DNA of 64,000 nucleotides from Macrostomum lignano (Eukaryota). A model generated the notes under the pieces. It searched no databases. It saw only the letters and a list, made by a program, of their open reading frames with translations, and was not told where the DNA came from. Each line of letters starts with the position of its first letter. Positions within the stretch are counted from its first letter, which is position 1. Made by a program: the position numbers and the translations under genes. Location of the stretch: the NCBI GenBank assembly GCA_002269645.1, contig NIVC01001159.1, positions 38,257-102,256 of the forward strand, read 5' to 3'. Below, piece after piece: positions 1-64,000 of this stretch.

Positions 1-300
1 ATTTGGGATTTGAGATTTGAGAAATGGGATTAGACAATTGGGATTTTGGATTTTGAATTTTGGATTTGGTAATTGGGATTTGGGGATTGAGATTTGAGAA
101 ATGGGATTAGACAATTGGGATTTTGGATTTTGGATTTTGGATTTGGTAATTGGGATTTGGGAATCGGGATTTGAGAAATGGGATTAGACAATTGGGGTTT
201 TCGATTTTTGATTTTGGATTTGGTAATTGGGATTTGGGAATTCGGCTTTGGGATTTGAGAAATGGGATTTGGATAGGGATTTGGGGTGCAAGTTTTGGGA
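1..300. repeat. Degenerate ~77-bp tandem repeat built from GGGATT/GGATTT motifs (runs off window start)
   Basis: GAGAAATGGGATT recurs at 19, 96, 173 and 257. Confidence 0.75.
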
Positions 301-794
301 TTTAGAAAACCGAATTCAAATTTTGGGATTTGTACTCGTAGTTGGAAATCCAGCTATTGGACTCAAAATTGGGACTTAAGTTCTGGTATCTGCGTATTCG
401 AATTCGAAATTAAGATTTGAGTTCCGAGATTGGGATTTACACCTGTGTTGTGACCTCGTGCAATTTCGGTGCAAGAACTCCTATTTTCAAAGCTCGCTGC
501 ATATGCAGAATTTTCATCTGGGTTAAAAGAAGATTAGCATGAAATCCAAAATCTTGACAAAAATTGCTGAACTTGTGCCAGCTGCACTTCCCCTGGCAAC
601 CTCTCCGTCACTTCCCGTTCTCCCTCTGACGGGATCTTCTGTGCCTAACAACTGACTTCCGCTTCCTGTCGTCTGCTTTGACTCTCTTCTCCACCTCTGT
701 CTCCACTCTCCCTCTCTTCCTTCGCCTGTCTCATCTCTACTCTCCCTCTCTCACTTCTCCACTCTAAAACCTCTTTTCTCCACTCTCCACAATT

Positions 795-3700
795 CTCTTC
801 TTCACTCTCATGGCTCTCTCTTCTTCACTCTCACAGCTCTCTCTTCTTCAATCTCACGGCTATCTCTTCTTCACTCTCACAGCTCTCTCTTCTTCACTCT
901 CATGGCTCTCTCTTCTTCACTCTCATGGCTCTCTCTTCTTCACTCTCATGGCTCTCTCTTCTTCACTCTCACAGCTCTCTCTTCTTCAATCTCACAGCTC
1001 TCTCTTCTTCACTCTCATGGCTCTCTCTTCTTCACTCTCATGGCTCTCTCTCCTTCACTCTCACAGCTCTCTCTTCTTCACTCTCACAGCTCTCTCTTCT
1101 TCACTCTCACAGCTCTCTCTTCTTCACTCTCACAGCTCTCTCTTCTTCACTCTCACAGCTCTCTCTTCTTCACTCTCATGGCTCTCTCTTCTTCACTCTC
1201 ATGGCTCTCTCTTCTTCAATCTCACGGCTATCTCTTCTTCACTCTCATGGCTCTCTCTTCTTCACTCTCATGGCTCTCTCTTCTTCACTCTCATGGCTCT
1301 CTCTTCTTCACTCTCATGGCTCTCTCTTCTTCACTCTCATGGCTCTCTCTTCTTCACTCTCATGGCTCTCTCTTCTTCACTCTCACAGCTCTCTCTTCTT
1401 CACTCTCACAGCTCTCTCTTCTTCACTCTCATGGCTCTCTCTTCTTCACTCTCACAGCTCTCTCTTCTTCACTCTCACAGCTCTCTCTTCTTCACTCTCA
1501 TGGCTCTCTCTTCTTCAATCTCACAGCTCTCTCTTCTTCACTCTCACAGCTCTCTCTTCTTCACTCTCACAGCTCTCTCTTCTTCACTCTCATGGCTCTC
1601 TCTTCGTCACTCTCACAGCTCTCTCTTCTTCACTCTCATGGCTCTCTCTTCGTCACTCTCACAGCTCTCTCTTCTTCACTCTCATGGCTCTCTCTTCGTC
1701 ACTCTCACAGCTCTCTCTTCTTCACTCTCATGGCTCTCTCTTCTTCACTCTCATGGCTCTCTCTTCTTCACTCTCATGGCTCTCTCTTCTTCACTCTCAT
1801 GGCTCTCTCTTCTTCACTCTCATGGCTCTCTCTCCTTCACTCTCATGGCTCTCTCTTCTTCAATCTCACGGCTATCTCTTCTTCACTCTCATGGCTCTCT
1901 CTTCGTCACTCTCACAGCTCTCTCTTCTTTACTCTCATGGCTCTCTCTTCTTCACTCTCATGGCTCTCTCTTCTTCACTCTCATGGCTCTCTCTTCTTCA
2001 CTCTCATGGCTCTCTCTTCTTCACTCTCACAGCTCTCTCTTCTTCACTCTCACAGCTCTCTCTTCTTCACTCTCATGGCTCTCTCTTCTTCACTCTCACA
2101 GCTCTCTCTTCTTCACTCTCACAGCTCTCTCTTCTTCACTCTCACAGCTCTCTCTTCTTCACTCTCATGGCTCTCTCTTCTTCACTCTCATGGCTCTCTC
2201 TTCTTCACTCTCACAGCTCTCTCTCCTTCACTCTCACAGCTCTCTCTTCTTCACTCTCATGGCTCTCTCTTCTTCACTCTCATGGCTCTCTCTTCTTTAC
2301 TCTCATGGCTCTCTCTTCTTCACTCTCACAGCTCTCTCTTCTTCACTCTCACAGCTCTCTCTCCTTCACTCTCACAGCTCTCTCTCCTTCACTCTCACAG
2401 CTCTCTCTTCGTCACTCTCACAGCTCTCTCTTCTTCACTCTCATGGCTCTCTCTTCGTCACTCTCACAGCTCTCTCTTCTTCACTCTCACAGCTCTCTCT
2501 TCTTCACTCTCATGGCTCTCTCTTCTTCACTCTCATGGCTCTCTCTTCTTCACTCTCATGGCTATCTCTTCTTCACTCTCATGGCTCTCTCTTCTTCACT
2601 CTCATGGCTCTCTCTTCGTCACTCTCACAGCTCTCTCTTCTTCACTCTCATGGCTCTCTCTTCGTCACTCTCACAGCTCTCTCTTCTTCACTCTCATGGC
2701 TCTCTCTTCTTCACTCTCATGGCTCTCTCTTCTTCACTCTCATGGCTCTCTCTTCTTCACTCTCATGGCTCTCTCTTCTTCACTCTCATGGCTCTCTCTT
2801 CTTCACTCTCATGGCTCTCTCTTCTTCACTCTCATGGCTCTCTCTTCTTCACTCTCACAGCTCTCTCTTCTTCACTCTCACAGCTCTCTCTTCTTCACTC
2901 TCATGGCTCTCTCTTCTTCACTCTCACAGCTCTCTCTTCTTCACTCTCACAGCTCTCTCTTCTTCACTCTCATGGCTCTCTCTTCTTCAATCTCACAGCT
3001 CTCTCTTCTTCACTCTCACAGCTCTCTCTTCTTCACTCTCACAGCTCTCTCTTCTTCACTCTCATGGCTCTCTCTTCGTCACTCTCACAGCTCTCTCTTC
3101 TTCACTCTCATGGCTCTCTCTTCGTCACTCTCACAGCTCTCTCTTCTTCACTCTCATGGCTCTCTCTTCGTCACTCTCACAGCTCTCTCTTCTTCACTCT
3201 CATGGCTCTCTCTTCTTCACTCTCATGGCTCTCTCTTCTTCACTCTCATGGCTCTCTCTTCTTCACTCTCATGGCTCTCTCTTCTTCACTCTCATGGCTC
3301 TCTCTCCTTCACTCTCATGGCTCTCTCTTCTTCAATCTCACGGCTATCTCTTCTTCACTCTCATGGCTCTCTCTTCGTCACTCTCACAGCTCTCTCTTCT
3401 TTACTCTCATGGCTCTCTCTTCTTCACTCTCATGGCTCTCTCTTCTTCACTCTCATGGCTCTCTCTCCTTCACTCTCATGGCTCTCTCTTCTTCACTCTC
3501 ACAGCTCTCTCTTCTTCACTCTCACAGCTCTCTCTTCTTCACTCTCATGGCTCTCTCTTCTTCACTCTCACAGCTCTCTCTTCTTCACTCTCACAGCTCT
3601 CTCTTCTTCACTCTCACAGCTCTCTCTTCTTCACTCTCATGGCTCTCTCTTCTTCACTCTCATGGCTCTCTCTTCTTCACTCTCACAGCTCTCTCTCCTT

Positions 3701-4312
3701 CACTCTCACAGCTCTCTCTTCTTCACTCTCATGGCTCTCTCTTCTTCACTCTCATGGCTCTCTCTTCTTTACTCTCATGGCTCTCTCTTCTTCACTCTCA
3801 CAGCTCTCTCTTCTTCACTCTCACAGCTCTCTCTCCTTCACTCTCACAGCTCTCTCTCCTTCACTCTCACAGCTCTCTCTTCGTCACTCTCACAGCTCTC
3901 TCTTCTTCACTCTCATGGCTCTCTCTTCGTCACTCTCACAGCTCTCTCTTCTTCACTCTCACAGCTCTCTCTTCTTCACTCTCATGGCTCTCTCTTCTTC
4001 ACTCTCATGGCTCTCTCTTCTTCACTCTCATGGCTATCTCTTCTTCACTCTCATGGCTCTCTCTTCTTCACTCTCATGGCTCTCTCTTCGTCACTCTCAC
4101 AGCTCTCTCTTCTTCACTCTCATGGCTCTCTCTTCGTCACTCTCACAGCTCTCTCTTCTTCACTCTCATGGCTCTCTCTTCTTCACTCTCATGGCTCTCT
4201 CTTCTTCACTCTCATGGCTCTCTCTTCTTCACTCTCATGGCTCTCTCTTCTTCACTCTCATGGCTCTCTCTTCTTCACTCTCATGGCTCTCTCTTCTTCA
4301 CTCTCATGGCTC
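795..4312. repeat. 23-bp pyrimidine-rich minisatellite, ~150 copies
   Basis: Unit CTCTCTCTTCTTCACTCTCA(TGG/CAG). It has no stops in the plus frames, which produces the spurious 1100-1270 aa ORFs. Confidence 0.97.
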
Positions 4313-6764
4313 TTTTGTTCCCTCTCCTTATCTAATATCTTCGCTCTCACCTCTCTCTCATCTCTGCTCTCACGCACTCAATTTTACCCCTCTTATCCCA
4401 TTATCTCTCTTAAAAACTGTAGCTCATCCTCATCTATCTCAACCCCCTCAGTCTCCCCCCACATCCCTGGCGCCTGGCAAGCAGAGCTGTGAAAACCACA
4501 AGATGGCTCACGAGGCTGGACTATACAGCGGCTTCACTGGGCTCTCCGGGGACGCGGGGCATCAGCTCTGGCATTTCAAAATGCCGATAATAATATGCTG
4601 TTGCTTTATACAGTGAGCCATCTCTCTGTTTTGCTGATACACCAGTACACTGAGCCGACTCTGGATGGATTTGAGCCTACTTTTCGTGATTCATCACATG
4701 GAGCAAAGTTTCTCATTTTCTGTAGCAATCACTGCTTTTTACATTTTTTACACTTTACTTCAAATGCCATTGTTTAAAACTCTATGACTGAGTCTGGGAA
4801 AAGACTGCCAAATCTCAGCATCTGGAATGGACAGTCGCAGGGGAAAATTACGGAATACAACTGTCTATGGCCAGGCTCGATTCCAAGTGCAGTCGCATTA
4901 TTTTGGGGCTAAATTGGAATCTCGGCTTGGGCCAATCCCCAAGGCACAGGGAAGTGAACATGCTTAGCGATTAAGGTAAAGTTAGGGCCGCTGTACACTC
5001 CTGTGTGATTTTGTGCCTGTGTGTGTGCCTGCTCAGAGGCGTCGGCGGAGTGGGCAGTAATGGCTCTCGCCGGTTAAAGTGTGACAATTTGTCGCTTAAA
5101 GTGCGCCAGGGAGCCCCTGCCTCTTTATCTAAAAAAGTCAATGGCCAGCCCTTAGCTGCGAAAACTTCAGCGAAAGCAGATTTCGAGACCAATTGGCTGT
5201 CATTTCAACGGGTGCGCGGTGCACTAATCTGGGCGGAAAGACAAGAAATACAAAGGAGAAAAACTTAAGAGACAAAAAAGGGCTCACGAGAAGCAGAACT
5301 CCTGTTTGCAAAGGAATTGCACTATTACAACTCAACAAACTGCTTATTGACTGCAGGCAGGCGCGGGGAGAAGGAAGCCAGAAGGCGACTCAAAGAGAGG
5401 AGGCTGCGATTTTGGGGTGGGCGGTCGCAGTATTCGCTGCAAGTTTCCCCTATAAATGCAATCATTTTGCTGCATCAGCTGCTGCCCCGCCTAAGTCGCA
5501 CCTGGGCCTGCACTGCAGCCTCCCCACCTACCCGACTGAGGTGACTGAGGAATCTGGCGAGAGAGAGGGACGCAGGGAGAGAGAGAGAGACGGCAAGAGA
5601 AACCGTTGCCATGGAGACGTGTATTTGGCAAACACACGCGAGACTGGATTATTGTACATGTATATTTAACGGGCAGGCGGGGGGTGGCAGCTGGGATGGC
5701 CTAAAAGTCTAAACTGCTTTTTGAACATGCCGGGTGGGCAGCGGGACCTGCCTATTCTGTGAGGGAAAGTTGTTTCAGAGAAAAAGATTTCCGGACCAGC
5801 CTGTTTACTGCGATGTGGGAAGAAACTTACGCAAAAAATATTTATCGGCGTCTGAAGCAAGGAGTGACTTTGCCGCGGCAGTAATTCACCTGTGTGACGG
5901 CTGCTCTTCAGCAGTGTGTAGCTGCCTCAGTCTACGGTTGACTGCCCTGCGGACGGCTGAGAGAGTTTTATTGAAAACAGAGTCACCCCAGGGACTGTCA
6001 GCCTGTCAAACTGTCAAACTGTCAAAGTGTCCGCCGGTCGCAGTCGGAGCCCCCGGAGCAGCGGCTGGGCTTTCATAGGCTTCGGCGACGCACGATTTGC
6101 GAGGCCTGGGGTGGGGGGACCGCTGCCAGGACTGGCTCTGGGCGGTGTCCAACCCCAGGCCTCGAATTCAACAACAGCCGACCGACCCTGCCTCAGCTGC
6201 ATTTGCTCAGAGGGCGTCCTGCAGTCCCCCCCACAGTTCTCCCTCACCCCATGGGAGCGGACAGAATGGCCGAGAGAAGGGCGGCGGACCTGGAGGGGTG
6301 GCGAAGGCGAAACGGGGGAATTGTGTCGCAGCTCGCGTCAAAAGGAAAATAAGGAGATGAGGGAGAGCCGGGAGCAGGCTGATGGTGATGATAGCAGCAT
6401 AGAAGAGCAGATTCTCTTCAGTAAAAAATCCACTGAGCTGTCTTGAACCGCGTGTGCTCTGCTCCAGCTCTCCCTTTCCCTGCTGTCTTTCTTGCCTTTT
6501 CAAACTGAAACAGCAGAAGAAATCAATTCATCAAAGAAAGCCACCGAACGGACGGCAGCTGCGCCGCAATGATGGGGCAGCGGGCAGATCTCAGGCTAGG
6601 AATATTGCAGAAATTCTCTTTGCGATGCCAGATTCGCGTCTGATTGCGCCTTGGGATTCGATTTTGGAAAATAATTATAATTTTCAACTACATTAAATAT
6701 TCCTTGGAATTTTGAGCATCTACATTTTGATGACCAATTTGATAAGTTTCAATCATATTGCCGC

Positions 6765-7525
6765 CTCAATCACCCTCCACTGCTTCCCTCTATCCCCTCC
6801 GCAATCACCCTCCACTGCTGCCCTCTCTCCCCTCCTCAATCACCCTCCACTGCTGCCCTCTCTCCCCTCCGCAATCACCCTCCACTGCTGCCCTCTCTCC
6901 CCTCCGCAATCAACCTCCACTGCTGCCCTCTCTCCCCTCCTCAACCACCCTCCACTGCTGCCCTCTCTCCCCTCCTCAACCACCCTCCACTGCTGCCCTC
7001 TCTCCCCTCCTCAACCACCCTCCACTGCTGCCCTCTCTCCCCTCCTCAACCACCCTCCACTGCTGCCCTCTCTCCCCTCCTCAACCACCCTCCACTGCTG
7101 CCCTCTCTCCCCTCCTCAACCACCCTCCACTGCTGCCCTCTCTCCCCTCCTCAACCACCCTCCACTGCTGCCCTCTCTCCCCTCCTCAACCACCCTCCAC
7201 TGCTGCCCTCTCTCCCCTCCGCAATCAACCTCCACTGCTGCCCTCTCTCCCCTCCTCAACCACCCTCCACTGCTGCCCTCTCTCCCCTCCTCAACCACCC
7301 TCCACTGCTGCTCTCTCTCCCCTCCGCAATCACCCTCCACTGCTGCCCTCTCTCCCCTCCTCAACCACCCTCCACTGCTGCCCTCTCTCCCCTCCTCAAC
7401 CACCCTCCACTGCTGCCCTCTCTCCCCTCCTCAACCACCCTCCACTGCTGCCCTCTCTCCCCTCCTCAACCACCCTCCACTGCTGCCCTCTCTCCCCTCC
7501 TCAATCACCCTCCACTGCTGCCCTA
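6765..7525. repeat. 35-bp minisatellite, ~21 copies
   Basis: Unit CACCCTCCACTGCTGCCCTCTCTCCCCTCCTCAAC. Confidence 0.95.
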
Positions 7526-8081
7526 GCAGTGATTACGGTGTGGTCACTCCTTCTCAAGCACCGTATCCTTAATCTCCAATACGAAGCTAGCACCTTGAGC
7601 ATAAACAGCCAGGATCCCGATGCAGAGCGACCCGTTCCCAAGGATTAAAATTGTTTGGATGAATAGTGAGGGAACTCGGCAAGCTGCTCCTAGAGACACA
7701 CGAGTGCCCGCTCGAAACCCAGCACAAGGAAGGAAGCAGGATGCAAGGGGCAGGAGTCCAGCATAACGAAGGCCTTGCAGCTCGGGTTCTCACACAGCTT
7801 GAGTCCACGCGCTTCAATCCCCCACCCCCCTCCCCCCAAGGGTCACCCAGCTTGCCATATTTGCAAGTGAGTGATTTTCTACTTTTTTCAGCGTCAGTGC
7901 ATGCAGGAGTCGCAGATTCGAGTTCCGGACTGACGCTCTGAGGCTGCAATCCCCTGAATATAATATTGCATACTCACTCCTTGTGATTAGTTTCATATTA
8001 AAAATAAAAGTTTTTCGCGCACCTTTGTTAATTAAGAGTCAGCAGACATCGGTGGCCGAGCCTTGATCCCGGCCGTATGCT

Positions 8082-8082
<1 letters not shown>

Positions 8083-8128
<46 letters not shown>
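8083..8128. repeat. (GA)23 microsatellite
   Basis: Perfect GA dinucleotide run. Confidence 0.95.
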
Positions 8129-8132
<4 letters not shown>

Positions 8133-9530
8133 TGGACAGGCCGGACACTGTGGAGGATGCTGAGAGCCGGGGGAGATGGGGCACGTTCCCGCTAACTAAT
8201 TAGGCAGGTAGGCTGGCAGGCAGGCAGTGTGTAAAAAGCAGCCGAGGACTGAGCAGGAAGCCAGAAGGGAGCTGGTCGGGGAAAGTTTGCCTGAAGGCAG
8301 CTGCGCTGAGCAGGGGACTCCGGAGCAGGGGCAGGGGGTGAGCAGCAGCTGACCAGCTTGAATCCTGCCGCGGGTACTTCGGGGAATGAAAGCATTGCAA
8401 AAAGGCAGGCTAAGAAAAAGTATACTGCCTGCTGCATAGAAAACAAGTTGAATTTATTCTCTGCGAATTCGACAAAGTGGTTGAATTTCAGTGTGTGAAG
8501 CTCAACACGTCCTTCTTTGATCGACAACCGTCAAAAAATGCGCAGGGCATAAGCGGGTAGATTAAGTCATTAACGGGAGGGGTTGGGTGCAGATAAGAAA
8601 AGGAGGGGTGGGGTGCCCGACAGAGGAAAGAGGCAAGAGCCAACAGCCAATCAGAAGGCAGCGAGGGAGAGAGATAAGATTTACTGGGTTGAACTGGACA
8701 GAGAGAGAGAGAGAAAACAGAGACGAGTGCAGATGAACTGAAGGACTGACTAAGAAATCCGCGACAGCGATATGTGAGCTGCAGCTTTGCTCTCCAATAT
8801 CCATAAATTTAAATTTGTACTTTTTTCAAATAATCGCTTATGCATGCACAGAGGCAGCTAATTGTGCAGGTATCCGGGCTTATAAATCTTTTCGCTGAGC
8901 ATAGCAACTCGGTCCTGCAGGGCTCTACAGATATAGCTAGATTCCCCCAGACCGGTAAACCAGTAGCTATATACCGTGCTGTCTTCAATAATTAATGAGC
9001 ACACGAGTAGCGAGGACTAAAAGCAGGGTTGGCTACATTAGCTATGGAGAACTGCATGTCTGTCCCACCTGAGGACTGCGTGCAGTAAAAGAGGGGGAAC
9101 CGGACAGCAGGTGAGATAAAGAATGCGATGCGGCTTCAGTAGTTATACGGGGGGAGATCGGAGGCGGGAGCCTGGCTCGCGCCCCTCTGACTCTGTTCTC
9201 AACGCTCCTTCGTTCGTAAATATTTTCTTCTTCAACTGGAATATTTCAATATAACGGATTCGACAGCCTTTGTTCCCGTGAATCCCGATCATCATGTGGC
9301 AAAGCACGATCCTTTGATGAAGATTTCTAATCAAAGGTCAGCGAGTAGTTATTTGGGGTGTATATGAAATTTCAAGACTCGAATGCCCTTTCCCAACTTT
9401 TTTATACGATGCCAGCGCTTTTGGGGAAAGGTCAATTTAACTGTTTACTTGTACAGTTACATACCCACAATACAATGTAATTTATTTATTTAACTGCGTA
9501 TGTCCAAGGCCGTCTTGTCCATGTCCATGT

Positions 9531-10608
9531 CCAAAATGAGTGCCTGCAGTGCCAAAATGAGTGCCTGCAGTGCCAAAATGAGTGCCTGCAGTGCCAAAAT
9601 GAGTGCCTGCAGTGCCAAAATGAGTGCCTGCAGTGCCAAAATGAGTGCCTGCAGTGCCAAAATGAGTGCCTGCAGTGCCAAAATGAGTGCCTGCAGTGCC
9701 AAAATGAGTGCCTGCGGCGCTAAAATGAGTGCCTGCAGTGCCAAAATGAGTGCCTGCAGTGCCAAAATGAGTGCCTGCGGCGCTAAAATGAGTGCCTGCG
9801 GCGCTAAAATGAGTGTATGCGGCGCTAAAATAAGTGCCTGTGGCGCTAAAATGAGTGCCTGCGGCGCTAAAATGAGTGTCTGCGGCGCTAAAATGAGTGT
9901 CTGCGGCGCTAAAATGAGTGCCTGCGGTGCTAAAATGAGTGCCTGCGGCGCTAAAATGAGTGCCTGCGGCGCTAAAATGAGTGTCTGCGGCGCTAAAATG
10001 AGTGTCTGCGGCGCTAAAATGAGTGTCTGCGGCGCTAAAATGAGTGTCTGAGGCGCCAAAATGAGTACCTGCGGCGCTAAAATGAGTGTATGCGGCGCTA
10101 AAATGAGTGTATGCGGCGCTAAAATGAGTGTCTGCGGCGCTAAAATAAGTGTCTGCGGCGCTAAAATGAGTGTCTGAGGCGCCAAAATGAGTACCTGCGG
10201 CGCTAAAATGAGTGTATGCGGCGCTAAAATGAGTGTATGCGGCGCTAAAATGAGTGTCTGCGGCGCTAAAATGAGTGTCTGCGGCGCTAAAATGAATACC
10301 TGCGGCGCTAAAATGAGTGCCTGCGGCGCCAAAATGAGTGTCTGAGGCGCTAAAATGAGTACCTGCGGCGCTAAAATGAGTGTCTGAGGCGCCAGAATGA
10401 ATACCTGCGGCGCTAAAATGAGTGCCTGCGGCGCCAAAATGAGTGTCTGAGGCGCTAAAATGAGTACCTGCGGCGCTAAAATGAGTGTCTGAGGCGCCAG
10501 AATGAATACCTGCGGCGCTAAAATGAGTGTATGCGGCGCTAAATTTAGAGTACCTGCAAAATGAGTGCCTGCGGCGCTAAAATGAGTGCCTGCGGCGCTA
10601 AAATGAGT
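9531..10608. repeat. 21-bp minisatellite (AAAATGAGTG family), ~50 copies
   Basis: Unit AAAATGAGTGCCTGC(AGTGCC/GGCGCT). Related to the array at 58787-59551. Confidence 0.96.
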
Positions 10609-11294
10609 CCGTCTATCTATGCATGTCTCAGTGCTTGGTCTGTCTGTCTCTGCCGATCCACAGTGAAAATCTCACGCAGTTGAATCGCTCGCAGTTGGGA
10701 TAAGCGACAATTCATTAACAATTTGCTGAATCGGCCAGAGTTTGCGGCTGAAATCTGGGACAATCCAACAGCAGATACAAGCCAGAATAGTGCACTCGCT
10801 AATAAAAAGGAATAATCCGATATAGAGGGGATCTCGCGTGGCCGGACAGGAGCTCTCAGCCCCTCTCCGTCCCCCAGGGGGAATTTCCTGGACCAAGGAA
10901 CGAACTGTGGCCACGCAGGCAGACAGCCACTCAATCGGGCCATGATGAACATCTCAGCCTGCAGGCCGTCGCATCCGATTGTCCTCAATCACGGACCGAT
11001 AGACAGCTCGGTCTGGGCAGCCACTCAGCGGCCCAGAGCAGTGCAGCAATAATTGCCTATGGAAATGAATATGCCTAGAGAGATAGATTTTTTAATAGCT
11101 GGCTCGAGGCAAGGCAATCCTGGGCTGAGCAGTCGGCCTCGGAGATAAAGACAGAATTCGACTGCAATTAAGCGAATGCCGAATCGCCTTGTCGCTTTGT
11201 GTGTGTGCGTCACTGCATGTAAGAATCGATGCTAGTGTTCCTTTTACTAAATTACTGAACTTTTGCATGTAAGATATCCATGAATAATGGTAAA

Positions 11295-11778
11295 ATGAAG
11301 AATCAGCAGTCCCTGAATGCAGAGCGGATTGAAGAATCAGCAGTCCCTGAATGCAGAGCGGAATAAAGAATCAGCAGTCCCTGAATGCAGAGCGGAATGA
11401 AGAATCAGCAGTCCCTGAATGCAGAGCGGAATGAAGGATCAGCAGTCCCTGAATGCAGAGCGGAATGAAGAATCAGCAGTCCCTGAATGCAGAGCAGAAT
11501 GAAGAATCAGCAGTCCCTGAATGCAGAGCAGAATGAAGAATCAGCAGTCCCTGAATGCAGAGCAGAATGAAGAATCAGCAGTCCCTGAATGCAGAGCAGA
11601 ATGGACAATCAGCAGTCCCTGAATGCAGAGCGGAATGAAGAATCAGCAGTCCCTGAATGCAGAGCAGAATGGACAATCAGTAGTCCCTGAATGCAGAGCA
11701 GAATGGACAATCAGCAGTCCCTGAATGCAGAGCAGAATGAAGAATCAGCAGTCCCTGAATGCAGAGCGGAATGAAGAG
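11295..11778. repeat. 34-bp minisatellite, ~14 copies
   Basis: Unit GAAGAATCAGCAGTCCCTGAATGCAGAGCGGAAT; starts at 11297, 11331, 11365. Confidence 0.95.
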
Positions 11779-12614
11779 GCCGTCCACCTGAGCCAGGAAA
11801 ACAATCCAAGCAACAGGATGAAGTGCTGAAATGTAATTTCTCCAGTCCCGTATTGAAGCTGAGGCCAATATTACAGTTTTAGCGACAGCAAGCAGCCCAT
11901 GGGGCGGTCATTTCGGGGCCTGAAAGCGGCAACAACAGCCCAAATTAGAACGCGGAAGAGCGATATTCCAGCGCCCAGATGCATATAGCAGTGCCAGGCC
12001 CCGCAGCTGAACACTTTAATAAACAGATCGGAATTCATACGCACGCTAATCAGACAAACTGGGGACAACATGGGCATAAAAATAAACTGACTCGGCTTTT
12101 AATTGCCAAGCGAGACACTGCAGCAAGCCGTATCTTGCAGCCAAAGACAATTTTGGCTAATTGGCTGAAAAGCCAATAAAAGGGCCACTTTGAAGTTCCA
12201 TTTAGCTTCGCAGTCGCTTAAAATTCGAATCCCCCACTTCTGTGACAAATATAAGGATGGGAATAGAAAAATGAAAACAAAAAGCAGAATTTCAGCATCG
12301 TCATTTACAAAACTTGAAATAAATTGAATTATTATTAATGCAACAATACACAAGATATTACAAAATGATAAGCGATTTTTTACAGAGCAGATAGAAAAAT
12401 AACAGAAAAAGCACCTTATACTACTGCAAGGCAGCAGATAGCAGTGATTAGTTAGTAGAAAAATGCTGGACATAAAAAATAAAGTTGTATATAATGCATT
12501 ACCGAGTTTATAAATGTTAGAAAAAATTATTAATCCCATAAACAAAAATAAAGAAAAAATACTACTGACTTGGTTTTGAAATGTTAGTAGTGCAGACAGC
12601 GACTCGACATCCCG

Positions 12615-13190
12615 TCAGACATTTATCTCATCGAAAAACTCTTGACAAGCGGCATAGGCTCCGGTGAGGAAAAACGTTCGGTCCTGGTTAATCCTCTCTG
12701 CCAACCGGGACTGCAGAGCCTGGCAACTGGAATTAATGACAATTATGATTTATTATTATGTTGTTGAAAATATTATGATCTACCATTAGAACTATGATCA
12801 ATCATGAGTCACAATGACCCAGTGACTGGTTACAGCATGGTGCTCAATCATGAGTCACCATGACCCAGTGACTGGTTACAGCATGGTGCTCAATCATGAG
12901 TCACCATGACCCAAGCCGCACAGCAACTCACTCCACCAAGTCGAACAGTCCTCCGACAGCCCACTGGGTGACGGCCACGCTAAAATCCTTGTGATGAGAC
13001 TCCTCGGTTGCGAGGCCGGCAGAGTCCGAACCGGAGGCGGAGAAAAACCGATTGAAGTCTGGCAGGGAGATTCGAACCGACACGCGCCGGAGGGCTGCGG
13101 CAGCTCCAGTGCGGCTCATTGCCACGAATGACAGGCTGGCGGAGTGAGTGGGATTCTCTGGCGCTGAATGGCATTCCGGGTGTCTGCATT

Positions 13191-13221
<31 letters not shown>

Positions 13222-13282
13222 GTGTCTTCGTCTTTTGTGACTGTCTTTCTGTCTGTCTATCTGTGTCTTCGTCTGTTGTGAC

Positions 13283-13317
<35 letters not shown>

Positions 13318-13513
13318 GTCTTCGTCTGTTGTGACTGTCTGTCTGTCTGTCTGTCTGTCTATCTGTGTCTTCGTCTGTTGTGACTGTCTGTCTGTCTGTC
13401 TGTCTGTGTCTTCGTCTGTTGTGACTGTCTGTCTGTCTGTCCGTCTGTCTGTCTGTCTATCTGTCTTCGTCTGTTGTGACTGTCTGTCTGTCTGTGTCTT
13501 CGTCTGTTGTGAC

Positions 13514-13550
<37 letters not shown>

Positions 13551-13587
13551 GTGTCTTCGTCTGTTGTGACTGTCTGTCTGTCTGTCC

Positions 13588-13629
<42 letters not shown>

Positions 13630-13766
13630 GTCTCCGTCTGTTGTGACTATCTGTCTGTCTGTTTGCCTGCCTGTCTTGTCCGTCCGTATCGAACGAGCTT
13701 GGAGACCGTTGAGAGTTTCGATTTGCTTTCTGTCGTTGTCGCATCGAGGCTGCAGCAGCTGATCAC

Positions 13767-13847
<81 letters not shown>

Positions 13848-16800
13848 ACTATCTATCTATCCATCCATCTATCTATATATCTATCTAACTATCTATCATT
13901 GTTTAGTCCTGCTTTAAAGCCTGTGCTCTAAGATTACGAACTTACAGACCAGTACAAGTCACAGATACTACAATAATAAGATAGGCCACTCAGGCAATTA
14001 AAACAGCTGTCAACTTTCAGTTCACTAGCAAATAAGAATACATCAGCTATTTTATATAAAAGGCAATATAGCTCGTAATAAGAATTGGGGCGTGGCGGGT
14101 TGTGTGAAAAGGCGAGTTTGGAGGGTTTAGACTGGAGGGTTAGAGCCAATAAATGAGCCTTGACTATAAAAATATATTAAATACTTCTGTTTAACTTACT
14201 ACTCAACTGAAAGTAGCTTACACGCAAATAAGATGAGCGGCCCATCCAGTTATTCCAGTATCTGTGGTACAAGCTAGCATTTTCTGTGGAATATGAAAAC
14301 AACCGAGTGTGCTTACAACTACTACAGACAATAATTCAGAACTCACTCAACCGCGGTCTCGTCGAGACATTGCAGCTTGGCCAGGCAGCAGGCCTGAGTC
14401 TGCCTGAGTCGCAGAAACTCCAAAAGCAACAGAAAAGCCGGCTTAACAAGGCTGTAGGCCCGCTGCAGTGTGAGGTATCAATGGATAGTAGATGTGGGGT
14501 TTAAAAATGTGACAAGACAGTTATTACTCAAATACAAAATATCTAATAACAGTTATTACCCGTTCAAACTCGGACAGCGGCATATTGGGGCAGCAGTAGC
14601 CAAGGGAGTCCGTGACAAACTTTGCTGTGGACTTGAACAGCGGCACCAGCTGAGCGTACGGCCCCGTGCATCCGCCTGCGGTAGGGCGGTTTTTCAAGTC
14701 ATCAATTATCTGCGTGCTCCCTTATTATAGAATAGAAGAATTCTAATTTTCACCACATTTTATCACATTCATCCGCCCTATAATATCACCTTTATCTGCC
14801 CCCTAGAATCACCTTCATCCGCCCTCTAATCACCTTCATTTGACCTCCAATCACCTTCATCCGCCCTTTTATCATCTACAACATCACCTTCATTCCCCAT
14901 CCCCAAATAACCTTCATCCTCCCTCTTATCACCTGTATCCGCTCTCTAATCACCTTCATCCGCCCTCTAATCCCCTTCATCCGCTCTCTAATCACCTTCC
15001 TCTAAAATCGCTGCCATCCGCCCTCTAGAATCGCTGCCATCCGCCCTCTAAAATCACTGCCATCCGCCCTCTAGAATCGCTGCAGAATCGCTGCCATCCG
15101 CCCTCTAGAATCGCTGCCATCCGCCCTCTAGAATCGCTGCCATCCGCCCTCTAGAATCGCTGCAGAATCGCTGCCATCCGCCCGGCAGAATCGCTGCCAT
15201 CCACCCTCTAGAATCGCTGCAGAATCGCTGCCATCCGCCCGGCAGAATCGCTGCCATGCAATCCTCACCTTCCCACACGGAGCAGGAGAAGGTCTGCAGT
15301 CGAAGTTCATCAGCAGATTCCAGATTCCCACCGTGAACCTGACTGCGGTTGGCACCTGTAGCATCTTCATCCTGCCTGTTAGGTGTCTGTCCATCACCGT
15401 CATCAGTCTCCATTGGCTGCAGCAGTTTGCAGTGAACCAGCAATCGGCTGTGCAGGTATTTCAGAGTCACACGCGGCGGAGACTCAGTCACAGCGTACTG
15501 GACTGTGTAGAAGCTGTTGGGTGTTGGCGTTGGCTATTGGTATGGGTTGATTGGCAAATGCATGAGGTAACAAAAGTGCATCTAGCTCGTACAGAGGCCA
15601 ACAGGTGAGCAGTGACAGAAGCCTAAAATCACAGGTGAGCAGTGACAGAAGCCTAAAATCACAGGTGAGCAGTGACAGAAGCCTAAAATCACAGGTGAGC
15701 AGTGACAGAAGACTAAAATCACAGGTGAGCAGTGACAGAAGACTAAAATCACAGGTGAGAATTGACAGATGCCTAAAATCACAGGTGAGAATTTACAGAT
15801 GCCTAAAATCACAGGTGAGAATTGACAGATGCCTAAAATCACAGGTGAGAATTTACAGATGCCTAAAATCACAGGTGAGAATTGACAGATGCCTAAAATC
15901 ACAGGTGAGCAGTGACAGAAGCCTAAAATCACAGGTGAGCAGTGACAGAAGACTAAAATCACAGGTGAGCAGTGACAGAAGCCTAAAATCACAGGTGAGA
16001 ATTGACAGGTGAGCAGTGACAGAAGACTAAAATCACAGGTGAGCAGTGACAGAAGACTAAAATCACAGGTGAGCAGTGACAGAAGACTAAAATCACAGGT
16101 GAGAATTGACAGATGCCTAAAATCACAGGTGAGCAGTGACAGATGCCTAAAATCACAGGTGAGCAGTGAAAGAAGCCTAAAATCACAGGTGAGCAGTGAC
16201 AGAAGCCTAAAATCACAGGTGAGCAGTGACAGAAGCCTAAAATCACAGGTGAGCATTAGGTAGGCAGAGGCGCCCAAACTTACGCGCAGTGAGTCAGGAA
16301 ACTGAAATCAATCCTGGAAGAAGCGGATTCGGCAACAAAGGAATCAGCAGCGGCGGTGCAGCAGGACGAGTCCAGACGCTGGCGCCGGCCTGGCTGGTGC
16401 AGAGACTGCTCAACCATGGCCTCAGCTTGAGCAGAGTACAGAGCGGCAGCTATGAGGCACTTGCTCTTGTCCATGAGGCACTGTCGCATGCGGCGGCGTA
16501 CTGAAATATTTTTTTAGTATATGTACATCAATAAATATTCGGTATGCGAGGCCGTAGCCCAAGAGCGCCAACTCCCAAGGCACAGTGTAGTGTGCATGCC
16601 GAACGATAAATCAAGTCAAGGGGCCGCTGTACACTCCCGTGTGAGTGTGTGCCTGTGCGTATGACTGCGTACGTATCCGCGCGCTGATTCTATAACTCGA
16701 GCGACTCTGGCACGCCTCAGGCAATAAAACATATCTAAAAATTCTCATTACTCACAGTTAACTAATCGCTGCTTCCTTTGAGTTCTCGGATCGAGGTACC

Positions 16801-19800
16801 GAGCTCGAACCCCGACTAGAATCTGCTTCATCAGCTTGTCGGCAATCTCGCTGGCGGCCTCGCCAAGCCGACGACGGTAAATGGCAAGCAGGGCGGACTC
16901 GTCCAGCTGCTCATCCTGCTGCTGCACACTGCTCAGAGCCACGTCAGCCTGACAGCGCTCCAGCTCCAGTTTCAGACGGTTCAGTAGGATGTTCTTGAAC
17001 CTGGGCGGCAGAGGTTGGCACAGCTGCCGCAGGCTGGCTATCAGCTCTGCGCCAACCCCAGCCTGCTCAGCTTCGAAGCCGGCAAAGAAGCTGAAGCTGG
17101 CCAGCCGCATCAGCTCATCTACGGTGCCGCTGGATTTCGAGTAATTCCCTGCCGCCAACTGACCGCACCGGAGCGGCAGCAGCGGTGACGCGTCCAGGGA
17201 GTCGGCGGCGCCGGCGCCCGAGGCTTCGTGCTGCTGGCGCAAAAACGACGGGGTGGCGACGAAGTTGCCGGACAAAGACCTGAGGTGGCTCGGCGTGGCC
17301 ACTTGGGAGGACGGCGACAAAGACTTGAGGTGGCTGGGCGTGGCGACTTGGGCGGACGGCGACAAAGACTTGAGGTGGCTGGGCGTGGCGACTTGGGCGG
17401 ACGGCGACAAAGACTTCAGGTGGCTGGGCGTGGCGACTTGGGCGGACGGCGACAAAGACTTCAGGTGGCTGGGCGTGGCGACTTGGTTGTGCGGCGCCAA
17501 GGGCTCGAGACTTCGTCTGTTAAGTTCGATTGGGTTAAAAGAATGCGCGACGTGACATCTCGTTATCGTGGTTATCAGCAGCTCGAGGCTTAGATAAATT
17601 GAAGCTGCAATAGAAAATTCTAATATCCAAGATTTCTGAATGCCAGTCCCAGAATGAGCCCCCAGTCCCTAATCCCAGTGTCCCCAGATCCGGAATCCCA
17701 GTGTCCCCAGATCCGGAATCCCAGTGTCCCCAGATCCGGAATCCCAGTGTCCCCAGATCCGGAATCCCAGTGTCCCCAGATCCGGAATCCCAGTGTCCCC
17801 AGATCCGGAATCCCAGTGTCCCCAGATCCGGAATCCCAGTGTCCCCAGATCCGGAATCCCAGTGTCCCCAGATCCGGAATCCCAGTGTCCCCAGATCCGG
17901 AGTCCCAGTGCCCCAGATCCAAAATCCCAGTGTCCCCAGATCCGGAATCCCAGTGTCCCCAGATCCAAAATCCTAGTGTCCCCAGATCTCGGATCCCGAG
18001 TCGATCCAGAATCCGAGTCCCCGCAGATCCCGAGTCCCCAGATCCCGAACCCCTAGAGTCCCCAGATCCCAAATCCGAGTCCCCAGATCCTGAACCCCCA
18101 GAGTCCCCAGATCCCGAATCCTAAAGTCTACATAACCAATCGAATAGTGCAGTAACACAATCACAACAATAGAAGCTTCTCACCCAGAGCTCAGCGACAT
18201 GTGAGTAGCGGCATTAGCCGGAGCTGAGCACGCAGCTGTGAAGCGAATAATTTTAGTGGACGCGGAGGGTGGCGACTCGTGGCCGGCGTCCAGCTGCATG
18301 CTTTCGCCGCTGTCTTGGCCAGCTGTCATTGTCGGCGGATCATCGACACAGTAAGTGGCGTTCGCTTGTTGAACTGGCGGCGAATCTACCAGCTTTTTCT
18401 GATTTGCTGCTGCAGCAGGCTGGGCGGCCTCGACCTCCACTGGATCGGAGCCCGAGCTGCCAGCGCTGCCCGGCACTGCTGGAAATGCCAGTTTTTTAAT
18501 TATAGATAAAAATTTTCGCATTTGAGTAGAAATTGTTTCAAAAAGGAGTTGCAATTTTAAGAAACAATGTTTTCCGTTTTGTTTTCCAAGAAACGATGTT
18601 TTCCGTTTTATTTTCTAAGAAATAATGTTTTCCGTTGTGTTTTCTAAGAAACGATGTTTTCCGTTTTGTTTTCTAAGAAACGATGTTTTCATTTTGTTTT
18701 CTAAGAAACAATATTTTCCGATTTGTTTTTTAAGAGACGATGTTTTCACTTGAAGTTTTGTTTTCTTAGAAACGATGCTTAAGATTTGATCTCGAAGAAA
18801 CGATGTTTCCCGTTTTGTTTTGTAAGAAATGAAGTTTTGTATTTTGGTTTCTAAGAAACGATGTTTCCTGTTTTGTTTTCTAAGAAACGATGCTTGACAT
18901 TTCTAAGAAATGAAATTTTCCGTTTCTGTTCGATATCCTGTTATGCTTTCGAAGAAACAAAACTATCTGTTTTTTCGAGAATTAAAATTTTCCGTTTCAC
19001 TTAAGTTATCGTAGCATCGTAGCGGTCAAGGAGCTAGCGAACCGTTTTGAAAATGCGCTGATTGCCTAAGTCAGGAAGCCATGGCCAGTATACCAGAAAA
19101 TAATATTTCAATAATATACCCACAACTTACAGTCAGACGCCTGAGGAGAGCCCTGCTGAGCAGCAGCCACAATGCTCATGCTGTCAGAGTCGCCAAACAG
19201 AGACCGCTCGATCTGGGCCAATATGGACGAGTCGGCGGCGGGAGGCGCCCGACGAGGTGACACCGCCGTGCAGGTGGCGTGGAACAGCTCTTCCAGTTCG
19301 CGGCATCGCTCCAGCACCGAGTCATTGCCTGTGTTGCCATTGGATACAGTTTGAACTGGGGGCTTCTGCTTTGGCTCAGGCTGCTGCTGCTCAGGCTGAG
19401 GCTCGTCTGGCGATATAATTAGCGACTCGTCATCATATCCTGCCAGGTGACTGACCGTGAATCTGCGTTTGAAATTCATACTGAGATGTGATGATCGCAT
19501 TGAGTGAGTAGAACACATGGGGTTGTATTGGGCTGAAATAAGGCTTATTGCTGCAAACCAAAGGTCACGGATATGGTCATTGGGTCATGCTAGAGACAGG
19601 GGGGTCAGTGGGACTTATACCGTAATAGTGCAGTTACGGTCATAAACTGAGGCCAGGTGGGTCATATATTGAGGTCAGGTGGTCTTTTACTGACGTCAGG
19701 GGGTCATATACTGAGGCCAGGTGGGTCGTATATTGAGGTCAGCCGGTCAGGGAGGTCATATACTGAGATCAGGTGGGTCATATATTGAGGTCAGGGAGGT

Positions 19801-22346
19801 CATATACTGAGATCAGGTGGGTCATATATTGAGGTCAGGGAGGTCATATACTGAGATCAGGTGGGTCATATATTGAGGTCAGGGAGGTCATATACTGAGA
19901 TCAGGTGGGTCATATATTGAGGTCAGGGAGGTCATATACTGAGATCAGGTGGGTCATAAACTGAGGTCAGGTGGGTCATATACTGCGATCAGGTGGGTCA
20001 TACACTGCGATCAGGTGGGTCGTATATTGAGGTCAGGGAGGTCATATACTGAGATCAGGTGGGTCATAAACTGAGGCCAGGTGGGTCATATACTGCGATC
20101 AGGTGGGTCATATATTGAGGTCAGGGAGGTCATATACTGAGATCAGGTGGGTCATAAACTGAGGCCAGGTGGGTCATATACTGCGATCAGGTGGGTCATA
20201 CACTGCGATCAGGTGGGTCGTATATTGAGGTCAGGGAGGTCATATACTGAGATCAGGTGGGTCATAAACTGAGGCCAGGTGGGTCATATACTGCGATCAG
20301 GTGGGTCATGCACTGCGATCAGGTGGGTCGTATATTGAAGTCAGGAGGTCATGATACTGAGGTCAGAGGGGTCATATACAGAGGTCAGGGAGTCACGCTG
20401 ATAGCTGGAGTCATTTTGAGGCTAATGGGTCATGCTGGAGCTAAGCAGGTCACACTGAGGCCACACTCACGATGAGGCCAATAAATAATGAAAGCACAAT
20501 GACCGGTTAACTGAGGCCTGCAGCCCCAAATTGCAGTAAAGCAAATAACTACCTTGAAGACGGCTGCCCCAGCTGATGCTGATTGCAGAAATGCTGGCTG
20601 ACGGTGGCCGCGGCCGAGGACGACGAGGTGATCAACGTCATGCTGCTGCCACTTGACGAGAAGCCAGCAGCAGCGGCACCGGTCGTGGCGGCGGCGGCGG
20701 ACACAGCGGCGGTGGCGCAGCTGCTGGCAGCGAATGCGGTCACAGCAGCGACCATCTTCAAGGACTCCGAGCTGCTCGTGTCGGAGTAGTTTGGCATAGG
20801 CAGGATCCGCTCAGCCAGCTCGTGATGCAGCAGCTGGTGCATCTGGCCAATCAGCTGACTGGCGCAGCGCTGCATCCGCAGCTGCCGGGTGGCCTCGCCT
20901 CCATCGTCCTGACTGAAGTCGTCGTCTCCGTCGCCGACAACCTCGTTGTTGTCCTCGACGTCGGCATCGGCGAGCTGTGGAGCCTCGTCACCAGCTGCTG
21001 CCCGCTGGCTGTTGTCTGCGTCATCGCCGTGAGCGGCCAGATAGGCAGAGAAGTCGTCCTCGATGTTGGCGTCGGGACCTTCAGCGGTGATGTCGGATGG
21101 AACTTGCGGTTGCGGCACCGGCTGCGGCGGCGCAGCTGCCGATGACATCGTGGTGATCTCCATAGCAACTGAGTCATAAAGGGTTCGATTCTCCGCCATT
21201 GCCGAAGCCTGAGCAGCCATTGAGACGCTGGCGGTGCCGTCCGCAGACTGCAGGGTGAGCATGTCGGACTCCTTGATGAATTCCTTCACTTTGTAGGTGC
21301 GAGCGAAGCTCACTCGCTTTGAGCGGCTGCCAGCGCCGCCGCCTCCGCAGCCGTCGTTGAAGTCGTCTGGTATGATGTCATCTTCGTTCAGTGTGCGCTT
21401 CAGGATCTGCGTTCAGCGGTGGGCATGAGGCGCATTTGTCTTCGTTTTCACTCTCACCTGCTTGTCTGCACCACTACCTGTCTGCTTGCCTGCATCTCTA
21501 CCTGTCTGCTTCCCTGCACCTCTACCTGTCTGTTTCCCTGCACCTCTACCTGTCTGCTTCCCTGCACCTCTACCTGTCTGCCTGCTTCCCTGCACCTCTA
21601 CCTGTCTGTTTCCCTGCACCTCTACCTGTCTGTTTCCCTGCACCTCTACCTGTCTGCTTCCCTGCACCTCTACCTGTCTGTTTCCCTGCACCTCTACCTG
21701 TCTGCTTCCCTGCACCTCTACCTGTCTGTTTCCCTGCACCTCTACCTGTCTCTTCCCTGCACCTCTACCTGTCTGCTTCCCTGCACATCTACCTGTCTGT
21801 TTCCCTGCACCTCTACCTGTCTGCTTCCCTGCACCTCTACCTGTCTGTTTCCCTGCACCTCTACCTGTCTGCTTCCCTGCACCTCTACCTGTCTGTTTCC
21901 CTGCACCTCTACCTGTCTGCTTCCCTGCACCTCTACCTGTCTGCTTCCCTGCACCTCTACCTGTCTGTTTCCCTGCACCTCTACCTGTCTGCTTCCCTGC
22001 ATCACTACCTGTCTGCTTCCCCACTTGTCTACCTGTCTGCTTCCCCACTTGTCTACCTGTCTGCTTTCCCACTTGTCTACCTGTCTGCTTCCCTGCATCT
22101 ATACCTGTCTGGTTCCCTGCATGACTACCTGTCTGGTTCCTTGCATCACTACCTGTCTGGTTCCCTGCATCACTACCTGTCTACTTACCTGCATCTCTCT
22201 GCTTCCCCACTTGTCTACCTGTCTGCTTCCCCACTTGTCTACCTGCAATATATTGCAAAATATGTACATAGAAAAACACTTACAGATGATCTGGATCGCT
22301 TCTGAGTGCGAGTCTTAGTTGTTGCATAAGGTACTAGATTTGACAT
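12615..22346 (-). CDS. KNL1: Kinetochore scaffold KNL1/Spc105/CASC5-like protein, 11 exons, ~1125 aa
   Basis: Manual model (minus): 22346-22284, 21406-20553, 19480-19131, 18478-18184, 17516-16756, 16500-16284, 15513-15269, 14720-14560, 14462-14347, 13135-12932, 12726-12615. All introns are GT-AG with consistent phases; total 3378 nt. The N-terminus reads KRSRSS|ILKR...[15 protein letters not shown], i.e. the SILK and RVSF PP1-docking motifs typical of KNL1. These are followed by a MELT-like DSVAMEIT, a long acidic/low-complexity region, a helical region, and C-terminal exons compatible with the RWD domains. Confidence 0.85.
12799..12912. repeat. 46-bp tandem repeat, ~2.5 copies (KNL1 intron 10)
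   Basis: CAATCATGAGTCAC at 12799, 12845 and 12891. Confidence 0.9.
13190..13895. repeat. Compound (TCTG)n and (TATC)n microsatellites (KNL1 intron 9)
   Basis: Interrupted TCTG array at 13190-13672; TATC array at 13767-13895. Confidence 0.93.
14790..15256. repeat. Degenerate 21-23-bp minisatellite (KNL1 intron 7)
   Basis: AATCACCTTCATCCGCCCTCT grading into AGAATCGCTGCCATCCGCCCTCT. Confidence 0.85.
15601..16254. repeat. 30-bp minisatellite, ~21 copies (KNL1 intron 6)
   Basis: Unit ACAGGTGAGCAGTGACAGAAGCCTAAAATC. Confidence 0.95.
17255..17485 (-). repeat. 45-bp coding tandem repeat inside KNL1 exon 5 ([15 protein letters not shown])
   Basis: About five in-frame 15-aa units, then a degenerate VATPSFLR. 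Confidence 0.9.
17660..18122. repeat. 23-bp minisatellite (KNL1 intron 4)
   Basis: Unit GATCCGGAATCCCAGTGTCCCCA. Confidence 0.94.
18555..18925. repeat. Degenerate ~29-bp AT-rich repeat (KNL1 intron 3)
   Basis: TTTTCTAAGAAACGATGTTTTCCGTTTTG-like units. Confidence 0.85.
19640..20390. repeat. 22/44-bp minisatellite (KNL1 intron 2)
   Basis: Alternating GGTCATATACTGAGATCAGGTG and GGTCATATATTGAGGTCAGGGA units. Confidence 0.93.
21473..22245. repeat. 24-bp minisatellite (KNL1 intron 1)
   Basis: Unit CTACCTGTCTGCTTCCCTGCACCT. Confidence 0.94.
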
Positions 22347-24540
22347 CGCTGATTAATGTTTATCAGTGCTAAAAACAGTAATGAGAAATTTTGTCACTTA
22401 AGATTTTCTTTATCCAAGAGCAGTTAATAACAATGACATTGTTTTTGTCAGACAATATTATATATAGAAAAATAAAGCATATATTTAAGTTTTTTGTCAA
22501 AATCATAATGCCATTTGGCATAATGACATCAAATTTGACAATTTGTTATGCCATTTTCAATTTTGACATGCCATTGGCATAAAATGTAAAATAACACTTT
22601 GTGAGCCCATATTACTGTTTCCTTTCAAGGTAATACTTGAACAAGTTTAAAAGCAAAACTAAAATTTGGAATTGGGAATTTAGCATTGGCAATTTGGCAA
22701 TGGCATAATGGCAAAAAATTGTTATGCCATTTTGGCATAAAAGCATCAAAATCATTATGCTCTTTTTTAATTTTGATAGCATGCCTATGACACAAAAAAC
22801 CTAGGCATATATTAATACAAAATCCAAATTAATAAAAAACAAAAAAACATGAAAATAGTTCTTAGACAAGACAAAAAAGCTTAGCTACTATATCAGCTTA
22901 TAAAATAAGATATATAATAAACAGTTATGATATCAGTTGAGAAAACTATATATGCCTAACCTTGGGAATCACATGGCCATTTCTATTGGCAATATACACA
23001 TGTAAATTGCTATTGGCTATCATTTTACTTATTTTGTCTTGTGTGCTGCTAATAGAAACAGCCAAGTTAATTCTTAGGTTACAACCAAACATAGAGAAAT
23101 CTCTATCATTAAGCAATAATGAAAATAAACTTAGTAAATTGTCTTATATATTCTGTTGTACTTTTGACTCTCAGGAAGGATGCGCCTACAAGGGTCAGAG
23201 TATGCAGGCCCATGTTGGCCTGCGTTAGGGCACGAGTGTATACATGGGACCCTAAGTCTAGGCTCTGGGGTATCAGGATGCACCCAAGTGGCTGGCACAC
23301 ATGTAGGGACACTGATGTCAATCACCTTTAGCAGGGTATCAAGGTGCATGAGCTGGCATCTACATACAATGGGCTTAAAGTACAGGGTGGTCCCTGGCTG
23401 ACTACCTAGCCTAGTCCCCCTTGGCCCTTAGTTGGCCTTAGGACACACAAACTGCCCCTGCTATAGCCCCCAAAATGAAAGAGACAAGGCAGTGACTTAC
23501 TTCATGTACAGCTTGCCTTTGTGCATGCGGTCAATTAATTGCAGCTGAAGTCTGTTCACAGCTAGCAGACATATGGCTATGGCATAGGCATAGAAGTTCA
23601 AAGAAAATTGGTTGAGTTGTTTTTTGCTGAAATCGATCACACACACATGCACACACACAGACAGACCCTATTTGGTATATGGATAAGGGATAAAAAAGCA
23701 AAAAATTACATATTTCTTGGCCTATTATTGTTTGGCAGATTGATATGGGCATAGAAATTGTTTAAGTTTATTTTTTTATTAGAGGCAGGGGGTTGTGTGC
23801 ACCCTGACGCACTTTTAAGCGACATAGGCACACAACCGGCGAGAGGCATTACTGCCCATTCCGCCGACTCCCCTGAGCAGGCACACAAGCGCGCGGATTG
23901 TTTAAGTTATACAAAATTACAGAAAGTTATATAATAAATTGTTATTATAGAAGTGTCTTTTTGCAGAAATGAATATAACCCCATATAGTCGACTATAAAA
24001 CATTTTTAGAACTTTATAAGTTTATTACTTGACCAATTTTTATAAGTAAGGGGTCTTCATACTTATGCAAATGAGATTTATCAGATGAATTAGAAATATA
24101 CAAAAAATAATAATCAAAATATCGCTCACAATCCTCATAGGCTAATGCTAGATAGATCTAAGCACGCGTCGCGAGTCCGTGTTCTACTTGGCATGTTTCT
24201 AGGATTTGAATTTTTACTTTTTTTTAACATAGAAAAACAACTTTATTACTTTTAGTGTGTACCACAAATTTCTTTCACTGACCCATTAAAAATTTTAGAA
24301 TAAATAATTTTTTGCTTTACAAAGCATTATAAAAAATAAAATAATGATCATACCTTTATATCGAAGAGTTGGGGTTTAATTTAAAAATACTGCATCATTT
24401 TTAAAGCGCTTTAAATAAACTTTAAAAGTGTACACTGAGCAAAGCTTCAGACAAAGCAAATATACTCTTAAGACATATGAAACGAGTCTATTGATTTGCA
24501 TCACAATAATTTTGAATGCCTCTCAATGGCTAGGCCTAGT

Positions 24541-25026
24541 TATAATATCGTTATATTGCTTATTCATCTTCTAAAATTAAAGTTATTCATCTACCATTCT
24601 TACCATAGTTATTCATTTAACAACTATTTTAGATTATAATATTTTTATAACTTCTAGCTTAAACTAAATTTGTGTCTTCTTAAAGCAATTTAATATTATT
24701 AATAAAATAGCTTAGTCCTAATTAATCCAGTATTTAATTAATTTGTTTTATTAAAATTAATTATGATTAGATTATCCTATTTATTATAATATCGTTATAT
24801 TGCTTATTCATCTATTCTATAATTAAGGTTATTCATCTTACCATTATTATAATAGTTATTCATTCAACAACTATTTTAAATTATAATATTTTTATCACTT
24901 CTAGCTTAAATTTGATTTTGTATACTTCCTAAAACAATTTAATTCTATAAAATAGCTTAGTCCTAATTAATCCATGAATTAATTAATTGGTTTTATTAAA
25001 ATTAATATTGATTAGATTATCCTATT
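24541..25026. repeat. Two diverged direct copies of a ~244-bp AT-rich unit
   Basis: TATAATATCGTTATATTGCTTATTCATCT at 24541 and 24785; both copies end in ATTAGATTATCCTATTT. Confidence 0.9.
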
Positions 25027-25384
25027 TAAGAAATAAATAGCCAAGACTATATTTTAGATTTTTCTATAACCAAAATTTTCTTGTATTGATATCTGTATCT
25101 AGACTATAGCTAATTAACTCATGTAGTAACTTTCTATAACTATTGACAATATAAAATCCAATGGCAGCAAGTCCTATATCATCATTAAGTATGGAGTTTA
25201 AGAAAGTTAAGAATGATTTAAATTTCATTTAAATTTATTGTACAAAAAACTATATTCATTTTAGCTTTAGCCCTAGCCCCCCAACCAGGGAGAGATTCAA
25301 AATCTCTGTTGCTTGAGTTATCTTAATATATGAATAAATTATAACATTTTCAGATATGAGTTATCAACATAAATGGATTAAATA

Positions 25385-28300
25385 ATGCACTACAAGATCA
25401 TTATCATTTTTTCTCTAATTGTCTTATTGACAATATGGAGTGCTACTTCAAGCTATGCAATAATTTTTACTATCAATAATAGGCACTTCTTTTCTTTTAA
25501 AGGTAATATTTAGCTACTAAAATATTGCAATGTCTTTGCCTTCAACTTTAATTTACAATTCAAGCATCATTTTAGAATTAAAAAGTCAACTGATCAATGT
25601 CACTCTTAATGGAGGCTCAATCAAGCTTGTAGCTTCAACAGCTGGCTTCTACTACCTTGGTGGATTGTAAGCATTTCATAATTTAGAGTCTAACAAATTG
25701 ATACTAAATTTATTGATTCTCTATTGACATCATTTCTCTCGCTTGTTCATGCAGCAATGCTCTGTACCGAGTCAGCTGGTCTGGCAGCAGCAATTCACCA
25801 CAGCTGGTGGCCGCAGTGGGATCTGAAACGCGGCCGGTCACTGTAAAATACCTGTACATACTTGGAGATCCAGCATCTGCAGCATTTGTCTGTTCATACA
25901 CTGCGCAACCATCGGGACTGCCTATGGTTGGAGCAACCCCTTTGTGCATTTTGTTTAATGTAACAGCTGAGTTACCATGGAAACCAGTTAATCTGACTAA
26001 TCGTCAAACATCGACTGTAAGTAAATCTAGTAGTAAATTTAATAGGGGTTGTAGCGTAGTGGCTAGAGCGTCAGACTCACAACTGAAAGGTCGGGGGTTC
26101 GATTCCCGATCCCACTGGAAGAATTCGTGTCCTTGAGCAAGACACTTAACTCTGCATTGCTTCAGTTCACCCAGCTGTAAAATGGGTGCCAGCATTAGCT
26201 GGGGTAATTGAGGCTGTGTGTGGCGACCCCCCAGTCCTTGGACTGAACAGCCTATTAGGACAGCAACAGCTGGGCAGGCATGTACATCTCTCTCTCGCAC
26301 TCTCGCAGCTCCTGACGGGATTTCTGATGCCAAACTCTCCGCACGACCCGGAGCGAGTTTCCCTTCGGCTGAACGGCTCGCACGCCTTCATCAGCAACTA
26401 TCCGCAGGTGCAGGACACCTTGGACATCATCGAGCTGCGCTGGCCTCGCTTCGATCGCATCGGCTGGCTCACCGCCGATTTTCTGTCGCGACGGAACCGG
26501 GAAGCCTGGATATCTAGGCTTGCTCAGCCGGTTGCTATGGCAACTAGAGGCGAGAAACTCTACGCGCTGTTTGTTGAGGAGGCCTTTGAAGCCAGCAATT
26601 ATTATAGCAGCGTTAGCGGGGAAGCCTTCCGCACTTCCACTGCTGTTCTCAAGGTGAGCATTAGCCCCATCTGACTGACTGAGTAGCATTAGCCCCACCT
26701 GACTGTCTGACAATCCTCCGCAAATCTAATTCCCCGCAGCTGCCGCGGTTCACCCGTCTCGCTAGGATCTGCTTAAACGACCCCGGCGGCCAGCAGCCCT
26801 ATCAGGACATGCGCATTATGACGTCATTCTTCAAGTTGCGTCTGATCTGTAGAAATGGAAGCGTGGACTACGATGTGCTGGGTGAGGGAGTGGACTGTAT
26901 CCGTTATCAATATTTATGCTTGAGTTAACAGGTAAAACTCGCACTTGACATCTCGCCTTCGACTCTCCCTTGACATCTCGCCTTAGACTCGCCCTTGGTA
27001 TCTCGCCTTAAAATATCCCTTGACATCTCGCCTTAGACTCACCCTTGACATCTCGCCCTAGAAGCGCCCTTGACACCTCGCCCTAGAAGCGTCCTTGACA
27101 CCTCGCCCGATTGATCGATATTCTTTTAATTGTATTTGTATCGCAATTAACGCTAGCACAATCACCGGGGAGCCACGAAGATGACAGGAATGGGGTCTCA
27201 CGGGGGTCCGAATAAATAGGCAGCAAACTGGAGGTTGAGAGCGCGGGATAAAGGCAGAAAAGGGCTTAGACATCAGCATAGGAAAAACATGAGCCGTACC
27301 AGCCAATCGCCGGGGCGCAGCACAGCAGAATGGGACTGGCAGCCAATCACAAACAGGGGCGGGGCAGCAAAGCTAACAAAAGAATGGGGCGGGGCGCACA
27401 CAGAGCAAGGGGGGGTTGACTAAACGGAAGAGGCCTAGGCAGGGAGGGGGGTACGCACGCGCAGAAGTGCAGGTGGGTGAGTCAGAAAATATCTGAGGAG
27501 GGGGGAGAGGACGGCCGACTGGCCCGGCGTAGCAAAGTAGCAAAGTACACACAGTCATAATAACACATTCATGACAGTATCTTGCCTTAGAATCTCCCTT
27601 GACATCTCGCCTTAGAATCGCCCTTGACATCTCGCCTTAGAATCTCCCTTGACATCTCGCCTTAGAATCTCCCTTGACATCTCGCCTTAGAATCTCCCTT
27701 GACATCTCGCCTTAGAATCTCCCTTGACATCTCGCCTTAGAATCTCCCTTGACATCTCGCCTTAGAATCGCCCTTGCCATCTCGCCCTAGAAGCGCCCTT
27801 GACATCTCGCCTTAGAATCGCCATTGACATCTCACCTTAAACTCGCCCTTGACATCTCGCCTTAAAATCGTCCCCTTACAATGACCCTTGACATCCCGCC
27901 TTAGAATTCGTCCATCTGAGTTAATGAGTCCTGAGGACGTTTCAGATTACTCTCAGGTAGACCTGCTTCTAGTTGTTACTTTTTCAGACTCTTGTTTTTT
28001 ATGTCAGACAGGCAGTGCGCTGTGGGGGGGGGGGTCTCAGCCCATACCCGGGTTGTAAATATTGATTAATAATAATGTGCTTCCCTATCCTGGCACGGCA
28101 GGATATTTAGTTATGTGGAGAAAGGGGAGCAGTTTTCCACCCAAGCTGGGCTGTTAGGGTGCATATTTTAGCACTGTTTCATGCTCTGCTCCCCACCCGG
28201 TCTCTCCCTCCCTCTCGGTGCAGTCCCAGTGCAAGCTATTCAACGCCAAGGCGCCACTTCCTGACCATTATGCGAAAGATTAAGTTCCTTGGTTTATTAG

Positions 28301-31300
28301 AAATCTAGCAAGTCTGTAGAAGTGCTTTGAAATTGCTTTACAGAAATTTTAGATCTCTCTTCTTCTGCCTTTCTCCCTGCCTGAGGTAACAAGTTACAAG
28401 TTACAAGCCAATTGACAACCGCCTTAGCAACCACAAGTTAGGAATTACGTAATCATAAACTCTCAAATCTGTCTTCACAATTCCAAAAGCCTTTCAAAGC
28501 GCCTGTCAACAAATTTCTCATATTGATGAAACACAAAGTGTCCATGGCTTCCTGTAGCAGAATGTGAAAAGCTTGTTTTGTGTCTGTCTGCATTTCGGCT
28601 GTTTCGGCTGTCGGTTGGCTGTTGTCGCTGACCTCAACTGACCTCAATGCAGCAGCTGCCGCTTCTTCCATTATCGGCATTTTGTGATCTGCGCACAGAT
28701 TGCAATGGTGTTGCTTTTTCTGGCCAGATGTTTGGGGGGAAGCAAAGGAAAACTTTGTTTGGCAGGAAATCTTCCTGCTTTCTGAAATCTTTCTGGCAGG
28801 AGGTCTTCTCCCCCTCCCGCTCTATCTATATCTAATCTCATCTCTCTGTCTTCTCCCCCTCCCACTCTATCTATATCTAATCTCATCTCTCTGTCTTCTC
28901 CCCTCCCGCTCTATCTATATCTAATCTCATCTCTCTGTCTTCTCCCCCTCCCGCTCTATCTATATCTAATCTCATCTCTCTGTCTTCTCCCCTCCCGCTC
29001 TATCTATATCTAATCTCACTTCCCTCTCTTCTCCCCTCCCACTCTATCTATATCTAATGTCACGTCACTCTCTTCTCCCCTCCCACTCTAGCTATATCTA
29101 ATCTCATCTCTCTGTCTTCTCCCCCTCCCGCTCTATCTATATCTAATCTCATCTCTCTGTCTTCTCCCCCTCCCGCTCTATCTATATCTAATCTCATCTC
29201 TCTGTCTTCTCCCCCTCCCGCTCTATCTATATCTAATCTCATCTCTCTGTCTTCTCCCCCTCCCGCTCTATCTATATCTAATGTCACGTCACTCTCTTCT
29301 CCCCTCCCACTCTATCTATATCTAATGTCACGTCACTCTCTTCTCCCCTCCCACTCTAGCTATATCTAATGTCACGTCACTCTCTTCTCCCCTCCCACTC
29401 TAGCTATATCTAATCTCACTTCCCTCTCCCACTTCAAATCCATCTAATCCAATTAATTCAAGATACTTCAAGAACCCCGAATTTTCTACTGCCAACTGTG
29501 TGCCAAGCGATATCAAACTCTTCTTTATAAGATAATGATTTTGATGAAGCATTTCATTCATTAGCAACAAGGCATGAGCTGTCCGTCTTTGGTAGGGGCG
29601 GGGGTCATTTCAGGTAGTTTTTCCTGCCAGACTGATTAACCGCGCGCTCTGAAAAGATAAGCCGAATCATGCTGCACCCAAGCCTGCCCCTCGGGCTGTT
29701 ACAGCCGGTTCAAATATCAGCAGATCGATATGATCAAGTTGGAATTGCTTTTACATGTTGAATCACCCCAGCCCACCTTGAGGGGGGTATTTTCCTCGAA
29801 TGTGGATGATGATGATGCTGGAGGCAGGCCGTTTTCGTTTGATTGGGGGCTCGCCGCCCTCCACATCGATAAGAGTTGCTGGGCCTGATGCGAAGGTAGG
29901 TACTGTATATTGATGGGGCTTTGGCTGGCGGATTCTGCACAGTTAGATACGCTTAATCTTGCTGTTTCTTGATTAATATGCCCCGAAAAACTGCCGAACT
30001 GGGAGGGATTGCAAACTTACCTCGGAGGTTTGTAGCAGTTTTTTATTGCTTTCTGAACTGCAGCTCTGCGATGCTTTCAGAAGAAGCAGCAGAAAACCAG
30101 AAATCTTTCCGGACCCCAAGCTTGTGACGTATGAGCTTGTGACTTATGAGATTGTGACTTTATGAGCTTGTGACTTTATGAGCTTGTGGTTTTATGAGCT
30201 TGTGACTTTATGAGCTTGTGACTTTATGAGCTTGTGACTTTATGAGCTTGTGACTTTATGAGCTTGTGACTTTATGATCCTGTGACTTTATGAGCTTGTG
30301 ACTTTATGAGCTTGTGACTTTATGATCCTGTGACTTTATGAGCTTGTGACTTTATGATCTTGTGACTTTATGAGCTTGTGACTTTATGATCCTGTGACTT
30401 TATGAGCTTGTGACTTTATGAGCTTGTGACTTTATGAGCTTGTGACTTTATGATCCTGTGACTTTATGAGCTTGTGACTTTATGATCTTGTGACTTTATG
30501 AGCTTGTGACTTTATGATCCTGTGACTTTATGAGCTTGTGACTTTATGAGCTTGTGACTTTATGAGCTTGTGACTTTATGAGCTTGTGACTTTATGAGCT
30601 TGTGACTTTATGATCCTGTGACTTTATGAGCTTGTGACTTTATGAGCTTGTGACTTTATGATCCTGTGACTTTATGAGCTTGTGACTTTATGATCTTGTG
30701 ACTTTATGAGCTTGTGACTTTATGATCCTGTGACTTTATGAGCTTGTGACTTTATGAGCTTGTGACTTTATGAGCTTGTGACTTTATGAGCTTGTGACTT
30801 TATGAGCTTGTGACTTTATGAGCTTGTGACTTTATGAGCTTGTGACTTATGAGCTTGTGACTTATGAGCTTGTGACTTTATGAGCTTGTGACTTTATGAG
30901 CTTGTGACTTTATGAGCTTGTGACTTTATGAGCTTGTGACTTTATGAGCTTGTGACTTTATGAGCTTGTGACTTTATGATCCTGTGACTTTATGAGCTTG
31001 TGACTTTATGATCCTGTGACTTTATGAGCTTGTGACTTTATGATCTTGTGACTTTATGAGCTTGTGACTTTATGATCTTGTGACTTTATGAGCTTGTGAC
31101 TTTATGATCCTGTGACTTTATGAGCTTGTGACTTTATGAGCTTGTGACTTTATGATCCTGTGACTTTATGAGCTTGTGACTTTATGATCCTGTGACTTTA
31201 TGAGCTTGTGACTTTATGATCCTGTGACTTTATGAGCTTGTGGTTTTATGAGCTTGTGACTTTATGAGCTTGTGACTTTATGAGCTTGTGACTTTATGAG

Positions 31301-34300
31301 CTTGTGACTTTATGATCCTGTGACTTTATGAGCTTGTGACTTTATGAGCTTGTGACTTTATGATCCTGTGACTTTATGAGCTTGTGACTTTATGATCTTG
31401 TGACTTTATGAGCTTGTGACTTTATGATCCTGTGACTTTATGAGCTTGTGACTTTATGAGCTTGTGACTTTATGAGCTTGTGACTTTATGAGCTTGTGAC
31501 TTTATGAGCTTGTGACTTTATGAGCTTGTGACTTATGAGCTTGTGACTTATGAGCTTGTGACTTTATGAGCTTGTGACTTTATGAGCTTGTGACTTTATG
31601 AGCTTGTGACTTTATGAGCTTGTGACTTTATGAGCTTGTGACTTTATGAGCTTGTGACTTTATGATCCTGTGACTTTATGAGCTTGTGACTTTATGATCC
31701 TGTGACTTTATGAGCTTGTGACTTTATGATCTTGTGACTTTATGAACTTGTGACTTTATGATCTTGTGACTTTATGAGCTTGTGACTTTATGAGCTTGTG
31801 ACTTTATGAGCTTGTGACTTTATGAGCTTGTGACTTTATGATCTTGTGACTTTATGAGCTTGTGACTTTATGAGCTTGTGACTTTATGATCTTGTGACTT
31901 TATGATCTTGTGACTTTATGATCTTGTGACTTTATGAGCTTGTGACTTTATGAGCTTGTGACTTTATGAGCTTGTGACTTTATGATCTTGTGACTTTATG
32001 AGCTTGTGACTTTATGAGCTTGTGACTTTATGATCTTGTGACTTTATGATCTTGTGACTTTATGATCTTGTGACTTTATGATCCTGTGACTTTATGAGCT
32101 TGTGGCTTTATGATCTTGTGACTTTATGATCTTGTGACTTTATGATCCTGTGACTTTATGAGCTTGTGACTTTATGAGCTTGTGGCTTTATGATCTTGTG
32201 ACTTTATGAGCTTGTAACTCTATGATCTTGTGACTTTATGATATTGTGACTATATGAGCTTGTGACTTCATAAGATTGTAATTCAATCATTATACTGAAC
32301 TTTTAGCTTCACAATTTCAAAGATTCGCCAGCTTAAAACTGTACGAACCTGAAACTTTACGCATTTTTTATTATTCAAATAATCTTTCTCGCAGCAGCTC
32401 GACTATTATTAAGCAATCTTTCTTTCAGGTGCTGGTTTCTCTGCATTCAAAGCAAATTTTATAGCTGTCTACCTTATGTGTGTCTCACGGTCCAATTTAT
32501 TGTTTTTCTCGTCTTTGGAAGGCAAAAATGTGAAGTGCGCTGTTGACCTGCTCAAATAAATAACTTGAATAAATAAAAGCCACAGTTTTATCATTTGCAG
32601 GTGCAGCCCTCTTATAGCCGCCTTTTAATTAAGTTGCGTATAGAACTTATGCAACATTATTGCATAATTTTCTCTTAGATAAACTTCAGATGAATCTACA
32701 ATGTTTAAATGCGTTTAATTTAACTGCAATGAATGTCTGTAGCTTTAAAAAGTTCGTGAAATATTCCATTATAAATTATTTAACTGTAGGCTATATGATC
32801 TCTGTTCATCTCTCTCTCTACCTCTCAGCCTATCTACGAGTATGATTTCTCAATCTACCTCTCAGCCTATCTATGATTTCTCAATCTACCTCTAAGCCTA
32901 TCTATGATTTCTCAATCTACCTCTCAGCCTATCTATGATTTATCAATCTACTCTCAGCCTATCTATGATTTCTCAATCTACTCTCAGCCTATCTATGATT
33001 TCTCAATCTACCTCTCAGCCTATCTATGATTTATCAATCTACTCTCAGCCTATCTATGATTTCTCAATCTACTCTCAGCCTATCTATGATTTCTCAATCT
33101 ACCTCTCAGCCTATCTATGATTTCTCAATCTACCTCTCAGCCTATCTATGATTTCTCATTCTACCTCTCAGCCTATGATTTCTCAATCTACTCTCAGCCT
33201 ATCTATGATTTCTCAATCTACCTCTCAGCCTATCTATGATTTCTCATTCTACCTCTCAGCCTATGATTTCTCAATCTACTCTCAGCCTATCTATGATTTC
33301 TCAATCTACTCTCAGCCTATCTATGATTTCTCAATCTACCTCTCAGCCTATCTATGATTTCTCAGTCTACCCTCAGCCTCTCTATGATTTCTCAATCTAC
33401 TCTCAGCCTCTCTATGATTTCTCAGTCTACCTCTCAGCCTATCTATGATTTCTCACTCTACTTCTCAGCCTCTACCCAACTCTCACTACCTCAATCTCTA
33501 TCCATCTCACTCTACCTCCCAGCCGCTACCCAACTCACACTAACTCTACTTCTCACCCTCTACCCATCTCTCGCTCTACCTCTCATTCTTAACCCATAGT
33601 CTCACTCAGCCTAGCATTTTATTGATATCTACGCTCGTAGCCGTTTCCCGGTCGCTGATTGCTTATCTGCATTTCAAACTGCATTGCTTAGTCTCCCCTG
33701 CAGCTAATCCACTGTTTAGCATTAATCCCACCAGTGCAGCCCGGCAATCCCCAACGGAAAGGCAAATCTCAGCTTTAACAATGTCTGATCCTATTTAACT
33801 GGCAGTTTCTCCATCACTGTGCCTCATCTATCACCTTTGGGCAACTGCCTGCCTCTGGGATTTTGCACCTCGCGCTGCCTTCCACCAAGCCTTTTTTTAG
33901 ACTCCGATATGCGCGCTGACGTTGGTTCGCATTCTGGGGCGGGATTTTATTCCCCTAATTCCCTTGCCTGGCCCTCTTAGCTCAGTCTGACGCCTCGCCT
34001 GCCTCTTTCCTCCTTATCTACTGCCCTGGCAGCTGACTGGGAGAGGATTCTGGGCGCCCGCCATCTCTCTCTCGCCTTGGTGACTTCCATGCCCACTATG
34101 GAGGCTGTATACTATTTTTTCCTCTTTCCCAATCGGCGATGTACTTTTGTAGAAGCCCAGTTTTCTAAGGCTCCGATGGTGCGCGCTTTGTTGGTTTCTG
34201 GCTTCTGCCTTTCGAAACTTATTATATTGTGCTGCTTGCAGGATGAAGTAAGCTGGATGATAGACGGTGTTTATCCATGAAGCTGGGGCTCTGCAGTCTC

Positions 34301-37300
34301 CAGTTACACGACTGTTCCATTTTCGGCTGCTTAAACTGGGGCATCGAGCTGATTTCTAAGAAATATTTTCAAGGCCCTTTTTAGCCTTTTTTAGTTTGAA
34401 CACAGGTGACTGCTGAGGGAACATGCAGTCTCACTAAATTCTGTTCATTTAATTGGAATTTTCTCTTAAATAATTATCTCAGTATTGAACATCTCCAATC
34501 CCAAATGTCTACAGCCTGTATTGGAGTCTCCTATCCTTTCTAGGAATCACCCAGTTCCATTCCAGGAATCACCCAGTTTTATTCCAGGAATCACCCAATT
34601 CCATTCCAGGAATCACACAGTTTTATTCCAGGAATCACCCAGTTTTATTCCAGGAATCACCCAGTTCCGTTCCAGGAATCACCCAGTTCCATTCCAGGAA
34701 TCACCCAGTTCCATTCCAGGAATCACCCAGTTCCATTCCAGGAATACCCCAGTTCCATTCCAGGAATAACCCAATTCCATTCCAGGAATGCCCGAATTCC
34801 ATTCCAGGATTCCTGGAATTCCTGGAATTTCTGGAATTCCTGGAATCTTATTCTTTCTGGTAACTCCGCCTGCCCCAGATTAATACTCTCTTAATCTCCA
34901 TCCCCATTGTGCAGAGCGCGTCACGGAAGTGTCCCAATCAGAGCCGGGCACTTTCTACGGCCTGTTCTCCCTGCAGAACTCGCCGTCGCCCGCCGGTCAC
35001 CGCGCCCTCTGCCGGTTCACCCTGGCGGAGGCGGAGGCCCTGATCGGCAGCTCAAACTTCATCCAGCTGGAGCAGTCGGGCCTGCTGTCCTACACTGCCA
35101 AGCGGCTGTCCCGAGCCGCCTATGCCGCAGCCTCCGGCCGGCCTCGGCCCACCCTGTGCGAGTGGACTCCCGAGGAGGCCAGGCAGTTGAAGCTGAGCAA
35201 TCTCAAAGTTGAGCACACGGCACCGCTGATGGCCAGGCCGCTGATATCCAACAGTTTGGTCACCTTTGACGCCGCGCCGATCGGCCAAGGCGGAGTCGCT
35301 TCGCTGGGCCGGGTGGCGGAGACCGAGCAGGGAGATGTGCTGGCAGTTGGGACAGGTGCGGCTGGGTGGCATCTGCTTGTTGCTATGCGAGATCTGCTTG
35401 TTTCTATGCGGGATCTGATAGTTGCTATGTGGGATCTGGTAGTTGCTATGTGGGATATGGTAGTTGCTATGTGGGATATGGTATCTGCTATGCGGGATCT
35501 GGTATTTGCTATGGAGGATCTGGTAGTTGCTATGCGGGATCTGGTAGTTGCTATGCCGGATCTGATAGTTGCTATGCGGGATCTGCTGGATTCTATGCGA
35601 GATGTAGTAGTTGCTATGCGAGATGTAGTAGTTGCTATGCGAGATGTAATAGTTGCTATGCGAGATGTAATAGTTGCTATGCGAGATGTAGTAGTTGCTA
35701 TGCGAGTTGTAGTAGTTGCTATGCTAGATTTAGTAGTTGCTATGCGAGATGCGGTAAATGCTAAACTGGATCTGGTTTTTGCTAGGCTGAGGGTCCGATA
35801 TTTCTTTGTGTAAAATGTAAGTTTCTCTGCAGAATTACTGTTTGGAACAATCGGTACAAGGCGATATTCGGTTCTGTTTAATGACACAGTACCGCCCACG
35901 TATTTTTTGGGTCTGAACTGCTACTTCAGGCAAAAAGCAATCGCTAGACAGTTTAGATCAAAAAGATCAATGCTAACTTATTCATATCTTCTGCTATTTA
36001 ACTCTCAGTTATCTATATAGTTGTGCCATGCCTGAGGCGCGTGGGCGAACAAAAGTATCTGTTTTGCGTGGCTTTTTTACAGGGAGGATGCGGGGGAGTG
36101 ACGACACTCGGATGGCGCAGTGCAGGCTACAGTTGAGGCCTGAGAGATCGAATGACTGCTTGCTTGGGTCTGGCTTGCTTCTTTCTGCTTGGCTGCGTCC
36201 TTGCTTTTTTGCGCACAGCTTGTCACAGTGTGCGACTGTCTCTCTCCCTGAGCTTCTCTCAGTCTCTCTGAGTTTCTCTCAGTCTCTCTGAGTGTCTCTC
36301 AGTCTCTCTGAGTGTCTCTCAGTCTCTCCGAGTTTCTCTCAGTCTCTCTGAGTGTCTCTCAGTCTCTCTGAGTGTCTCTCAGTCTCTCCGAGTTTCTCTC
36401 AGTCTCTCTGAGTGTCTCTCAGTCTCTCTGAGTGTCTCTCAGTCTCTCCGAGTTTCTCTCAGTCTCTCCGAGTTTCTCTCAGTCTCTCTGAGTGTCTCTC
36501 AGTCTCTCTGAGTGTCTCTCAGTCTCTCTGAGTGTCTCTCAGTCTCTCTGAGTGTCTCTCAGTCTCTCTGAGTGTCTCTCAGTCTCTCTGAGTGTCTCTC
36601 AGTCTCTCAGATTTTCTCTCCGTCTCTCCGAGTTTCTCTCAGTCTCTCCGAGTTTCTCTCAGTCTCTCTGAGTGTCTCTCAGTCTCTCTGAGTGTCTCTC
36701 AGTCTCTCTGAGTGTCTCTCAGTCTCTCTGAGTGTCTCTCAGTCTCTCTGAGTGTCTCTCAGTCTCTCTGAGTGTCTCTCAGTCTCTCTGAGTGTCTCTC
36801 AGTCTCTCTGAGTGTCTCTCAGTCTCTCTGAGTGTCTCTCAGTCTCTCTGAGTGTCTCTCAGTCTCTCTGAGTGTCTCTCAGTCTCTCTGAGTGTCTCTC
36901 AGTCTCTCAGATTTTCTCTCCGTCTCTCCGAGTTTCTCTCAGTCTCTCCGAGTTTCTCTCAGTCTCTCTGAGTGTCTCTCAGTCTCTCTGAGTGTCTCTC
37001 AGTCTCTCAGATTTTCTCTCCGTCTCTCTGAGTTTCTCTCCGTCTCTCTGAGTTTCTCCCAGTCTCTGAGTTTCTCTCAGTCTCTCCGAGTTTCTCTCAG
37101 TCTCTCTGAGTTTCTCTCAGTCTCTCTGAGTGTCTCTCAGTCTCTCAGAGTTTCTCTCCGTCTCTCTGAGTTTCTCTCCGTTTCTCTGAGTTTCTCTCCG
37201 TCTCTCAGAGTTTCTCTTAGTCTCTAAGTTTTTCTCAGTCTCAAAAATGCATCATGTTTATTTTTGTTTTGTCATAATGATTCGTCTCAAACTATTCTTC

Positions 37301-40300
37301 CAGATTCCGGCTCCCTCATTAAGTTTTTTGTCCCAGCAGCATCATCATCAGCAGCATCATCAGCAGCATCATCAGCAGCTGCAGCAGCGCAGGCGCACCA
37401 AATCGAAACCCTCCAGCTGTTCCCTCCGGGCAGCGGTGCCCGCATTGACAGTCTGTCCGCCCGCGCTGGTCGTCTGTTTGCCGTCTCGGACAGCGCGGGC
37501 GCCGCCGTGTGGCTGGCCGAGTCGCGCTGCAATCGGCAGGCCGGCTGTGTGGCCTGCGTGTCGCTGCGGGACCCCCGCTGCAGCTGGCGGTTGGACCTGC
37601 GGGAGTGCGCGTTTGCTGCGGAGCCTGAGGGGTGAGCAGCGATTAGGGCTTGGCGTTCACCGTGACTTTAGAAGGAGGCGTTCACTGTGACTTTAGGATG
37701 CGCTCACCGTGACTTTAGAAGGAGGCGTTCACTGTGACTTTAGGATGCGCTCACCGTGACTTTAGAAGGAGGTGTTCACTGTGACTTTAGGATGCGCTCA
37801 CCGTGATTTTAGAAGAATGCGCTCACCGGGACTTTAGGATGCGCTCACCGGGACTTTAGGATGCGCTCACCGGGACTTTAGGATGCGCTCACCAGGACTT
37901 TAGGATGCGCTCACCGGGACTTTAGGATGCGCTCACCGGGACTTTAGGATGCGCTCACCGGGACTTTAGGATGCGCTCACCGGGACTTTAGGATGCGCTC
38001 ACCAGGACTTTAGGATGCGCTCACCGGGACTTTAGGATGCGCTCACCGGGACTTTAGGATGCGCTCACCGGGACTTTAGGATGCGCTCACCGGGACTTTA
38101 GGATGCGCTCACCGGGACTTTAGGATGCGCTCACCGTGACTTTAGAAGGAAGGAGGCGTTCACTGTGACTTTAGGATGCGCTCACCGTGATTTTAGAAGG
38201 ATGCGCTCACCGGGACTTTAGGATGCACTCACCGGGACTTTAGGATGCGCTCACCGGGACTTTAGGATGCGCTCACCGGGACTGTCTGATGCGTTCACTG
38301 GGACTCTAGAATGCATTCACCGGGACTCTAGAATGCATTCACCGTGACTCTAGTAGGATGCGTTCACCGTGACTTTAGGATGCGTTCACCGTGACTTTAG
38401 GATGCGTTCACCGGGACTTTAGGATGCGTTCACCGTGACTTTAGGAGGCGTTCACCGTATCTGCAGGGATCTTCGATGCATTCACTGAGTTTTAGAGGCA
38501 TTCACGGGCGGTCAAATGTAAATAAAAGGCGACTATGCGAGAGTCACAGTGATGGATCACCGCTGGAATCTCATTAAAGCTTCAAAGCTCTTCACTTTCC
38601 AGTCTGACCAACGCGTCTTCCGGGCATCACAGCGGCTGCCCCATCAGCTCAAGAGACCTGAACAGCCGTGAGTTGCATTCGGAATCTGCTATTATCATTA
38701 GTACACCTGCACTTTTACCTCTCCCCAATGCTCTGCCGGCTTTTAACTGCTGCAGGCCTGCCATCGCTCGCTCCGCCGACTCGGGGAGGCTCGCAGACCT
38801 CGGCGCTGCCGCCCCTCCTTGGAGCGTCTGGCGGCAGCCTGACCGACTCTGCGTCACTCGCGGCAGCAATGAACTCCGGCGGAGTCAGCGGAGTCCCAGT
38901 CGGCAAATTCGTGGCCGCCCTCATCGCCCTGTGCCTGCTCGGCTTCTCTGCCGGCTTCTTCTTGGGCTGCTTTGTCCGGCGCCGGCGCAACCTGCGGCGG
39001 GATGTCGGCAGAGGCGGCGCTGACGGCAGCGCAGCGGAGAGGGAGAAGTGCATCGGCGAGGTTCAGGCCAACTGCCACGGTGCTGCGGCTGCTGCGGCTG
39101 CTGCGGCTGCAGGTGAGACTGAAGGACTTGCTGGGTCTGAGGTTGTCCGGTTCTTTCAGGTTCAGGGCTAATGTCAGGGCCAGGGCCAGGGCTATTGTCA
39201 GGGCTAGGGTCAGAACTAAAGCTAGGGTCAGGACTATAGAGTCAGGGCTAGGGTCAGGGCTAGAATCAGGGCTAGTGCCAGAACTAAAGCTAGGGTCAGG
39301 GCTAGGGTCAGGGCTAGGGTCAGGGCTAGGGTCAGGGCTAGGGTCAGGGCTAGGGTCAGGGCTAGTGCCAGAACTAAAGCTAGGGTCAGGGCTAGGGTCA
39401 GGGCTAGGGTCAGGGCTAGTGTCAGAGCTAAAGCTAGTGTCAGGGCTAGGGTCAGGGCTAAAGCTAGTGTCAGGGCTAAAGCTAGTGTCAAGGCTAAAGC
39501 TAGTGTCAGGGATAAAGCTAGGGTCAGGGCTAAAGCTAGTGTCAGGGCTAAAGCTAGTGTCAGGGCTAAAACTAGTGTCAAGGCTAAAGCTAGGGTCAGG
39601 GCTAAAGCTAGGGTCAGGGCTAAAGCTAGTGTCAGGGCTAAAGCTAGTGTCAGGGCTAAAGCTAGGGTCAGGGCTAAAGCTAGTGTCAGGGCTAAAGCTA
39701 GGGTCAGGACTATAGAGTCAGGGCTAGGGTCAGGGCTAGAATCAGGGCTAGTGCCAGAACTAAAGCTAGGGTCAGGGCTAGGGTCAGGGCTAGGGTCAGG
39801 GCTAGGGTCAGGGCTAGGGTCAGGGCTAGGGTCAGGGCTAGGGTCAGGGCTAGTGCCAGAACTAAAGCTAGGGTCAGGGCTAGGGTCAGGGCTAGGGTCA
39901 GGGCTAGGGTCAGGGCTAGTGTCAGAGCTAAAGCTAGTGTCAGGGCTAGGGTCAGGGCTAAAGCTAGTGTCAGGGCTAAAGCTAGTGTCAAGGCTAAAGC
40001 TAGTGTCAGGGCTAAAGCTAGGGTCAGGGCTAAAGCTAGTGTCAGGGCTAAAGCTAGTGTCAGGGCTAAAACTAGTGTCAGGGCTAAAGCTAGGGTCAGG
40101 GCTAAAGCTAGGGTCAGGGCTAAAGCTAGTGTCAGGGCTAAAGCTAGTGTCAGGGCTAAAGCTAGGGTCAGGGCTAAAGCTAGTGTCAGGGCTAAAGCTA
40201 GTGTCAGGGCTAAAGCTAGTGTCAAGGCTAAAGCTAGTGTCAGGGCTAAAGCTAGGGTCAGGGCTAAAGCTAGGGTCAGGGCTAAAGCTAGTGTCAGGGC

Positions 40301-40893
40301 TAAAGCTAGTGTCAGGGCTAAAGCTAGTGTCAGGGCTAAAGCTAGTGTCAGGGCTAAAGCTAGTGTCAGGGCTAAAACTAGTGTCAAGGCTAAAGCTAGG
40401 GTCAGGGCTAAAGCTAGTGTCAGGGCTAAAGCTAGTGTCAGGGCTAAAGCTAGGGTCAGGGCTAAAGCTAGTGTCAGGGCTAAAGCTAGTGTCAGGGCTA
40501 AAGCTAGTGTCAGGGCTAAAGCTAGTGTCAGGGTTTTCCTCAGCAGTTGAGCGCCCGTCCTCTCACCCGCCATTACTTTTCCCCGCCGCAGGCGACGTGC
40601 CGCTGCGGCTCCGCCGGTCCCAGCACGGAGAGCGCGGCCACCAGGCGGTGTCAAACGAGTACACGGAGCACCCGCCGCAGGCAGTGGCCTCCTACGCCAC
40701 CCCGCCAGCGGTCCCAGCCGTGATGAGGATCGTCAGCAGCCACTCGTCGGCTCTGGACAGCTGGCAGAGCTGCAGCGCCGATGTGCCCGCCATCGATGAT
40801 GTTGACGAGGACGAGGAAGAGAACCCCGGGATGCACACTCGGCGCGGTCAGCCGATCGGAGACCATCGAGACAATGACTGGAGACACATCTAG
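25385..40893 (+). CDS. Transmembrane semaphorin (signal peptide, Sema, PSI, TM, cytoplasmic tail; class 1/6-like architecture), 10 exons, ~816 aa
   Basis: Manual model: 25385-25502, 25576-25666, 25755-26016, 26309-26653, 26740-26881, 34915-35355, 37304-37631, 38603-38667, 38756-39112, 40592-40893. Phases are consistent; total 2451 nt. Signal peptide MHYKIIIIFSLIVLLTIWSATSSYA. Sema motifs: YLGGFNALYRVS, GEKLYALFVEEA, TRLARICLNDPGG...TSFFKLRLIC, FYGLFS...ALCRFTL, RPRPTLC, VGT|DSGSLIK. PSI: CNRQAGCVACVSLRDPRCSW...C. TM: FVAALIALCLLGFSAGFFLGCFV followed by RRRR. Confidence 0.9.
26045..26270 (+). mobile_element. tRNA-derived SINE with CORE-like central domain (semaphorin intron 3)
   Basis: Pol III A box TAGCGTAGTGG and B box GGTTCGATTCC, then GTCCTTGAGCAAGACACTTAAC...CAGTTCACCCAGCTGTAAAATGGG, which resembles the MIR/CORE domain. 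Two more copies at 59999-60213 and 61286-61423. Confidence 0.8.
26935..27905. repeat. 25-bp minisatellite split in two by a ~470-bp unique insert
   Basis: Unit CCCTTGACATCTCGCCTTAGAATCT at 26935-27110 and 27585-27905. Confidence 0.9.
28805..29415. repeat. 45-bp minisatellite, ~13 copies
   Basis: Unit CTCCCCCTCCCGCTCTATCTATATCTAATCTCATCTCTCTGTCTT. Confidence 0.93.
30118..32275. repeat. 16-bp minisatellite, ~135 copies
   Basis: Unit GCTTGTGACTTTATGA with TCCTGTG/TCTTGTG variants. Confidence 0.97.
32810..33465. repeat. 30/31-bp minisatellite
   Basis: Unit ATCTAC(C)TCTCAGCCTATCTATGATTTCTCA. Confidence 0.93.
34540..34815. repeat. 22-bp minisatellite
   Basis: Unit TTCCATTCCAGGAATCACCCAG. Confidence 0.9.
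35375..35775. repeat. 21-bp minisatellite at the start of semaphorin intron 6
   Basis: Unit GTAGTTGCTATGCG(G/A)GAT(C/G)T(G/A). Confidence 0.9.
36238..37225. repeat. 20-bp minisatellite, ~49 copies
   Basis: Unit TCTCTCTGAGTGTCTCTCAG. Confidence 0.95.
37650..38458. repeat. 22-bp minisatellite (semaphorin intron 7)
   Basis: Unit GGATGCGCTCACCGGGACTTTA. Confidence 0.94.
39165..40533. repeat. Hexamer-based satellite (TCAGGG/CTAGGG/CTAAAG/CTAGTG) in the last semaphorin intron
   Basis: 12- and 18-bp units made of 6-mers; internal 476-bp duplication. Confidence 0.94.
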
Positions 40894-41780
40894 ATGGCGC
40901 GCTTTTCTTGGTCATCGTTGGTTTTCTGGTGCATAAGAAGTGAATCCCCAATCCCCAATCTACTGTCTGCTTGGCTAATTTTATCGCTCACGAGTTGCTT
41001 CTTGCCTTGCCATCACAGTTAATATTTCAAAGCCTTGGAGAATTTTTCACTGCAGCTGCCCTGCAACAGCTGATCTGCTTTTAGCTGACTGGCTATTCAT
41101 TGTAGGTCAAAATCAATATTGACAAATGGACAGATTTTTAATCATTTTTTCGTGCTAATCATACTACTTGCTTACGTTGCTGCTAGATAGTAGTATGTCA
41201 GATTTTTTCTGTGCAATCAGATTCTTGAATGAAATTTGTTAATTAAACCTTATTTTTTAAAGGCGATTCTCTGTTAAACTTTTTTATGTTTAAAAAGCAC
41301 AATCAAAAGTTTAGGACCAAATTGTTTAATTTAGCATAAACTGTTTATCGGCAAATGTTTTTTAAATACTTTTTCTTATAAATGTATTTTTATAAAATGC
41401 GAGTATTCACCATATTTACTACTGGTCGGTAAGGTTTAAATAGTAGCAAATATTTCTAATAATGAATAAATTGCCAGCTTGTAACTCTGGGCTTTTTCTC
41501 TATTAAAGAGATCAGAAGAGAAAATATATTATAATTCTTATACGAGTATATTATACTTTTCACTATTTTCTTGAAAGATTTTAATTCAACCGGATAATCG
41601 TTTGCGGAGGGCGTTGGCAAGCAAGTCGGCTTTCATGGAATTCGCCAAATTTAAACAAAAAAATCTTTGATCTACGAAATTTTTGCACATTTTCGGCGAA
41701 ATGCTCGCTAATTGAGCAGCAAATTGTAACAAATTGCGTCAATTCAAAAATGTATCAACTTGGCTATGGCTGCGACATGT

Positions 41781-41787
41781 TATAAAA
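41781..41787 (+). promoter_or_regulatory. Candidate TATA box of the secreted-protein gene
   Basis: TATAAAA 30 bp before ATG 41811 and 57 bp before the better-context ATG 41838 (CACAGCATGG). Confidence 0.45.
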
Positions 41788-41810
41788 CAGGTAATTGCTC
41801 AGTTAACTGA

Positions 41811-42539
41811 ATGAATCCAGCATTGAAGAAGCACAGCATGGCTTTAGTCAACTCTGCTATTCTCGGTCTCTGCTTGCTGAGCGTCCTGCTCAGTTTCGTT
41901 CCAGCAGGTCGCGCATGCTTTGGCAAATCTCCCAGCTTCAAGGCTACTTACCGCACTACCTTTGATCGCTCTAATCCCCGAACAGAGATGAACTTGAACA
42001 GCATCATCAACGCAAACATTAATGCCAGCAATGAGCAGCTGGCTTCGCTGCTGTATGCAAATGTCAGCAGAGATTTTCCCGGTAGTCACGTCATCGTGCT
42101 CGTCTACAACCCCATCGGCGGCGTGTCGAAGCACGAAAATCTGTTCTGCCCGTTTCAGCTGCACCTGACTCGCTATCGGGCTGAAGGGAAGAAGAACATT
42201 CATATTCAGGTGTCGAAAACAGCGTCTTCAATGCTGACAGAGCTCGGTCAGTGCTCACCACTCAAAAAGCTGCAGCGCAATAACGAGCCACCAGATGCTC
42301 AGAAGTGGATGTCCAGGCTGTGGCCTGCGTTGGACTTCTGCGGGGCTGTGAAGCTGGTTTCGGTCATAGACTATTGGACCAGCGACCTGGCTTACAAGGC
42401 CAGTCCAGGCTCTCTGGCCATCGATGTGGGCTATCACGTCTACACGAGCTACGGAGTCATGGGGCAGTCATTCAGGATTGACAAGAGGCGGACTTGGCGT
42501 ATTGAAAAGCCTGTTCAGCACATTCTTTTGTTTGGGTAG
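41811..42539 (+). CDS. Intronless secreted protein, 242 aa (233 aa from ATG 41838); family uncertain
   Basis: Non-repetitive ATG-to-stop ORF with a hydrophobic signal peptide MALVNSAILGLCLLSVLLSFVPAGRA. The segment LYANVSRDFPGSHVIVLVYNPIGGVSKH recalls the C-terminal domain of rapunzel/SE-cephalotoxin-like proteins (from memory, unverified). Confidence 0.8.
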   Translation: MNPALKKHSMALVNSAILGLCLLSVLLSFVPAGRACFGKSPSFKATYRTTFDRSNPRTEMNLNSIINANINASNEQLASLLYANVSRDFPGSHVIVLVYNPIGGVSKHENLFCPFQLHLTRYRAEGKKNIHIQVSKTASSMLTELGQCSPLKKLQRNNEPPDAQKWMSRLWPALDFCGAVKLVSVIDYWTSDLAYKASPGSLAIDVGYHVYTSYGVMGQSFRIDKRRTWRIEKPVQHILLFG

Positions 42540-43466
42540 ACGGAATGCAATATACCAATATACCAAACTACACCGTGTGTCAGGTCTGTATTCCATAATT
42601 TCCTGAGTTAAAATAGGAAATTATGATAGAAATAAGTAATACGTACTGAGCAACATGTTCTACTTTTTCCATATTATCCATATTCCAGAAAAAGGAAAGG
42701 AATAGATTTTACTTCCATTTTGCCAGAAGTCTCCATTTGTCAGCTCCACTCTGAAACCGGTGGTCAACTTTTCTCAGATCTCAGCCCCAAGTGACGCAAT
42801 TCCGACATGCACGCGACCGCCGTTCCCGTCTCAAATTACAGTTCTGCACTGACAGTAATCTACTGATAGTATAGTAATGCCACAAGCATATACTGGTGTA
42901 ACTGGCCTTACTACTGCAGTAGTTTTCGAAAATTTGTTTTTTGAACCCGACATTTTTTAATGCTAAACTATTTCACCCAAGACGCCAAGAACGAGGATGT
43001 ACGACTGATCAGCTTTAGCACTGCCTAGAGTTGTCGCGGGCTCTCGGTGGTTGGGCACTGAGCTTTGGAATTTTTCGTGCAGCGTTTCTTCAATGCACTT
43101 CACGATCTGCTTTCCCATTGTCTCGCTCTCACTCTGTGCCAAGCTTTTGTTTTGTTGCTCATCCCAGCAGCCTAGAATCGTGAAACCATGGAAAGCACCG
43201 CCTCTCTCTCTTGTCTCTCTTGTATCTCCCACGGACCACTTGGTATCTCCCAGACGTATCCCTAAACGTCTGATCGCGTACCTCCAGCTGTAGTTCCGAA
43301 GTGCTCATCAAGGAGTCACCAAGCAACCAATCCGGTTTATTTTGAGATGCGCAGGTTTTTCAGCGGCGATTGAACTTAATGTTTTCAACTAATATATTGT
43401 TTAAATATTTTTCTATTAACTACGAGCGTATTGAACTTTAAATAAAATCAATCACAGTTAGAAACT

Positions 43467-43577
43467 TTACGGAAACAATAAATAATATAAAAGATTCCTC
43501 TCGCGAATGGGAAGCAACTTCCGGCTTCCGCGACCGGCCTGAATGAAGATCAACACCTTTGGCTTTCCTTGAAGGAC
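43467..43577 (-). pseudogene. Degenerate caspase fragment with catalytic Cys>Gly (QAGRG), lacking p10
   Basis: Translates VLQGKPKVLIFIQAGRGSRKLLPIRERNLLYYLLFP*. The DNA aligns with the LEGRPKAFFIQACRGS segment at ~53890-53940. It is followed by the same 3' flank that follows the intact caspase. Confidence 0.75.
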
Positions 43578-45274
43578 CTACTAGTTTGCATTCCAGTAGT
43601 TTCTGCTGCAGCAGAGATACAGGACTTGCCCCCAAGAAGTTGGCAGGCGGCATCTTGTACAGTTGTGCTGTAATTTTTTTTCTGTGCTCATCCGGCTGTC
43701 TGCTCACCATCAGCAGCCTGTTCAGCGATCGCTGGATGCTGGTTGAAGTGGCTCTGAAGGAGACGGACTACTAGTACACACCCTAACAATTCCCACGCCT
43801 TCACAATTCCTACAGAGTAGCAGAAGAAACCTCCAGCTGACTTTTTATGTATAAAGTGTACGTACGAGCGTATTCAAGTTTCAAGCTGACAGCCGATCTG
43901 AACACGGTATACTGTATACGATTTCTTATCTGACTACTACCAGTAAGCAGTTGAGGTTGCTTGCTCTGTATTTCTGAATTAAATGCCTGCATATTTTATT
44001 TACCAACATGTTGAGACACGTAGAATCAATGCTTAACCATGCATTATGAATTAATAAGCAACGTACATGTGAGCTGCCTTTTAATAGTGGAGTGCGAGCT
44101 TTGCCAAATACCACTGCAGTGTCAGTAGTTATTAATCAAATCATTAATCGAATCTGTACCCTGTCGTTCACAGCATCTGAGAATGAATCGGGGAGGCAGT
44201 TAACATAAACTTGTCTTAGGCTGTGGAGTTTTTACTTTCATGCCGTCTATTTTGAGTACAGCGCAAAGTAGATTAGCAGATTATTTCTACTGTGACGTTG
44301 CCAGTTTAAGGTGGTCCCGAAAAGGGCCGTTGGACTGCTGTTTCTCTATAGTTTCAACCCTTCAGTTTCACCGTTTCAACTAAACTTTTCCATTTGTTTA
44401 TTGCGACGTTTACTTGTAGTAGTGCCCAACGATTTTGTGGCAATTTCTAATTCACTGTATATTTTGCTATCCTCTCTCGCGACCGTATAAAATTGGCACG
44501 ATCGATAATTTTAAGTTCTCTCGCCAGCCAATGAAAACCACTCGTGCTTCGCGCTACGTGCTTCGCCCCTCTGCGCTCCTTTATTAAACCCCCGCCTGGC
44601 GGCGGGCACTCCTCTCTCCCTGTGTGTCCTTGGCCTTGTGTGTGTTTTTGCGTTCTTGTCTGGCTGCCTCGAGCCTCCTTATTTCTCGCCACGGCCCCTC
44701 TGTCTGGGCCAGCCTACTCACACGCTTACTTGACTGTCTCACGCCACGGCTGACGCCAATCTCGCCACTGCTACTCACTGCCTCCACTGTGCTCATTGCC
44801 ATTGCTCACCACGTTACGTCGCCATTGCATCATTCGCCTGTCACTTGACTTCATATCCAAATTATATTCAACCCATTGTTGCAGCCGCCAGTGCCCAGAA
44901 GCTATAGTTTGTGTATTGCCAGTAACAACCAAACCTAATATTGATATTAACAATAAAAACAACTACGGCAGTTTCCTGCCTTTATTGCCAAGTGCTCCGC
45001 TACACAATCCGCTTTGCAAGAGTTGACTTCAACTTATTTTGGGACTACGACTTACTGCAACGCTTGTTAAAACGGCCCTTTTAAGGGCCACAGCCATAGT
45101 TAGCCGCTACGCCAACATCAATAATCGTGACACTACTTTCATTTTTTTACTTCCTTTTTGCATTTTCATTCAACAATACGCTCTTGTTCGATTTCCTAAA
45201 TGTCTTTGCTTTCCATTTAGAGTTTTATACTTGAGTAACGTCGGAACGAGAATGAATTCAGACAATAAATGAAA

Positions 45275-45480
45275 CAATACTACAGCCACAGTACTGTTAC
45301 CTGCAAAAACCTGCTAAGGCAAGTTGGTCATCTATCTATCTTCCATCCGGAATGCTCCCATACTCAAGTCCGCCTTTCAATACTACAGCCACAGTACTGT
45401 TACCTGCAAAAACCTGCTAAGGCAAGTTGGTCATCTATCTTTCTTCCATCCGGAATGCTCCCATACTCAAGTCCGCCTTT
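45275..45480. repeat. 103-bp direct tandem duplication
   Basis: CAATACTACAGCCACAGTACTGTTACC at 45275 and 45378. Confidence 0.92.
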
Positions 45481-46106
45481 CTATCTGTTTCATAGAAAGT
45501 CTCGTCCCACATTTGGCTCATGGAAGTCTGTTTTGTCAGGCAGTTCTTTACGTTTGGTAGCAAATACTCGTTACATGCAGCTCGTGTTTCGTTTAAATGT
45601 ACTCATATATACGCATGTGAGCAGTCCTGCTCATCGGCTCACTTTTCCCTGTAATTTTTGCATCCGTCTCGTATGCATCTCAGGCGTACTGTAGCTATTG
45701 CCAACTGCTCATCAAGGAGTGACCAAGCAAAAAGCAATCTAATTTTGTCTGGATGAGCAGTATTTCAGTGGCGACAGAACTCAAACAAAATACTGGTTTA
45801 TTATTTAAAAGCTTTTGATTAACTACTTTAGTTTAGAAGAATTAGTCACAGGGTTATAAACTTTACACGGAAACGAAAAATATCATGAAAATAAAATGAA
45901 ACGATAATTGAGTACTTGAAGGTTAAGCAGATTGACTTGAGTAGACATCAGAGTCAAATAACCATTAGTCATATTCAGAAGGTAACACGATCGGTGTTTG
46001 AACAGCAGAAAAGTGTCCACATTTATCAATAAAGCTGCCAATACAAGTATATCAAATATTCCATCATTAAAGACAGCTCCGTGACATCGCCGCTACCTGA
46101 AGAAAC

Positions 46107-48311
46107 TCACAGCGGCTTCAAAGGCTCGTCGAAGAACTTCTTGTCTTCGTACCTGAAAAAGAAGTGCAGAGTATAAACTCAGAGTGTGGATTTCAAATTG
46201 CACGATAGTTCTTACTGCCCATTTATACTACAAAAATTAAAAAATTCCACTCAGAGCAACTGCAGTCAGCTGCTCAAAATTCAATGATGAGCAATAATGC
46301 TTTTCAGCGATTTCGAGCATAGGTCAGAGAGACATTCTCAGTTGCCATGGAAACTCACCCACGCAGCAGCTCAGCCAGCTCGCTGTTTTCCGTCTGTGTG
46401 GCCAAATCCAGCGCAGTCCTGTCGTCTCTGTCCTTCAGGCTCCAATCCGCCCCTGAGTCCAGCAGAACCCGACCGACTGCGGCGGCGGTAGCGGGGGGCG
46501 CAATGATGGCTGCCAGCATGAGGGGAGTCAATTCACAGTATCCCCGATCAGTCCTGGCATTGGCGGAGGCTCCGGCAGCCAGCAGTGCGGAGGCTGCGGC
46601 AGAATTGCCACCGAAGCCTGCCCAGTGCAGGCAGCTGTCAGACCTTGAATCCACACAGGTGGGGTCACCCAGCTGCACCAGCTGCTCCCACAGAGCCTCA
46701 TTACTGCACGAGCTGTTCCGAGCTGCACACATCAACGCGGTGACACCACATCTGTCAGGCAGGTCGCAGCTGCTGCGGGTCGCCGCTCGCCGCAGTCCAG
46801 CCCAGTCGCCGGCCTCAGCCAGCCGCTTCATTTCCTTTCGATCGACCTTCTCCTGCAAAGGCGAGCGGGAAATTTGAGCACCGCTGCTCTGCTGCAGCTG
46901 CATCGGCACCGCAGATGCCGCTCACCTGAGCTGTCAGGCCAGAGATATAGGCATATTTTTCCACCACCAGCCGCATCTCCCTGCAACCGTAAAATGAGCA
47001 GCGAATTTGCAATTTTATTTATCAGGCAACTACCGTTGCCAAAATAGAATTTACTTTAGTAGGATGAAATTTTCATGATAAATTTAGCAAATACGAGTAG
47101 AAAATCCTAATTATCTGAGCTGCTCGCAGATGAAGATTTTAGGAGAACTGCAGCAGCTCCGCAACAATCAGCATTGGCGAGAGCGCCTATGACTTCTCAC
47201 ACGCAGCTCATTTTCCATTTCTGCAGCACGAGTTTCCTTCCATTTCACAATGTCTCACAAAGCACTCACGCACAGCCTCCCAGTTCTCCATCTGCAGCTC
47301 GACCCACACACTCTCACTGCACACCGAGGCCCTACAGCTTCCATTCTCGACTGAGATCAACCGGACCCCCATTGGCTGAGAGGCTCCCGCCCATCAAGCA
47401 GTCAGCCAGAGACAAGCTCAGCTGACTGGCTCTGATTGGCTGGCCTGAGACTGCAGCTCTGGCCACCCCAGCCGAATGCTGCAAAAATTGATGGACACAG
47501 CAGCGAACTGCTCACTCACCGCTCGATGTAGCTGGCCAGCTCTGAGTAGCCGCTGAGTCTCGCCAGGTCCGACGCCGTCCGACCCTCGCAATTCTGCAGT
47601 CCGAGCAACCGCGACCTCTTCGAGTTTCCGTGCTGCAAGCATTCATTAAACTTCAACTGCCTGAGCAGGTGCAGCAGGTGCTTGGCGCATTTCCAGCTGC
47701 CAGTCCGCGCCGCCTCCATCAGCGGAGTGGCGCCGTTGTCGTTCCGCAGCCACTTCGCATCGAACCACAGCAGCGTCAGCAGCCGCAGGTGGTCCCGCCG
47801 GGCTGCCAGGTGCGCAGCCGTGTCGCCGTTCGCGTCAGCCGCCTTGGGGTTCGCGCCCAGCTTAAATAAGTACAAGATGCACTTTTCAGTGTGCACGGGA
47901 GTCTCAGGAGCGTCGGCCACCAGCATGAGGACGGTCCGACGATTTGCATCAGCGCTGGTGACCAGCTGGCGCGTTGCCAGCCGCCGCACCTGGCCGAAGT
48001 CACCTCGGATGACGTCGTGGGCGAGAGTCTGGAGATCGGCTGGTGAGTCTCCGACGCTTGCCCGGTTGCTGGGGTCCGGCTGAGTGAGTTCCTGCAACTG
48101 TAATTAAGCACTAAAGCTGCACATTGAAACATGTGAGTGAGAACCAAAGATATTTTTCAAATGGATTGCTTTAACTCACAAAAAATAATATTTCAAACAA
48201 AAGAATGCTACAAAACTTACATTCTTACAAATAATCACCCTATGTACAATATAAGGTAAAACTTACCTTGTAATCAGAATAGTATATCACCTTAGAGGCC
48301 GCACTGCCCAT
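46107..48311 (-). CDS. Ankyrin-repeat-only protein (~405 aa), paralog of the ankyrin-caspase without the caspase exons
   Basis: Exons 48311-48267 (MGSAASKVIYYSDYK), 48097-47520, 46980-46926, 46852-46359, a possible 12-nt microexon at 46227-46216, and 46152-46111, with read-through to TGA at 46109-46107. ANK motifs: GDTAAHLAA, GATPLMEAA, GVTALMCAA, TPLMLAA, DRTALDLA. The 3' end is uncertain. Confidence 0.75.
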
Positions 48312-48599
48312 TTTTAAAGACTCGACCAGTTAATCAACTGGAAAATCAAAATGCATGAGCAGCTGCGTCAACTCAACAGATTATATAGCGGCCTCAGAAG
48401 ACATTGTCAGAGAGATGCACTGCCTGCGCCTCATAGGCTGAATGCAAACCCAGTGTCTCTGTTTCTGATTCTCTGCCGTACAGAATGCATACTACTCACG
48501 GCAGTAGAAGTTAGATTGCAGATATTATTTTCACTTTCGCATAATACTTTTTTCTGAATTTCTCTGTTGTAATACATGGCATACAATGATAAAACAACA

Positions 48600-49350
48600 A
48601 CAACAAAATACGTGCTCCGCGTCACAGTGCGCGCCTCAAAGGCAGGTCGCGAATGAACGCCCCGCCGCCGACCGAATCTGGGGCGCCGGCGTTAGCCAGC
48701 AGGCAGTCGACGAATCGCCGAGTGCGGGCTTGCCCCCCCCCACCGGTAGGGTGCCTGCAGCGTCATTAGCAGCACCTCCTGCATCGGTTGTGGGAAATAC
48801 GTTCGGCTCGGATGATGTGGAATGCAAGCTGGAGTCGCCGACGGCGCAACAGGTCGCTTGGACGAACCAGGCCGTCATGGTGATAGAAAGCTGCGTTGGT
48901 CACTCGCTCGTTGCCGATCCTGAAGGCAGCGCTTAGCAGGTCAGCGTGCGCCGCGTCAACTTGTTGCTTGCGCAACTCCATCAGCGTCCAGGTCTCGGCG
49001 TTGTACAACAGGACGGTCTCGATCACCGCCTGGAAAAACGCCACCCTCTGGCGGTCAGGTAGGCCCTTGGATTGCAAGACTGCCCTCACAGAATAAAAGG
49101 CAGCCCATGACGTCAAGAACTAGACCGCCGAGGAAGTCGAACTGCTGACAACACGAAAGCTCCGTCGCCGGGCCATCTGCGCCTTGACTCATAAATGCAA
49201 CCTCGATGTCGTCCGGCACGCAGGGCACAACGGTTTTCTGTGTATTGACCACCAGACCGACAGCTTGTACAGTTGTTTCTGGGCGCCCTCGACCGTTCAG
49301 GACAGCAGGACGAGATCGTCAGCGTAGCCAAGCACGCTGAGCCGCCTCTA
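48600..49350 (-). mobile_element. 5'-truncated, decayed RTE-type non-LTR retrotransposon
   Basis: RT motif LGYADDLVLLS followed by an in-frame TGA, frameshifts, and the RTE-typical C-terminal stretch AFFQAVIETVLLYNAETWTL...RRRRLQLAFHIIR. A short (TTG)n run near 48595 may be the tail. Confidence 0.85.
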
Positions 49351-51424
49351 TCGTTGACGTCACCGCAACAGTTTTTTTTAAAATAATAAACGATAAACAA
49401 GAATACGTGTCTATTGTGTTGAGAATGCACCGTGCCTGGAGTCGTGTGACCGTGTAGAGAGGTGGGTGGATGGACAAGAGACGGGGAGGGAGAGAAGAAT
49501 GGCAAGCCGAAAAGATGAGAGCGAGGGAGAAGAATTCTGATGTACCAAATCCTATAATAACTATTATACTATCTAAAAGTGCAAGTTTGGTGAAAGCAGG
49601 TTTCTAGTTGTGAAATGAGAGAGCATTATATTAAAGCCAGCCTGCAAAAGCTTATCGAAGAAACTACCTGGCATATTATTCTGCATTAACTTCATGGCCT
49701 AACTAAAAATTATTTTTATAAGCTTCGTTTTATAATTGTGTGCTGTAAAACGGTTGCTTACAGAAAAATACGTCTTCTAAATCTGGCTTTACTCAAGTTT
49801 ACACGGCTTTCAGGAATTAACAAAATATAATTTCATTCTACTGCAATATAAAATGATGGCGAAGTTTGTTTATTATCCACAGGATTTAAAAAACTACGCC
49901 ATCAAGAGCAAAAAACGACTGTAAACTCAATGATTGTACGCTCGTATAGAATTGTTTGGAGATGCAATCAACCGTAGAAACCTGTTAACACATGGATCTC
50001 ACTTATGTAAAAAATGCAATACCCAGTTGACATCGTTTTAAAGAGAATTAATTTGACTATTTGAGACGATAATTACATGTACGTCGTACGCCACTCCTCT
50101 GCAGAGGACTTGAATCTGAGACTGGGATTAAAGGTGACCCTTAATTACCTCCCGTCGCCATCTTTGGTTGTTATCATCTCGGAAGCGTCAGCGCTGGAGG
50201 TCGCGGTTCATCACCGGATGATTGCGTCACCAACACCGCGTTTCAGCAGCCACTCTTGCATCATGCGCATCTTTTATTAGTACATGGATATAACTGCCTG
50301 TCTGCCTGTTTGTCTTGCTTTATTCTTTTTTAAAGGGGCGCAACGTTTTAATTGCGCTACAACTTTTCAGCAGTTTCTAGAAGAGTCTGTAAGGTGCTCT
50401 AGAATCTCCTTAGCAATACTTGCTAAATGTCATCTTGTACTTTTAGTATGCATCTCTATTGTATATCTCCAAGAGGCGGGCAGGAGGGGGCATGTCCCTC
50501 AGTAAATGCTTCGGGGGGACATTTCAATGCTTTGTCCCCCCGCACCAGCTCTGTGACCTGTTATGTAAATCAAGAATTTTGTTTCAGGACACCAAAATGC
50601 GTATCTGCGGCGCTAAAATGAGTGACTGAGGTGCCAAAATGAGTGACTCAAGTGGAAAATTCTTCACGCAGGAAAAGAGACCAGTGTATCTCCTAAAGAA
50701 ATAGTTCTATCGGATCAATGCCCAGCTCTATCAGTAAATAATTACACCAATATTCTTTCAAAGAAGTTGCGTAACTCGCTGCTTATCTCGTTTCAGAAGA
50801 CATCAAACCCAGTACACAAAAACTGCCAACCTGACTTAACAATAGGCTGAGCTGCTTCTACGAGTAAATCTAAAACTGTCCTTCATTCAAAACCAAAGAA
50901 ATTCATTTTGCCACTATCTATGCGCTCGTAAATATAGAAACTGAAACACGCAAATGCAGCAATGCTGTTTATTGAGACGAAGGGGCACATGGCACGCCAC
51001 AGCAGCTCCAGATTAAAGATTAAATGCAGACTGAAAAATAAAGGCAGAGAGACGTACAAGTATGACCGTGCGAACTCAGAAAAGAGTAAAATGCAGGGCT
51101 GAAACAGAATGCGGGCTGTGGTTGATGTGTGGGTGAGAAACTTCAAAAGAAAAGAGCGGAAAAGAGAGGGAGTCTATCTAGCAATATTTTTGAAACTGAA
51201 AAAACAGTTTCTGATAAATTTAGAAAACGAAAGCCAGAGCGTCTATAGACGGTGAGTGGAATATTAAAATAGACGATTAGGCATAAACAGAGGTCTTCAA
51301 AACAAAATTAAGTTGCCAAATCTTTTACACGCTACTTATGTTAGAGTCGCAGTTCGTTGCCCTGCATTTTGATGCAGTATCCAGATTGAATATCCAGAGC
51401 ACAGAATATCACCCAGAATGGTCA

Positions 51425-51570
51425 TTCACAGTGACAGGAGCAATGTGTGAACAGCAGTGACCGGAACAGTATGTGAACAGCAGTGACAGGAGCAGTGTGT
51501 GAACAGCAGTGACAGGAGCAGTGTGTGAACAGCAGTGACAGGAGCAGTGTGTGAACAGCAGTGTGTGAAC
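51425..51570. repeat. 24-bp minisatellite, ~6 copies
   Basis: Unit GTGTGAACAGCAGTGACAGGAGCA. Confidence 0.9.
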
Positions 51571-53528
51571 GGCAGAATCGCCAGTCCTGGCTGCATGGTG
51601 CAGGCAACTGTTAGCCAATACAATCGCCAAATCCACTTATTGGTCAATGCAAATCTTCAAAATCAAAGAAATATACAGGACATCTATAGCTAGGTGACAT
51701 TGTTCCCAACTCTTGTGCATAATTGCTTTCGTTAGCGGTTCTAAAAAACAATTCTTCAACAGCTGTAGAATAATTGAGTCTAAAAATTTCAATAAATAAG
51801 CATGAATAAGAGTTCCGTTGAAAAATTTATATGCTAGTCTCACTTATAGTAAATACAAAGTTTGTCTGATAATGAATAATGAATTATGATAACGAAATAC
51901 AACGTAAAGACGAGCTACTCACTAAGCAACATGTTACATTTTCCACCCCCGACACGTGCGGCCAACTTTTCTCACATCTCAGCGGTTTTCCTCTCAACTG
52001 TGGGTGATGCAGCTTCCGTCACAATAAGTCCCCAGTTTATTAACCTGATGAGGAGAGACAGGAGAGCTATGACCACAGAGTTGGATTAAGCTCGACCACT
52101 TTCAGTTCTCATGCAGACCTCATGAACGGGTCTCATAAGCAAAAACGTTCTGAAATTAAAAATTGCATGTATGAGTAGATCTCATCTGAGAGTTTTTTTC
52201 TCTATTTGATATCTATCTCAATTGCTTCGATCCTTTGGCCCTCTTAATACATGTATACGTATTATACAGGCTGCCAATCGGGACCCAAAAACCATGCTAC
52301 TTGTAAATTACTGTATCAAGAGCGAGAACGAGAATTTAATCACCTGTAGCACTGCCTGGAGTTGTTTCTTGGGCTCTCGGTGGTTGGGTGCTCATATATG
52401 GAAATTTCCTTTCTCTTGCTCTCTCACTCTGTCAAGCTTTTGTTTTATTGCTCATCCCAGCAGCCTATAAAACCGCGAAAAGCACCGCCTATCTGTATGC
52501 ACCTGGCTCAATGCTAGCTTCTACTTATAAGAACATCGAACTTTTTGCCCTATCGTCCATTTATTTCTTGCATTTTCTGCAAGCCGTTTGCATTTTGCAG
52601 CAAATTTGCGAGCCGTACTTGTCCAGCTAGTGTTTCGTTTAGCTATGAGCGTGAGCAGTCCTGCTCACGGCTCTCTTCATCAGTTTCTCGTACATTTGCA
52701 CGTGTGTTAATTAACAGAATTCATCAATACACCCTCGCTTTGACCACTGACCAGATGTTCCACCTTTTCTGTGTAATCCTTCGTCTCGTCTCTTGTTTAT
52801 ATCTACGCATATTCCTAAACGTTCTAGTTGTCAATTGCCCATAAATGAGTCACCAAGCAAACAACCAGTCCGATTTTGTTTGTAATGTGCAGTTTTTTAG
52901 AGGCGATAAACCTTTAACTACGAGTAACTACCAATTTATTGTACAGAAAACTTGTGATTAATAATTGAACTTTAAATAAGGTAGACACGGTGTTAGAAAC
53001 TTTAAATATAGGAACACAAAAAACAATTAAAAAATCAACCGTAACTGAGTAGCTAAAAATTTAAAGCAGATTAACTTGAGTAGACGTTGGAGCAGATCAA
53101 CAAGTAGCTTACGTGAGCTCTTGGGCTGAAGGGGCAACCCAGCAGTCGGGAAAGCAAAAACTTGAATAAATAATAAAAAAACACGTCGGATCAAAAAAAA
53201 CTTATAAATATAAAAAAATTGCGGCTAAATATGGATAGGCACGGCACACAAAACAGAAGGCTGCAAGTACAGGAAAAGTTCGGTTGCTTGAGTAAACTGG
53301 AGGACAGTGTTTCAGCAGCAAGAACGATTGTTTGTCATAAGATAAACATATCGATTACAAATTTTTAGCTAATTTTCGTGGCTACTGGGCTACATTTGCT
53401 TTGGGTTACAAAGCTGCTACTTTCAATTCTAATTCTAACTCTTCTCAAAGCTACTACTTAGCACGTTGCTGAGTGAATATATAGTGTTGACGTCTCAGAA
53501 ACCGCTAAACAATTTCATTGAGCAGCTT

Positions 53529-54762
53529 TTAAACTTTCTGAGCTTTTTCTGGATCGAAGCTAACAAGTCGTGAAAGCTGGTCGACCTTCTGTGGCACAAC
53601 ATGGTACAGGTTGTTTTTCACCCGAACAGGGTTTTCCTGCAAGTGGCCGCTCACCTTGGTCATGATGGTACTTAGGTCGAGCTCACGGAAGTTTTTCTCG
53701 ATGAAATCGCAAACAGTCTGCACGTACAGCGAACCCGTGTCGATGTTTCTAAAGGCGGCTGAGCCTGGAGTGTTGGCGTAGCAGAGCAGAAAGTCGCTCT
53801 CTGCAGGACGGACCGCGGTGTTGTACACCGGAGCGGGTGCTTCGTCCGTTTCCTCGCGAGAATTGGGAGCAACAACAGCGCGGTCGAGACGGCTTCCGCG
53901 ACAGGCCTGGATGAAGAACGCCTTCGGCCTGCCTTCAAGTCTGCGGCAGACAGAGCTCTGCGATGCGATGACAGTGGCGGTGAGGTTTTTCGTCTTAGAA
54001 ACATGGTATACTGTCTAGTCTCCGCTTCTTTGATGAATTAGATTGAAGGCGTGAGACACGCCTGTTTCAGAACTCAATTCAGAACTCAAAATGAGATTTC
54101 GGCTCTCTCATGCGCTTGTATATTTTTCCGCTAGCGTTCGCTGGCTTCAAGCCCATACCTGTAAAGCGCAAATCCCCCAACATGTCTATGAAAATATTTT
54201 ACGTTAATAAAATGCACTACATGTATTTGTCATCAGTGCCACAAAAGTCTACACAGACTTTTGTAAATGCGAAAACGAGTTCCTACACTCAATATTACCT
54301 TTCGGCTCAATACTATACATTTCTATTCAGAGCCCTTTTTAATATTCCTGTCCTTGCTCATATCAAGATAAAAAACTATCAACAGGATATTCTCGGCGAT
54401 AGCTTACCTGGAACCTGTCTGTCAGCTTTCGAATTTCGTAGGGACAGCCGTCCCTACCGTAGATGCAGTCGTGGCTGCCGTGCGCCATCAGGAAGCAGAC
54501 AAAGCTGCCATGCTCGCCAAGGTCCGGTGACTTTTTTATCTCATGGAGGAAATCATCCACCTGCTCAGCGGTAAGATCCTCTTTTACCTTGACGATGAAG
54601 CGCAGACTCTCGAATACCTGTTTCACTCGTTCAACATCACGAACTGAACCTTTACGCTCGGTATGACTGAATGTGATGTCACTTCCGGAGTCGTACTTGC
54701 TGATGTTGATGATCAGACAGTAGCCTTGCGGGTCCGTCACTGGATAGAAGTCTCCCTCCACC
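53529..54762 (-). CDS. Caspase (peptidase C14A) catalytic domain exons of the ankyrin-caspase
   Basis: GYCLIINISKY, ERKGSVRD (S1 Arg), FVCFLMAHG (catalytic His), GRPKAFFIQACRG (catalytic Cys; QACRG at 53895-53909), and p10 PAESDFLLCYANTPGSAAFRNIDTGSLYVQ. One phase-0 intron at 54407-53994. Confidence 0.95.
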
Positions 54763-57700
54763 CTGGAATACAGTGAATGCTCAATACATTTTTTACGAGC
54801 TCGTACTTTAACAGCGCAAAACATAAAATTTAGTATCACCTTGACAGCTGATGGCGAGCGGTTTTGACACGCATGGCTCCTCCGAAGTCTCCAAAAGTTC
54901 TTTTAAGTGAAAAACAACAATTTGACTATGCTGTTACTGAATATTTGTGGCATGCTTTGCCTGATGACTAAATAAAACTTCGACTCACAGATCTGGTTCC
55001 TCATCGCTTGGTATCTCGTCATCAGCATGGTCTGTAAAAACTTTTCGTCTGAAAAGGTAAAAAAGCCATGCAGTTTTCGTAGCTGTGTGCTGTAGCTGTG
55101 TGTTGTAGCTGTGTGCTGTAGCTGTGTGCTGTAGCTGTGTGCTGTAGCTGTGTGCTGTAGCTGTGTGCTGTAGCTGTGTGCTGTAGCTGTGTGCTGTAGC
55201 TGTGTGTGCTGTAGCTGTGTGTGCTGTAGCTGTGTGCTGTAGCTGTGTGCTGTAGCTGTGTGCTGTAGCTGTGTGCTGTAGCTGTGTGTGCTGTAGCTGT
55301 GTGCTGTAGCTGTGTGTGCTGTAGCTGTGTGCTGTAGCTGTGTGTGCTGTAGCTGTGTGCTGTAGCTGTGTGTGCTGTAGCTGTGTGTGCTGTAGATGTG
55401 TGCTGTAGCTGTGTGCTGTAGCTGTGTGCTGTAGCTGTGTGTGCTGTAGCTGTGTGCTGTAGCTGTGTGTGCTGTAGCTGTGTGTGCTGTAGCTGTGTGC
55501 TGTAGCTGTGTGTGCTGTAGCTGTGTGTGGTGTAGCTGTGTGTGCTGTAGATGTGTGCTGTAGCTGTGTGCTGTAGCTGTGTGCTGTAGCTGTGTGTGCT
55601 GTAGCTGTGTGCTGTAGCTGTGTGTGCTGTAGCTGTGTGCTGTAGCTGTGTGCTGTAGCAGTGTGCTGTAGCTGTGTGTGCTGTAGCTGTGTGTGCTGTA
55701 GCTGTGTGCTGTAGCTGTGTGCTGTAGCTGTGTGTGCTGTAGCAGTGTGCTGTAGCTGTGTGCTGTAGCAGTGTGCTGTAGCTGTGTGCTGTAGCTGTGT
55801 GTGCTGTAACTGTGTGTGCTGTAGCTGTGTGCTGTAGCTGTGTGCTGTAGCTGTGTGTGCTGTAGCTGTGTGCTGTAGCAGTGTGCTGTAGCTGTGTGCT
55901 GTAGCAGTGTGCTGTAGCTGTGTGTTGTAGCTGTGTGCTGTAGCAGTGTGCTGTAGCAGTGTGCTGTAGAAGTGTGTGCTTAGTGTGCAGTGTCTGCGCT
56001 TGAGCTGAAGAAACTCACCGTGGCTCCGAAGACTCGTCAAAGTACTTCTTGCCTTCGTACCTGAAATTGATTTGGATAGTTTGAATCAAGACTTTGGCTG
56101 ATATTTTGTTTTCACGTGAGTATTTAGGAACTCAACAGCAGATTTCTGATTTCAAGATGGGATTCAGGGTCTCGAAACAAACTCATTTTTTACATAGATT
56201 TTATATTAAGCCGTAAATTTTGAATTTTATCTTTAAATTGAAGATTTTGCTTAGATTTATCAGCAATAAAGTTATAAAGTTATCAACTGGCAATCTGCAG
56301 TCAAACTGCACTGCAAACTTCCTCAATGCAGCTCAGTCAGTCCCTGCTGCCCATTTGGACTACAATAATTAAAAAATTCCCACTCAGAGCAACTGCCGTC
56401 AGCTGCTCAATATTCAATCATAAATTACAGCAATAGTGTTTATCAATCGGGATAAATCAAAGTCAAAGAGAAATTCTCAGTCGCCATGGAAACTCACCCA
56501 CGCAGCAGCTCAGCCAGTTCGCTCTTTCCCTTCTCTGTGGCCAAATCCAGCGCAGTCTCGCCGTTTATGTCCTTCAGGCTCCAATCCGCCCCTGAGTCCA
56601 GCAGAACCCGACCGACTGCGGCGGCGGTGGCGGGGGGCGCATGGATGGCTGCCTGCATGAGAGGCGTAGATTCCATTCCACTCGTGGCATTTGCGGAGAC
56701 TCCGACAGCCAGCAGAGCGGAGGCTGCGGCAGAATTTCCAGCGCTGGCTGCGTGGTGGAGGCAACTTTTATCATAAAAATCTGCCAATGTAGGGTCTCCC
56801 ATATGCACCAGCTGCTCCCACAGAATCTCATCACAGCAGGACCTGTTTTGAGCTGCCCACATCAACGCGGTGCAACCATATTGGTCAGGCAGGTCGCAGC
56901 TGCTGCGGGTCGCCGCTCGCCGCAGCGCCGCCATTAAGCCCTTATCGGCCAGCCGCCGCAGTTCCTGTCGATCCGACTTCTCCTGCAAAGGCGAGTGGGA
57001 AATTTGAGCACAGCTGCTCAGTTGCAGCTGCATCGCCACTGCAGATGCCACTCACCTTGGCTATCAGGCCGGAGATAAAGCTATGTCTATCCACAACCAG
57101 CCGCATCTCCCTGAAACAGCAGAATTGAGCAGCGAATTTGCAATTTTCTCAAATCTGGCAACTCACATAGCTATATTATAATAAAATTTTATGATAATTT
57201 TCATGATATTTGTCAACAGAAATTCTAAATAATGTGAGCTGCTCGCGAATGGACTTTCCAAGAGCCCTCAAGCACAGCCTCCCAGTTCTCCATCTGCAGC
57301 TCAACCCACACACTCTCACTGCACACCGAGGCCCTACAGCTTCCATTCTTGACTGAGATCAACCCGCATCCCGTTGGCTGGAAGGCAGCTCTCGCCCATC
57401 AAGCAGTCAGCCAGAGACAAGCTCAGCTCAGCGAACTGCTCACTCACCGCTCGATGTAGCTGGTCAGCTCTAAGTGGCCGTTGCGCCTCGCCAGGTCCGA
57501 CGCCGAGTGTAAATTGCGATCGCACAGTTTGAGTAGCTCCGACCTCTTCGAGTCTTCGTAGATAGTGGACTCATTGAACCTTCTCTGCCTGAGCAGGTGC
57601 AGCAGGTGCTTGGCGCATTTCCAGCTTCCAGTTCGCGCCGCCTCCATCAGCGGAGTGGCGCCGTTGTCGTTCCGCAGCCACTTCGCATCGAACGATAGCA

Positions 57701-58321
57701 GCGTCAGCAGCCGCAGGTGGTCCCGCCGGGCTGCCAGGTGCGCAGCCGTGTCGCCGTTCGCGTCAGCCGCCTTGAGGTTAACGCCCTTCTCAAATAAGTA
57801 CAAGATGCACTTTTCAGTGTGCACGGGAGTCTCAGGAGCGTCGGCCACCAGCATGAGGACGGTCCGACGATCTGCATCAGCGCTGGTGACCAGCTGGCGC
57901 GTTGCCAGCCGCCGCACCTTGCCGAAGTCACCTCGGCTGACGAGCTGGGCGAGAGTGTGGAGATCGGCTGGTGAGTCTCCGACGCTTGTACGGTTGCTGG
58001 GGTCCGGCTGAGTGAGTTCCTGCAACTGCAATGGAGGCACCTGGCTTTTAGAACCAGAAAAAGGGTATAGAACTCCGGGGTATTGTCGTTTTTTATCCTG
58101 TTGAATGAGGTTAAGGATTACACGTCGAAATGGTCGAGGTAGATTCCATGGAAGAGAAATACGTGTCCATTATGAGCGCTACTGTCGCGACTTATAATAA
58201 GGATACGGTCTAAAGCTACAGACCTACAGTTTATAGTTCTTGTTTTACTGCAAATGTACCAACAGCTAATAGTAATTTATTAGCTCACCGTGTTATTCAG
58301 AGAGGAGGCCGCACTGCCCAT
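53529..58321 (-). CDS. Ankyrin-repeat caspase: myristoylation-type N-terminus, two ANK clusters, acidic linker, caspase p20/p10; 9 exons, ~715 aa
   Basis: Exons 58321-58289, 58040-57448, 57110-57056, 56982-56498, 56060-56019, 55048-54989, 54899-54840, 54762-54408, 53993-53529. All introns are GT-AG and the phases chain without a stop; total 2148 nt. The exon 2 acceptor could also be 58025 or 58019 (same phase). Confidence 0.78.
55079..55980. repeat. 13/15-bp minisatellite in an ankyrin-caspase intron
   Basis: Unit GCTGTGTG(TG)CTGTA. Confidence 0.95.
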
Positions 58322-58786
58322 TATTCGCACTTCAACCAGTTTTTCTCCACTCAGGCCGGAAAGCAAAATGCATGAGCAGTCGACCCTAGGCAACAGATTA
58401 TATATCGCCCTCAGAAGACATTGTCAAAGAGATGCCTGATTGGCCTAATGCAAAGCCGGTGCCTCGGTTTAGGGTTTATCTGTCATACAGAATGCATACT
58501 ACTTACGGCAGTAGACACCCTCTAGGCAAATGAAGATCATCGTTGCAAAATTATTTTTTATTTCGTACAAATCAACAAATTTTCTGGCTTCTTCCACTAA
58601 AATTGCATGATTTTTTTTGGTAAATGCAAGACTTACCTTCTAAAAATAAGCACAATGTTTGTAATTAGTGACAGACACACAGAGACTAAGAGCTGAAATA
58701 ATGGAAATGAGGAGAGATATGCCTCTAAGGTTTTGTCGTTACGAGTATATACATGCCATTGCTTGAAATGGCGCAAAATGAGTTAT

Positions 58787-59551
58787 TGCATTGCCAAAAT
58801 GAGTGACTGCTGTGCCAAAATGAGTGACTGCTGTGCCAAAATGAGTAACAGCTGTGCCAAAATGAGTAACAGCTGTGCCAAAATGAGTGACTGCTGTGCC
58901 AAAATGAGTGACTGCTGTGCCAAAATGAGTAACAGCTGTGCCAAAATGAGTAACAGCTGTGCCAAAATGAGTGACTGCTGTGCCAAAATGAGTGACTGCT
59001 GTGCCAAAATGAGTGACTGCTGTGCTAAAATGAGTGACTGCTGTGCTAAAATGAGTGACTGCTGTGCCAAAATGAGTGACTGCTGTGCCAAAATGAGTGA
59101 CTGCTGTGCTAAAATGAGTGACTGCTGTGCTAAAATGAGTGACTGCTGTGCCAAAATGAGTGACTGCTGTGCCAAAATGAGTGACTGCTGTGCCAAAATG
59201 AGTGACTGCTGTGCCAAAATGAGTAACAGCTGTGCCAAAATGAGTAACAGCTGTGCCAAAATGAGTGACTGCTGTGCCAAAATGAGTGACTGCTGTGCCA
59301 AAATGAGTGACTGCTGTGCTAAAATGAGTGACTGCTGTGCTAAAATGAGTGACTGCTGTGCCAAAATGAGTGACTGCTGTGCCAAAATGAGTGCCTGCTG
59401 TGCCAAAATGAGTGACTGCTGTGCCAAAATGAGTGACTGCTGTGCCAAAATGAGTGCCTGCTGTGCCAAAATGAGTGACTGCTGTGCCAAAATGAGTGAC
59501 TGCTGTGCCAAAATGAGTGCCTGCTGTGCTAAAATGAGTGACTGCTGTGCT
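58787..59551. repeat. 21-bp minisatellite (AAAATGAGTG family), ~36 copies
   Basis: Unit AAAATGAGTGACTGCTGTGCC. Confidence 0.96.
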
Positions 59552-59998
59552 GTGCAACAACCCCAGGATTTCCAAAAATATGGGTAACTTTTTGGTTTGG
59601 AACTGGTGGCTTTGCACCCCTTACGCCATAAAGTCCAAGGCAACTCCCCTTCTGCAGCTATATTGTTGGTATAGAAATTTTTTTCAAAAATGCAGGACCC
59701 ATTAGAAGTAATTTTTCTGACTCTGTTTCAGCCGTGTTACCCATAGGCTGTTTTTATTAAAAATCATCAATAACAGTATTCGCATGCATTGCTTCATTAC
59801 AAAAGACATTTTGAAAGAGGAGAGGATGCGGAATATGATTTTCATATTCTAGTCTAATCTTTCTTCTGCTTAAGAATTTCTTGGCTATCATAGTACTCGA
59901 AATAATCAATAATGATTTATTAAACATGCCCTAATGGCCAGATGTGCAACCGACAGCTCAGCCGCAGCTATTGCGCGGCGCATCTGAAGGTTGCGTAC

Positions 59999-60213
59999 GG
60001 CTGTTCAATCCAAGGACTGGGGGGGGGGGGTCGCCACACATACCCTCAATTACCCCAGCTAATGCTCGCACCCATTTTACAGCTGGGTGAACTGAAGCAA
60101 TGCAGAGTTAGGTGTCTTGCTCAATGACACAAATTGTTCCGAGTGGGATCAGGAATCGAACCCCCGACCTTCAGGCCGTGAGTCCGACGCTGTAACCACT
60201 AGGCTACAACCCC
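59999..60213 (-). mobile_element. tRNA-derived CORE-like SINE, second copy
   Basis: The reverse complement aligns over ~215 bp with 26045-26270. Confidence 0.82.
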
Positions 60214-61285
60214 ACTCTTCAAATACACCAAACCGTTTAACTTCCACCTTTGCATAGCTCTGTGCCTGCTTGGAAATATTTCAAACAGGAAAAGGGGTCA
60301 GTTTATCCCCTAGACAAAGAATTCTGGAGCAATGCTGAGCTCTGCTCTTTCAAACAAGATCGGTGCTTTTTCGTTTTGGAAGACATCAAATGCAGTACAG
60401 AATTTCAGCTATTCAGGCTGACCGCATCTGCACAAACTCTGCCACTTTGCTTAACAAAAATGCTGCATGAGCTGCTCTAAAACTGAGCCGTCTTTCAGAA
60501 CAGAAAAAATATTTTTGCCACTAAATATAGAAACTGAAACACGCAGTGCAGAATGCTGCTTATAGAGGGGCATGGCAGCTGCGCACACTGCAGCAGCTCC
60601 AGATTCGAGTTTAAAGACAGACAATTGCATGCAGAAGAGAGTTAAATGAAGGGGCTGAAACACACTGGGGAGGTGCAGTGGAGGTGTAGAAGATAAAATT
60701 CGAATAGGAAAGAGTGGAGAAGAGGAGGAAGACTGAATGGCCTTGTTTTTGAAATGGAAAAATAATTCACTGATAAATTTAGAAACCGAAACACAGAGCG
60801 TCTGTAGGGGTGAGTTGAGGGTGAAAATAGACGATTGGTACAGACGGCTGTAATAAATATATAAAATTGTCAAATCTTTACTTCACCTTCACCTTTAATT
60901 TACTTCAAATCCAGATAGAATGTCCAGATAAAATAGCCAGATAGAAGACTCTAAAATGAGGGCGCCAAAATGAGTGACTGAGGCGCAAAAACTAAATATT
61001 GACAAGCTCAATTTACAAAAATATGGGTAATTTTTTGCTTCGAACTGTTGGATTTGCATCGCCTCCGCCAAAAAATTCATGGCAACTTCCCTGCCGATGT
61101 TTTACGAGCGTACTGTTGGTATGAAGATTCTTATCAAAGATGACTTATTAAAGTCATCACTTCTTCATTGCAGAAGACATTTTGAAAGAGGAGAGGATTC
61201 GGATTATGATTTTCATACTCTAGTCTAATATTCCTTCTGCTCAAGAAATTTTAGGCTGTCATAGTAAATCAATAATAGTTGATTA

Positions 61286-61423
61286 CATTTTACAGCTGGG
61301 TGAACTGAAGCAATGCAGAGTTGAGTATCTTGCTCAAGGAAACAAATTGTTCCAGTGAGATTGGGACTCAAACCCTCGACCTTAAAGTCGTGAGTGTGAC
61401 GCTCTAACAACTAGGCTAAAACC
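61286..61423 (-). mobile_element. tRNA-derived CORE-like SINE, 3'-truncated third copy
   Basis: Head and core only; lies within the local duplication of the 59.5-60.9 kb segment. Confidence 0.78.
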
Positions 61424-64000
61424 TCATTAAATACACCAAACCGTTTAACTTTCACCTTTGCATAGCTCCGTGCCAGTTTGGAAACATTTCAAACAGGAAA
61501 AGGGGTCAGTTTATCCCCTAGAGAAAGAATTCTGGAGCAATGCTGAGCTCTGTTCTTTCAATCAAATGCAGTACAGAATTTCAGCTATTCAGGCTGACCG
61601 CATCTGCACAAACTCTGCCACTTTGCTTAACAAAATATGCTGCATGAGCTGCTTTAAAACTTCAGAACAGAAAATATATATTTGTCTGAATGGCCTTGTT
61701 TTCGAAATTGAAAAATAATTCTGTGATAAATCTAGAAACCGAAACACAGAGCGTCTGTAGGGGTGAGTTGCAGGTTGAGGTTTGAGGTTGCGGTGGAGGT
61801 GGGGGGAGAGAAAACTCCAGATAGAATGAGTCGAAAAGACGAGGGAGGCTGAATGGCCTTGTTTTCGAAACTGAAAAATAATTCACTGATAAATTTAGAA
61901 ACCGAAACACAGAGCGTCTGTAGGGGTGAGTTGGGGGTGAAAATGGACGATTGGGCATAAACAGAAGGCATTAAAATTATTTAAATTCCCAAGTATTTAC
62001 CACACTACTTATAGTATTAGTCGCAGTTCATTATTGATCAAATTTTGTAATTTTGTTTAACCTCTGACTTGAAAAACATTACCCTGCATCTTGATAGATT
62101 ATACCGATACGAGCTAGAATATCCAGATAGATTATCTAATAGAAAACACAATCGGCTAAGGACTTCGTCACTCTGTCCAAATTCGGTTGTAGCCATAGAC
62201 ATGGATAGTGCTCGGCCTTCTTAAGCCCTCGATCGGTGGTAGTCGTCAGGCCTAGGAGCAAAGAAATCAATCACTTATTGAATACTCTGGCCTCTCAATT
62301 CTATCAGATGGTCTGCCCTCGGGCAGCTGAGATGTGGGCAAGCAGAACAGCACAGACCCTGTGGCTAAGAGAAGACAGCAAGAGACAACCAGCAGGGAGA
62401 CTTTTAAAGGTAGAGATTAGCTAATCCGGAGATTTGGCTAACCCATGCCGCCACCAAACTGGCTCTAGAACTAATTTGCAAACTACAGCTGTTATAAGTG
62501 ACACTGCTGGGACTGGATCGCTGTCCAATCTAAAGATTTAAGGGTCGCTAGCAAGTCTCTCTACACCGCTCAGTGTACTATTACATTATTGACTTCCCGT
62601 GAAAGTACATCTACATGCATTTTGACGCTTCTCCACGACTCTAAAGAACGCATAGCGCTGAATGGGGTTTTGCAATAGACAATTTTGACTGAAGAAAATC
62701 CGACTCGTGCGTTCTTAGATGACCTATCCCTCGACACATCCATCAGATGCCATCACCCACATAGTCTGCCCGAGATAGACCTCTGACACCAGTGAATCTT
62801 CCTACTTCTGACTAAGCTGGAGCACTCAGAGAGAGCAACGCATCCAGTTAATGCAGACAAAATTCGTACTCATTTCTAACTGAGTAGTTTCATTCTCCTC
62901 TCCGTATTTCACGCACTCATGGTTCGAGCCCTTTTGGAAATATCTCAAACAGGAGAATTCTATAGGCTTGCCAACATGAGAATTTGTGTCCTAAAACTAT
63001 TTTACATGGCCCAGAGCAATGCCCATCTATTTTGGAAAGCGCTGTAGATTAAAACACAATGGATGAGCCAGTGCTTTTTCAAGGCCGAAAGAGCCTGTAT
63101 ATGCAATGCACAGTCTTCTCTGCAAAAGCTCTGCCCTCACTTTTGTTCAACAATGGCATTAGAAATAGGCGAACTGAGCAAATGCTGGGCAGCTGCATGG
63201 CTGAGTAATGAATTCAGGGTGCTCAAAACTCCACTCAGTTGTACGGGTGGCCAATTCGTATGGGCCCGGCTCAAGTGGCGGGCTTCTTGTGGTCATTGCC
63301 AATCTGTCTTTAGTCTCAGCAGGGTCTGTTGCAAAGCGTTTTTCTACCTGCATGTGGAATCTGTGCCACCCACCTGCTTAATACTCGCGACTGATGCAGG
63401 TGTAACTAAATAAAAAACTTGACAAATATGCATTTAGCATACTTTAAGTATCGATTCTCAATCCTTCAACTTTCTACGAGAAAACTGACATTTAATTAAA
63501 ACCGTTTGTGTTTTGGTGCTGAGCTTATAGTAGGATAAAGGGCGGGGCAGGCTTTAAAAAAACAGATTATGAGAACAGGGGCCCGTGCTATACAGCACTC
63601 TTAACTGCTTAACAAGCTTGCATGAAGTCGAAAATCGTGGAAGAGACTGAAGTACAAGGACGGACCGTCTGCAGAGTACGTAGCTCCGGTATGTGCTGCG
63701 ACCCCACTGCGTTCCCAAGGCTTCAAAAATAAAGATATGACAACGCGGGCACCGCAATCTCGGGCATTGAGTCTCTGAGGTGCGCAAACAAATATATGCT
63801 AAATCTCTTCATCAGCTTGAGCAGTCTCACAAAAGTGTACAGAGAAGATTGAGTGCTGGCTTGCATATATTAAATATATAAAATACAAAAATCTGTTCCG
63901 AAATTTCAAGGATATGAAACAAAAATAACTCAAAGCATAGAGAAAACACAGAAATTTCAGAAAAAGAGAAAAGGACAGTATAGTATTAGGAACCACCTCA

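Follow-up and report, generated by a model that had tools for sequence, protein, structure and literature searches.

A tandem ankyrin-caspase array in Macrostomum lignano, probably in birth-and-death turnover

Introduction

Caspases with ankyrin (ANK) repeats were reportedly first noted among platyhelminths in Schistosoma, by Lee et al. in 2014. A later survey by Horkan et al. 2024 described platyhelminth ANK caspases as restricted to parasitic flatworms, and gave for M. lignano only a caspase with a kinase-like prodomain (PMC11463336). In the 64,000-nucleotide stretch of M. lignano contig NIVC01001159.1 analysed here (the window), the minus strand carries one array made up of a complete ANK-caspase (gene B), an ANK-only gene (A) and an 85-nt relic encoding QAGRG (C). 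The preliminary description of this locus proposed an independent origin of protease-plus-decoy logic around an ankyrin prodomain; the ANK prodomain itself is not of new origin, given that such caspases had already been described in flatworms (PMC11463336). Like these proteins, B has an N-terminal ANK prodomain, a caspase domain nearest to that of DED-bearing (caspase-8/10-type) caspases, and a flatworm host; unlike them as surveyed, it resides in a free-living species, has many paralogues, and shares its ANK head with kinases. No parasitic-flatworm ANK caspase was retrieved in our searches for relatives of B. What was presented as a peculiarity of parasitic flatworms is found here in a free-living, transgenic-tractable regeneration model.

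CARD16, CARD17 and CARD18 (the COPs) are recent, near-identical copies of the caspase-1 CARD, more than 90% identical to their parent, and cFLIP (CFLAR) is a catalytically dead paralogue of caspase-8. A resembles the COPs in being a prodomain-only gene that adjoins a full caspase within a tandem duplication cluster, but near-identity to the parent prodomain is missing, as A is 74% identical to the ANK head of B and differs from it at 21 of 24 residues of the ANK binding surface. The likeness to cFLIP lies with P0002, a protein encoded in another assembled copy of the locus, which is full-length, keeps its prodomain, has the catalytic Cys replaced (QAGRG) and shows faster change of the protease domain; of a P0002-type gene, however, the window retains 85 nt.

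Results

Layout of the array

Homologies within the window were sought by self-BLASTN and repeat finding (Table 1). Together with Pfam, these searches confirmed the tandem, same-strand arrangement and the domain content of each unit as first described, and the self-comparison of 42-64 kb, proposed as a dot-plot and run here as self-BLASTN, returned the expected homologies, including the 5' flank common to A and B, which also share a promoter. All three units have a common 3' flank (42988-43492 against 52325-52907, 75-79% identity; 45689-45890 against 43288-43492, 69%; 45698-45946 against 52828-53085, 70%; E-values 1e-7 to 1e-17), although the start previously placed at 45500 was about 190 nt too generous. 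On the 5' side, 50929-51325 is 68% identical to 60522-60879 and 51114-51358 is 74% identical to 61786-62032, and a 21-nt minisatellite is common to both genes (50571-50659 and 58648-59600). The gene bodies of A and B (46207-48508 and 56339-58515) match at 74-91% identity with a spacing of ~10 kb; on their common strand, A lies downstream of B at a distance of ~5 kb. The 10-28% divergence between the two genes marks them as paralogues, not as collapsed alleles. No fetched paralogous locus had a match to the A-C spacer, and Rfam and tRNA scans over the window returned nothing.

Table 1. Features of the ANK-caspase array, in window coordinates
Feature	Position	Strand	Basis
C 3' flank; 42988-43492 homologous to B and A flanks	42162..43494	-	self-BLASTN, alignment
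C, last-exon relic of a QAGRG (Cys-to-Gly) ANK-caspase; QAGRG codons 43527-43541	43495..43580	-	nucleotide homology
Unique 2.1-kb A-C spacer; 103-nt tandem duplication at 45275-45480	43581..45688	.	repeat search, paralogous-locus comparison
A 3' flank; homology to the distal part of the B and C 3' flanks; AATAAA 45797-45802	45689..45946	-	self-BLASTN, alignment
Gene A, ANK-only, 405 aa	46107..48311	-	open frame, GT-AG, Pfam
A exons	48267-48311, 47520-48097, 46926-46980, 46359-46852, 46107-46152	-	
A promoter block; TATA 48377-48387 conserved; CCAAT changed to CCTAT 48430-48439	48320..48510	-	A/B/A' alignment
A 5' flank, shared with B	50929..51358	-	self-BLASTN
B 3' flank, also present at A and C; conserved AATAAA 52935-52940	52325..53085	-	self-BLASTN, alignment
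Gene B, complete ANK-caspase of 698 aa in nine coding exons	53529..58321	-	GT-AG introns, Pfam, P0001 match
B exons 1-4	58289-58321, 57448-58025, 57056-57110, 56498-56982	-	GT-AG
B exons, continued	56019-56060, 54989-55048, 54840-54899	-	GT-AG
B p20 exon; His codon within 54477-54485	54408-54762	-	
B last exon; QACRG at 53895-53909, p10, stop	53529-53957	-	
13/15-nt minisatellite in B intron 5, beginning just past the exon-5 donor	55067..55990	-	repeat search
B promoter block; CCAAT box 58436-58445, TATA box TATATAATCTG 58394-58404, conserved initiator region	58330..58520	-	A/B/A' alignment
21-nt minisatellite upstream of B exon 1; few copies 50571-50659 upstream of A; further array 9531-10608	58648..59600	.	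repeat search, self-BLASTN
B 5' flank, shared with A; internal ~1.2-kb tandem duplication and dispersed SINE-like repeat	60522..62032	-	self-BLASTN, repeat search

The complete gene

All introns of B are of the GT-AG type, and the gene corresponds to the public protein P0001, a transcript-based model that it matches with 100% identity over the ANK module; both P0001 and P0002 back the small exons 5b and 5c. A lower tblastn value against P0001 for exon 4 (92.7%) was an artefact of an HSP that ran into the intron. Pfam recognised Ank_2, N-terminal to the caspase domain, and Peptidase_C14 (PF00656, E 8e-21 for the p20 exon and 4e-19 for the p10 exon). Aligned with caspase-3 from the PDB (E 1e-34), the caspase domain has its catalytic residues in place, the motifs AHG, QACRG, tERkG and aafRn falling on SHG, QACRG, R64 and R207, respectively, so that B has the p20/p10 domain, the His-Cys dyad and the S1-pocket Arg/Gln/Arg of peptidase family C14A. 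Its nearest matches outside Macrostomum, in a ranking by similarity and not a phylogeny, are DED-bearing caspase-8/10-like proteins. B keeps every ancestral part and, judging from its sequence, looks catalytically competent.

The QAGRG relic and its full-length counterpart

The QAGRG fragment at 43521-43574 (minus strand) is truly homologous, at the nucleotide level, to a caspase last exon, and in this respect the earlier reading of a Cys-less remnant stands; C is no Cys-less caspase gene, however, being frameshifted, 85 nt long, and followed by a poly(A) signal mutated to AATATA (43393-43398). Compared with the last exon of P0002, C has three indels (+3, -8 and -2 nt) and then a 1.44-kb deletion that leads directly to the 3' flank; this flank and the region downstream of P0002 in the other assembly share 98% identity. 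In that assembly, the position of C is taken by P0002, a transcript-annotated QAGRG ANK-caspase of 731 aa. Full-length caspase-like proteins with a Cys-to-Gly change are found in M. lignano outside of the window, as P0002 and P0019. P0002 has retained the catalytic His, lost the ETD of the linker, and accumulated 24 private amino-acid changes in the caspase domain versus 8-12 in its siblings.

The ANK-only gene

In A, the TATA box, ATG, MGSAAS motif, all GT-AG sites, 405-codon open frame and AATAAA are intact, and the CCAAT box alone is mutated, whereas C shows indels, deletions and AATATA. Pfam found ANK repeats and no caspase domain in A, there is no caspase or kinase exon downstream of it, and its frame ends at a TGA inside the former exon-5 donor GTGAGT. 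Homology between A and B halts 10 nt past this donor (46097) and restarts in the distal 3' flank, which points to a deletion of ~2.9 kb in which exons 5b to 9 were lost together with the proximal 3' UTR. We rejected a single gene in which exon 5 of A would be spliced to the QAGRG piece, as the phase is wrong, no usable acceptor exists and C is frameshifted. The idea of A as the 5' part of an ANK-kinase was also discarded, because the window has no kinase exon and the flanks, promoter and first exon of A are of the caspase-unit type.

An AF2 model of A is a two-block ANK solenoid (pLDDT 92.4, pTM 0.91). Only 3 of 24 binding-surface residues are shared with B and at most 8 of 24 with any paralogue, and the ANK head as a whole is closer to those of ANK-kinase paralogues (82-84%). 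The dN/dS proposed earlier as a test of this copy was 0.67 (19 N, 10 S), which cannot be told apart from 1, and it cannot discriminate for A since omega near or above 1 is seen in full-length family members too (family range about 0.5-2, by pairwise and terminal-branch dN/dS). With 29 private substitutions, a frame evolving neutrally would have stayed stop-free with a chance of 0.34 in simulation, so that the open frame of A is weak evidence of selection. Exons of A and B are better conserved than introns (85.6% versus 72%, with 1 in-frame indel versus 15 indels), a pattern that selection on A would explain, as would gene conversion from functional paralogues. No annotated protein is identical to A.

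The family to which the array belongs

According to the family tree and architectures, one and the same two-block ANK head is carried by a caspase-8-like protease or by an ASK1-like kinase, or stands without any effector. Of its two blocks, the first is strongly conserved among paralogues. In the second, variation is focused on ANK positions 2, 3, 5, 13 and 14, on the canonical binding surface (2.34 versus 0.56 bits, p<1e-5), with a surface dN of 0.80 against a dS of 0.20 at non-surface codons. Two ANK-only models based on transcripts, P0004 and P0008, stop at the in-donor TGA that also closes the frame of A (the Mlig_3_7 models come from RNA-seq; PMC5730564); kinase exons follow P0004 in the genome, and the P0008 locus (L007) has no effector exon within 10 kb. 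We take the family to be fast-diversifying and probably sensor-like.

A second assembled copy of the locus

In the other public assembly (contig NIVC01003438.1) the B-to-A adjacency is reproduced with 97.6-98.9% identity over 16 kb, but the A-to-C junction is not. Between A' (the unit matching A, with no called gene) and the shared 3' flank this contig has ~30 kb more, including the full-length P0002, and its copy of B has a premature TAG stop; the middle 14.8 kb of the contig carry no called gene. At ~48.1 kb the identity between the two contigs falls sharply, from 97.6% to 92.3%, and at 47107 the match ends altogether.

Discussion

Because the two copies of the locus lost different members (C here, B by a premature stop there), we consider this region to be probably part of a lineage-specific M. 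lignano tandem family in birth-and-death turnover. This was the alternative named in the preliminary description, and reciprocal losses between two assembled copies are what it predicts. The ancestor would have been an ANK-caspase with a TATA promoter, whose first exon encoded an N-myristoylation-type MGSAAS start. Exon 2 would have coded for the conserved first ANK block and exon 4 for the second, with its hypervariable binding surface; after these would have come an acidic linker rich in Asp, p20/p10 of the caspase-8/3 type and, at the end of the 3' UTR, the conserved AATAAA. In A, a single deletion of ~2.9 kb with its 5' breakpoint at the edge of the intron-5 minisatellite would have taken exons 5b to 9; with the former intron 5 now running into the distal 3' UTR, the frame ends at the TGA of the old GTGAGT donor. 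C would descend from a third paralogue, in which the catalytic Cys went first (TGT to GGT), before nearly everything else was deleted from this copy of the locus. By analogy with initiator caspases and from its motifs, B may use a myristoylated ANK head as a ligand-recognition module, ligand-driven clustering then bringing caspase domains together for dimerisation and self-cleavage at linker aspartates (e.g., EETD/E). A is most likely a recent, dispensable by-product of turnover, which would hard-wire an ANK-only product that other members can make by intron-5 retention; should it act at all, the conserved first ANK block would be the means, and not mimicry of the recognition surface of B.

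The protease-plus-decoy system put forward previously, where A and a Cys-less caspase would be kept beside B to regulate it, in parallel to CARD16/17/18 and cFLIP, is unlikely in light of these results. It is true that A adjoins B on the same strand and is structurally intact with a promoter and poly(A) signal, that ANK-only products recur in the family, that another copy of the locus encodes a full-length QAGRG paralogue with transcript annotation, and that the highly conserved first ANK block could be a shared interaction surface; ANK proteins are also known to bind caspases, as in the case of Caiap (PMC5662874) and DARPins (cited in PMC11463336). However, C is dead here, and a decoy reading does not apply to it in the window, while for A such a reading is possible but unsupported: A is no near-copy of the prodomain of B (74%, 3/24 surface residues), its head is nearer to ANK-kinases, its omega (0.67) is indistinguishable from 1, no annotated protein is identical to it, and array composition is not conserved between the two copies of the locus, with reciprocal losses. 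For the decoy claim, the value of our analysis is then mostly corrective, the array being better read as turnover. Also quite unlikely is that A, an ANK protein with no effector, serves as a sensor or adaptor in its own right, recognising a ligand of its own and joining effector-bearing paralogues in trans through the first ANK block as in sensor/helper pairs, and not as an inhibitor of B. The unique surface barcode of A, its confident AF2 fold, the family-wide conservation of the first block and the true ANK-only locus at L007/P0008 are consistent with this role, but the private substitutions of A bear no clear signature of selection and its CCAAT box is mutated.

Collapsed or mis-joined haplotypes were a further concern. 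The divergence of A and B disposes of collapse for these two genes and their adjacency was reproduced; the A-C junction was not, and the segment from the 3' end of A through the spacer to C could in principle be a mis-join or collapse of haplotypes or homeologues in a neopolyploid genome, with the true locus resembling the longer public contig. We regard this as rather improbable, in spite of the ~30 kb with full-length P0002 that this contig has in addition, of the abrupt change in identity at ~48.1 kb and its loss at 47107, and of the redundancy of Mlig assemblies, where 180 Mb lies in blocks at least 95% identical (PMC5730564). Intron 2 of A runs through 47107 without interruption, is typical of the family on either side and is 91% identical to intron 2 of B, which indicates that it is the other contig that departs at this point, into a satellite array. 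Moreover, the indels of C and its mutated poly(A) signal are signs of real decay and not of a join, and the B-to-A adjacency is independently confirmed.

Beyond the array itself, the locus places ANK caspases in a large family where a death protease and a stress kinase exchange one ankyrin head, whose variation falls precisely on its binding surface. A conserved repeat scaffold with variation at ligand-contact positions is also seen in the leucine-rich repeats of NLRs, in lamprey VLRs and, as an engineered analogue, in DARPin libraries, and large lineage-specific tandem arrays with rapid turnover and death or stress effectors are shared with diversified innate-immune receptor families. Unlike those receptor families, the family described here uses ankyrin, has no NACHT or NB-ARC, and fuses its effectors (caspase or ASK1-like kinase) directly. 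As a tentative and still doubtful proposal, it may represent an ankyrin-based innate-immune or stress receptor system, in which a myristoylated two-block ANK under diversifying surface selection sits on a caspase-8-like protease or an ASK1-like MAP3K, with ANK-only forms (hard-wired as in A, or through intron-5 retention) and Cys-less forms (P0002) as built-in regulators, and hence an independent, NACHT-free route to a sensor-effector-decoy design. The hypothesis that ankyrin repeats serve as the sensor of an initiator caspase is testable in M. lignano, the ANK-only and Cys-less variants providing natural controls. The 13/15-nt minisatellite of B intron 5 also follows exon 5 in the paralogous loci L002, L003 and L007.

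Results

The window is eukaryotic, minisatellite-rich sequence of 29-57% G+C, in which self-BLASTN and a repeat search revealed a duplication at ~10 kb spacing. The genes of the array all lie on the minus strand, and all of their best protein matches belong to Macrostomum lignano. Pfam recognized ankyrin repeats in both the complete ANK-caspase gene (B) and the ANK-only unit (A), with the caspase domain confined to B (53.5-58.3 kb), and a tblastn search of the window with the caspase exons returned one extra caspase piece at 43521-43574, LQGKPKVLIFIQAGRGSR, within the last-exon relic C. The units, flanks and domain content listed in the preliminary description were all recovered by these searches, save for the start of one flank, which falls at 45689 and not at 45500.

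Features of the array, its surroundings and its paralogues. Positions are those of the window unless a locus is named; L002 to L007 are public genomic loci of paralogues, L002 being on contig NIVC01003438.1.
Feature	Position	Remark
Gene bodies	46207-48508 vs 56339-58515	74-91% identity (self-BLASTN of window)
3' segment, three copies	42988-43492, 45689-45946, 52325-53085	69-79% identity (self-BLASTN of window)
5' segment, two copies	50929-51358 vs 60522-60879 + 61786-62032	68-74% identity (self-BLASTN of window)
Minisatellite, 13/15-nt, CACAGCTACAGCA-like	55067-55990; also right after exon 5 in L002, L003, L007	Caspase and kinase paralogues
In-donor TGA	L003 50149-50151; L007 13158-13160; window 46107-46109 (A)	In B, just past exon-5 donor at 56019
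ANK-kinase units, tandem	L003 39042-39955, 50770-51689; L004 16363-17351; L005 14864-15801, 21549-22522; L006 12941-13917	
575-aa ORF	L002, 1301-3028 / 3968-5506 region	Upstream of P0002 on contig; absent from window
512-aa ORF	L002, 1301-3028 / 3968-5506 region	No family assigned; upstream of P0002; absent from window
Long minisatellite arrays	810-4616, 6712-7648, 9531-10608, 15582-16277, 21391-22318, 30119-32279, 39158-40650	Window unusually dense in them
Short dispersed SINE-like repeat	59999-60213, 61286-61432; inverted copy 26037-26252	First two in B's 5' flank
Tandem duplication, ~1.2 kb	60073-60517 + 61286-61684	B's 5' flank
ORF resembling reverse-transcriptase fragment	48769-49119 (-)	Upstream of A exon 1; no Pfam match at E<=0.01
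242-aa ORF	41811-42539 (+)	Hydrophobic, signal-peptide-like N-terminus; no Pfam match; convergent to array

Gene B codes for 698 aa in nine exons, and all its introns are GT-AG. Its N-terminus, MGSAASS, fits the N-myristoylation pattern as read from the sequence. Exons 2 and 4 each supply an ankyrin block, with a short exon between them, and exons 5, 5b and 5c a linker that is acidic and rich in Asp; the AHG histidine lies in the p20 exon beyond, and the last exon holds QACRG and p10. In an alignment of the caspase domain to human caspase-3 (E 1e-34) the dyad and the S1 residues fall where they should, and the ANK module is 100% identical to that of the public protein P0001 (BOX15_Mlig007583g1).

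Gene A carries the same promoter block as B, with TATA box and initiator conserved, as well as the MGSAAS start, exons 1 to 5 and every splice site; its open frame of 405 codons terminates at a TGA within the old GTGAGT donor. The CCAAT box at 48430-48439, conserved in B and in A', the counterpart of A on NIVC01003438.1, reads CCTAT in the window's A, a change that may weaken the promoter. Homology between A and B ends 10 nt past the exon-5 donor and resumes in the distal 3' flank, whose AATAAA has been kept by A, B and their paralogues. Because the 13/15-nt minisatellite starts just past this donor in B and other paralogues, and the breakpoint in A coincides with its edge, a single ~2.9 kb deletion at the minisatellite edge explains A. 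The minisatellite must be old, as it stands behind the exon-5 donor of caspase and kinase paralogues alike; two database proteins, P0061 and P0063, begin with its translation. The AlphaFold model of A is a confident one (pLDDT 92.4, pTM 0.91) and resembles rigid two-domain ankyrin proteins.

An independent assembly of the locus, contig NIVC01003438.1, matches the window over 51583-63268 at 98.9% and over 48081-50594 at 97.6%, which confirms the adjacency of B and A. It also matches 42162-43495 at 98%, and there the flank sits behind a full-length ANK-caspase, P0002 (731 aa), in which QACRG is replaced by QAGRG through a TGT to GGT change; the same QAGRG is seen in P0019, a protein from another assembly. 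The protease domain of P0002 has accumulated 24 private amino-acid changes, compared with 8-12 in its siblings, and the linker ETD is lost. Relic C retains 85 nt of the last exon with the 3' flank directly after; aligned to the last exon of P0002 it shows three small indels, then 1.44 kb missing and all upstream sequence gone, and AATATA stands in place of its poly(A) signal in the alignment. The contig copy of B, in turn, carries a GAG to TAG change in the p20 exon (L001 ~8685, equal to window ~54580; RFIVKVK*), which is why P0001 is only 498 aa long. This copy would yield an ANK-plus-stub protein with a head identical to that of B. With C decayed in the window and B stopped on the contig, the two locus copies have lost different members.

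The contig holds ~30 kb extra between A' and the shared flank, and the A-to-C join of the window may be either a real variant or a mis-join. Where the contig departs into a satellite array, intron 2 of A runs on without a break and is typical of the family on both sides; this, together with the decay of C itself, argues for a real variant. Upstream of P0002 the contig carries a 575-aa ORF which, from a reading of its sequence, resembles a piggyBac-type transposase. The stretch at ~32900-41570 (+) is syntenic, at ~90-92%, to a Sema-domain gene adjoining P0002 on the contig; compared with 98-99% around B, this makes the identity between the locus copies mosaic. Recent polyploidy has left the Mlig_3_7 assembly redundant; its gene models were built from RNA-seq (PMC5730564).

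Across M. lignano, the ANK head (70-84% identity) precedes a caspase domain, a STE-group kinase domain, or nothing. The kinase domain is closest to ASK1/MAP3K5, which together with other STE-group kinases makes up its best PDB matches. The three architectures are interspersed in a neighbour-joining tree of the head, where A falls among the ANK-kinases (82-84%) rather than beside B (74%). Genomic mapping placed tandem units at four further loci, and kinase exons behind some annotated ANK-only proteins: the transcript-based model P0004 has its coding sequence end at a TGA in the exon-5 donor, 0.6 kb ahead of kinase exons, while P0008, likewise transcript-based, ends at the same in-donor TGA and an effector exon was not found within 10 kb. 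Exon 5 has a phase-2 end followed by GTGAGT in all members, such that retention of intron 5 leads to an immediate in-frame TGA. ANK-only products therefore recur in the family as an architecture with transcript annotation, and A hard-wires one of them, with the caveat that assembly commonly yields retained-intron transcripts as a by-product.

Variation within the head is unevenly distributed. Exon 2, the first ANK block, is almost invariant across the family. In the second block (exon 4; 56498-56982 in B, 46359-46852 in A), scored across 21 paralogues, the 20 canonical contact positions (2, 3, 5, 13 and 14 of four repeats) have an entropy of 2.34 bits compared with 0.56 elsewhere (permutation p<1e-5), and their dN of 0.80 is four times the dS of the other codons (0.20). 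The surface pattern, in which aromatic and charged residues abound, is different in every paralogue; A and B have 3/24 surface positions in common.

Discussion

The array is read most economically as birth-and-death turnover within a family that is diversifying rapidly, with B, as judged from its sequence, a presumably working ANK-caspase, A a clean domain-loss derivative whose use is uncertain, and C the debris of a Cys-less paralogue surviving elsewhere. By analogy with initiator caspases, the ANK head would act as a recognition and clustering module, and activation of the caspase would be proximity-induced. In the preliminary description the array had been read as a possible protease-plus-decoy system, where A and the Cys-less caspase regulate B, with birth-and-death as the alternative. 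The first ANK block, conserved across the family, could indeed mediate head-to-head interactions, as such regulation would have it; however, A is unlike B on the recognition surface and nearer to the kinase-bearing heads, the losses in the two locus copies are reciprocal, and C is dead in the window. The observation of the array itself is confirmed and its interpretation partly supported, the decoy idea being weakened by these results.

The dN/dS of the ANK-only copy, to which that description had looked for an answer, does not tell the two readings apart. The private changes of A (19 non-synonymous and 10 synonymous) give an omega of 0.67, indistinguishable from 1 or from its relatives, and since all pairs, those of full-length genes included, have a dN/dS of ~0.5-2 over the ANK exons, this test cannot decide. 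With so few private changes, the open frame of A is also unsurprising under neutrality (34% chance). A and B are more alike in exons than in introns (85.6% vs 72%, with 1 in-frame indel vs 15), which fits constraint and gene conversion alike.

The family-level pattern is, in our opinion, a more interesting lead than the locus itself. Our search of the literature did not find a description of the M. lignano ANK-caspase/ANK-kinase family or of its surface hypervariability. Published work describes the ANK caspases of flatworms as a sister group of DED caspases that is confined to parasites, and ascribes to M. lignano no more than a caspase bearing a kinase-like prodomain (PMC11463336); in our similarity searches, the nearest outside relatives of the present caspase domain were likewise DED caspases. 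Next in closeness to the ANK caspases comes P0096 (BOX15_Mlig000293g2), an M. lignano caspase preceded by a Ras/Roc GTPase domain, which is another unusual prodomain in this species.

Regarding the remainder of the window, its minisatellite arrays give rise to spurious ORFs, the longest of 1268 aa. The reverse-transcriptase-like ORF falls within 48081-50594, shared with the public contig, and the 242-aa ORF lies inside a stretch 98% identical to the other assembly.

What the first reader, a model, noticed from the sequence alone, without database searches (positions are those of the whole stretch)
46107..48311. ANK-only paralog has lost all caspase exons but kept an intact frame
Seen: exon-for-exon match to the ANK-caspase up to the 42-nt YEDKKFFDEPLKP exon. 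About 160 bp later the sequence (GTCTACTCAAGTCAATCTGCTT, ~45930-45955) matches the flank downstream of the caspase stop (~53065-53087), so the linker and caspase exons were deleted. The remaining ~400 codons have no stops or frameshifts despite many substitutions, and splice sites are preserved. Inference: a maintained dominant-negative or adaptor protein.
Basis: partly seen in the sequence, partly recalled or inferred. Interest (0 to 1): 0.7.

Follow-up and report, generated by a model that had tools for sequence, protein, structure and literature searches.

The report
Caspase-less ankyrin copy beside ANK-caspase gene

Summary
On the minus strand, 48311-46105 is a five-exon, 405-codon ankyrin-only ORF (gene A). 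It matches exon for exon the first five exons of an intact ANK-caspase 10 kb upstream (gene B, 58321-53529, 697 aa, MAHG and QACRG present). The organism is Macrostomum lignano.

A lacks about 2.9 kb of B. The gap starts 14 nt into intron 5, exactly where a 13-nt minisatellite begins, and ends 444 nt into the 3'UTR. A's ORF ends at the TGA of the orphaned donor (CT|GTGAGT). A keeps B's promoter blocks, TATA box, MGSAAS start and the aligned AATAAA. No caspase or kinase exon lies elsewhere in the window, except a 54-nt dead relic (43521-43574).

"Maintained" is not proven:
- Pairwise dN/dS is about 1 across the whole family.
- A's own branch gives about 0.5 (p = 0.018).
- There are no frameshifts, although the introns carry many indels.
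- Gene conversion among paralogs and the unknown age of the deletion weaken all of these.
- The counterpart locus in another assembly has no RNA-based gene model.

A belongs to a Macrostomum-specific family that joins one hypervariable double-ANK module to either a caspase or a MAP3K-like kinase. The closest analogue is the human CARD-only decoys beside CASP1. The dominant-negative role is plausible but untested.

The parts
48347..48508 (-). Gene A promoter region. It has blocks shared with gene B: 48508-48479 (30 nt, 29/30), 48408-48392 (17/17), the TATA box TATATAATCTGTTG at 48387-48374 (14/14), and CTGCTCATGCATTTTG at 48362-48347 (16/16).
   Evidence: The two block motifs searched in the whole window occur only upstream of A and B, and blastn of the A and B promoter regions found nothing in L002. 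Intron 1 next to them is unalignable (47% identity).
48267..48311 (-). Gene A exon 1, encoding MGSAASKVIYYSDYK. It fits the N-myristoylation pattern M-G-x-x-x-S. The first 18 nt are identical to B exon 1.
47520..48097 (-). Gene A exon 2 (578 nt): the first ANK block. It is 90% identical in nucleotides to B exon 2, and the 1-kb stretch that contains it is about 92% identical to the ANK-kinase gene K1.
   Evidence: Pfam Ank_2 and Ank_4.
46926..46980 (-). Gene A exon 3 (55 nt): the inter-block linker, which is hypervariable in the family.
46359..46852 (-). Gene A exon 4 (494 nt): the second ANK block. It carries two small in-frame insertions totalling 9 nt relative to B. Most hypervariable positions lie here.
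46105..46152 (-). Gene A exon 5 (42 nt, YEDKKFFDEPLKP), then the orphan donor read through as CTG TGA. The stop codon is at 46107-46105.
   Evidence: The donor plus 14 nt (46110-46097) is 14/14 identical to B 56018-56005.
45947..46096 (-). 150-nt junction filler with no detectable homolog. It replaces B 56004-53086.
45617..45946 (-). Retained distal 3'UTR and flank of gene A. It holds AATAAA at 45802-45797, aligned with B's AATAAA at 52940-52935, and a conserved 25-nt block at 45730-45706.
53529..58321 (-). Gene B, the intact ANK-caspase parent type. Nine exons: 58321-58289, 58025-57448, 57110-57056, 56982-56498, 56060-56019, 55048-54989, 54899-54840, 54762-54408, 53957-53529. The catalytic His motif MAHG is at 54488-54477 and QACRG is at 53909-53895.
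   Evidence: It is about 99% identical to M. lignano P0010.
55079..55976 (-). 13-nt minisatellite (AGCACACAGCTAC, about 65 copies) that fills B intron 5. It is absent from A. The same unit fills intron 5 of ANK-kinase paralogs.
52828..53085 (-). B distal 3'UTR and flank, homologous to the A flank and the C flank.
42988..43574 (-). Relic C. A 54-nt caspase active-site fragment at 43574-43521 encodes LQGKPKVLIFIQAGRGSR (Cys changed to Gly, one extra codon, a stop just upstream). It is followed by a third copy of the 3' flank.

Best explanation
SHOWN. Gene A is a complete-looking transcription unit that encodes only the N-terminal module of a Macrostomum lignano ANK-caspase.
- It arose as a tandem duplicate of a B-like gene (myristoylation-type MGSAAS start, double ANK module, acidic linker, caspase-8-like protease).
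- One deletion of about 2.9 kb then removed everything from the start of the intron-5 minisatellite to 444 nt past the caspase stop. A unique 150-nt filler sits at the junction.
- Intron 5 is phase 2 with a GTGAGT donor, so the unspliced donor reads CTG TGA. The ORF closes for free after 405 codons.
- The ancestral poly(A) signal now lies about 300 nt downstream.
- The predicted product folds confidently as two ANK-repeat blocks joined by a helical linker, with a disordered N-terminal tail.

INFERRED.
- The gene is probably still transcribed from the promoter blocks it shares with B.
- The product is probably membrane-tethered like B.
- Lacking the protease, it can only bind. The most likely activity is as a non-catalytic competitor or regulator (a prodomain-only decoy) for whatever ligand or partner the ANK modules of this caspase/kinase family engage. 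This parallels the CARD-only proteins beside CASP1.
- Whether selection maintains it, or it is merely young, is unresolved.
For: Gene models and splice sites.
Domains: Pfam gives ANK only in A, and ANK plus Peptidase_C14 in B.
Deletion map. The breakpoint is at the start of the minisatellite.
B-type ends: the promoter, exon 1 and 3' flank are shared with B and absent from the ANK-kinase cluster L002.
No other effector exon in the window.
A's terminal branch has 26 nonsynonymous and 18 synonymous changes (omega about 0.5, binomial p = 0.018). B has 68:16.
The only coding indels between A and B are two in-frame ones in 1160 nt, against 11 indels in about 600 nt of aligned introns.
A changes only 4 of 130 family-invariant columns. 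That is typical of intact members, which change 0-10.
In columns invariant in nine independent paralogs, A has 10 nonsynonymous changes, against K1 9, K2 6 and B 20.
AlphaFold2 model: pLDDT 89.6, pTM 0.88. Foldseek gives double-ANK architectures.
B's protease is caspase-8-like, which is an initiator type.
Precedent: CARD-only decoys arose by duplication next to CASP1 (PMC3775265).
Against: Pairwise dN/dS is about 1 for every pair in the family, including clearly intact genes, so it cannot single out A.
The absence of stops is not significant: P = 0.27 for 44 random substitutions.
Gene conversion or ectopic exchange is active here:
- A's ANK module, introns included, is closer to ANK-kinase genes on another contig (92% and 86%) than to B.
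- The counterpart A' in assembly GCA_002269645.1 is 4% divergent in exon 2 and 7.6% in intron 2, inside flanks that are 1.2-1.7% divergent.
Conversion from intact paralogs could therefore keep the frame open without selection on A.
The age of the deletion is unknown. The orphan donor plus 14 nt is 14/14 identical to B, which hints that the deletion is young.
No protein in 5.8 billion clusters is more than 79% identical to A's C-terminal half.
The RNA-seq-based annotation of Mlig_3_7 (PMC5730564) has a model for B' but none for A'.
Caspase loss is recurrent in the cluster: relic C, and a nonsense codon in B'. This fits plain birth-and-death decay.
A and B differ at nearly all hypervariable ANK positions, so direct competition for B's ligand is doubtful.
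Confidence: 0.45

Rival explanations
1. A is a young, unconstrained remnant (a pseudogene in the making) in a birth-and-death multigene family. The deletion killed the gene's function. The ORF, splice sites and promoter look intact only because too little time has passed and because gene conversion from intact paralogs keeps overwriting the ANK module. Relic C shows the later stage of the same decay.
For: Family-wide dN/dS is about 1.
P(no stop) is 0.27.
A is a mosaic, with an ANK module closer to K1 and K2 than to B.
The haplotype difference is concentrated in exon 2 and intron 2.
The orphan donor plus 14 nt is 14/14 identical to B.
There is no gene model at A' in an RNA-based annotation that does model B'.
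No matching protein exists in the database.
Neighbouring relic C, and a nonsense codon in B' of the other assembly.
M. lignano carries large recent duplications, giving redundancy (PMC5730564).
Against: A's terminal-branch omega is about 0.5 (p = 0.018), the lowest of the four genes compared.
There is no frameshift despite a high indel density in the introns.
Discrete promoter blocks and the poly(A) signal are preserved, while intron 1 is unalignable and the flanks are about 70% identical.
There is no excess of changes at invariant columns.
Confidence: 0.4
2. A is not ANK-only. The intact exon-5 donor is still used and splices to an exon that was not recognised. That exon could be a short C-terminal exon in 46100-42000, or an effector exon beyond the window.
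For: The donor GTGAGT and the next 8 nt are perfectly preserved. Family members have introns of up to about 25 kb (K1 in L002).
Against: tblastn with the full ANK-caspase and a full ANK-kinase finds no further caspase or kinase coding sequence anywhere in the 46 kb downstream, or elsewhere in the window, except the 54-nt relic.
Splicing into that relic would be out of frame and would end after about 9 codons.
The ancestral poly(A) signal lies only about 300 nt after the stop.
Confidence: 0.08
3. The missing caspase part is an assembly artefact: a collapse at the minisatellite intron.
For: The 5' breakpoint coincides with a 900-bp minisatellite, which is a region that is hard to assemble.
Against: The 3' side of the junction is unique sequence. 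It is followed by a flank only 69% identical to B's, so it is not a mis-join of B reads. A's exons differ from B's by 10-20% throughout.
Confidence: 0.02

Closest known systems
Human CARD-only proteins (CARD16/COP, CARD17/INCA, CARD18/ICEBERG) next to CASP1; more loosely c-FLIP next to CASP8/CASP10
   Same: They are tandem duplicates of a caspase gene that keep only the recruitment prodomain and lie beside the parent gene. They act as non-enzymatic decoys (PMC3775265). A has the same origin and the same predicted architecture.
   Different: The prodomain here is a double ankyrin-repeat module with a myristoylation-type start, not a death-fold domain.
Truncation is by one 2.9 kb deletion, with a stop donated by an orphan splice donor.
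No expression, binding or inhibition data exist for A.
A's recognition surface differs from that of its neighbour B.
[quoted passage not shown]
   Same: Gene B, A's parent type, is a flatworm caspase with an N-terminal ankyrin prodomain. Its protease is nearest to caspase-8-type initiators. The paper likewise places ANK caspases near the DED caspases.
   Different: The paper describes ANK caspases as restricted to parasitic flatworms. For M. lignano it reports only a caspase with a kinase-like pro-domain. Here the ANK-caspase is in free-living M. lignano.
A itself has no caspase domain.
Orthology of B to the parasite ANK-caspases was not tested.
M. lignano ANK-kinase paralogs (for example BOX15_Mlig015152g1 = P0003, and K1 and K2 on NIVC01000754.1)
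   Same: They share the same ANK module (75-84% protein identity to A), the same exon structure, and the same minisatellite in intron 5.
   Different: They carry a STE/MAP3K-like kinase after intron 5. They have a different first exon (MAQR..., with no MG start). Their promoters and 3' flanks are unrelated to A's.
Designed ankyrin repeat proteins (DARPins) and tankyrase ARC clusters
   Same: Both show a two-block ANK architecture. Family variability is concentrated at ANK positions 2, 3, 5, 10, 13 and 14. Apart from position 10, these are among the positions randomised in DARPin libraries (own knowledge; variability).
   Different: This is a resemblance of fold and of variability pattern only, not a relationship by descent.

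Membership tests
Ankyrin-repeat proteins (Pfam Ank_2/Ank_4/Ank/Ank_5) | Significant matches to ANK repeat profiles, and an ANK solenoid fold | tested here: met
   Ank_2 E = 1.2e-24, with further ANK families above their cut-offs. AlphaFold2 model pLDDT 89.6. Foldseek hits are ANK proteins.
Caspases (Peptidase_C14) / platyhelminth ANK-caspases | A caspase p20/p10 domain with catalytic His and Cys (QACRG) | tested here: not met
   A has no Peptidase_C14 match. No caspase exon lies downstream. Gene B meets the feature (E = 1.6e-45, MAHG and QACRG). So A is a derivative of the family, not a member.
Platyhelminth ANK-caspases | An ankyrin prodomain N-terminal to the protease, in a clade near DED/caspase-8-type caspases | tested here: inconclusive
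   B has the architecture, and its best non-Macrostomum hits are caspase-8-like at 31-37% identity. No phylogeny with the parasite ANK-caspases was made.
Prodomain-only caspase decoys (COP/INCA/ICEBERG type) | Derived by duplication of a caspase gene and located beside it | tested here: met
   A lies 5.2 kb downstream of B. Promoter, exon 1, exons 2-5, introns and 3' flank are homologous.
Prodomain-only caspase decoys (COP/INCA/ICEBERG type) | The ORF retains the prodomain only | tested here: met
   The 405-codon ORF ends at the donor-site TGA directly after the last prodomain exon.
Prodomain-only caspase decoys (COP/INCA/ICEBERG type) | The protein is expressed | not testable with these tools
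   No transcript data could be reached. Indirect evidence is negative: there is no database protein, and no gene model at A' in the RNA-based annotation.
Prodomain-only caspase decoys (COP/INCA/ICEBERG type) | Binds the parent caspase or its activator and inhibits activation | not testable with these tools
   This needs co-immunoprecipitation and activity assays.
Unprocessed pseudogene | Disabling mutations (stops, frameshifts, lost splice sites or lost promoter) in what remains | tested here: not met
   None was found in 1.2 kb of CDS, in 8 internal splice sites, or in the TATA and initiator blocks. The loss of the caspase part is itself a disabling event for the ancestral function.
Unprocessed pseudogene | Neutral evolution (dN/dS about 1) after the disabling event | tested here: inconclusive
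   Pairwise omega is about 1, but that holds family-wide. Terminal-branch omega is about 0.5, p = 0.018. A versus A' in exon 2 gives 0.47 on 23 differences. The age of the deletion is unknown, and gene conversion is present.
N-myristoylated proteins | N-terminal M-G-x-x-x-[S/T], with no charged or bulky residue at position 3 | tested here: met
   MGSAASK in A and MGSAASS in B. The pattern is judged from own knowledge. The modification itself cannot be tested here.

The most novel reading that the evidence does not exclude
A may be one product of a Macrostomum-specific, rapidly diversifying sensor family. In this reading, a double-ANK recognition module with DARPin-like hypervariable surface positions is coupled through a minisatellite-filled phase-2 intron to interchangeable effectors: a caspase-8-like protease or a MAP3K-like kinase. 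The unstable intron would be the joint at which effectors are swapped or lost. Loss there automatically yields a terminated ANK-only protein, that is, a hard-wired decoy or regulator. This would be an invertebrate cell-death or innate-immunity receptor repertoire of a new architecture.
Probability: 0.2. Interest if true: 0.8.

Novelty: new variant of a known kind. Interest (0 to 1): 0.45.

Why it matters
If A is expressed and maintained, it would be the first prodomain-only regulator described for the flatworm ANK-caspases. Their activation mechanism is unknown, and A would show convergence with the primate CARD-only decoys, reached by a different molecular route.

The locus also shows three other things:
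- ANK-caspases exist in a free-living flatworm.
- They share their ANK module with a kinase subfamily.
- The module varies mainly at canonical ANK binding positions.

Together these make a testable case for a lineage-specific sensor family in an animal where RNAi and transgenesis work.

If A is only a remnant, it is still a clean example of minisatellite-associated domain loss in a birth-and-death family.

Tried and rejected
1. Hidden effector exon. tblastn of full B and of the ANK-kinase P0003 against the whole window found nothing beyond B itself and a 54-nt relic. The hidden-exon idea is rejected within the window.
2. Homology of the 150-nt junction filler to B's deleted segment or to anything else. 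The scores equal the shuffle mean and there is no second copy.
3. Is the shared 3' flank a genome-wide repeat? It is not found in 60 kb of another family cluster, and only three copies occur in the window. It is treated as part of the local duplication unit.
4. Pairwise dN/dS as a test of maintenance. It is uninformative, because omega is about 1 for all pairs.
5. A stop-codon survival simulation was not significant, at 0.27.
7. I tried to reach the rest of contig NIVC01003438.1, to see whether A' shares the deletion, through the neighbouring ORF 41811-42539. There was no record and no homolog.
8. Rfam scan of the window gave no hit.
9. The GenBank ANK-only model P0001 as evidence of a conserved ANK-only gene. 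It is a chimeric model across two ANK-kinase genes that ends in intron-5 read-through, so it is not an ortholog of A.
10. A special meaning for the in-frame TGA at the donor. It follows automatically from phase 2 plus GTGAGT, and the same is true of A's introns 2 and 4. It is not treated as an adaptation.
Full report
WHAT IS THERE

The finding lies on the minus strand of a eukaryotic window. Reading 48311 down to 46105 gives a five-exon gene (gene A) with canonical GT/AG at every junction. The exons are 48311-48267, 48097-47520, 46980-46926, 46852-46359 and 46152-46111. The last exon ends in phase 2 at an intact donor (CT|GTGAGT). If that donor is not spliced, the frame reads CTG TGA, which gives a 405-aa protein ending ...YEDKKFFDEPLKPL.

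Pfam finds only ankyrin repeats in A (Ank_2 E = 1.2e-24).

Ten kilobases upstream, 58321-53529 encodes a nine-exon, 697-aa protein (gene B). It has the same ANK module, then an acidic linker and a Peptidase_C14 domain (E = 1.6e-45) with MAHG and QACRG. Exons 1-5 of A and B correspond one to one, with identical phases.

Both proteins start MGSAAS, which fits the N-myristoylation pattern (own knowledge of the motif).

THE DELETION

blastn of the A region against the window aligns these segments:
- A 48508-48295 to B's promoter and exon 1 (73%).
- A 48104-46207 to B exons 2-4 and their introns (80-91%).
- A 46158-46097 to B exon 5 plus the first 14 nt of intron 5 (87%; the 14 intronic nt are 14/14).
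- A 45946-45698 to B 53085-52828 (69%, E = 6e-18).

B 56004-53086 has no counterpart in A. This segment holds the 13-nt minisatellite (about 65 copies), both linker exons, both caspase exons and 444 nt of 3'UTR. In A it is replaced by 150 nt with no detectable relative.

A three-way alignment shows that A's AATAAA (45802-45797) is aligned with B's (52940-52935). The 5' breakpoint is exactly where the minisatellite array begins in B and in the paralogs.

NO HIDDEN EFFECTOR

tblastn with full B and with an ANK-kinase paralog finds no other caspase or kinase coding sequence in the window. The one exception is a 54-nt fragment at 43574-43521. It encodes LQGKPKVLIFIQAGRGSR: the active-site Cys is replaced by Gly, there is one extra codon, and a stop lies just upstream. 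A third copy of the 3' flank follows it directly. This is a dead relic (C) of a further family member, not an exon of A.

ORGANISM AND FAMILY

All close protein relatives are from Macrostomum lignano. P0010 (BOX15_Mlig007583g1) is the counterpart of B. The ANK module occurs in three settings:
- with a caspase (B, P0037, P0042);
- with a kinase (P0002-P0004, P0006) whose nearest solved relatives are ASK1/MAP3K and PAK;
- alone, in several gene models.

A second contig (L002) carries two ANK-kinase genes, K1 and K2. They have the same exon structure as A and B, and the same minisatellite fills their intron 5.

The GenBank ANK-only model P0001 is not an ortholog of A. It is a chimeric model across K1 and K2 that ends in the read-through TGA of exon 5's donor.

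A's promoter, first exon and 3' flank are shared with B but are absent from L002.

The in-frame TGA is an automatic consequence of a phase-2 intron with a GTGAGT donor. The same holds for A's introns 2 and 4.

ANK-caspases are a known flatworm-specific group. They were reported as parasite-restricted, and for M. lignano only a kinase-prodomain caspase was reported (PMC11463336). B's protease is nearest to caspase-8-like sequences.

IS A MAINTAINED?

Evidence for constraint:
1. Counting changes private to each of A, B, K1 and K2 gives, as nonsynonymous:synonymous, A 26:18 (omega about 0.5, binomial p = 0.018 against 0.745), B 68:16, K1 20:10 and K2 22:8.
2. A-B introns 2-4 carry 11 indels in about 600 aligned nt, and intron 1 is unalignable. 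The 1160 aligned coding nt carry only two indels, both in frame.
3. A changes 4 of 130 columns that are invariant in the other members, within the range of intact genes. In columns invariant in nine independent paralogs, A has 10 nonsynonymous changes, against 9, 6 and 20 for K1, K2 and B.
4. Promoter blocks of 30, 17, 14 (TATA) and 16 nt are identical or nearly identical to B's, within otherwise diverged sequence.
5. The AlphaFold2 model is confident (pLDDT 89.6, pTM 0.88). It shows two ANK blocks joined by a helix, and the first 17 residues are disordered.

Evidence against, or neutralising:
1. Pairwise dN/dS is about 1 for all pairs, including intact genes.
2. The absence of stops is not significant (0.27).
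3. A's ANK module, introns included, is closer to K1 and K2 on another contig (92% and 86%) than to B.
4. The A counterpart in assembly GCA_002269645.1 (L001) differs by 4.0% in exon 2 and 7.6% in intron 2, inside flanks that differ by 1.2-1.7%. It then runs into unrelated sequence. Exchange among paralogs is therefore ongoing and could keep the frame open without selection on A.
5. The age of the deletion is unknown, so the constraint signals may predate it. The perfectly preserved orphan donor hints that the deletion is recent.
6. No database protein exceeds 79% identity to A's C-terminal half.
7. The RNA-seq-based Mlig_3_7 annotation (PMC5730564) models B' but has nothing at A'.
8. Caspase loss recurs locally: relic C, and a GAG-to-TAG nonsense codon in exon 8 of B' in the other assembly. 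There the ANK exons are identical to the window, but exons 7-8 carry 4 nonsynonymous changes, 1 nonsense and 1 synonymous change.

FAMILY PATTERN

Variability is extremely uneven. Long invariant stretches alternate with positions that hold 6 to 10 or more residue types among 13 sequences. Of the 22 most variable positions, 18 lie in the loops before the first helix of a repeat or at ANK positions 2, 3, 5, 10, 13 and 14, mostly in the second block.

In 33 columns classed as hypervariable from nine independent paralogs, dN is 0.55-1.1 and omega 1.1-2.5. In 205 invariant columns, dN is 0.035-0.07 and omega 0.55-0.8. dS is also raised in the hypervariable class, and the counts are small.

This looks like diversifying selection on a binding surface over a scaffold homogenised by conversion. 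It also means that A and B probably recognise different partners.

VERDICT

The structural story is solid: tandem duplication, a minisatellite-associated deletion of the effector, a free stop codon and a reused poly(A) signal.

A is best described as a structurally complete ANK-only derivative of an ANK-caspase. It is analogous in origin to the CARD-only proteins beside CASP1 (PMC3775265). Whether it is a maintained regulator (my estimate is about 0.45) or a young remnant in a birth-and-death family (about 0.40) cannot be settled from sequence alone. The specific dominant-negative role is untested.

The wider family is the more novel lead: a hypervariable double-ANK module with caspase or kinase effectors joined at an unstable intron.

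Noticed in passing
window 42988-43574 (-): Relic C. A 54-nt caspase active-site fragment (QACRG changed to QAGRG, one extra codon, upstream stop) is fused almost directly to a third copy of the 3' flank, with AATAAA degraded to AATATA. Further homology links 42988-43207 to B 52325-52494. It is a nearly erased third family member.
   Followed up: partly
L001 (NIVC01003438.1, GCA_002269645.1) about 8505-8859, against window 54762-54408: The counterpart of gene B in the other M. lignano assembly has a premature stop (GAG to TAG, E499*) before the catalytic His and Cys. This explains the 498-aa GenBank model P0010. Exons 1-6 are 0/1253 nt different from the window, while exons 7-8 carry 4 nonsynonymous changes, 1 nonsense and 1 synonymous change. 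It is a second, independent loss of the protease, or a sequencing error.
   Followed up: partly
L001 14699-15965 and beyond, against window 48311-47107: The counterpart of gene A in that assembly has an identical exon 1, but 4.0% divergence in exon 2 and 7.6% in intron 2, inside flanks that are 1.2-1.7% divergent. From L001 15965 on it runs into at least 2.7 kb of unrelated repeat-rich sequence. No gene is annotated there. This suggests ectopic conversion and an insertion in one haplotype or homeolog.
   Followed up: partly
window 55079-55976; L002 about 38220-38990 and about 50160: The same 13-nt minisatellite (AGCACACAGCTAC) fills intron 5, the junction between the ANK module and the effector, in the ANK-caspase B and in ANK-kinase genes on another contig. 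A's deletion starts exactly at its first repeat. It may be a hot spot for effector loss or swapping.
   Followed up: partly
L002 (NIVC01000754.1) 93-1495, 11788-39955, 48012-51689: Another cluster holds the 3' end of a more distant ANK-caspase followed by two ANK-kinase genes. The GenBank model BOX15_Mlig007725g10 (P0001, labelled ANK-only, 404 aa) is chimeric across the two kinase genes, 36 kb apart. The kinase-prodomain caspase reported for M. lignano in PMC11463336 might likewise be a fused model of neighbouring family genes. That last point is speculation and was not checked.
   Followed up: partly
window 43302-43326, 45706-45730, 52836-52860 (-): A 25-nt block, TTGCTTGGTGACTCCTTGATGAGCA, lies about 70 nt downstream of the poly(A) signal. 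It is conserved (0-3 mismatches) in all three copies of the 3' flank, including the dead relic, and is better conserved than the rest of the flank. Its function is unknown.
   Followed up: no
A protein residues 163-169, 215-219, 260-271, 295-306, 327-343, 368-380 (window exons 2-4): Family hypervariability is concentrated at canonical ANK binding positions (2, 3, 5, 10, 13, 14), mostly in the second ANK block. In these columns omega is above 1. B's ANK module has the fastest terminal branch (68 nonsynonymous to 16 synonymous).
   Followed up: partly
window 41811-42539 (+): A 242-aa ORF with a signal-peptide-like N-terminus lies just downstream of the cluster. It has no exact record and no homolog at E <= 1e-10 in the protein collection.
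   Followed up: partly
window 810-4616, 6712-7648, 9490-10437, 15582-16277, 21391-22318, 35120-35899, 39710-40893, 58774-59550: The window is unusually rich in long minisatellite arrays. One is a 21-nt unit repeated 37 times about 450 nt upstream of gene B's start codon. These arrays create long spurious ORFs in several frames.
   Followed up: no
window 45275-45481: A 103-nt unit in two near-identical tandem copies (99%) lies between gene A's 3' flank and relic C.
   Followed up: no

What the first reader, a model, noticed from the sequence alone, without database searches (positions are those of the whole stretch)
53529..58321. Ankyrin-repeat caspase: ANK clusters spliced in frame to an intact caspase
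Seen in the sequence: nine same-strand exons with GT-AG introns whose phases chain without a stop from MGSAAS through two ankyrin clusters and three short linker exons into a caspase domain retaining MAHG, QACRG and both S1 arginine motifs (ERKGS, AAFR). The ORF track splits this into unrelated pieces, so the fusion is easy to miss. Established knowledge: initiator caspases normally carry death-fold prodomains (CARD or DED). Ankyrin repeats are versatile binding modules but are not a standard caspase prodomain. Inference: an Asp-specific caspase recruited or activated through ankyrin-mediated recognition rather than a death fold, i.e. a one-component sensor-protease. I am not aware of a characterised example but cannot exclude one.
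Basis: partly seen in the sequence, partly recalled or inferred. Interest (0 to 1): 0.92.

Follow-up and report, generated by a model that had tools for sequence, protein, structure and literature searches.

The report
Flatworm caspase with ankyrin-repeat prodomain
This is a real gene of the free-living flatworm Macrostomum lignano that joins an ankyrin-repeat module to an intact caspase, but the exact protein is already in GenBank and "ANK caspases" of flatworms were already described in 2014 and 2024, so it is a new member of a known, still uncharacterised, class.

Summary
Nine minus-strand exons (58321..53529), all with GT-AG introns, give a stop-free 698-aa protein. It has an N-terminal MGSAAS, two ankyrin blocks, a disordered acidic linker and a complete caspase domain (R474, H532, C575, R626).

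The protein is identical to GenBank PAA71516.1 (BOX15_Mlig015407g1, Macrostomum lignano). That annotation was built from RNA-seq transcript assemblies, so the ANK-to-caspase junctions already have transcript-derived support.

"ANK caspases" are a published flatworm class (Lee 2014; Horkan 2024, PMC11463336), although none has been studied biochemically.

Some points are modestly new:
- Horkan 2024 states that ANK caspases are restricted to parasitic flatworms. M. lignano is free-living and has about a dozen.
- This gene falls in a Macrostomum-only clade.
- Its ~385-aa ankyrin module is about 75% identical to modules fused to MAP3K-like kinases, and it also occurs alone.
- A Cys-to-Gly pseudo-caspase paralog exists.
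- Two of the three near-identical genomic copies are truncated before the active site.

Most likely function: an initiator-type zymogen recruited through its ankyrin module. The "one-component sensor" idea is untested.

The parts
58398..58443 (-). Putative core promoter: CCAAT (58443-58439) and TATATAA (58404-58398), about 80-120 nt upstream of the ATG
   Evidence: Consensus matches read directly from the sequence. The tandem paralog has TATATAA at the equivalent place (48387-48381), and the two upstream regions align at 73%. This is consensus resemblance only and was not tested.
58289..58321 (-). Exon 1: start codon and MGSAASSLNNT; fits the N-myristoylation consensus (G2, S6)
   Evidence: The same start is used in PAA71516.1. 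The neighbour paralog starts MGSAASK, P0003 has MGSGSS and P0022 has MGSWFS. Myristoylation is inferred from the PROSITE-type motif (own knowledge).
57448..58025 (-). Exon 2: first ankyrin block (residues 12-204)
   Evidence: Pfam Ank_2/Ank_4/Ank at 83-154. AlphaFold helix-pair repeats over 30-207 with pLDDT above 90.
57056..57110 (-). Exon 3: short connector between the two ankyrin blocks (residues 204-222, EMRLVVDRHSFISGLIAK)
   Evidence: It is conserved in paralogs (EMRLVV...). AlphaFold predicts a short hairpin at about 208-216.
56498..56982 (-). Exon 4: second ankyrin block (residues 223-384), ending ...AELLRG
   Evidence: Pfam Ank_3 at 294-320 and Ank_5 at 328-370. AlphaFold helix pairs over 221-383.
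56019..56060 (-). Exon 5 (42 nt): last exon of the ANK cassette (YEGKKYFDESSEPR). Reading through its donor gives an immediate TGA, so retaining intron 5 would yield an ANK-only protein.
   Evidence: Sequence cgG|TGA. ANK-only paralogs P0004 and P0008 end exactly here. ANK-kinase paralogs P0005 and P0006 continue from here into a kinase domain.
55079..55976 (-). Minisatellite filling intron 5 (13/28-bp unit, about 65/33 copies)
   Evidence: Tandem Repeats Finder, score 1313. The partial database models P0073 and P0075 start inside its translation.
54989..55048 (-). Exon 6 (60 nt): acidic linker (RKVFTDHADDEIPSDEEPDL) with Asp-X candidate cleavage sites (D407, D417)
   Evidence: AlphaFold pLDDT is about 30 over 397-440.
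54840..54899 (-). Exon 7 (60 nt): linker (TFGDFGGAMRVKTARHQLS). Exons 5-7 are all multiples of 3, so they can be skipped in frame.
   Evidence: Database models P0076, P0074 and P0017 join ...AELLRG directly to the caspase exon. The A-run 54865-54862 is where the third genomic copy (P0351) is frameshifted.
54408..54762 (-). Exon 8: N-terminal part of caspase p20, with S1 Arg474 (54656-54654) and catalytic His532 (54482-54480)
   Evidence: Pfam Peptidase_C14, alignment to caspase-3, coordinates. Codon 499 (54581-54579, GAG) is TAG in the allelic contig NIVC01003438.1.
53529..53957 (-). Exon 9: QACRG with catalytic Cys575 (53903-53901), disordered intersubunit loop with EETD594 (53846-53844), p10 with S1 Arg626 (53750-53748), and stop TAA
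   Evidence: Between the two haplotype copies this exon has 9 synonymous and 2 non-synonymous differences.
46107..48311 (-). Tandem paralog, ANK-only (397 aa, MGSAASK...DEPLKPL*). It is collinear with exons 1-5 of the main gene, then jumps to the main gene's 3' flank.
   Evidence: tblastn finds no kinase or caspase exons downstream.
43522..43575 (-). Relic of a caspase active-site exon (LQGKPKVLIFIQAGRGSR) downstream of the ANK-only paralog
   Evidence: blastn gives 81% over 53 nt to exon 9. tblastn gives E=0.008 and the translation. It carries the same Cys-to-Gly change as P0002.

Best explanation
The locus is a transcribed protein-coding gene of Macrostomum lignano (BOX15_Mlig015407g1). It encodes a 698-aa procaspase whose prodomain is a roughly 385-aa ankyrin-repeat module instead of a CARD or DED.

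Shown:
- The layout is: MG start; two ANK blocks (about 10 helix pairs); a flexible acidic linker of about 45 residues, encoded by three small in-frame cassette exons; p20 with Arg474 and His532; QACRG with Cys575; a disordered intersubunit loop; and p10 with Arg626.
- The caspase domain has a caspase-3/7/8 fold.
- The gene belongs to a Macrostomum-specific expansion of ANK caspases.

Inferred mechanism:
- The protein is an initiator-type zymogen.
- The ANK module, probably membrane-tethered by N-myristoylation of Gly2, docks it onto a partner or scaffold that is not yet known.
- Crowding there drives dimerisation of the caspase domains. Autocleavage follows at EETD594|E in the intersubunit loop, and possibly at Asp407 or Asp417 in the linker, which would free the active protease from its anchor.
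- Nearly the same ANK module (about 75% identity) is also fused to MAP3K-like kinases, occurs alone, and occurs on a Cys-to-Gly pseudo-caspase. The module therefore probably acts as a common recruitment domain of one signalling hub. In vertebrates DED/CARD/DD domains play that role by linking caspases, kinases, cFLIP and decoys.
- This particular gene copy may be dispensable, because two of the three near-identical genomic copies are truncated before the active site.
For: Gene and splicing:
- The exon chain is stop-free with GT-AG introns.
- The translation is identical to PAA71516.1.
- The GenBank annotation of NIVC01 derives from a genome-guided RNA-seq transcriptome assembly.

Domains and fold:
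- Pfam finds Ank_2 at 2e-25 and Peptidase_C14 at 1.6e-45.
- The AlphaFold model has mean pLDDT 84.7, with the only disordered stretches at 1-6, 397-440 and 581-608.
- Foldseek matches caspase-7/3/8 with target TM-scores of 0.87-0.91.

Catalytic and S1 residues:
- They align to caspase-3 R64, H121, C163 and R207.
- They are invariant across ten M. lignano relatives.

Selection:
- Exon 9 shows 9 synonymous against 2 non-synonymous differences between haplotypes.

Family:
- Twelve 90%-identity clusters combine Ank and Peptidase_C14, about 18 combine Ank and Pkinase, and about 12 are Ank-only. All are M. lignano.
- The junction lies exactly at the exon-5 donor.
- The kinase of P0005 is closest to ASK1/MAP3K5.
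- P0002 and P0017 carry QAGRG.
- The gene groups with M. lignano paralogs only (bootstrap 81, rough NJ tree).
- The nearest non-Macrostomum caspases are about 30-35% identical and are mostly named caspase-8.

Literature:
- ANK caspases are proposed as initiators sister to DED caspases (PMC11463336).
Against: - No biochemical or expression data for this gene were available to me, and no ANK caspase has been assayed.
- Ankyrin repeats do not normally self-assemble as death folds do, so the activating platform is hypothetical.
- The allelic contig carries a nonsense codon at 499. The third copy carries a frameshift at about codon 431.
- Exons 7-8 show 5 non-synonymous changes against 1 synonymous change between haplotypes.
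- The neighbouring paralog has lost its caspase exons. The caspase moiety of this sub-family may therefore be under relaxed constraint.
- Retention of intron 5 would give an ANK-only product. The relative abundance of the isoforms is unknown.
- Myristoylation and the cleavage sites are motif-level predictions.
Confidence: 0.6

Rival explanations
1. One-component sensor-protease. The ANK solenoid directly binds a danger-, pathogen- or damage-derived ligand. Binding by itself relieves autoinhibition or clusters the protease, with no adaptor.
For: The family is expanded and lineage-specific, with many divergent ANK modules (40-90% identity). Copy number and presence/absence vary between haplotypes. 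These are features often seen in innate-immune receptor families. No CARD, DED or DD is present anywhere in the protein.
Against: Almost the same ANK module (about 75% identity) sits on kinases and on ANK-only proteins. That fits a shared docking partner better than private ligand sensing. AlphaFold shows no confident contact between ANK and caspase; the linker is disordered. No ligand is known.
Confidence: 0.15
2. The locus mainly functions as an ANK-only or regulatory gene. Its caspase half is decaying, so the intact ORF in this copy is a transient state on the way to the ANK-only condition seen next door.
For: The allele in NIVC01003438.1 has GAG>TAG at codon 499. Copy Mlig015407g2 is frameshifted at the A-run in exon 7. 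Exons 7-8 show 5 non-synonymous changes against 1 synonymous. The neighbour paralog has deleted the effector block and keeps only a relic QAGRG fragment. Read-through at exon 5 gives a stop.
Against: The window copy is fully intact, with every catalytic residue. Exon 9 shows 9 synonymous against 2 non-synonymous differences. A full-length transcript-derived model exists. The homopolymer frameshift could be a long-read assembly error. The DV1 line carries extra chromosome copies, so redundant copies can decay without loss of function.
Confidence: 0.15
3. Annotation chimera. An ANK gene and a separate short-prodomain caspase gene lie head to tail and are only joined by read-through or by the assembler.
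For: About 7% of assembled M. lignano transcripts are polycistronic precursors resolved by trans-splicing. An in-frame Met (M426) exists in exon 7. Some database models are caspase-only (P0073, P0075, P0078).
Against: The caspase-only models P0073 and P0075 have no Met and begin inside the translated intron-5 minisatellite, so they are 5'-truncated. The same ANK-linker-caspase order, in frame, is kept in paralogs down to 40% identity (P0003, P0016, P0023). The linker exons have compatible phases. The TBONE pipeline was designed to cut polycistrons, yet it kept this as one gene.
Confidence: 0.05

Closest known systems
ANK caspases of parasitic platyhelminths (Horkan et al. 2024, Genome Biol Evol, PMC11463336; first noted in Schistosoma by Lee et al. 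2014, Trends Parasitol)
   Same: Same phylum and same architecture: ankyrin repeats as the N-terminal pro-domain of a p20/p10 caspase, with no DED or CARD. They are proposed to be initiators with an unknown ANK-mediated activator, are related to caspase-8-like (DED) caspases, and are not functionally characterised.
   Different: The paper states that ANK caspases are restricted to parasitic flatworms and absent from free-living ones. This gene is from free-living M. lignano. In my rough tree it sits in a Macrostomum-only clade. A different M. lignano ANK caspase (P0203, with canonical ANK repeats) pairs with a cestode caspase next to caspase-8/10. The ANK module here does not detectably match P0203's by phmmer. 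I could not retrieve a Schistosoma ANK caspase for direct comparison.
M. lignano 'protein kinase-like pro-domain' caspase (reported in PMC11463336; most likely the P0158 / PAA47029.1 type, 1060 aa)
   Same: Same species. It carries the same kind of ANK module (phmmer 5e-45 to this gene's module) and a related caspase domain (38% identity).
   Different: P0158 has ANK, then Pkinase (452-726), then caspase (819-1044). The window gene lacks the kinase.
Vertebrate DED caspases (caspase-8/10) and cFLIP
   Same: Long-prodomain caspases. Caspase-8 is among the best sequence and structure matches. An XEXD-type site (EETD) lies in the intersubunit loop. A paralog with the same prodomain but a dead active site (P0002, QAGRG) parallels cFLIP-L, and ANK-only paralogs parallel DED/CARD-only decoys.
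   Different: The prodomain is an ankyrin solenoid, not a death fold. FADD and DED caspases are reported lost in (parasitic) platyhelminths. Homotypic filament assembly is not expected for ANK repeats.
Caspase-3/7 (closest solved structures, e.g. 2J32, 1F1J)
   Same: About 30-35% identity. The fold matches (target TM-score 0.87-0.91), and the R/H/C/R active-site set is the same.
   Different: Executioners have short prodomains. This protein has a 440-residue N-terminal extension.
ANK-plus-kinase signalling proteins (ILK, TNNI3K type; here the M. lignano ANK-MAP3K-like paralogs P0005/P0006)
   Same: An N-terminal ANK module followed by a kinase. The paralogs share about 75% identity with this gene's ANK module and the same exon-5 junction.
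   Different: The effector domain is a STE/MAP3K-like kinase (closest to ASK1) instead of a caspase.

Membership tests
Caspase (peptidase family C14A) | Peptidase_C14 domain above the curated threshold | tested here: met
   PF00656: 156 bits against a cut-off of 21.4, E=1.6e-45, residues 451-664.
Caspase (peptidase family C14A) | Catalytic His-Cys dyad with the QACxG pentapeptide | tested here: met
   His532 in MAHG and Cys575 in QACRG align to caspase-3 H121 and C163. Both are invariant in ten relatives.
Caspase (peptidase family C14A) | S1 pocket for Asp: two Arg plus the Gln of QACxG | tested here: met
   Arg474 (ERKGS), Gln573 and Arg626 (AAFR) align to caspase-3 R64, Q161 and R207.
Caspase (peptidase family C14A) | Caspase alpha/beta fold with p20 and p10 separated by a flexible intersubunit loop | tested here: met
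   AlphaFold is confident over 445-580 and 609-698, with a disordered loop at 581-608. Foldseek to caspase-7/3/8 gives target TM-scores of 0.87-0.91.
Caspase (peptidase family C14A) | Asp-specific proteolytic activity and autoprocessing | not testable with these tools
   This needs recombinant enzyme. The only evidence here is a candidate site, EETD594|E.
Ankyrin-repeat proteins | Several tandem 33-residue helix-turn-helix repeats | tested here: met
   Ank_2 at 2.1e-25 with four stretches, and the Ank, Ank_3, Ank_4 and Ank_5 models all above their cut-offs. About 10 helix pairs with pLDDT above 90. DARPin fusions appear among the Foldseek hits.
ANK caspases sensu Horkan et al. 2024 | Ankyrin pro-domain N-terminal to the p20/p10 domains in one polypeptide | tested here: met
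   (identical to the transcript-derived PAA71516.1).
ANK caspases sensu Horkan et al. 2024 | Member of the monophyletic ANK-caspase clade that is sister to DED caspases | tested here: inconclusive
   In a rough NJ tree (251 columns, 100 bootstraps) the window gene is in a Macrostomum-only clade (bootstrap 81). P0203 plus a cestode caspase (bootstrap 97) sit beside caspase-8/10 (bootstrap 68). Deeper nodes are unsupported. No neodermatan ANK-caspase sequence could be retrieved.
ANK caspases sensu Horkan et al. 2024 | Restricted to parasitic platyhelminths (as stated in the paper) | tested here: not met
   The host is free-living M. lignano. This is a claim about taxon distribution rather than a structural criterion. 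Its failure argues for revising the claim, not for excluding the gene.
Initiator (apical) caspases | Long pro-domain that mediates recruitment | tested here: met
   About 440 residues precede the catalytic domain, and about 385 of them form a folded interaction module.
Initiator (apical) caspases | Activation by induced proximity or dimerisation on a platform, and cleavage of downstream executioners | not testable with these tools
   No partner or substrate data are available.
Death-fold (CARD/DED/DD) caspases | A CARD, DED or DD in the pro-domain | tested here: not met
   No death-fold family appears in the Pfam scan at E<=0.01. The model shows ANK repeats only.

The most novel reading that the evidence does not exclude
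M. lignano, a free-living early-branching flatworm, may have built a lineage-specific cell-death or stress signalling hub. In it one N-myristoylated ~385-aa ankyrin cassette (exons 1-5) would replace death-fold domains as the common recruitment module. By exon-block swapping at a single donor site, the cassette is attached to caspases, to MAP3K-like kinases and to a kinase-caspase tandem. It also occurs on a Cys-to-Gly pseudo-caspase (cFLIP-like) and on ANK-only decoys. This would show that ANK caspases predate parasitism and are not an adaptation to it, contrary to the 2024 proposal.
Probability: 0.3. Interest if true: 0.6.

Novelty: new member of a known kind. Interest (0 to 1): 0.3.

Why it matters
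Taken alone, the gene is an already deposited hypothetical protein of an already named class, so the headline claim ('unknown caspase architecture') falls.

What remains useful:
1. It contradicts a specific published statement, that ANK caspases are confined to parasitic flatworms and linked to the establishment of parasitism. A free-living macrostomid has about a dozen.
2. M. lignano has working transgenesis and RNAi. It is therefore probably the best system in which to do the first functional study of any ANK caspase, including finding the unknown ANK-binding activator.
3. The same ANK cassette is shared among caspase, kinase, pseudo-caspase and decoy-like paralogs. This gives a concrete, testable picture of how a non-death-fold recruitment domain could organise a death or stress pathway.

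Tried and rejected
- Retrieving a Schistosoma or other neodermatan ANK caspase for a proper phylogeny. All three word-indexed homolog searches and the exhaustive HMMER search of representatives returned ANK-plus-caspase proteins from M. lignano only. The only flatworm outgroups obtained were a Sparganum caspase without a detectable ANK (P0269) and a Calicophoron caspase-3-like protein. Orthology with the published clade therefore stays open.
- Supplementary tables of PMC11463336 are not held. Lee et al. 2014 is not held.
I used the exact-sequence cluster look-up instead.
- I searched for kinase or caspase exons downstream of the neighbouring paralog by tblastn with 42 family members. None turned up except an 18-residue relic.
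- I considered that the top hits (P0105-P0114) might be close relatives. They are proteins with tandem caspase domains, or DED or Ras fusions, whose scores are inflated by repeated domains.
- I considered the 57-nt GT..AG segment inside exon 8 that model P0076 uses as an intron (54587-54531). I rejected it as the functional form because it removes a conserved helix that aligns to caspase-3 and is kept in all paralogs.
- The chimera / two-gene reading is rejected as unlikely (see rivals).

Full report
**1. What is there**

There are nine exons: 58321-58289, 58025-57448, 57110-57056, 56982-56498, 56060-56019, 55048-54989, 54899-54840, 54762-54408 and 53957-53529. All eight introns are GT...AG and the phases are compatible. 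The 2097-nt CDS gives 698 aa with one terminal stop.

Pfam finds ankyrin repeats (Ank_2 2.1e-25, four stretches; Ank, Ank_3, Ank_4 and Ank_5 all above threshold) between residues 83 and 370. It finds Peptidase_C14 at 451-664 (E=1.6e-45) and no death-fold domain. Intron 5 is almost entirely a 13/28-bp minisatellite (55079-55976). That produces the spurious 351-aa ORF in the mechanical ORF list.

**2. Whose gene it is, and whether it is transcribed**

The window is Macrostomum lignano DNA. The 698-aa translation is identical, residue for residue, to GenBank PAA71516.1 / UniProt A0A267FCN3. That record is 'hypothetical protein BOX15_Mlig015407g1' on a 524,930-bp contig of GCA_002269645.1.

The paper describing that assembly states how the GenBank annotation was produced. 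It came from a genome-guided transcriptome assembly (StringTie/TACO on RNA-seq plus a de novo transcriptome), with gene boundaries cut by trans-splicing and poly(A) evidence (PMC5730564).

Independent support comes from paralogs. The order ANK, linker, caspase is kept in frame in proteins down to 40-50% identity (P0002, P0003, P0016, P0023).

**3. Anatomy**

An AlphaFold model built on 42 family sequences has mean pLDDT 84.7. It shows:
- a confident helical-repeat region at 30-390, with about five helix pairs per block and a short hairpin from exon 3 between the blocks;
- a disordered segment at 397-440, which corresponds to the three small linker exons 5-7;
- a confident caspase domain at 445-698, interrupted by a disordered loop at 581-608.

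Foldseek against the PDB returns caspase-7, -3 and -8 with target TM-scores of 0.87-0.91. The sequence search of the PDB gives caspase-3 at 9e-35 and caspase-8 at 1.8e-33. In the printed alignment, Arg474, His532, Cys575 (QACRG) and Arg626 pair with caspase-3 R64, H121, C163 and R207. These residues are invariant in an alignment of ten M. lignano relatives.

The disordered loop contains EETD594|E, an XEXD-type candidate site for intersubunit cleavage. The acidic linker contains DHAD407 and DEEPD417.

The N-terminus MGSAAS fits the N-myristoylation consensus (own knowledge of the motif). MGS starts recur in the neighbouring paralog, in P0003 and in P0022. CCAAT and TATATAA elements lie 80-120 nt upstream, and the TATATAA is conserved in the paralog.

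**4. Family context**

The searches returned ANK-plus-caspase proteins from M. lignano only:
- about 12 clusters with Ank plus Peptidase_C14;
- about 18 clusters with a roughly 75%-identical ANK module plus a protein kinase;
- about 12 ANK-only clusters.

These counts are inflated by the redundancy of the DV1 assembly and by the presence of two gene sets.

The module boundary is exact. ANK-only proteins end right after the exon-5 equivalent (...YFDEPxxxP). ANK-kinases continue from the same point into a kinase that is closest to ASK1/MAP3K5 among solved structures. In the window gene, reading through the exon-5 donor gives cgG TGA, so retaining intron 5 would yield an ANK-only isoform.

Exons 5-7 are 42, 60 and 60 nt long. 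Three database models (P0076, P0074, P0017) join ...AELLRG directly to the caspase exon, so the linker exons may be cassette exons.

M. lignano also has:
- an ANK-kinase-caspase protein (P0158, domains confirmed). This is probably the 'protein kinase-like pro-domain caspase' mentioned in the literature;
- a Ras/Roc-caspase (P0108);
- a caspase with canonical ANK repeats (P0203);
- a paralog with QAGRG in place of QACRG (P0002 and P0017).

**5. Haplotypes and neighbours**

Contig NIVC01003438.1 is a 98.9%-identical second copy. It is identical to the window from about 62000 to about 55000 and diverges by 2-8% downstream of about 54900. That pattern suggests a recombination or gene-conversion boundary inside the gene.

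This second copy has GAG>TAG at codon 499, which explains the 498-aa P0001. Differences from the window are 1 synonymous and 5 non-synonymous in exons 7-8, but 9 synonymous and 2 non-synonymous in exon 9. A third copy (P0351) is frameshifted in the exon-7 A-run. Only the window copy keeps an intact caspase.

About 10 kb downstream on the same strand lies a tandem paralog (48311-46107) that is ANK-only. It is collinear with exons 1-5 and then jumps to the main gene's 3' flank, so a block of about 2.9 kb carrying exons 6-9 is missing. An 18-residue relic, '...FIQAGRGSR', survives at 43575-43522. The alternative haplotype carries a further paralog (P0002) that is absent from the window.

**6. Comparison with what is known**

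Horkan et al. 2024 (PMC11463336) describe 'ANK caspases'. [quoted passage not shown] They were first seen in Schistosoma (Lee et al. 2014), are proposed to be initiators with an unknown ANK-based activator, and are not functionally studied.

The paper states that they are restricted to parasitic platyhelminths (plus one annelid case) and absent from free-living ones. For M. lignano it reports only a kinase-pro-domain caspase sister to the ANK clade. The architecture is therefore not new, but the taxonomic statement is contradicted by this locus and its paralogs.

In my rough NJ tree the window gene lies in a Macrostomum-only clade (bootstrap 81). P0203 pairs with a cestode caspase (bootstrap 97) beside vertebrate caspase-8/10 (bootstrap 68). 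Deeper nodes are unresolved, and I could not obtain neodermatan ANK-caspase sequences. Whether this sub-family shares the origin of the published clade or is a second fusion remains open.

**7. Mechanism**

Shown: the gene, its splicing, its domains, the intact active site, the flexible linkers, and the shared ANK cassette.

Inferred: an initiator-type zymogen, probably membrane-anchored, is recruited through the ANK module to a common partner. It is activated by proximity-driven dimerisation and by cleavage at D594 and in the linker. ANK-kinases act as co-recruited effectors, and ANK-only and QAGRG paralogs act as possible competitors.

Progressive loss of the caspase half in this sub-family is a real alternative for this particular locus.

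**8. Verdict**

The finding is a new member of a known kind, and the gene itself is already in GenBank. Interest is modest (0.3). Its value lies in correcting the 'parasite-only' claim and in pointing to a genetically tractable species for the first functional work on ANK caspases.

Noticed in passing
window 46107-48311 (minus strand): A tandem paralog encodes a 397-aa ANK-only protein (MGSAASK...DEPLKPL*). It is collinear with exons 1-5 of the caspase gene, then continues into sequence homologous to the caspase gene's 3' flank. A block of about 2.9 kb holding exons 6-9 is absent.
   Followed up: yes
window 43522-43575 (minus strand): A relic of a caspase active-site exon (LQGKPKVLIFIQAGRGSR). 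It carries the same Cys-to-Gly change as the pseudo-caspase paralog P0002. The flank 43492-42162 is 98% identical to the 3' flank of the P0002 gene on contig NIVC01003438.1. This suggests a large deletion or unequal crossover between haplotypes.
   Followed up: partly
L001 (NIVC01003438.1) versus window 51583-63268; codon 499 = window 54581-54579: The second genomic copy is identical to the window for about 7 kb (62000-55000). It then abruptly becomes 2-8% divergent from about 54900 onward and carries GAG>TAG at codon 499. The sharp switch looks like a gene-conversion or recombination breakpoint inside the gene.
   Followed up: partly
window 54862-54865 (A-run in exon 7); protein P0351: A third genomic copy (BOX15_Mlig015407g2) reads ...MRVKPLAISCQGWRETSIQ*. 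That is a 1-nt deletion in the AAAA run, which truncates the protein before the caspase domain. It could be a real allele or a long-read homopolymer error.
   Followed up: no
window 55079-55976 (intron 5): A 13/28-bp minisatellite (about 65 copies) fills the intron. It generates a 351-aa artefactual ORF, and the 5'-truncated database models P0073 and P0075 ('Caspase-3') start inside its translation.
   Followed up: yes
window 54531-54587 (inside exon 8): A 57-nt GT...AG segment is used as an intron in database model P0076. Splicing it out would delete 19 residues (VKEDLTAEQVDDFLHEIKK) of a conserved p20 helix. It is probably a prediction artefact or a non-productive minor isoform.
   Followed up: partly
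window 58774-59550, 810-4616, 9490-10437, 39234-40654 and others: The window is rich in long, highly regular minisatellites (21-bp, 18-bp and other units). Each yields long repeat 'ORFs' in several frames on both strands. One (58774-59550) lies directly upstream of the caspase gene's promoter region.
   Followed up: no
window 48766-49116 (minus strand): An ORF between the two ANK genes looks to me like the C-terminal part of a non-LTR retrotransposon reverse transcriptase (...FFQAVIETVLLYNAETWTL...). I recognised it by eye and did not scan it.
   Followed up: no
proteins P0158, P0108, P0203, P0193 (other M. lignano loci): M. lignano encodes further unusual caspases: ANK-Pkinase-caspase (1060 aa, three loci), Ras/Roc-caspase (757 aa), a canonical-ANK caspase that UniProt names 'Caspase-8' (599 aa), and a seven-repeat ANK caspase (654 aa).
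   Followed up: partly
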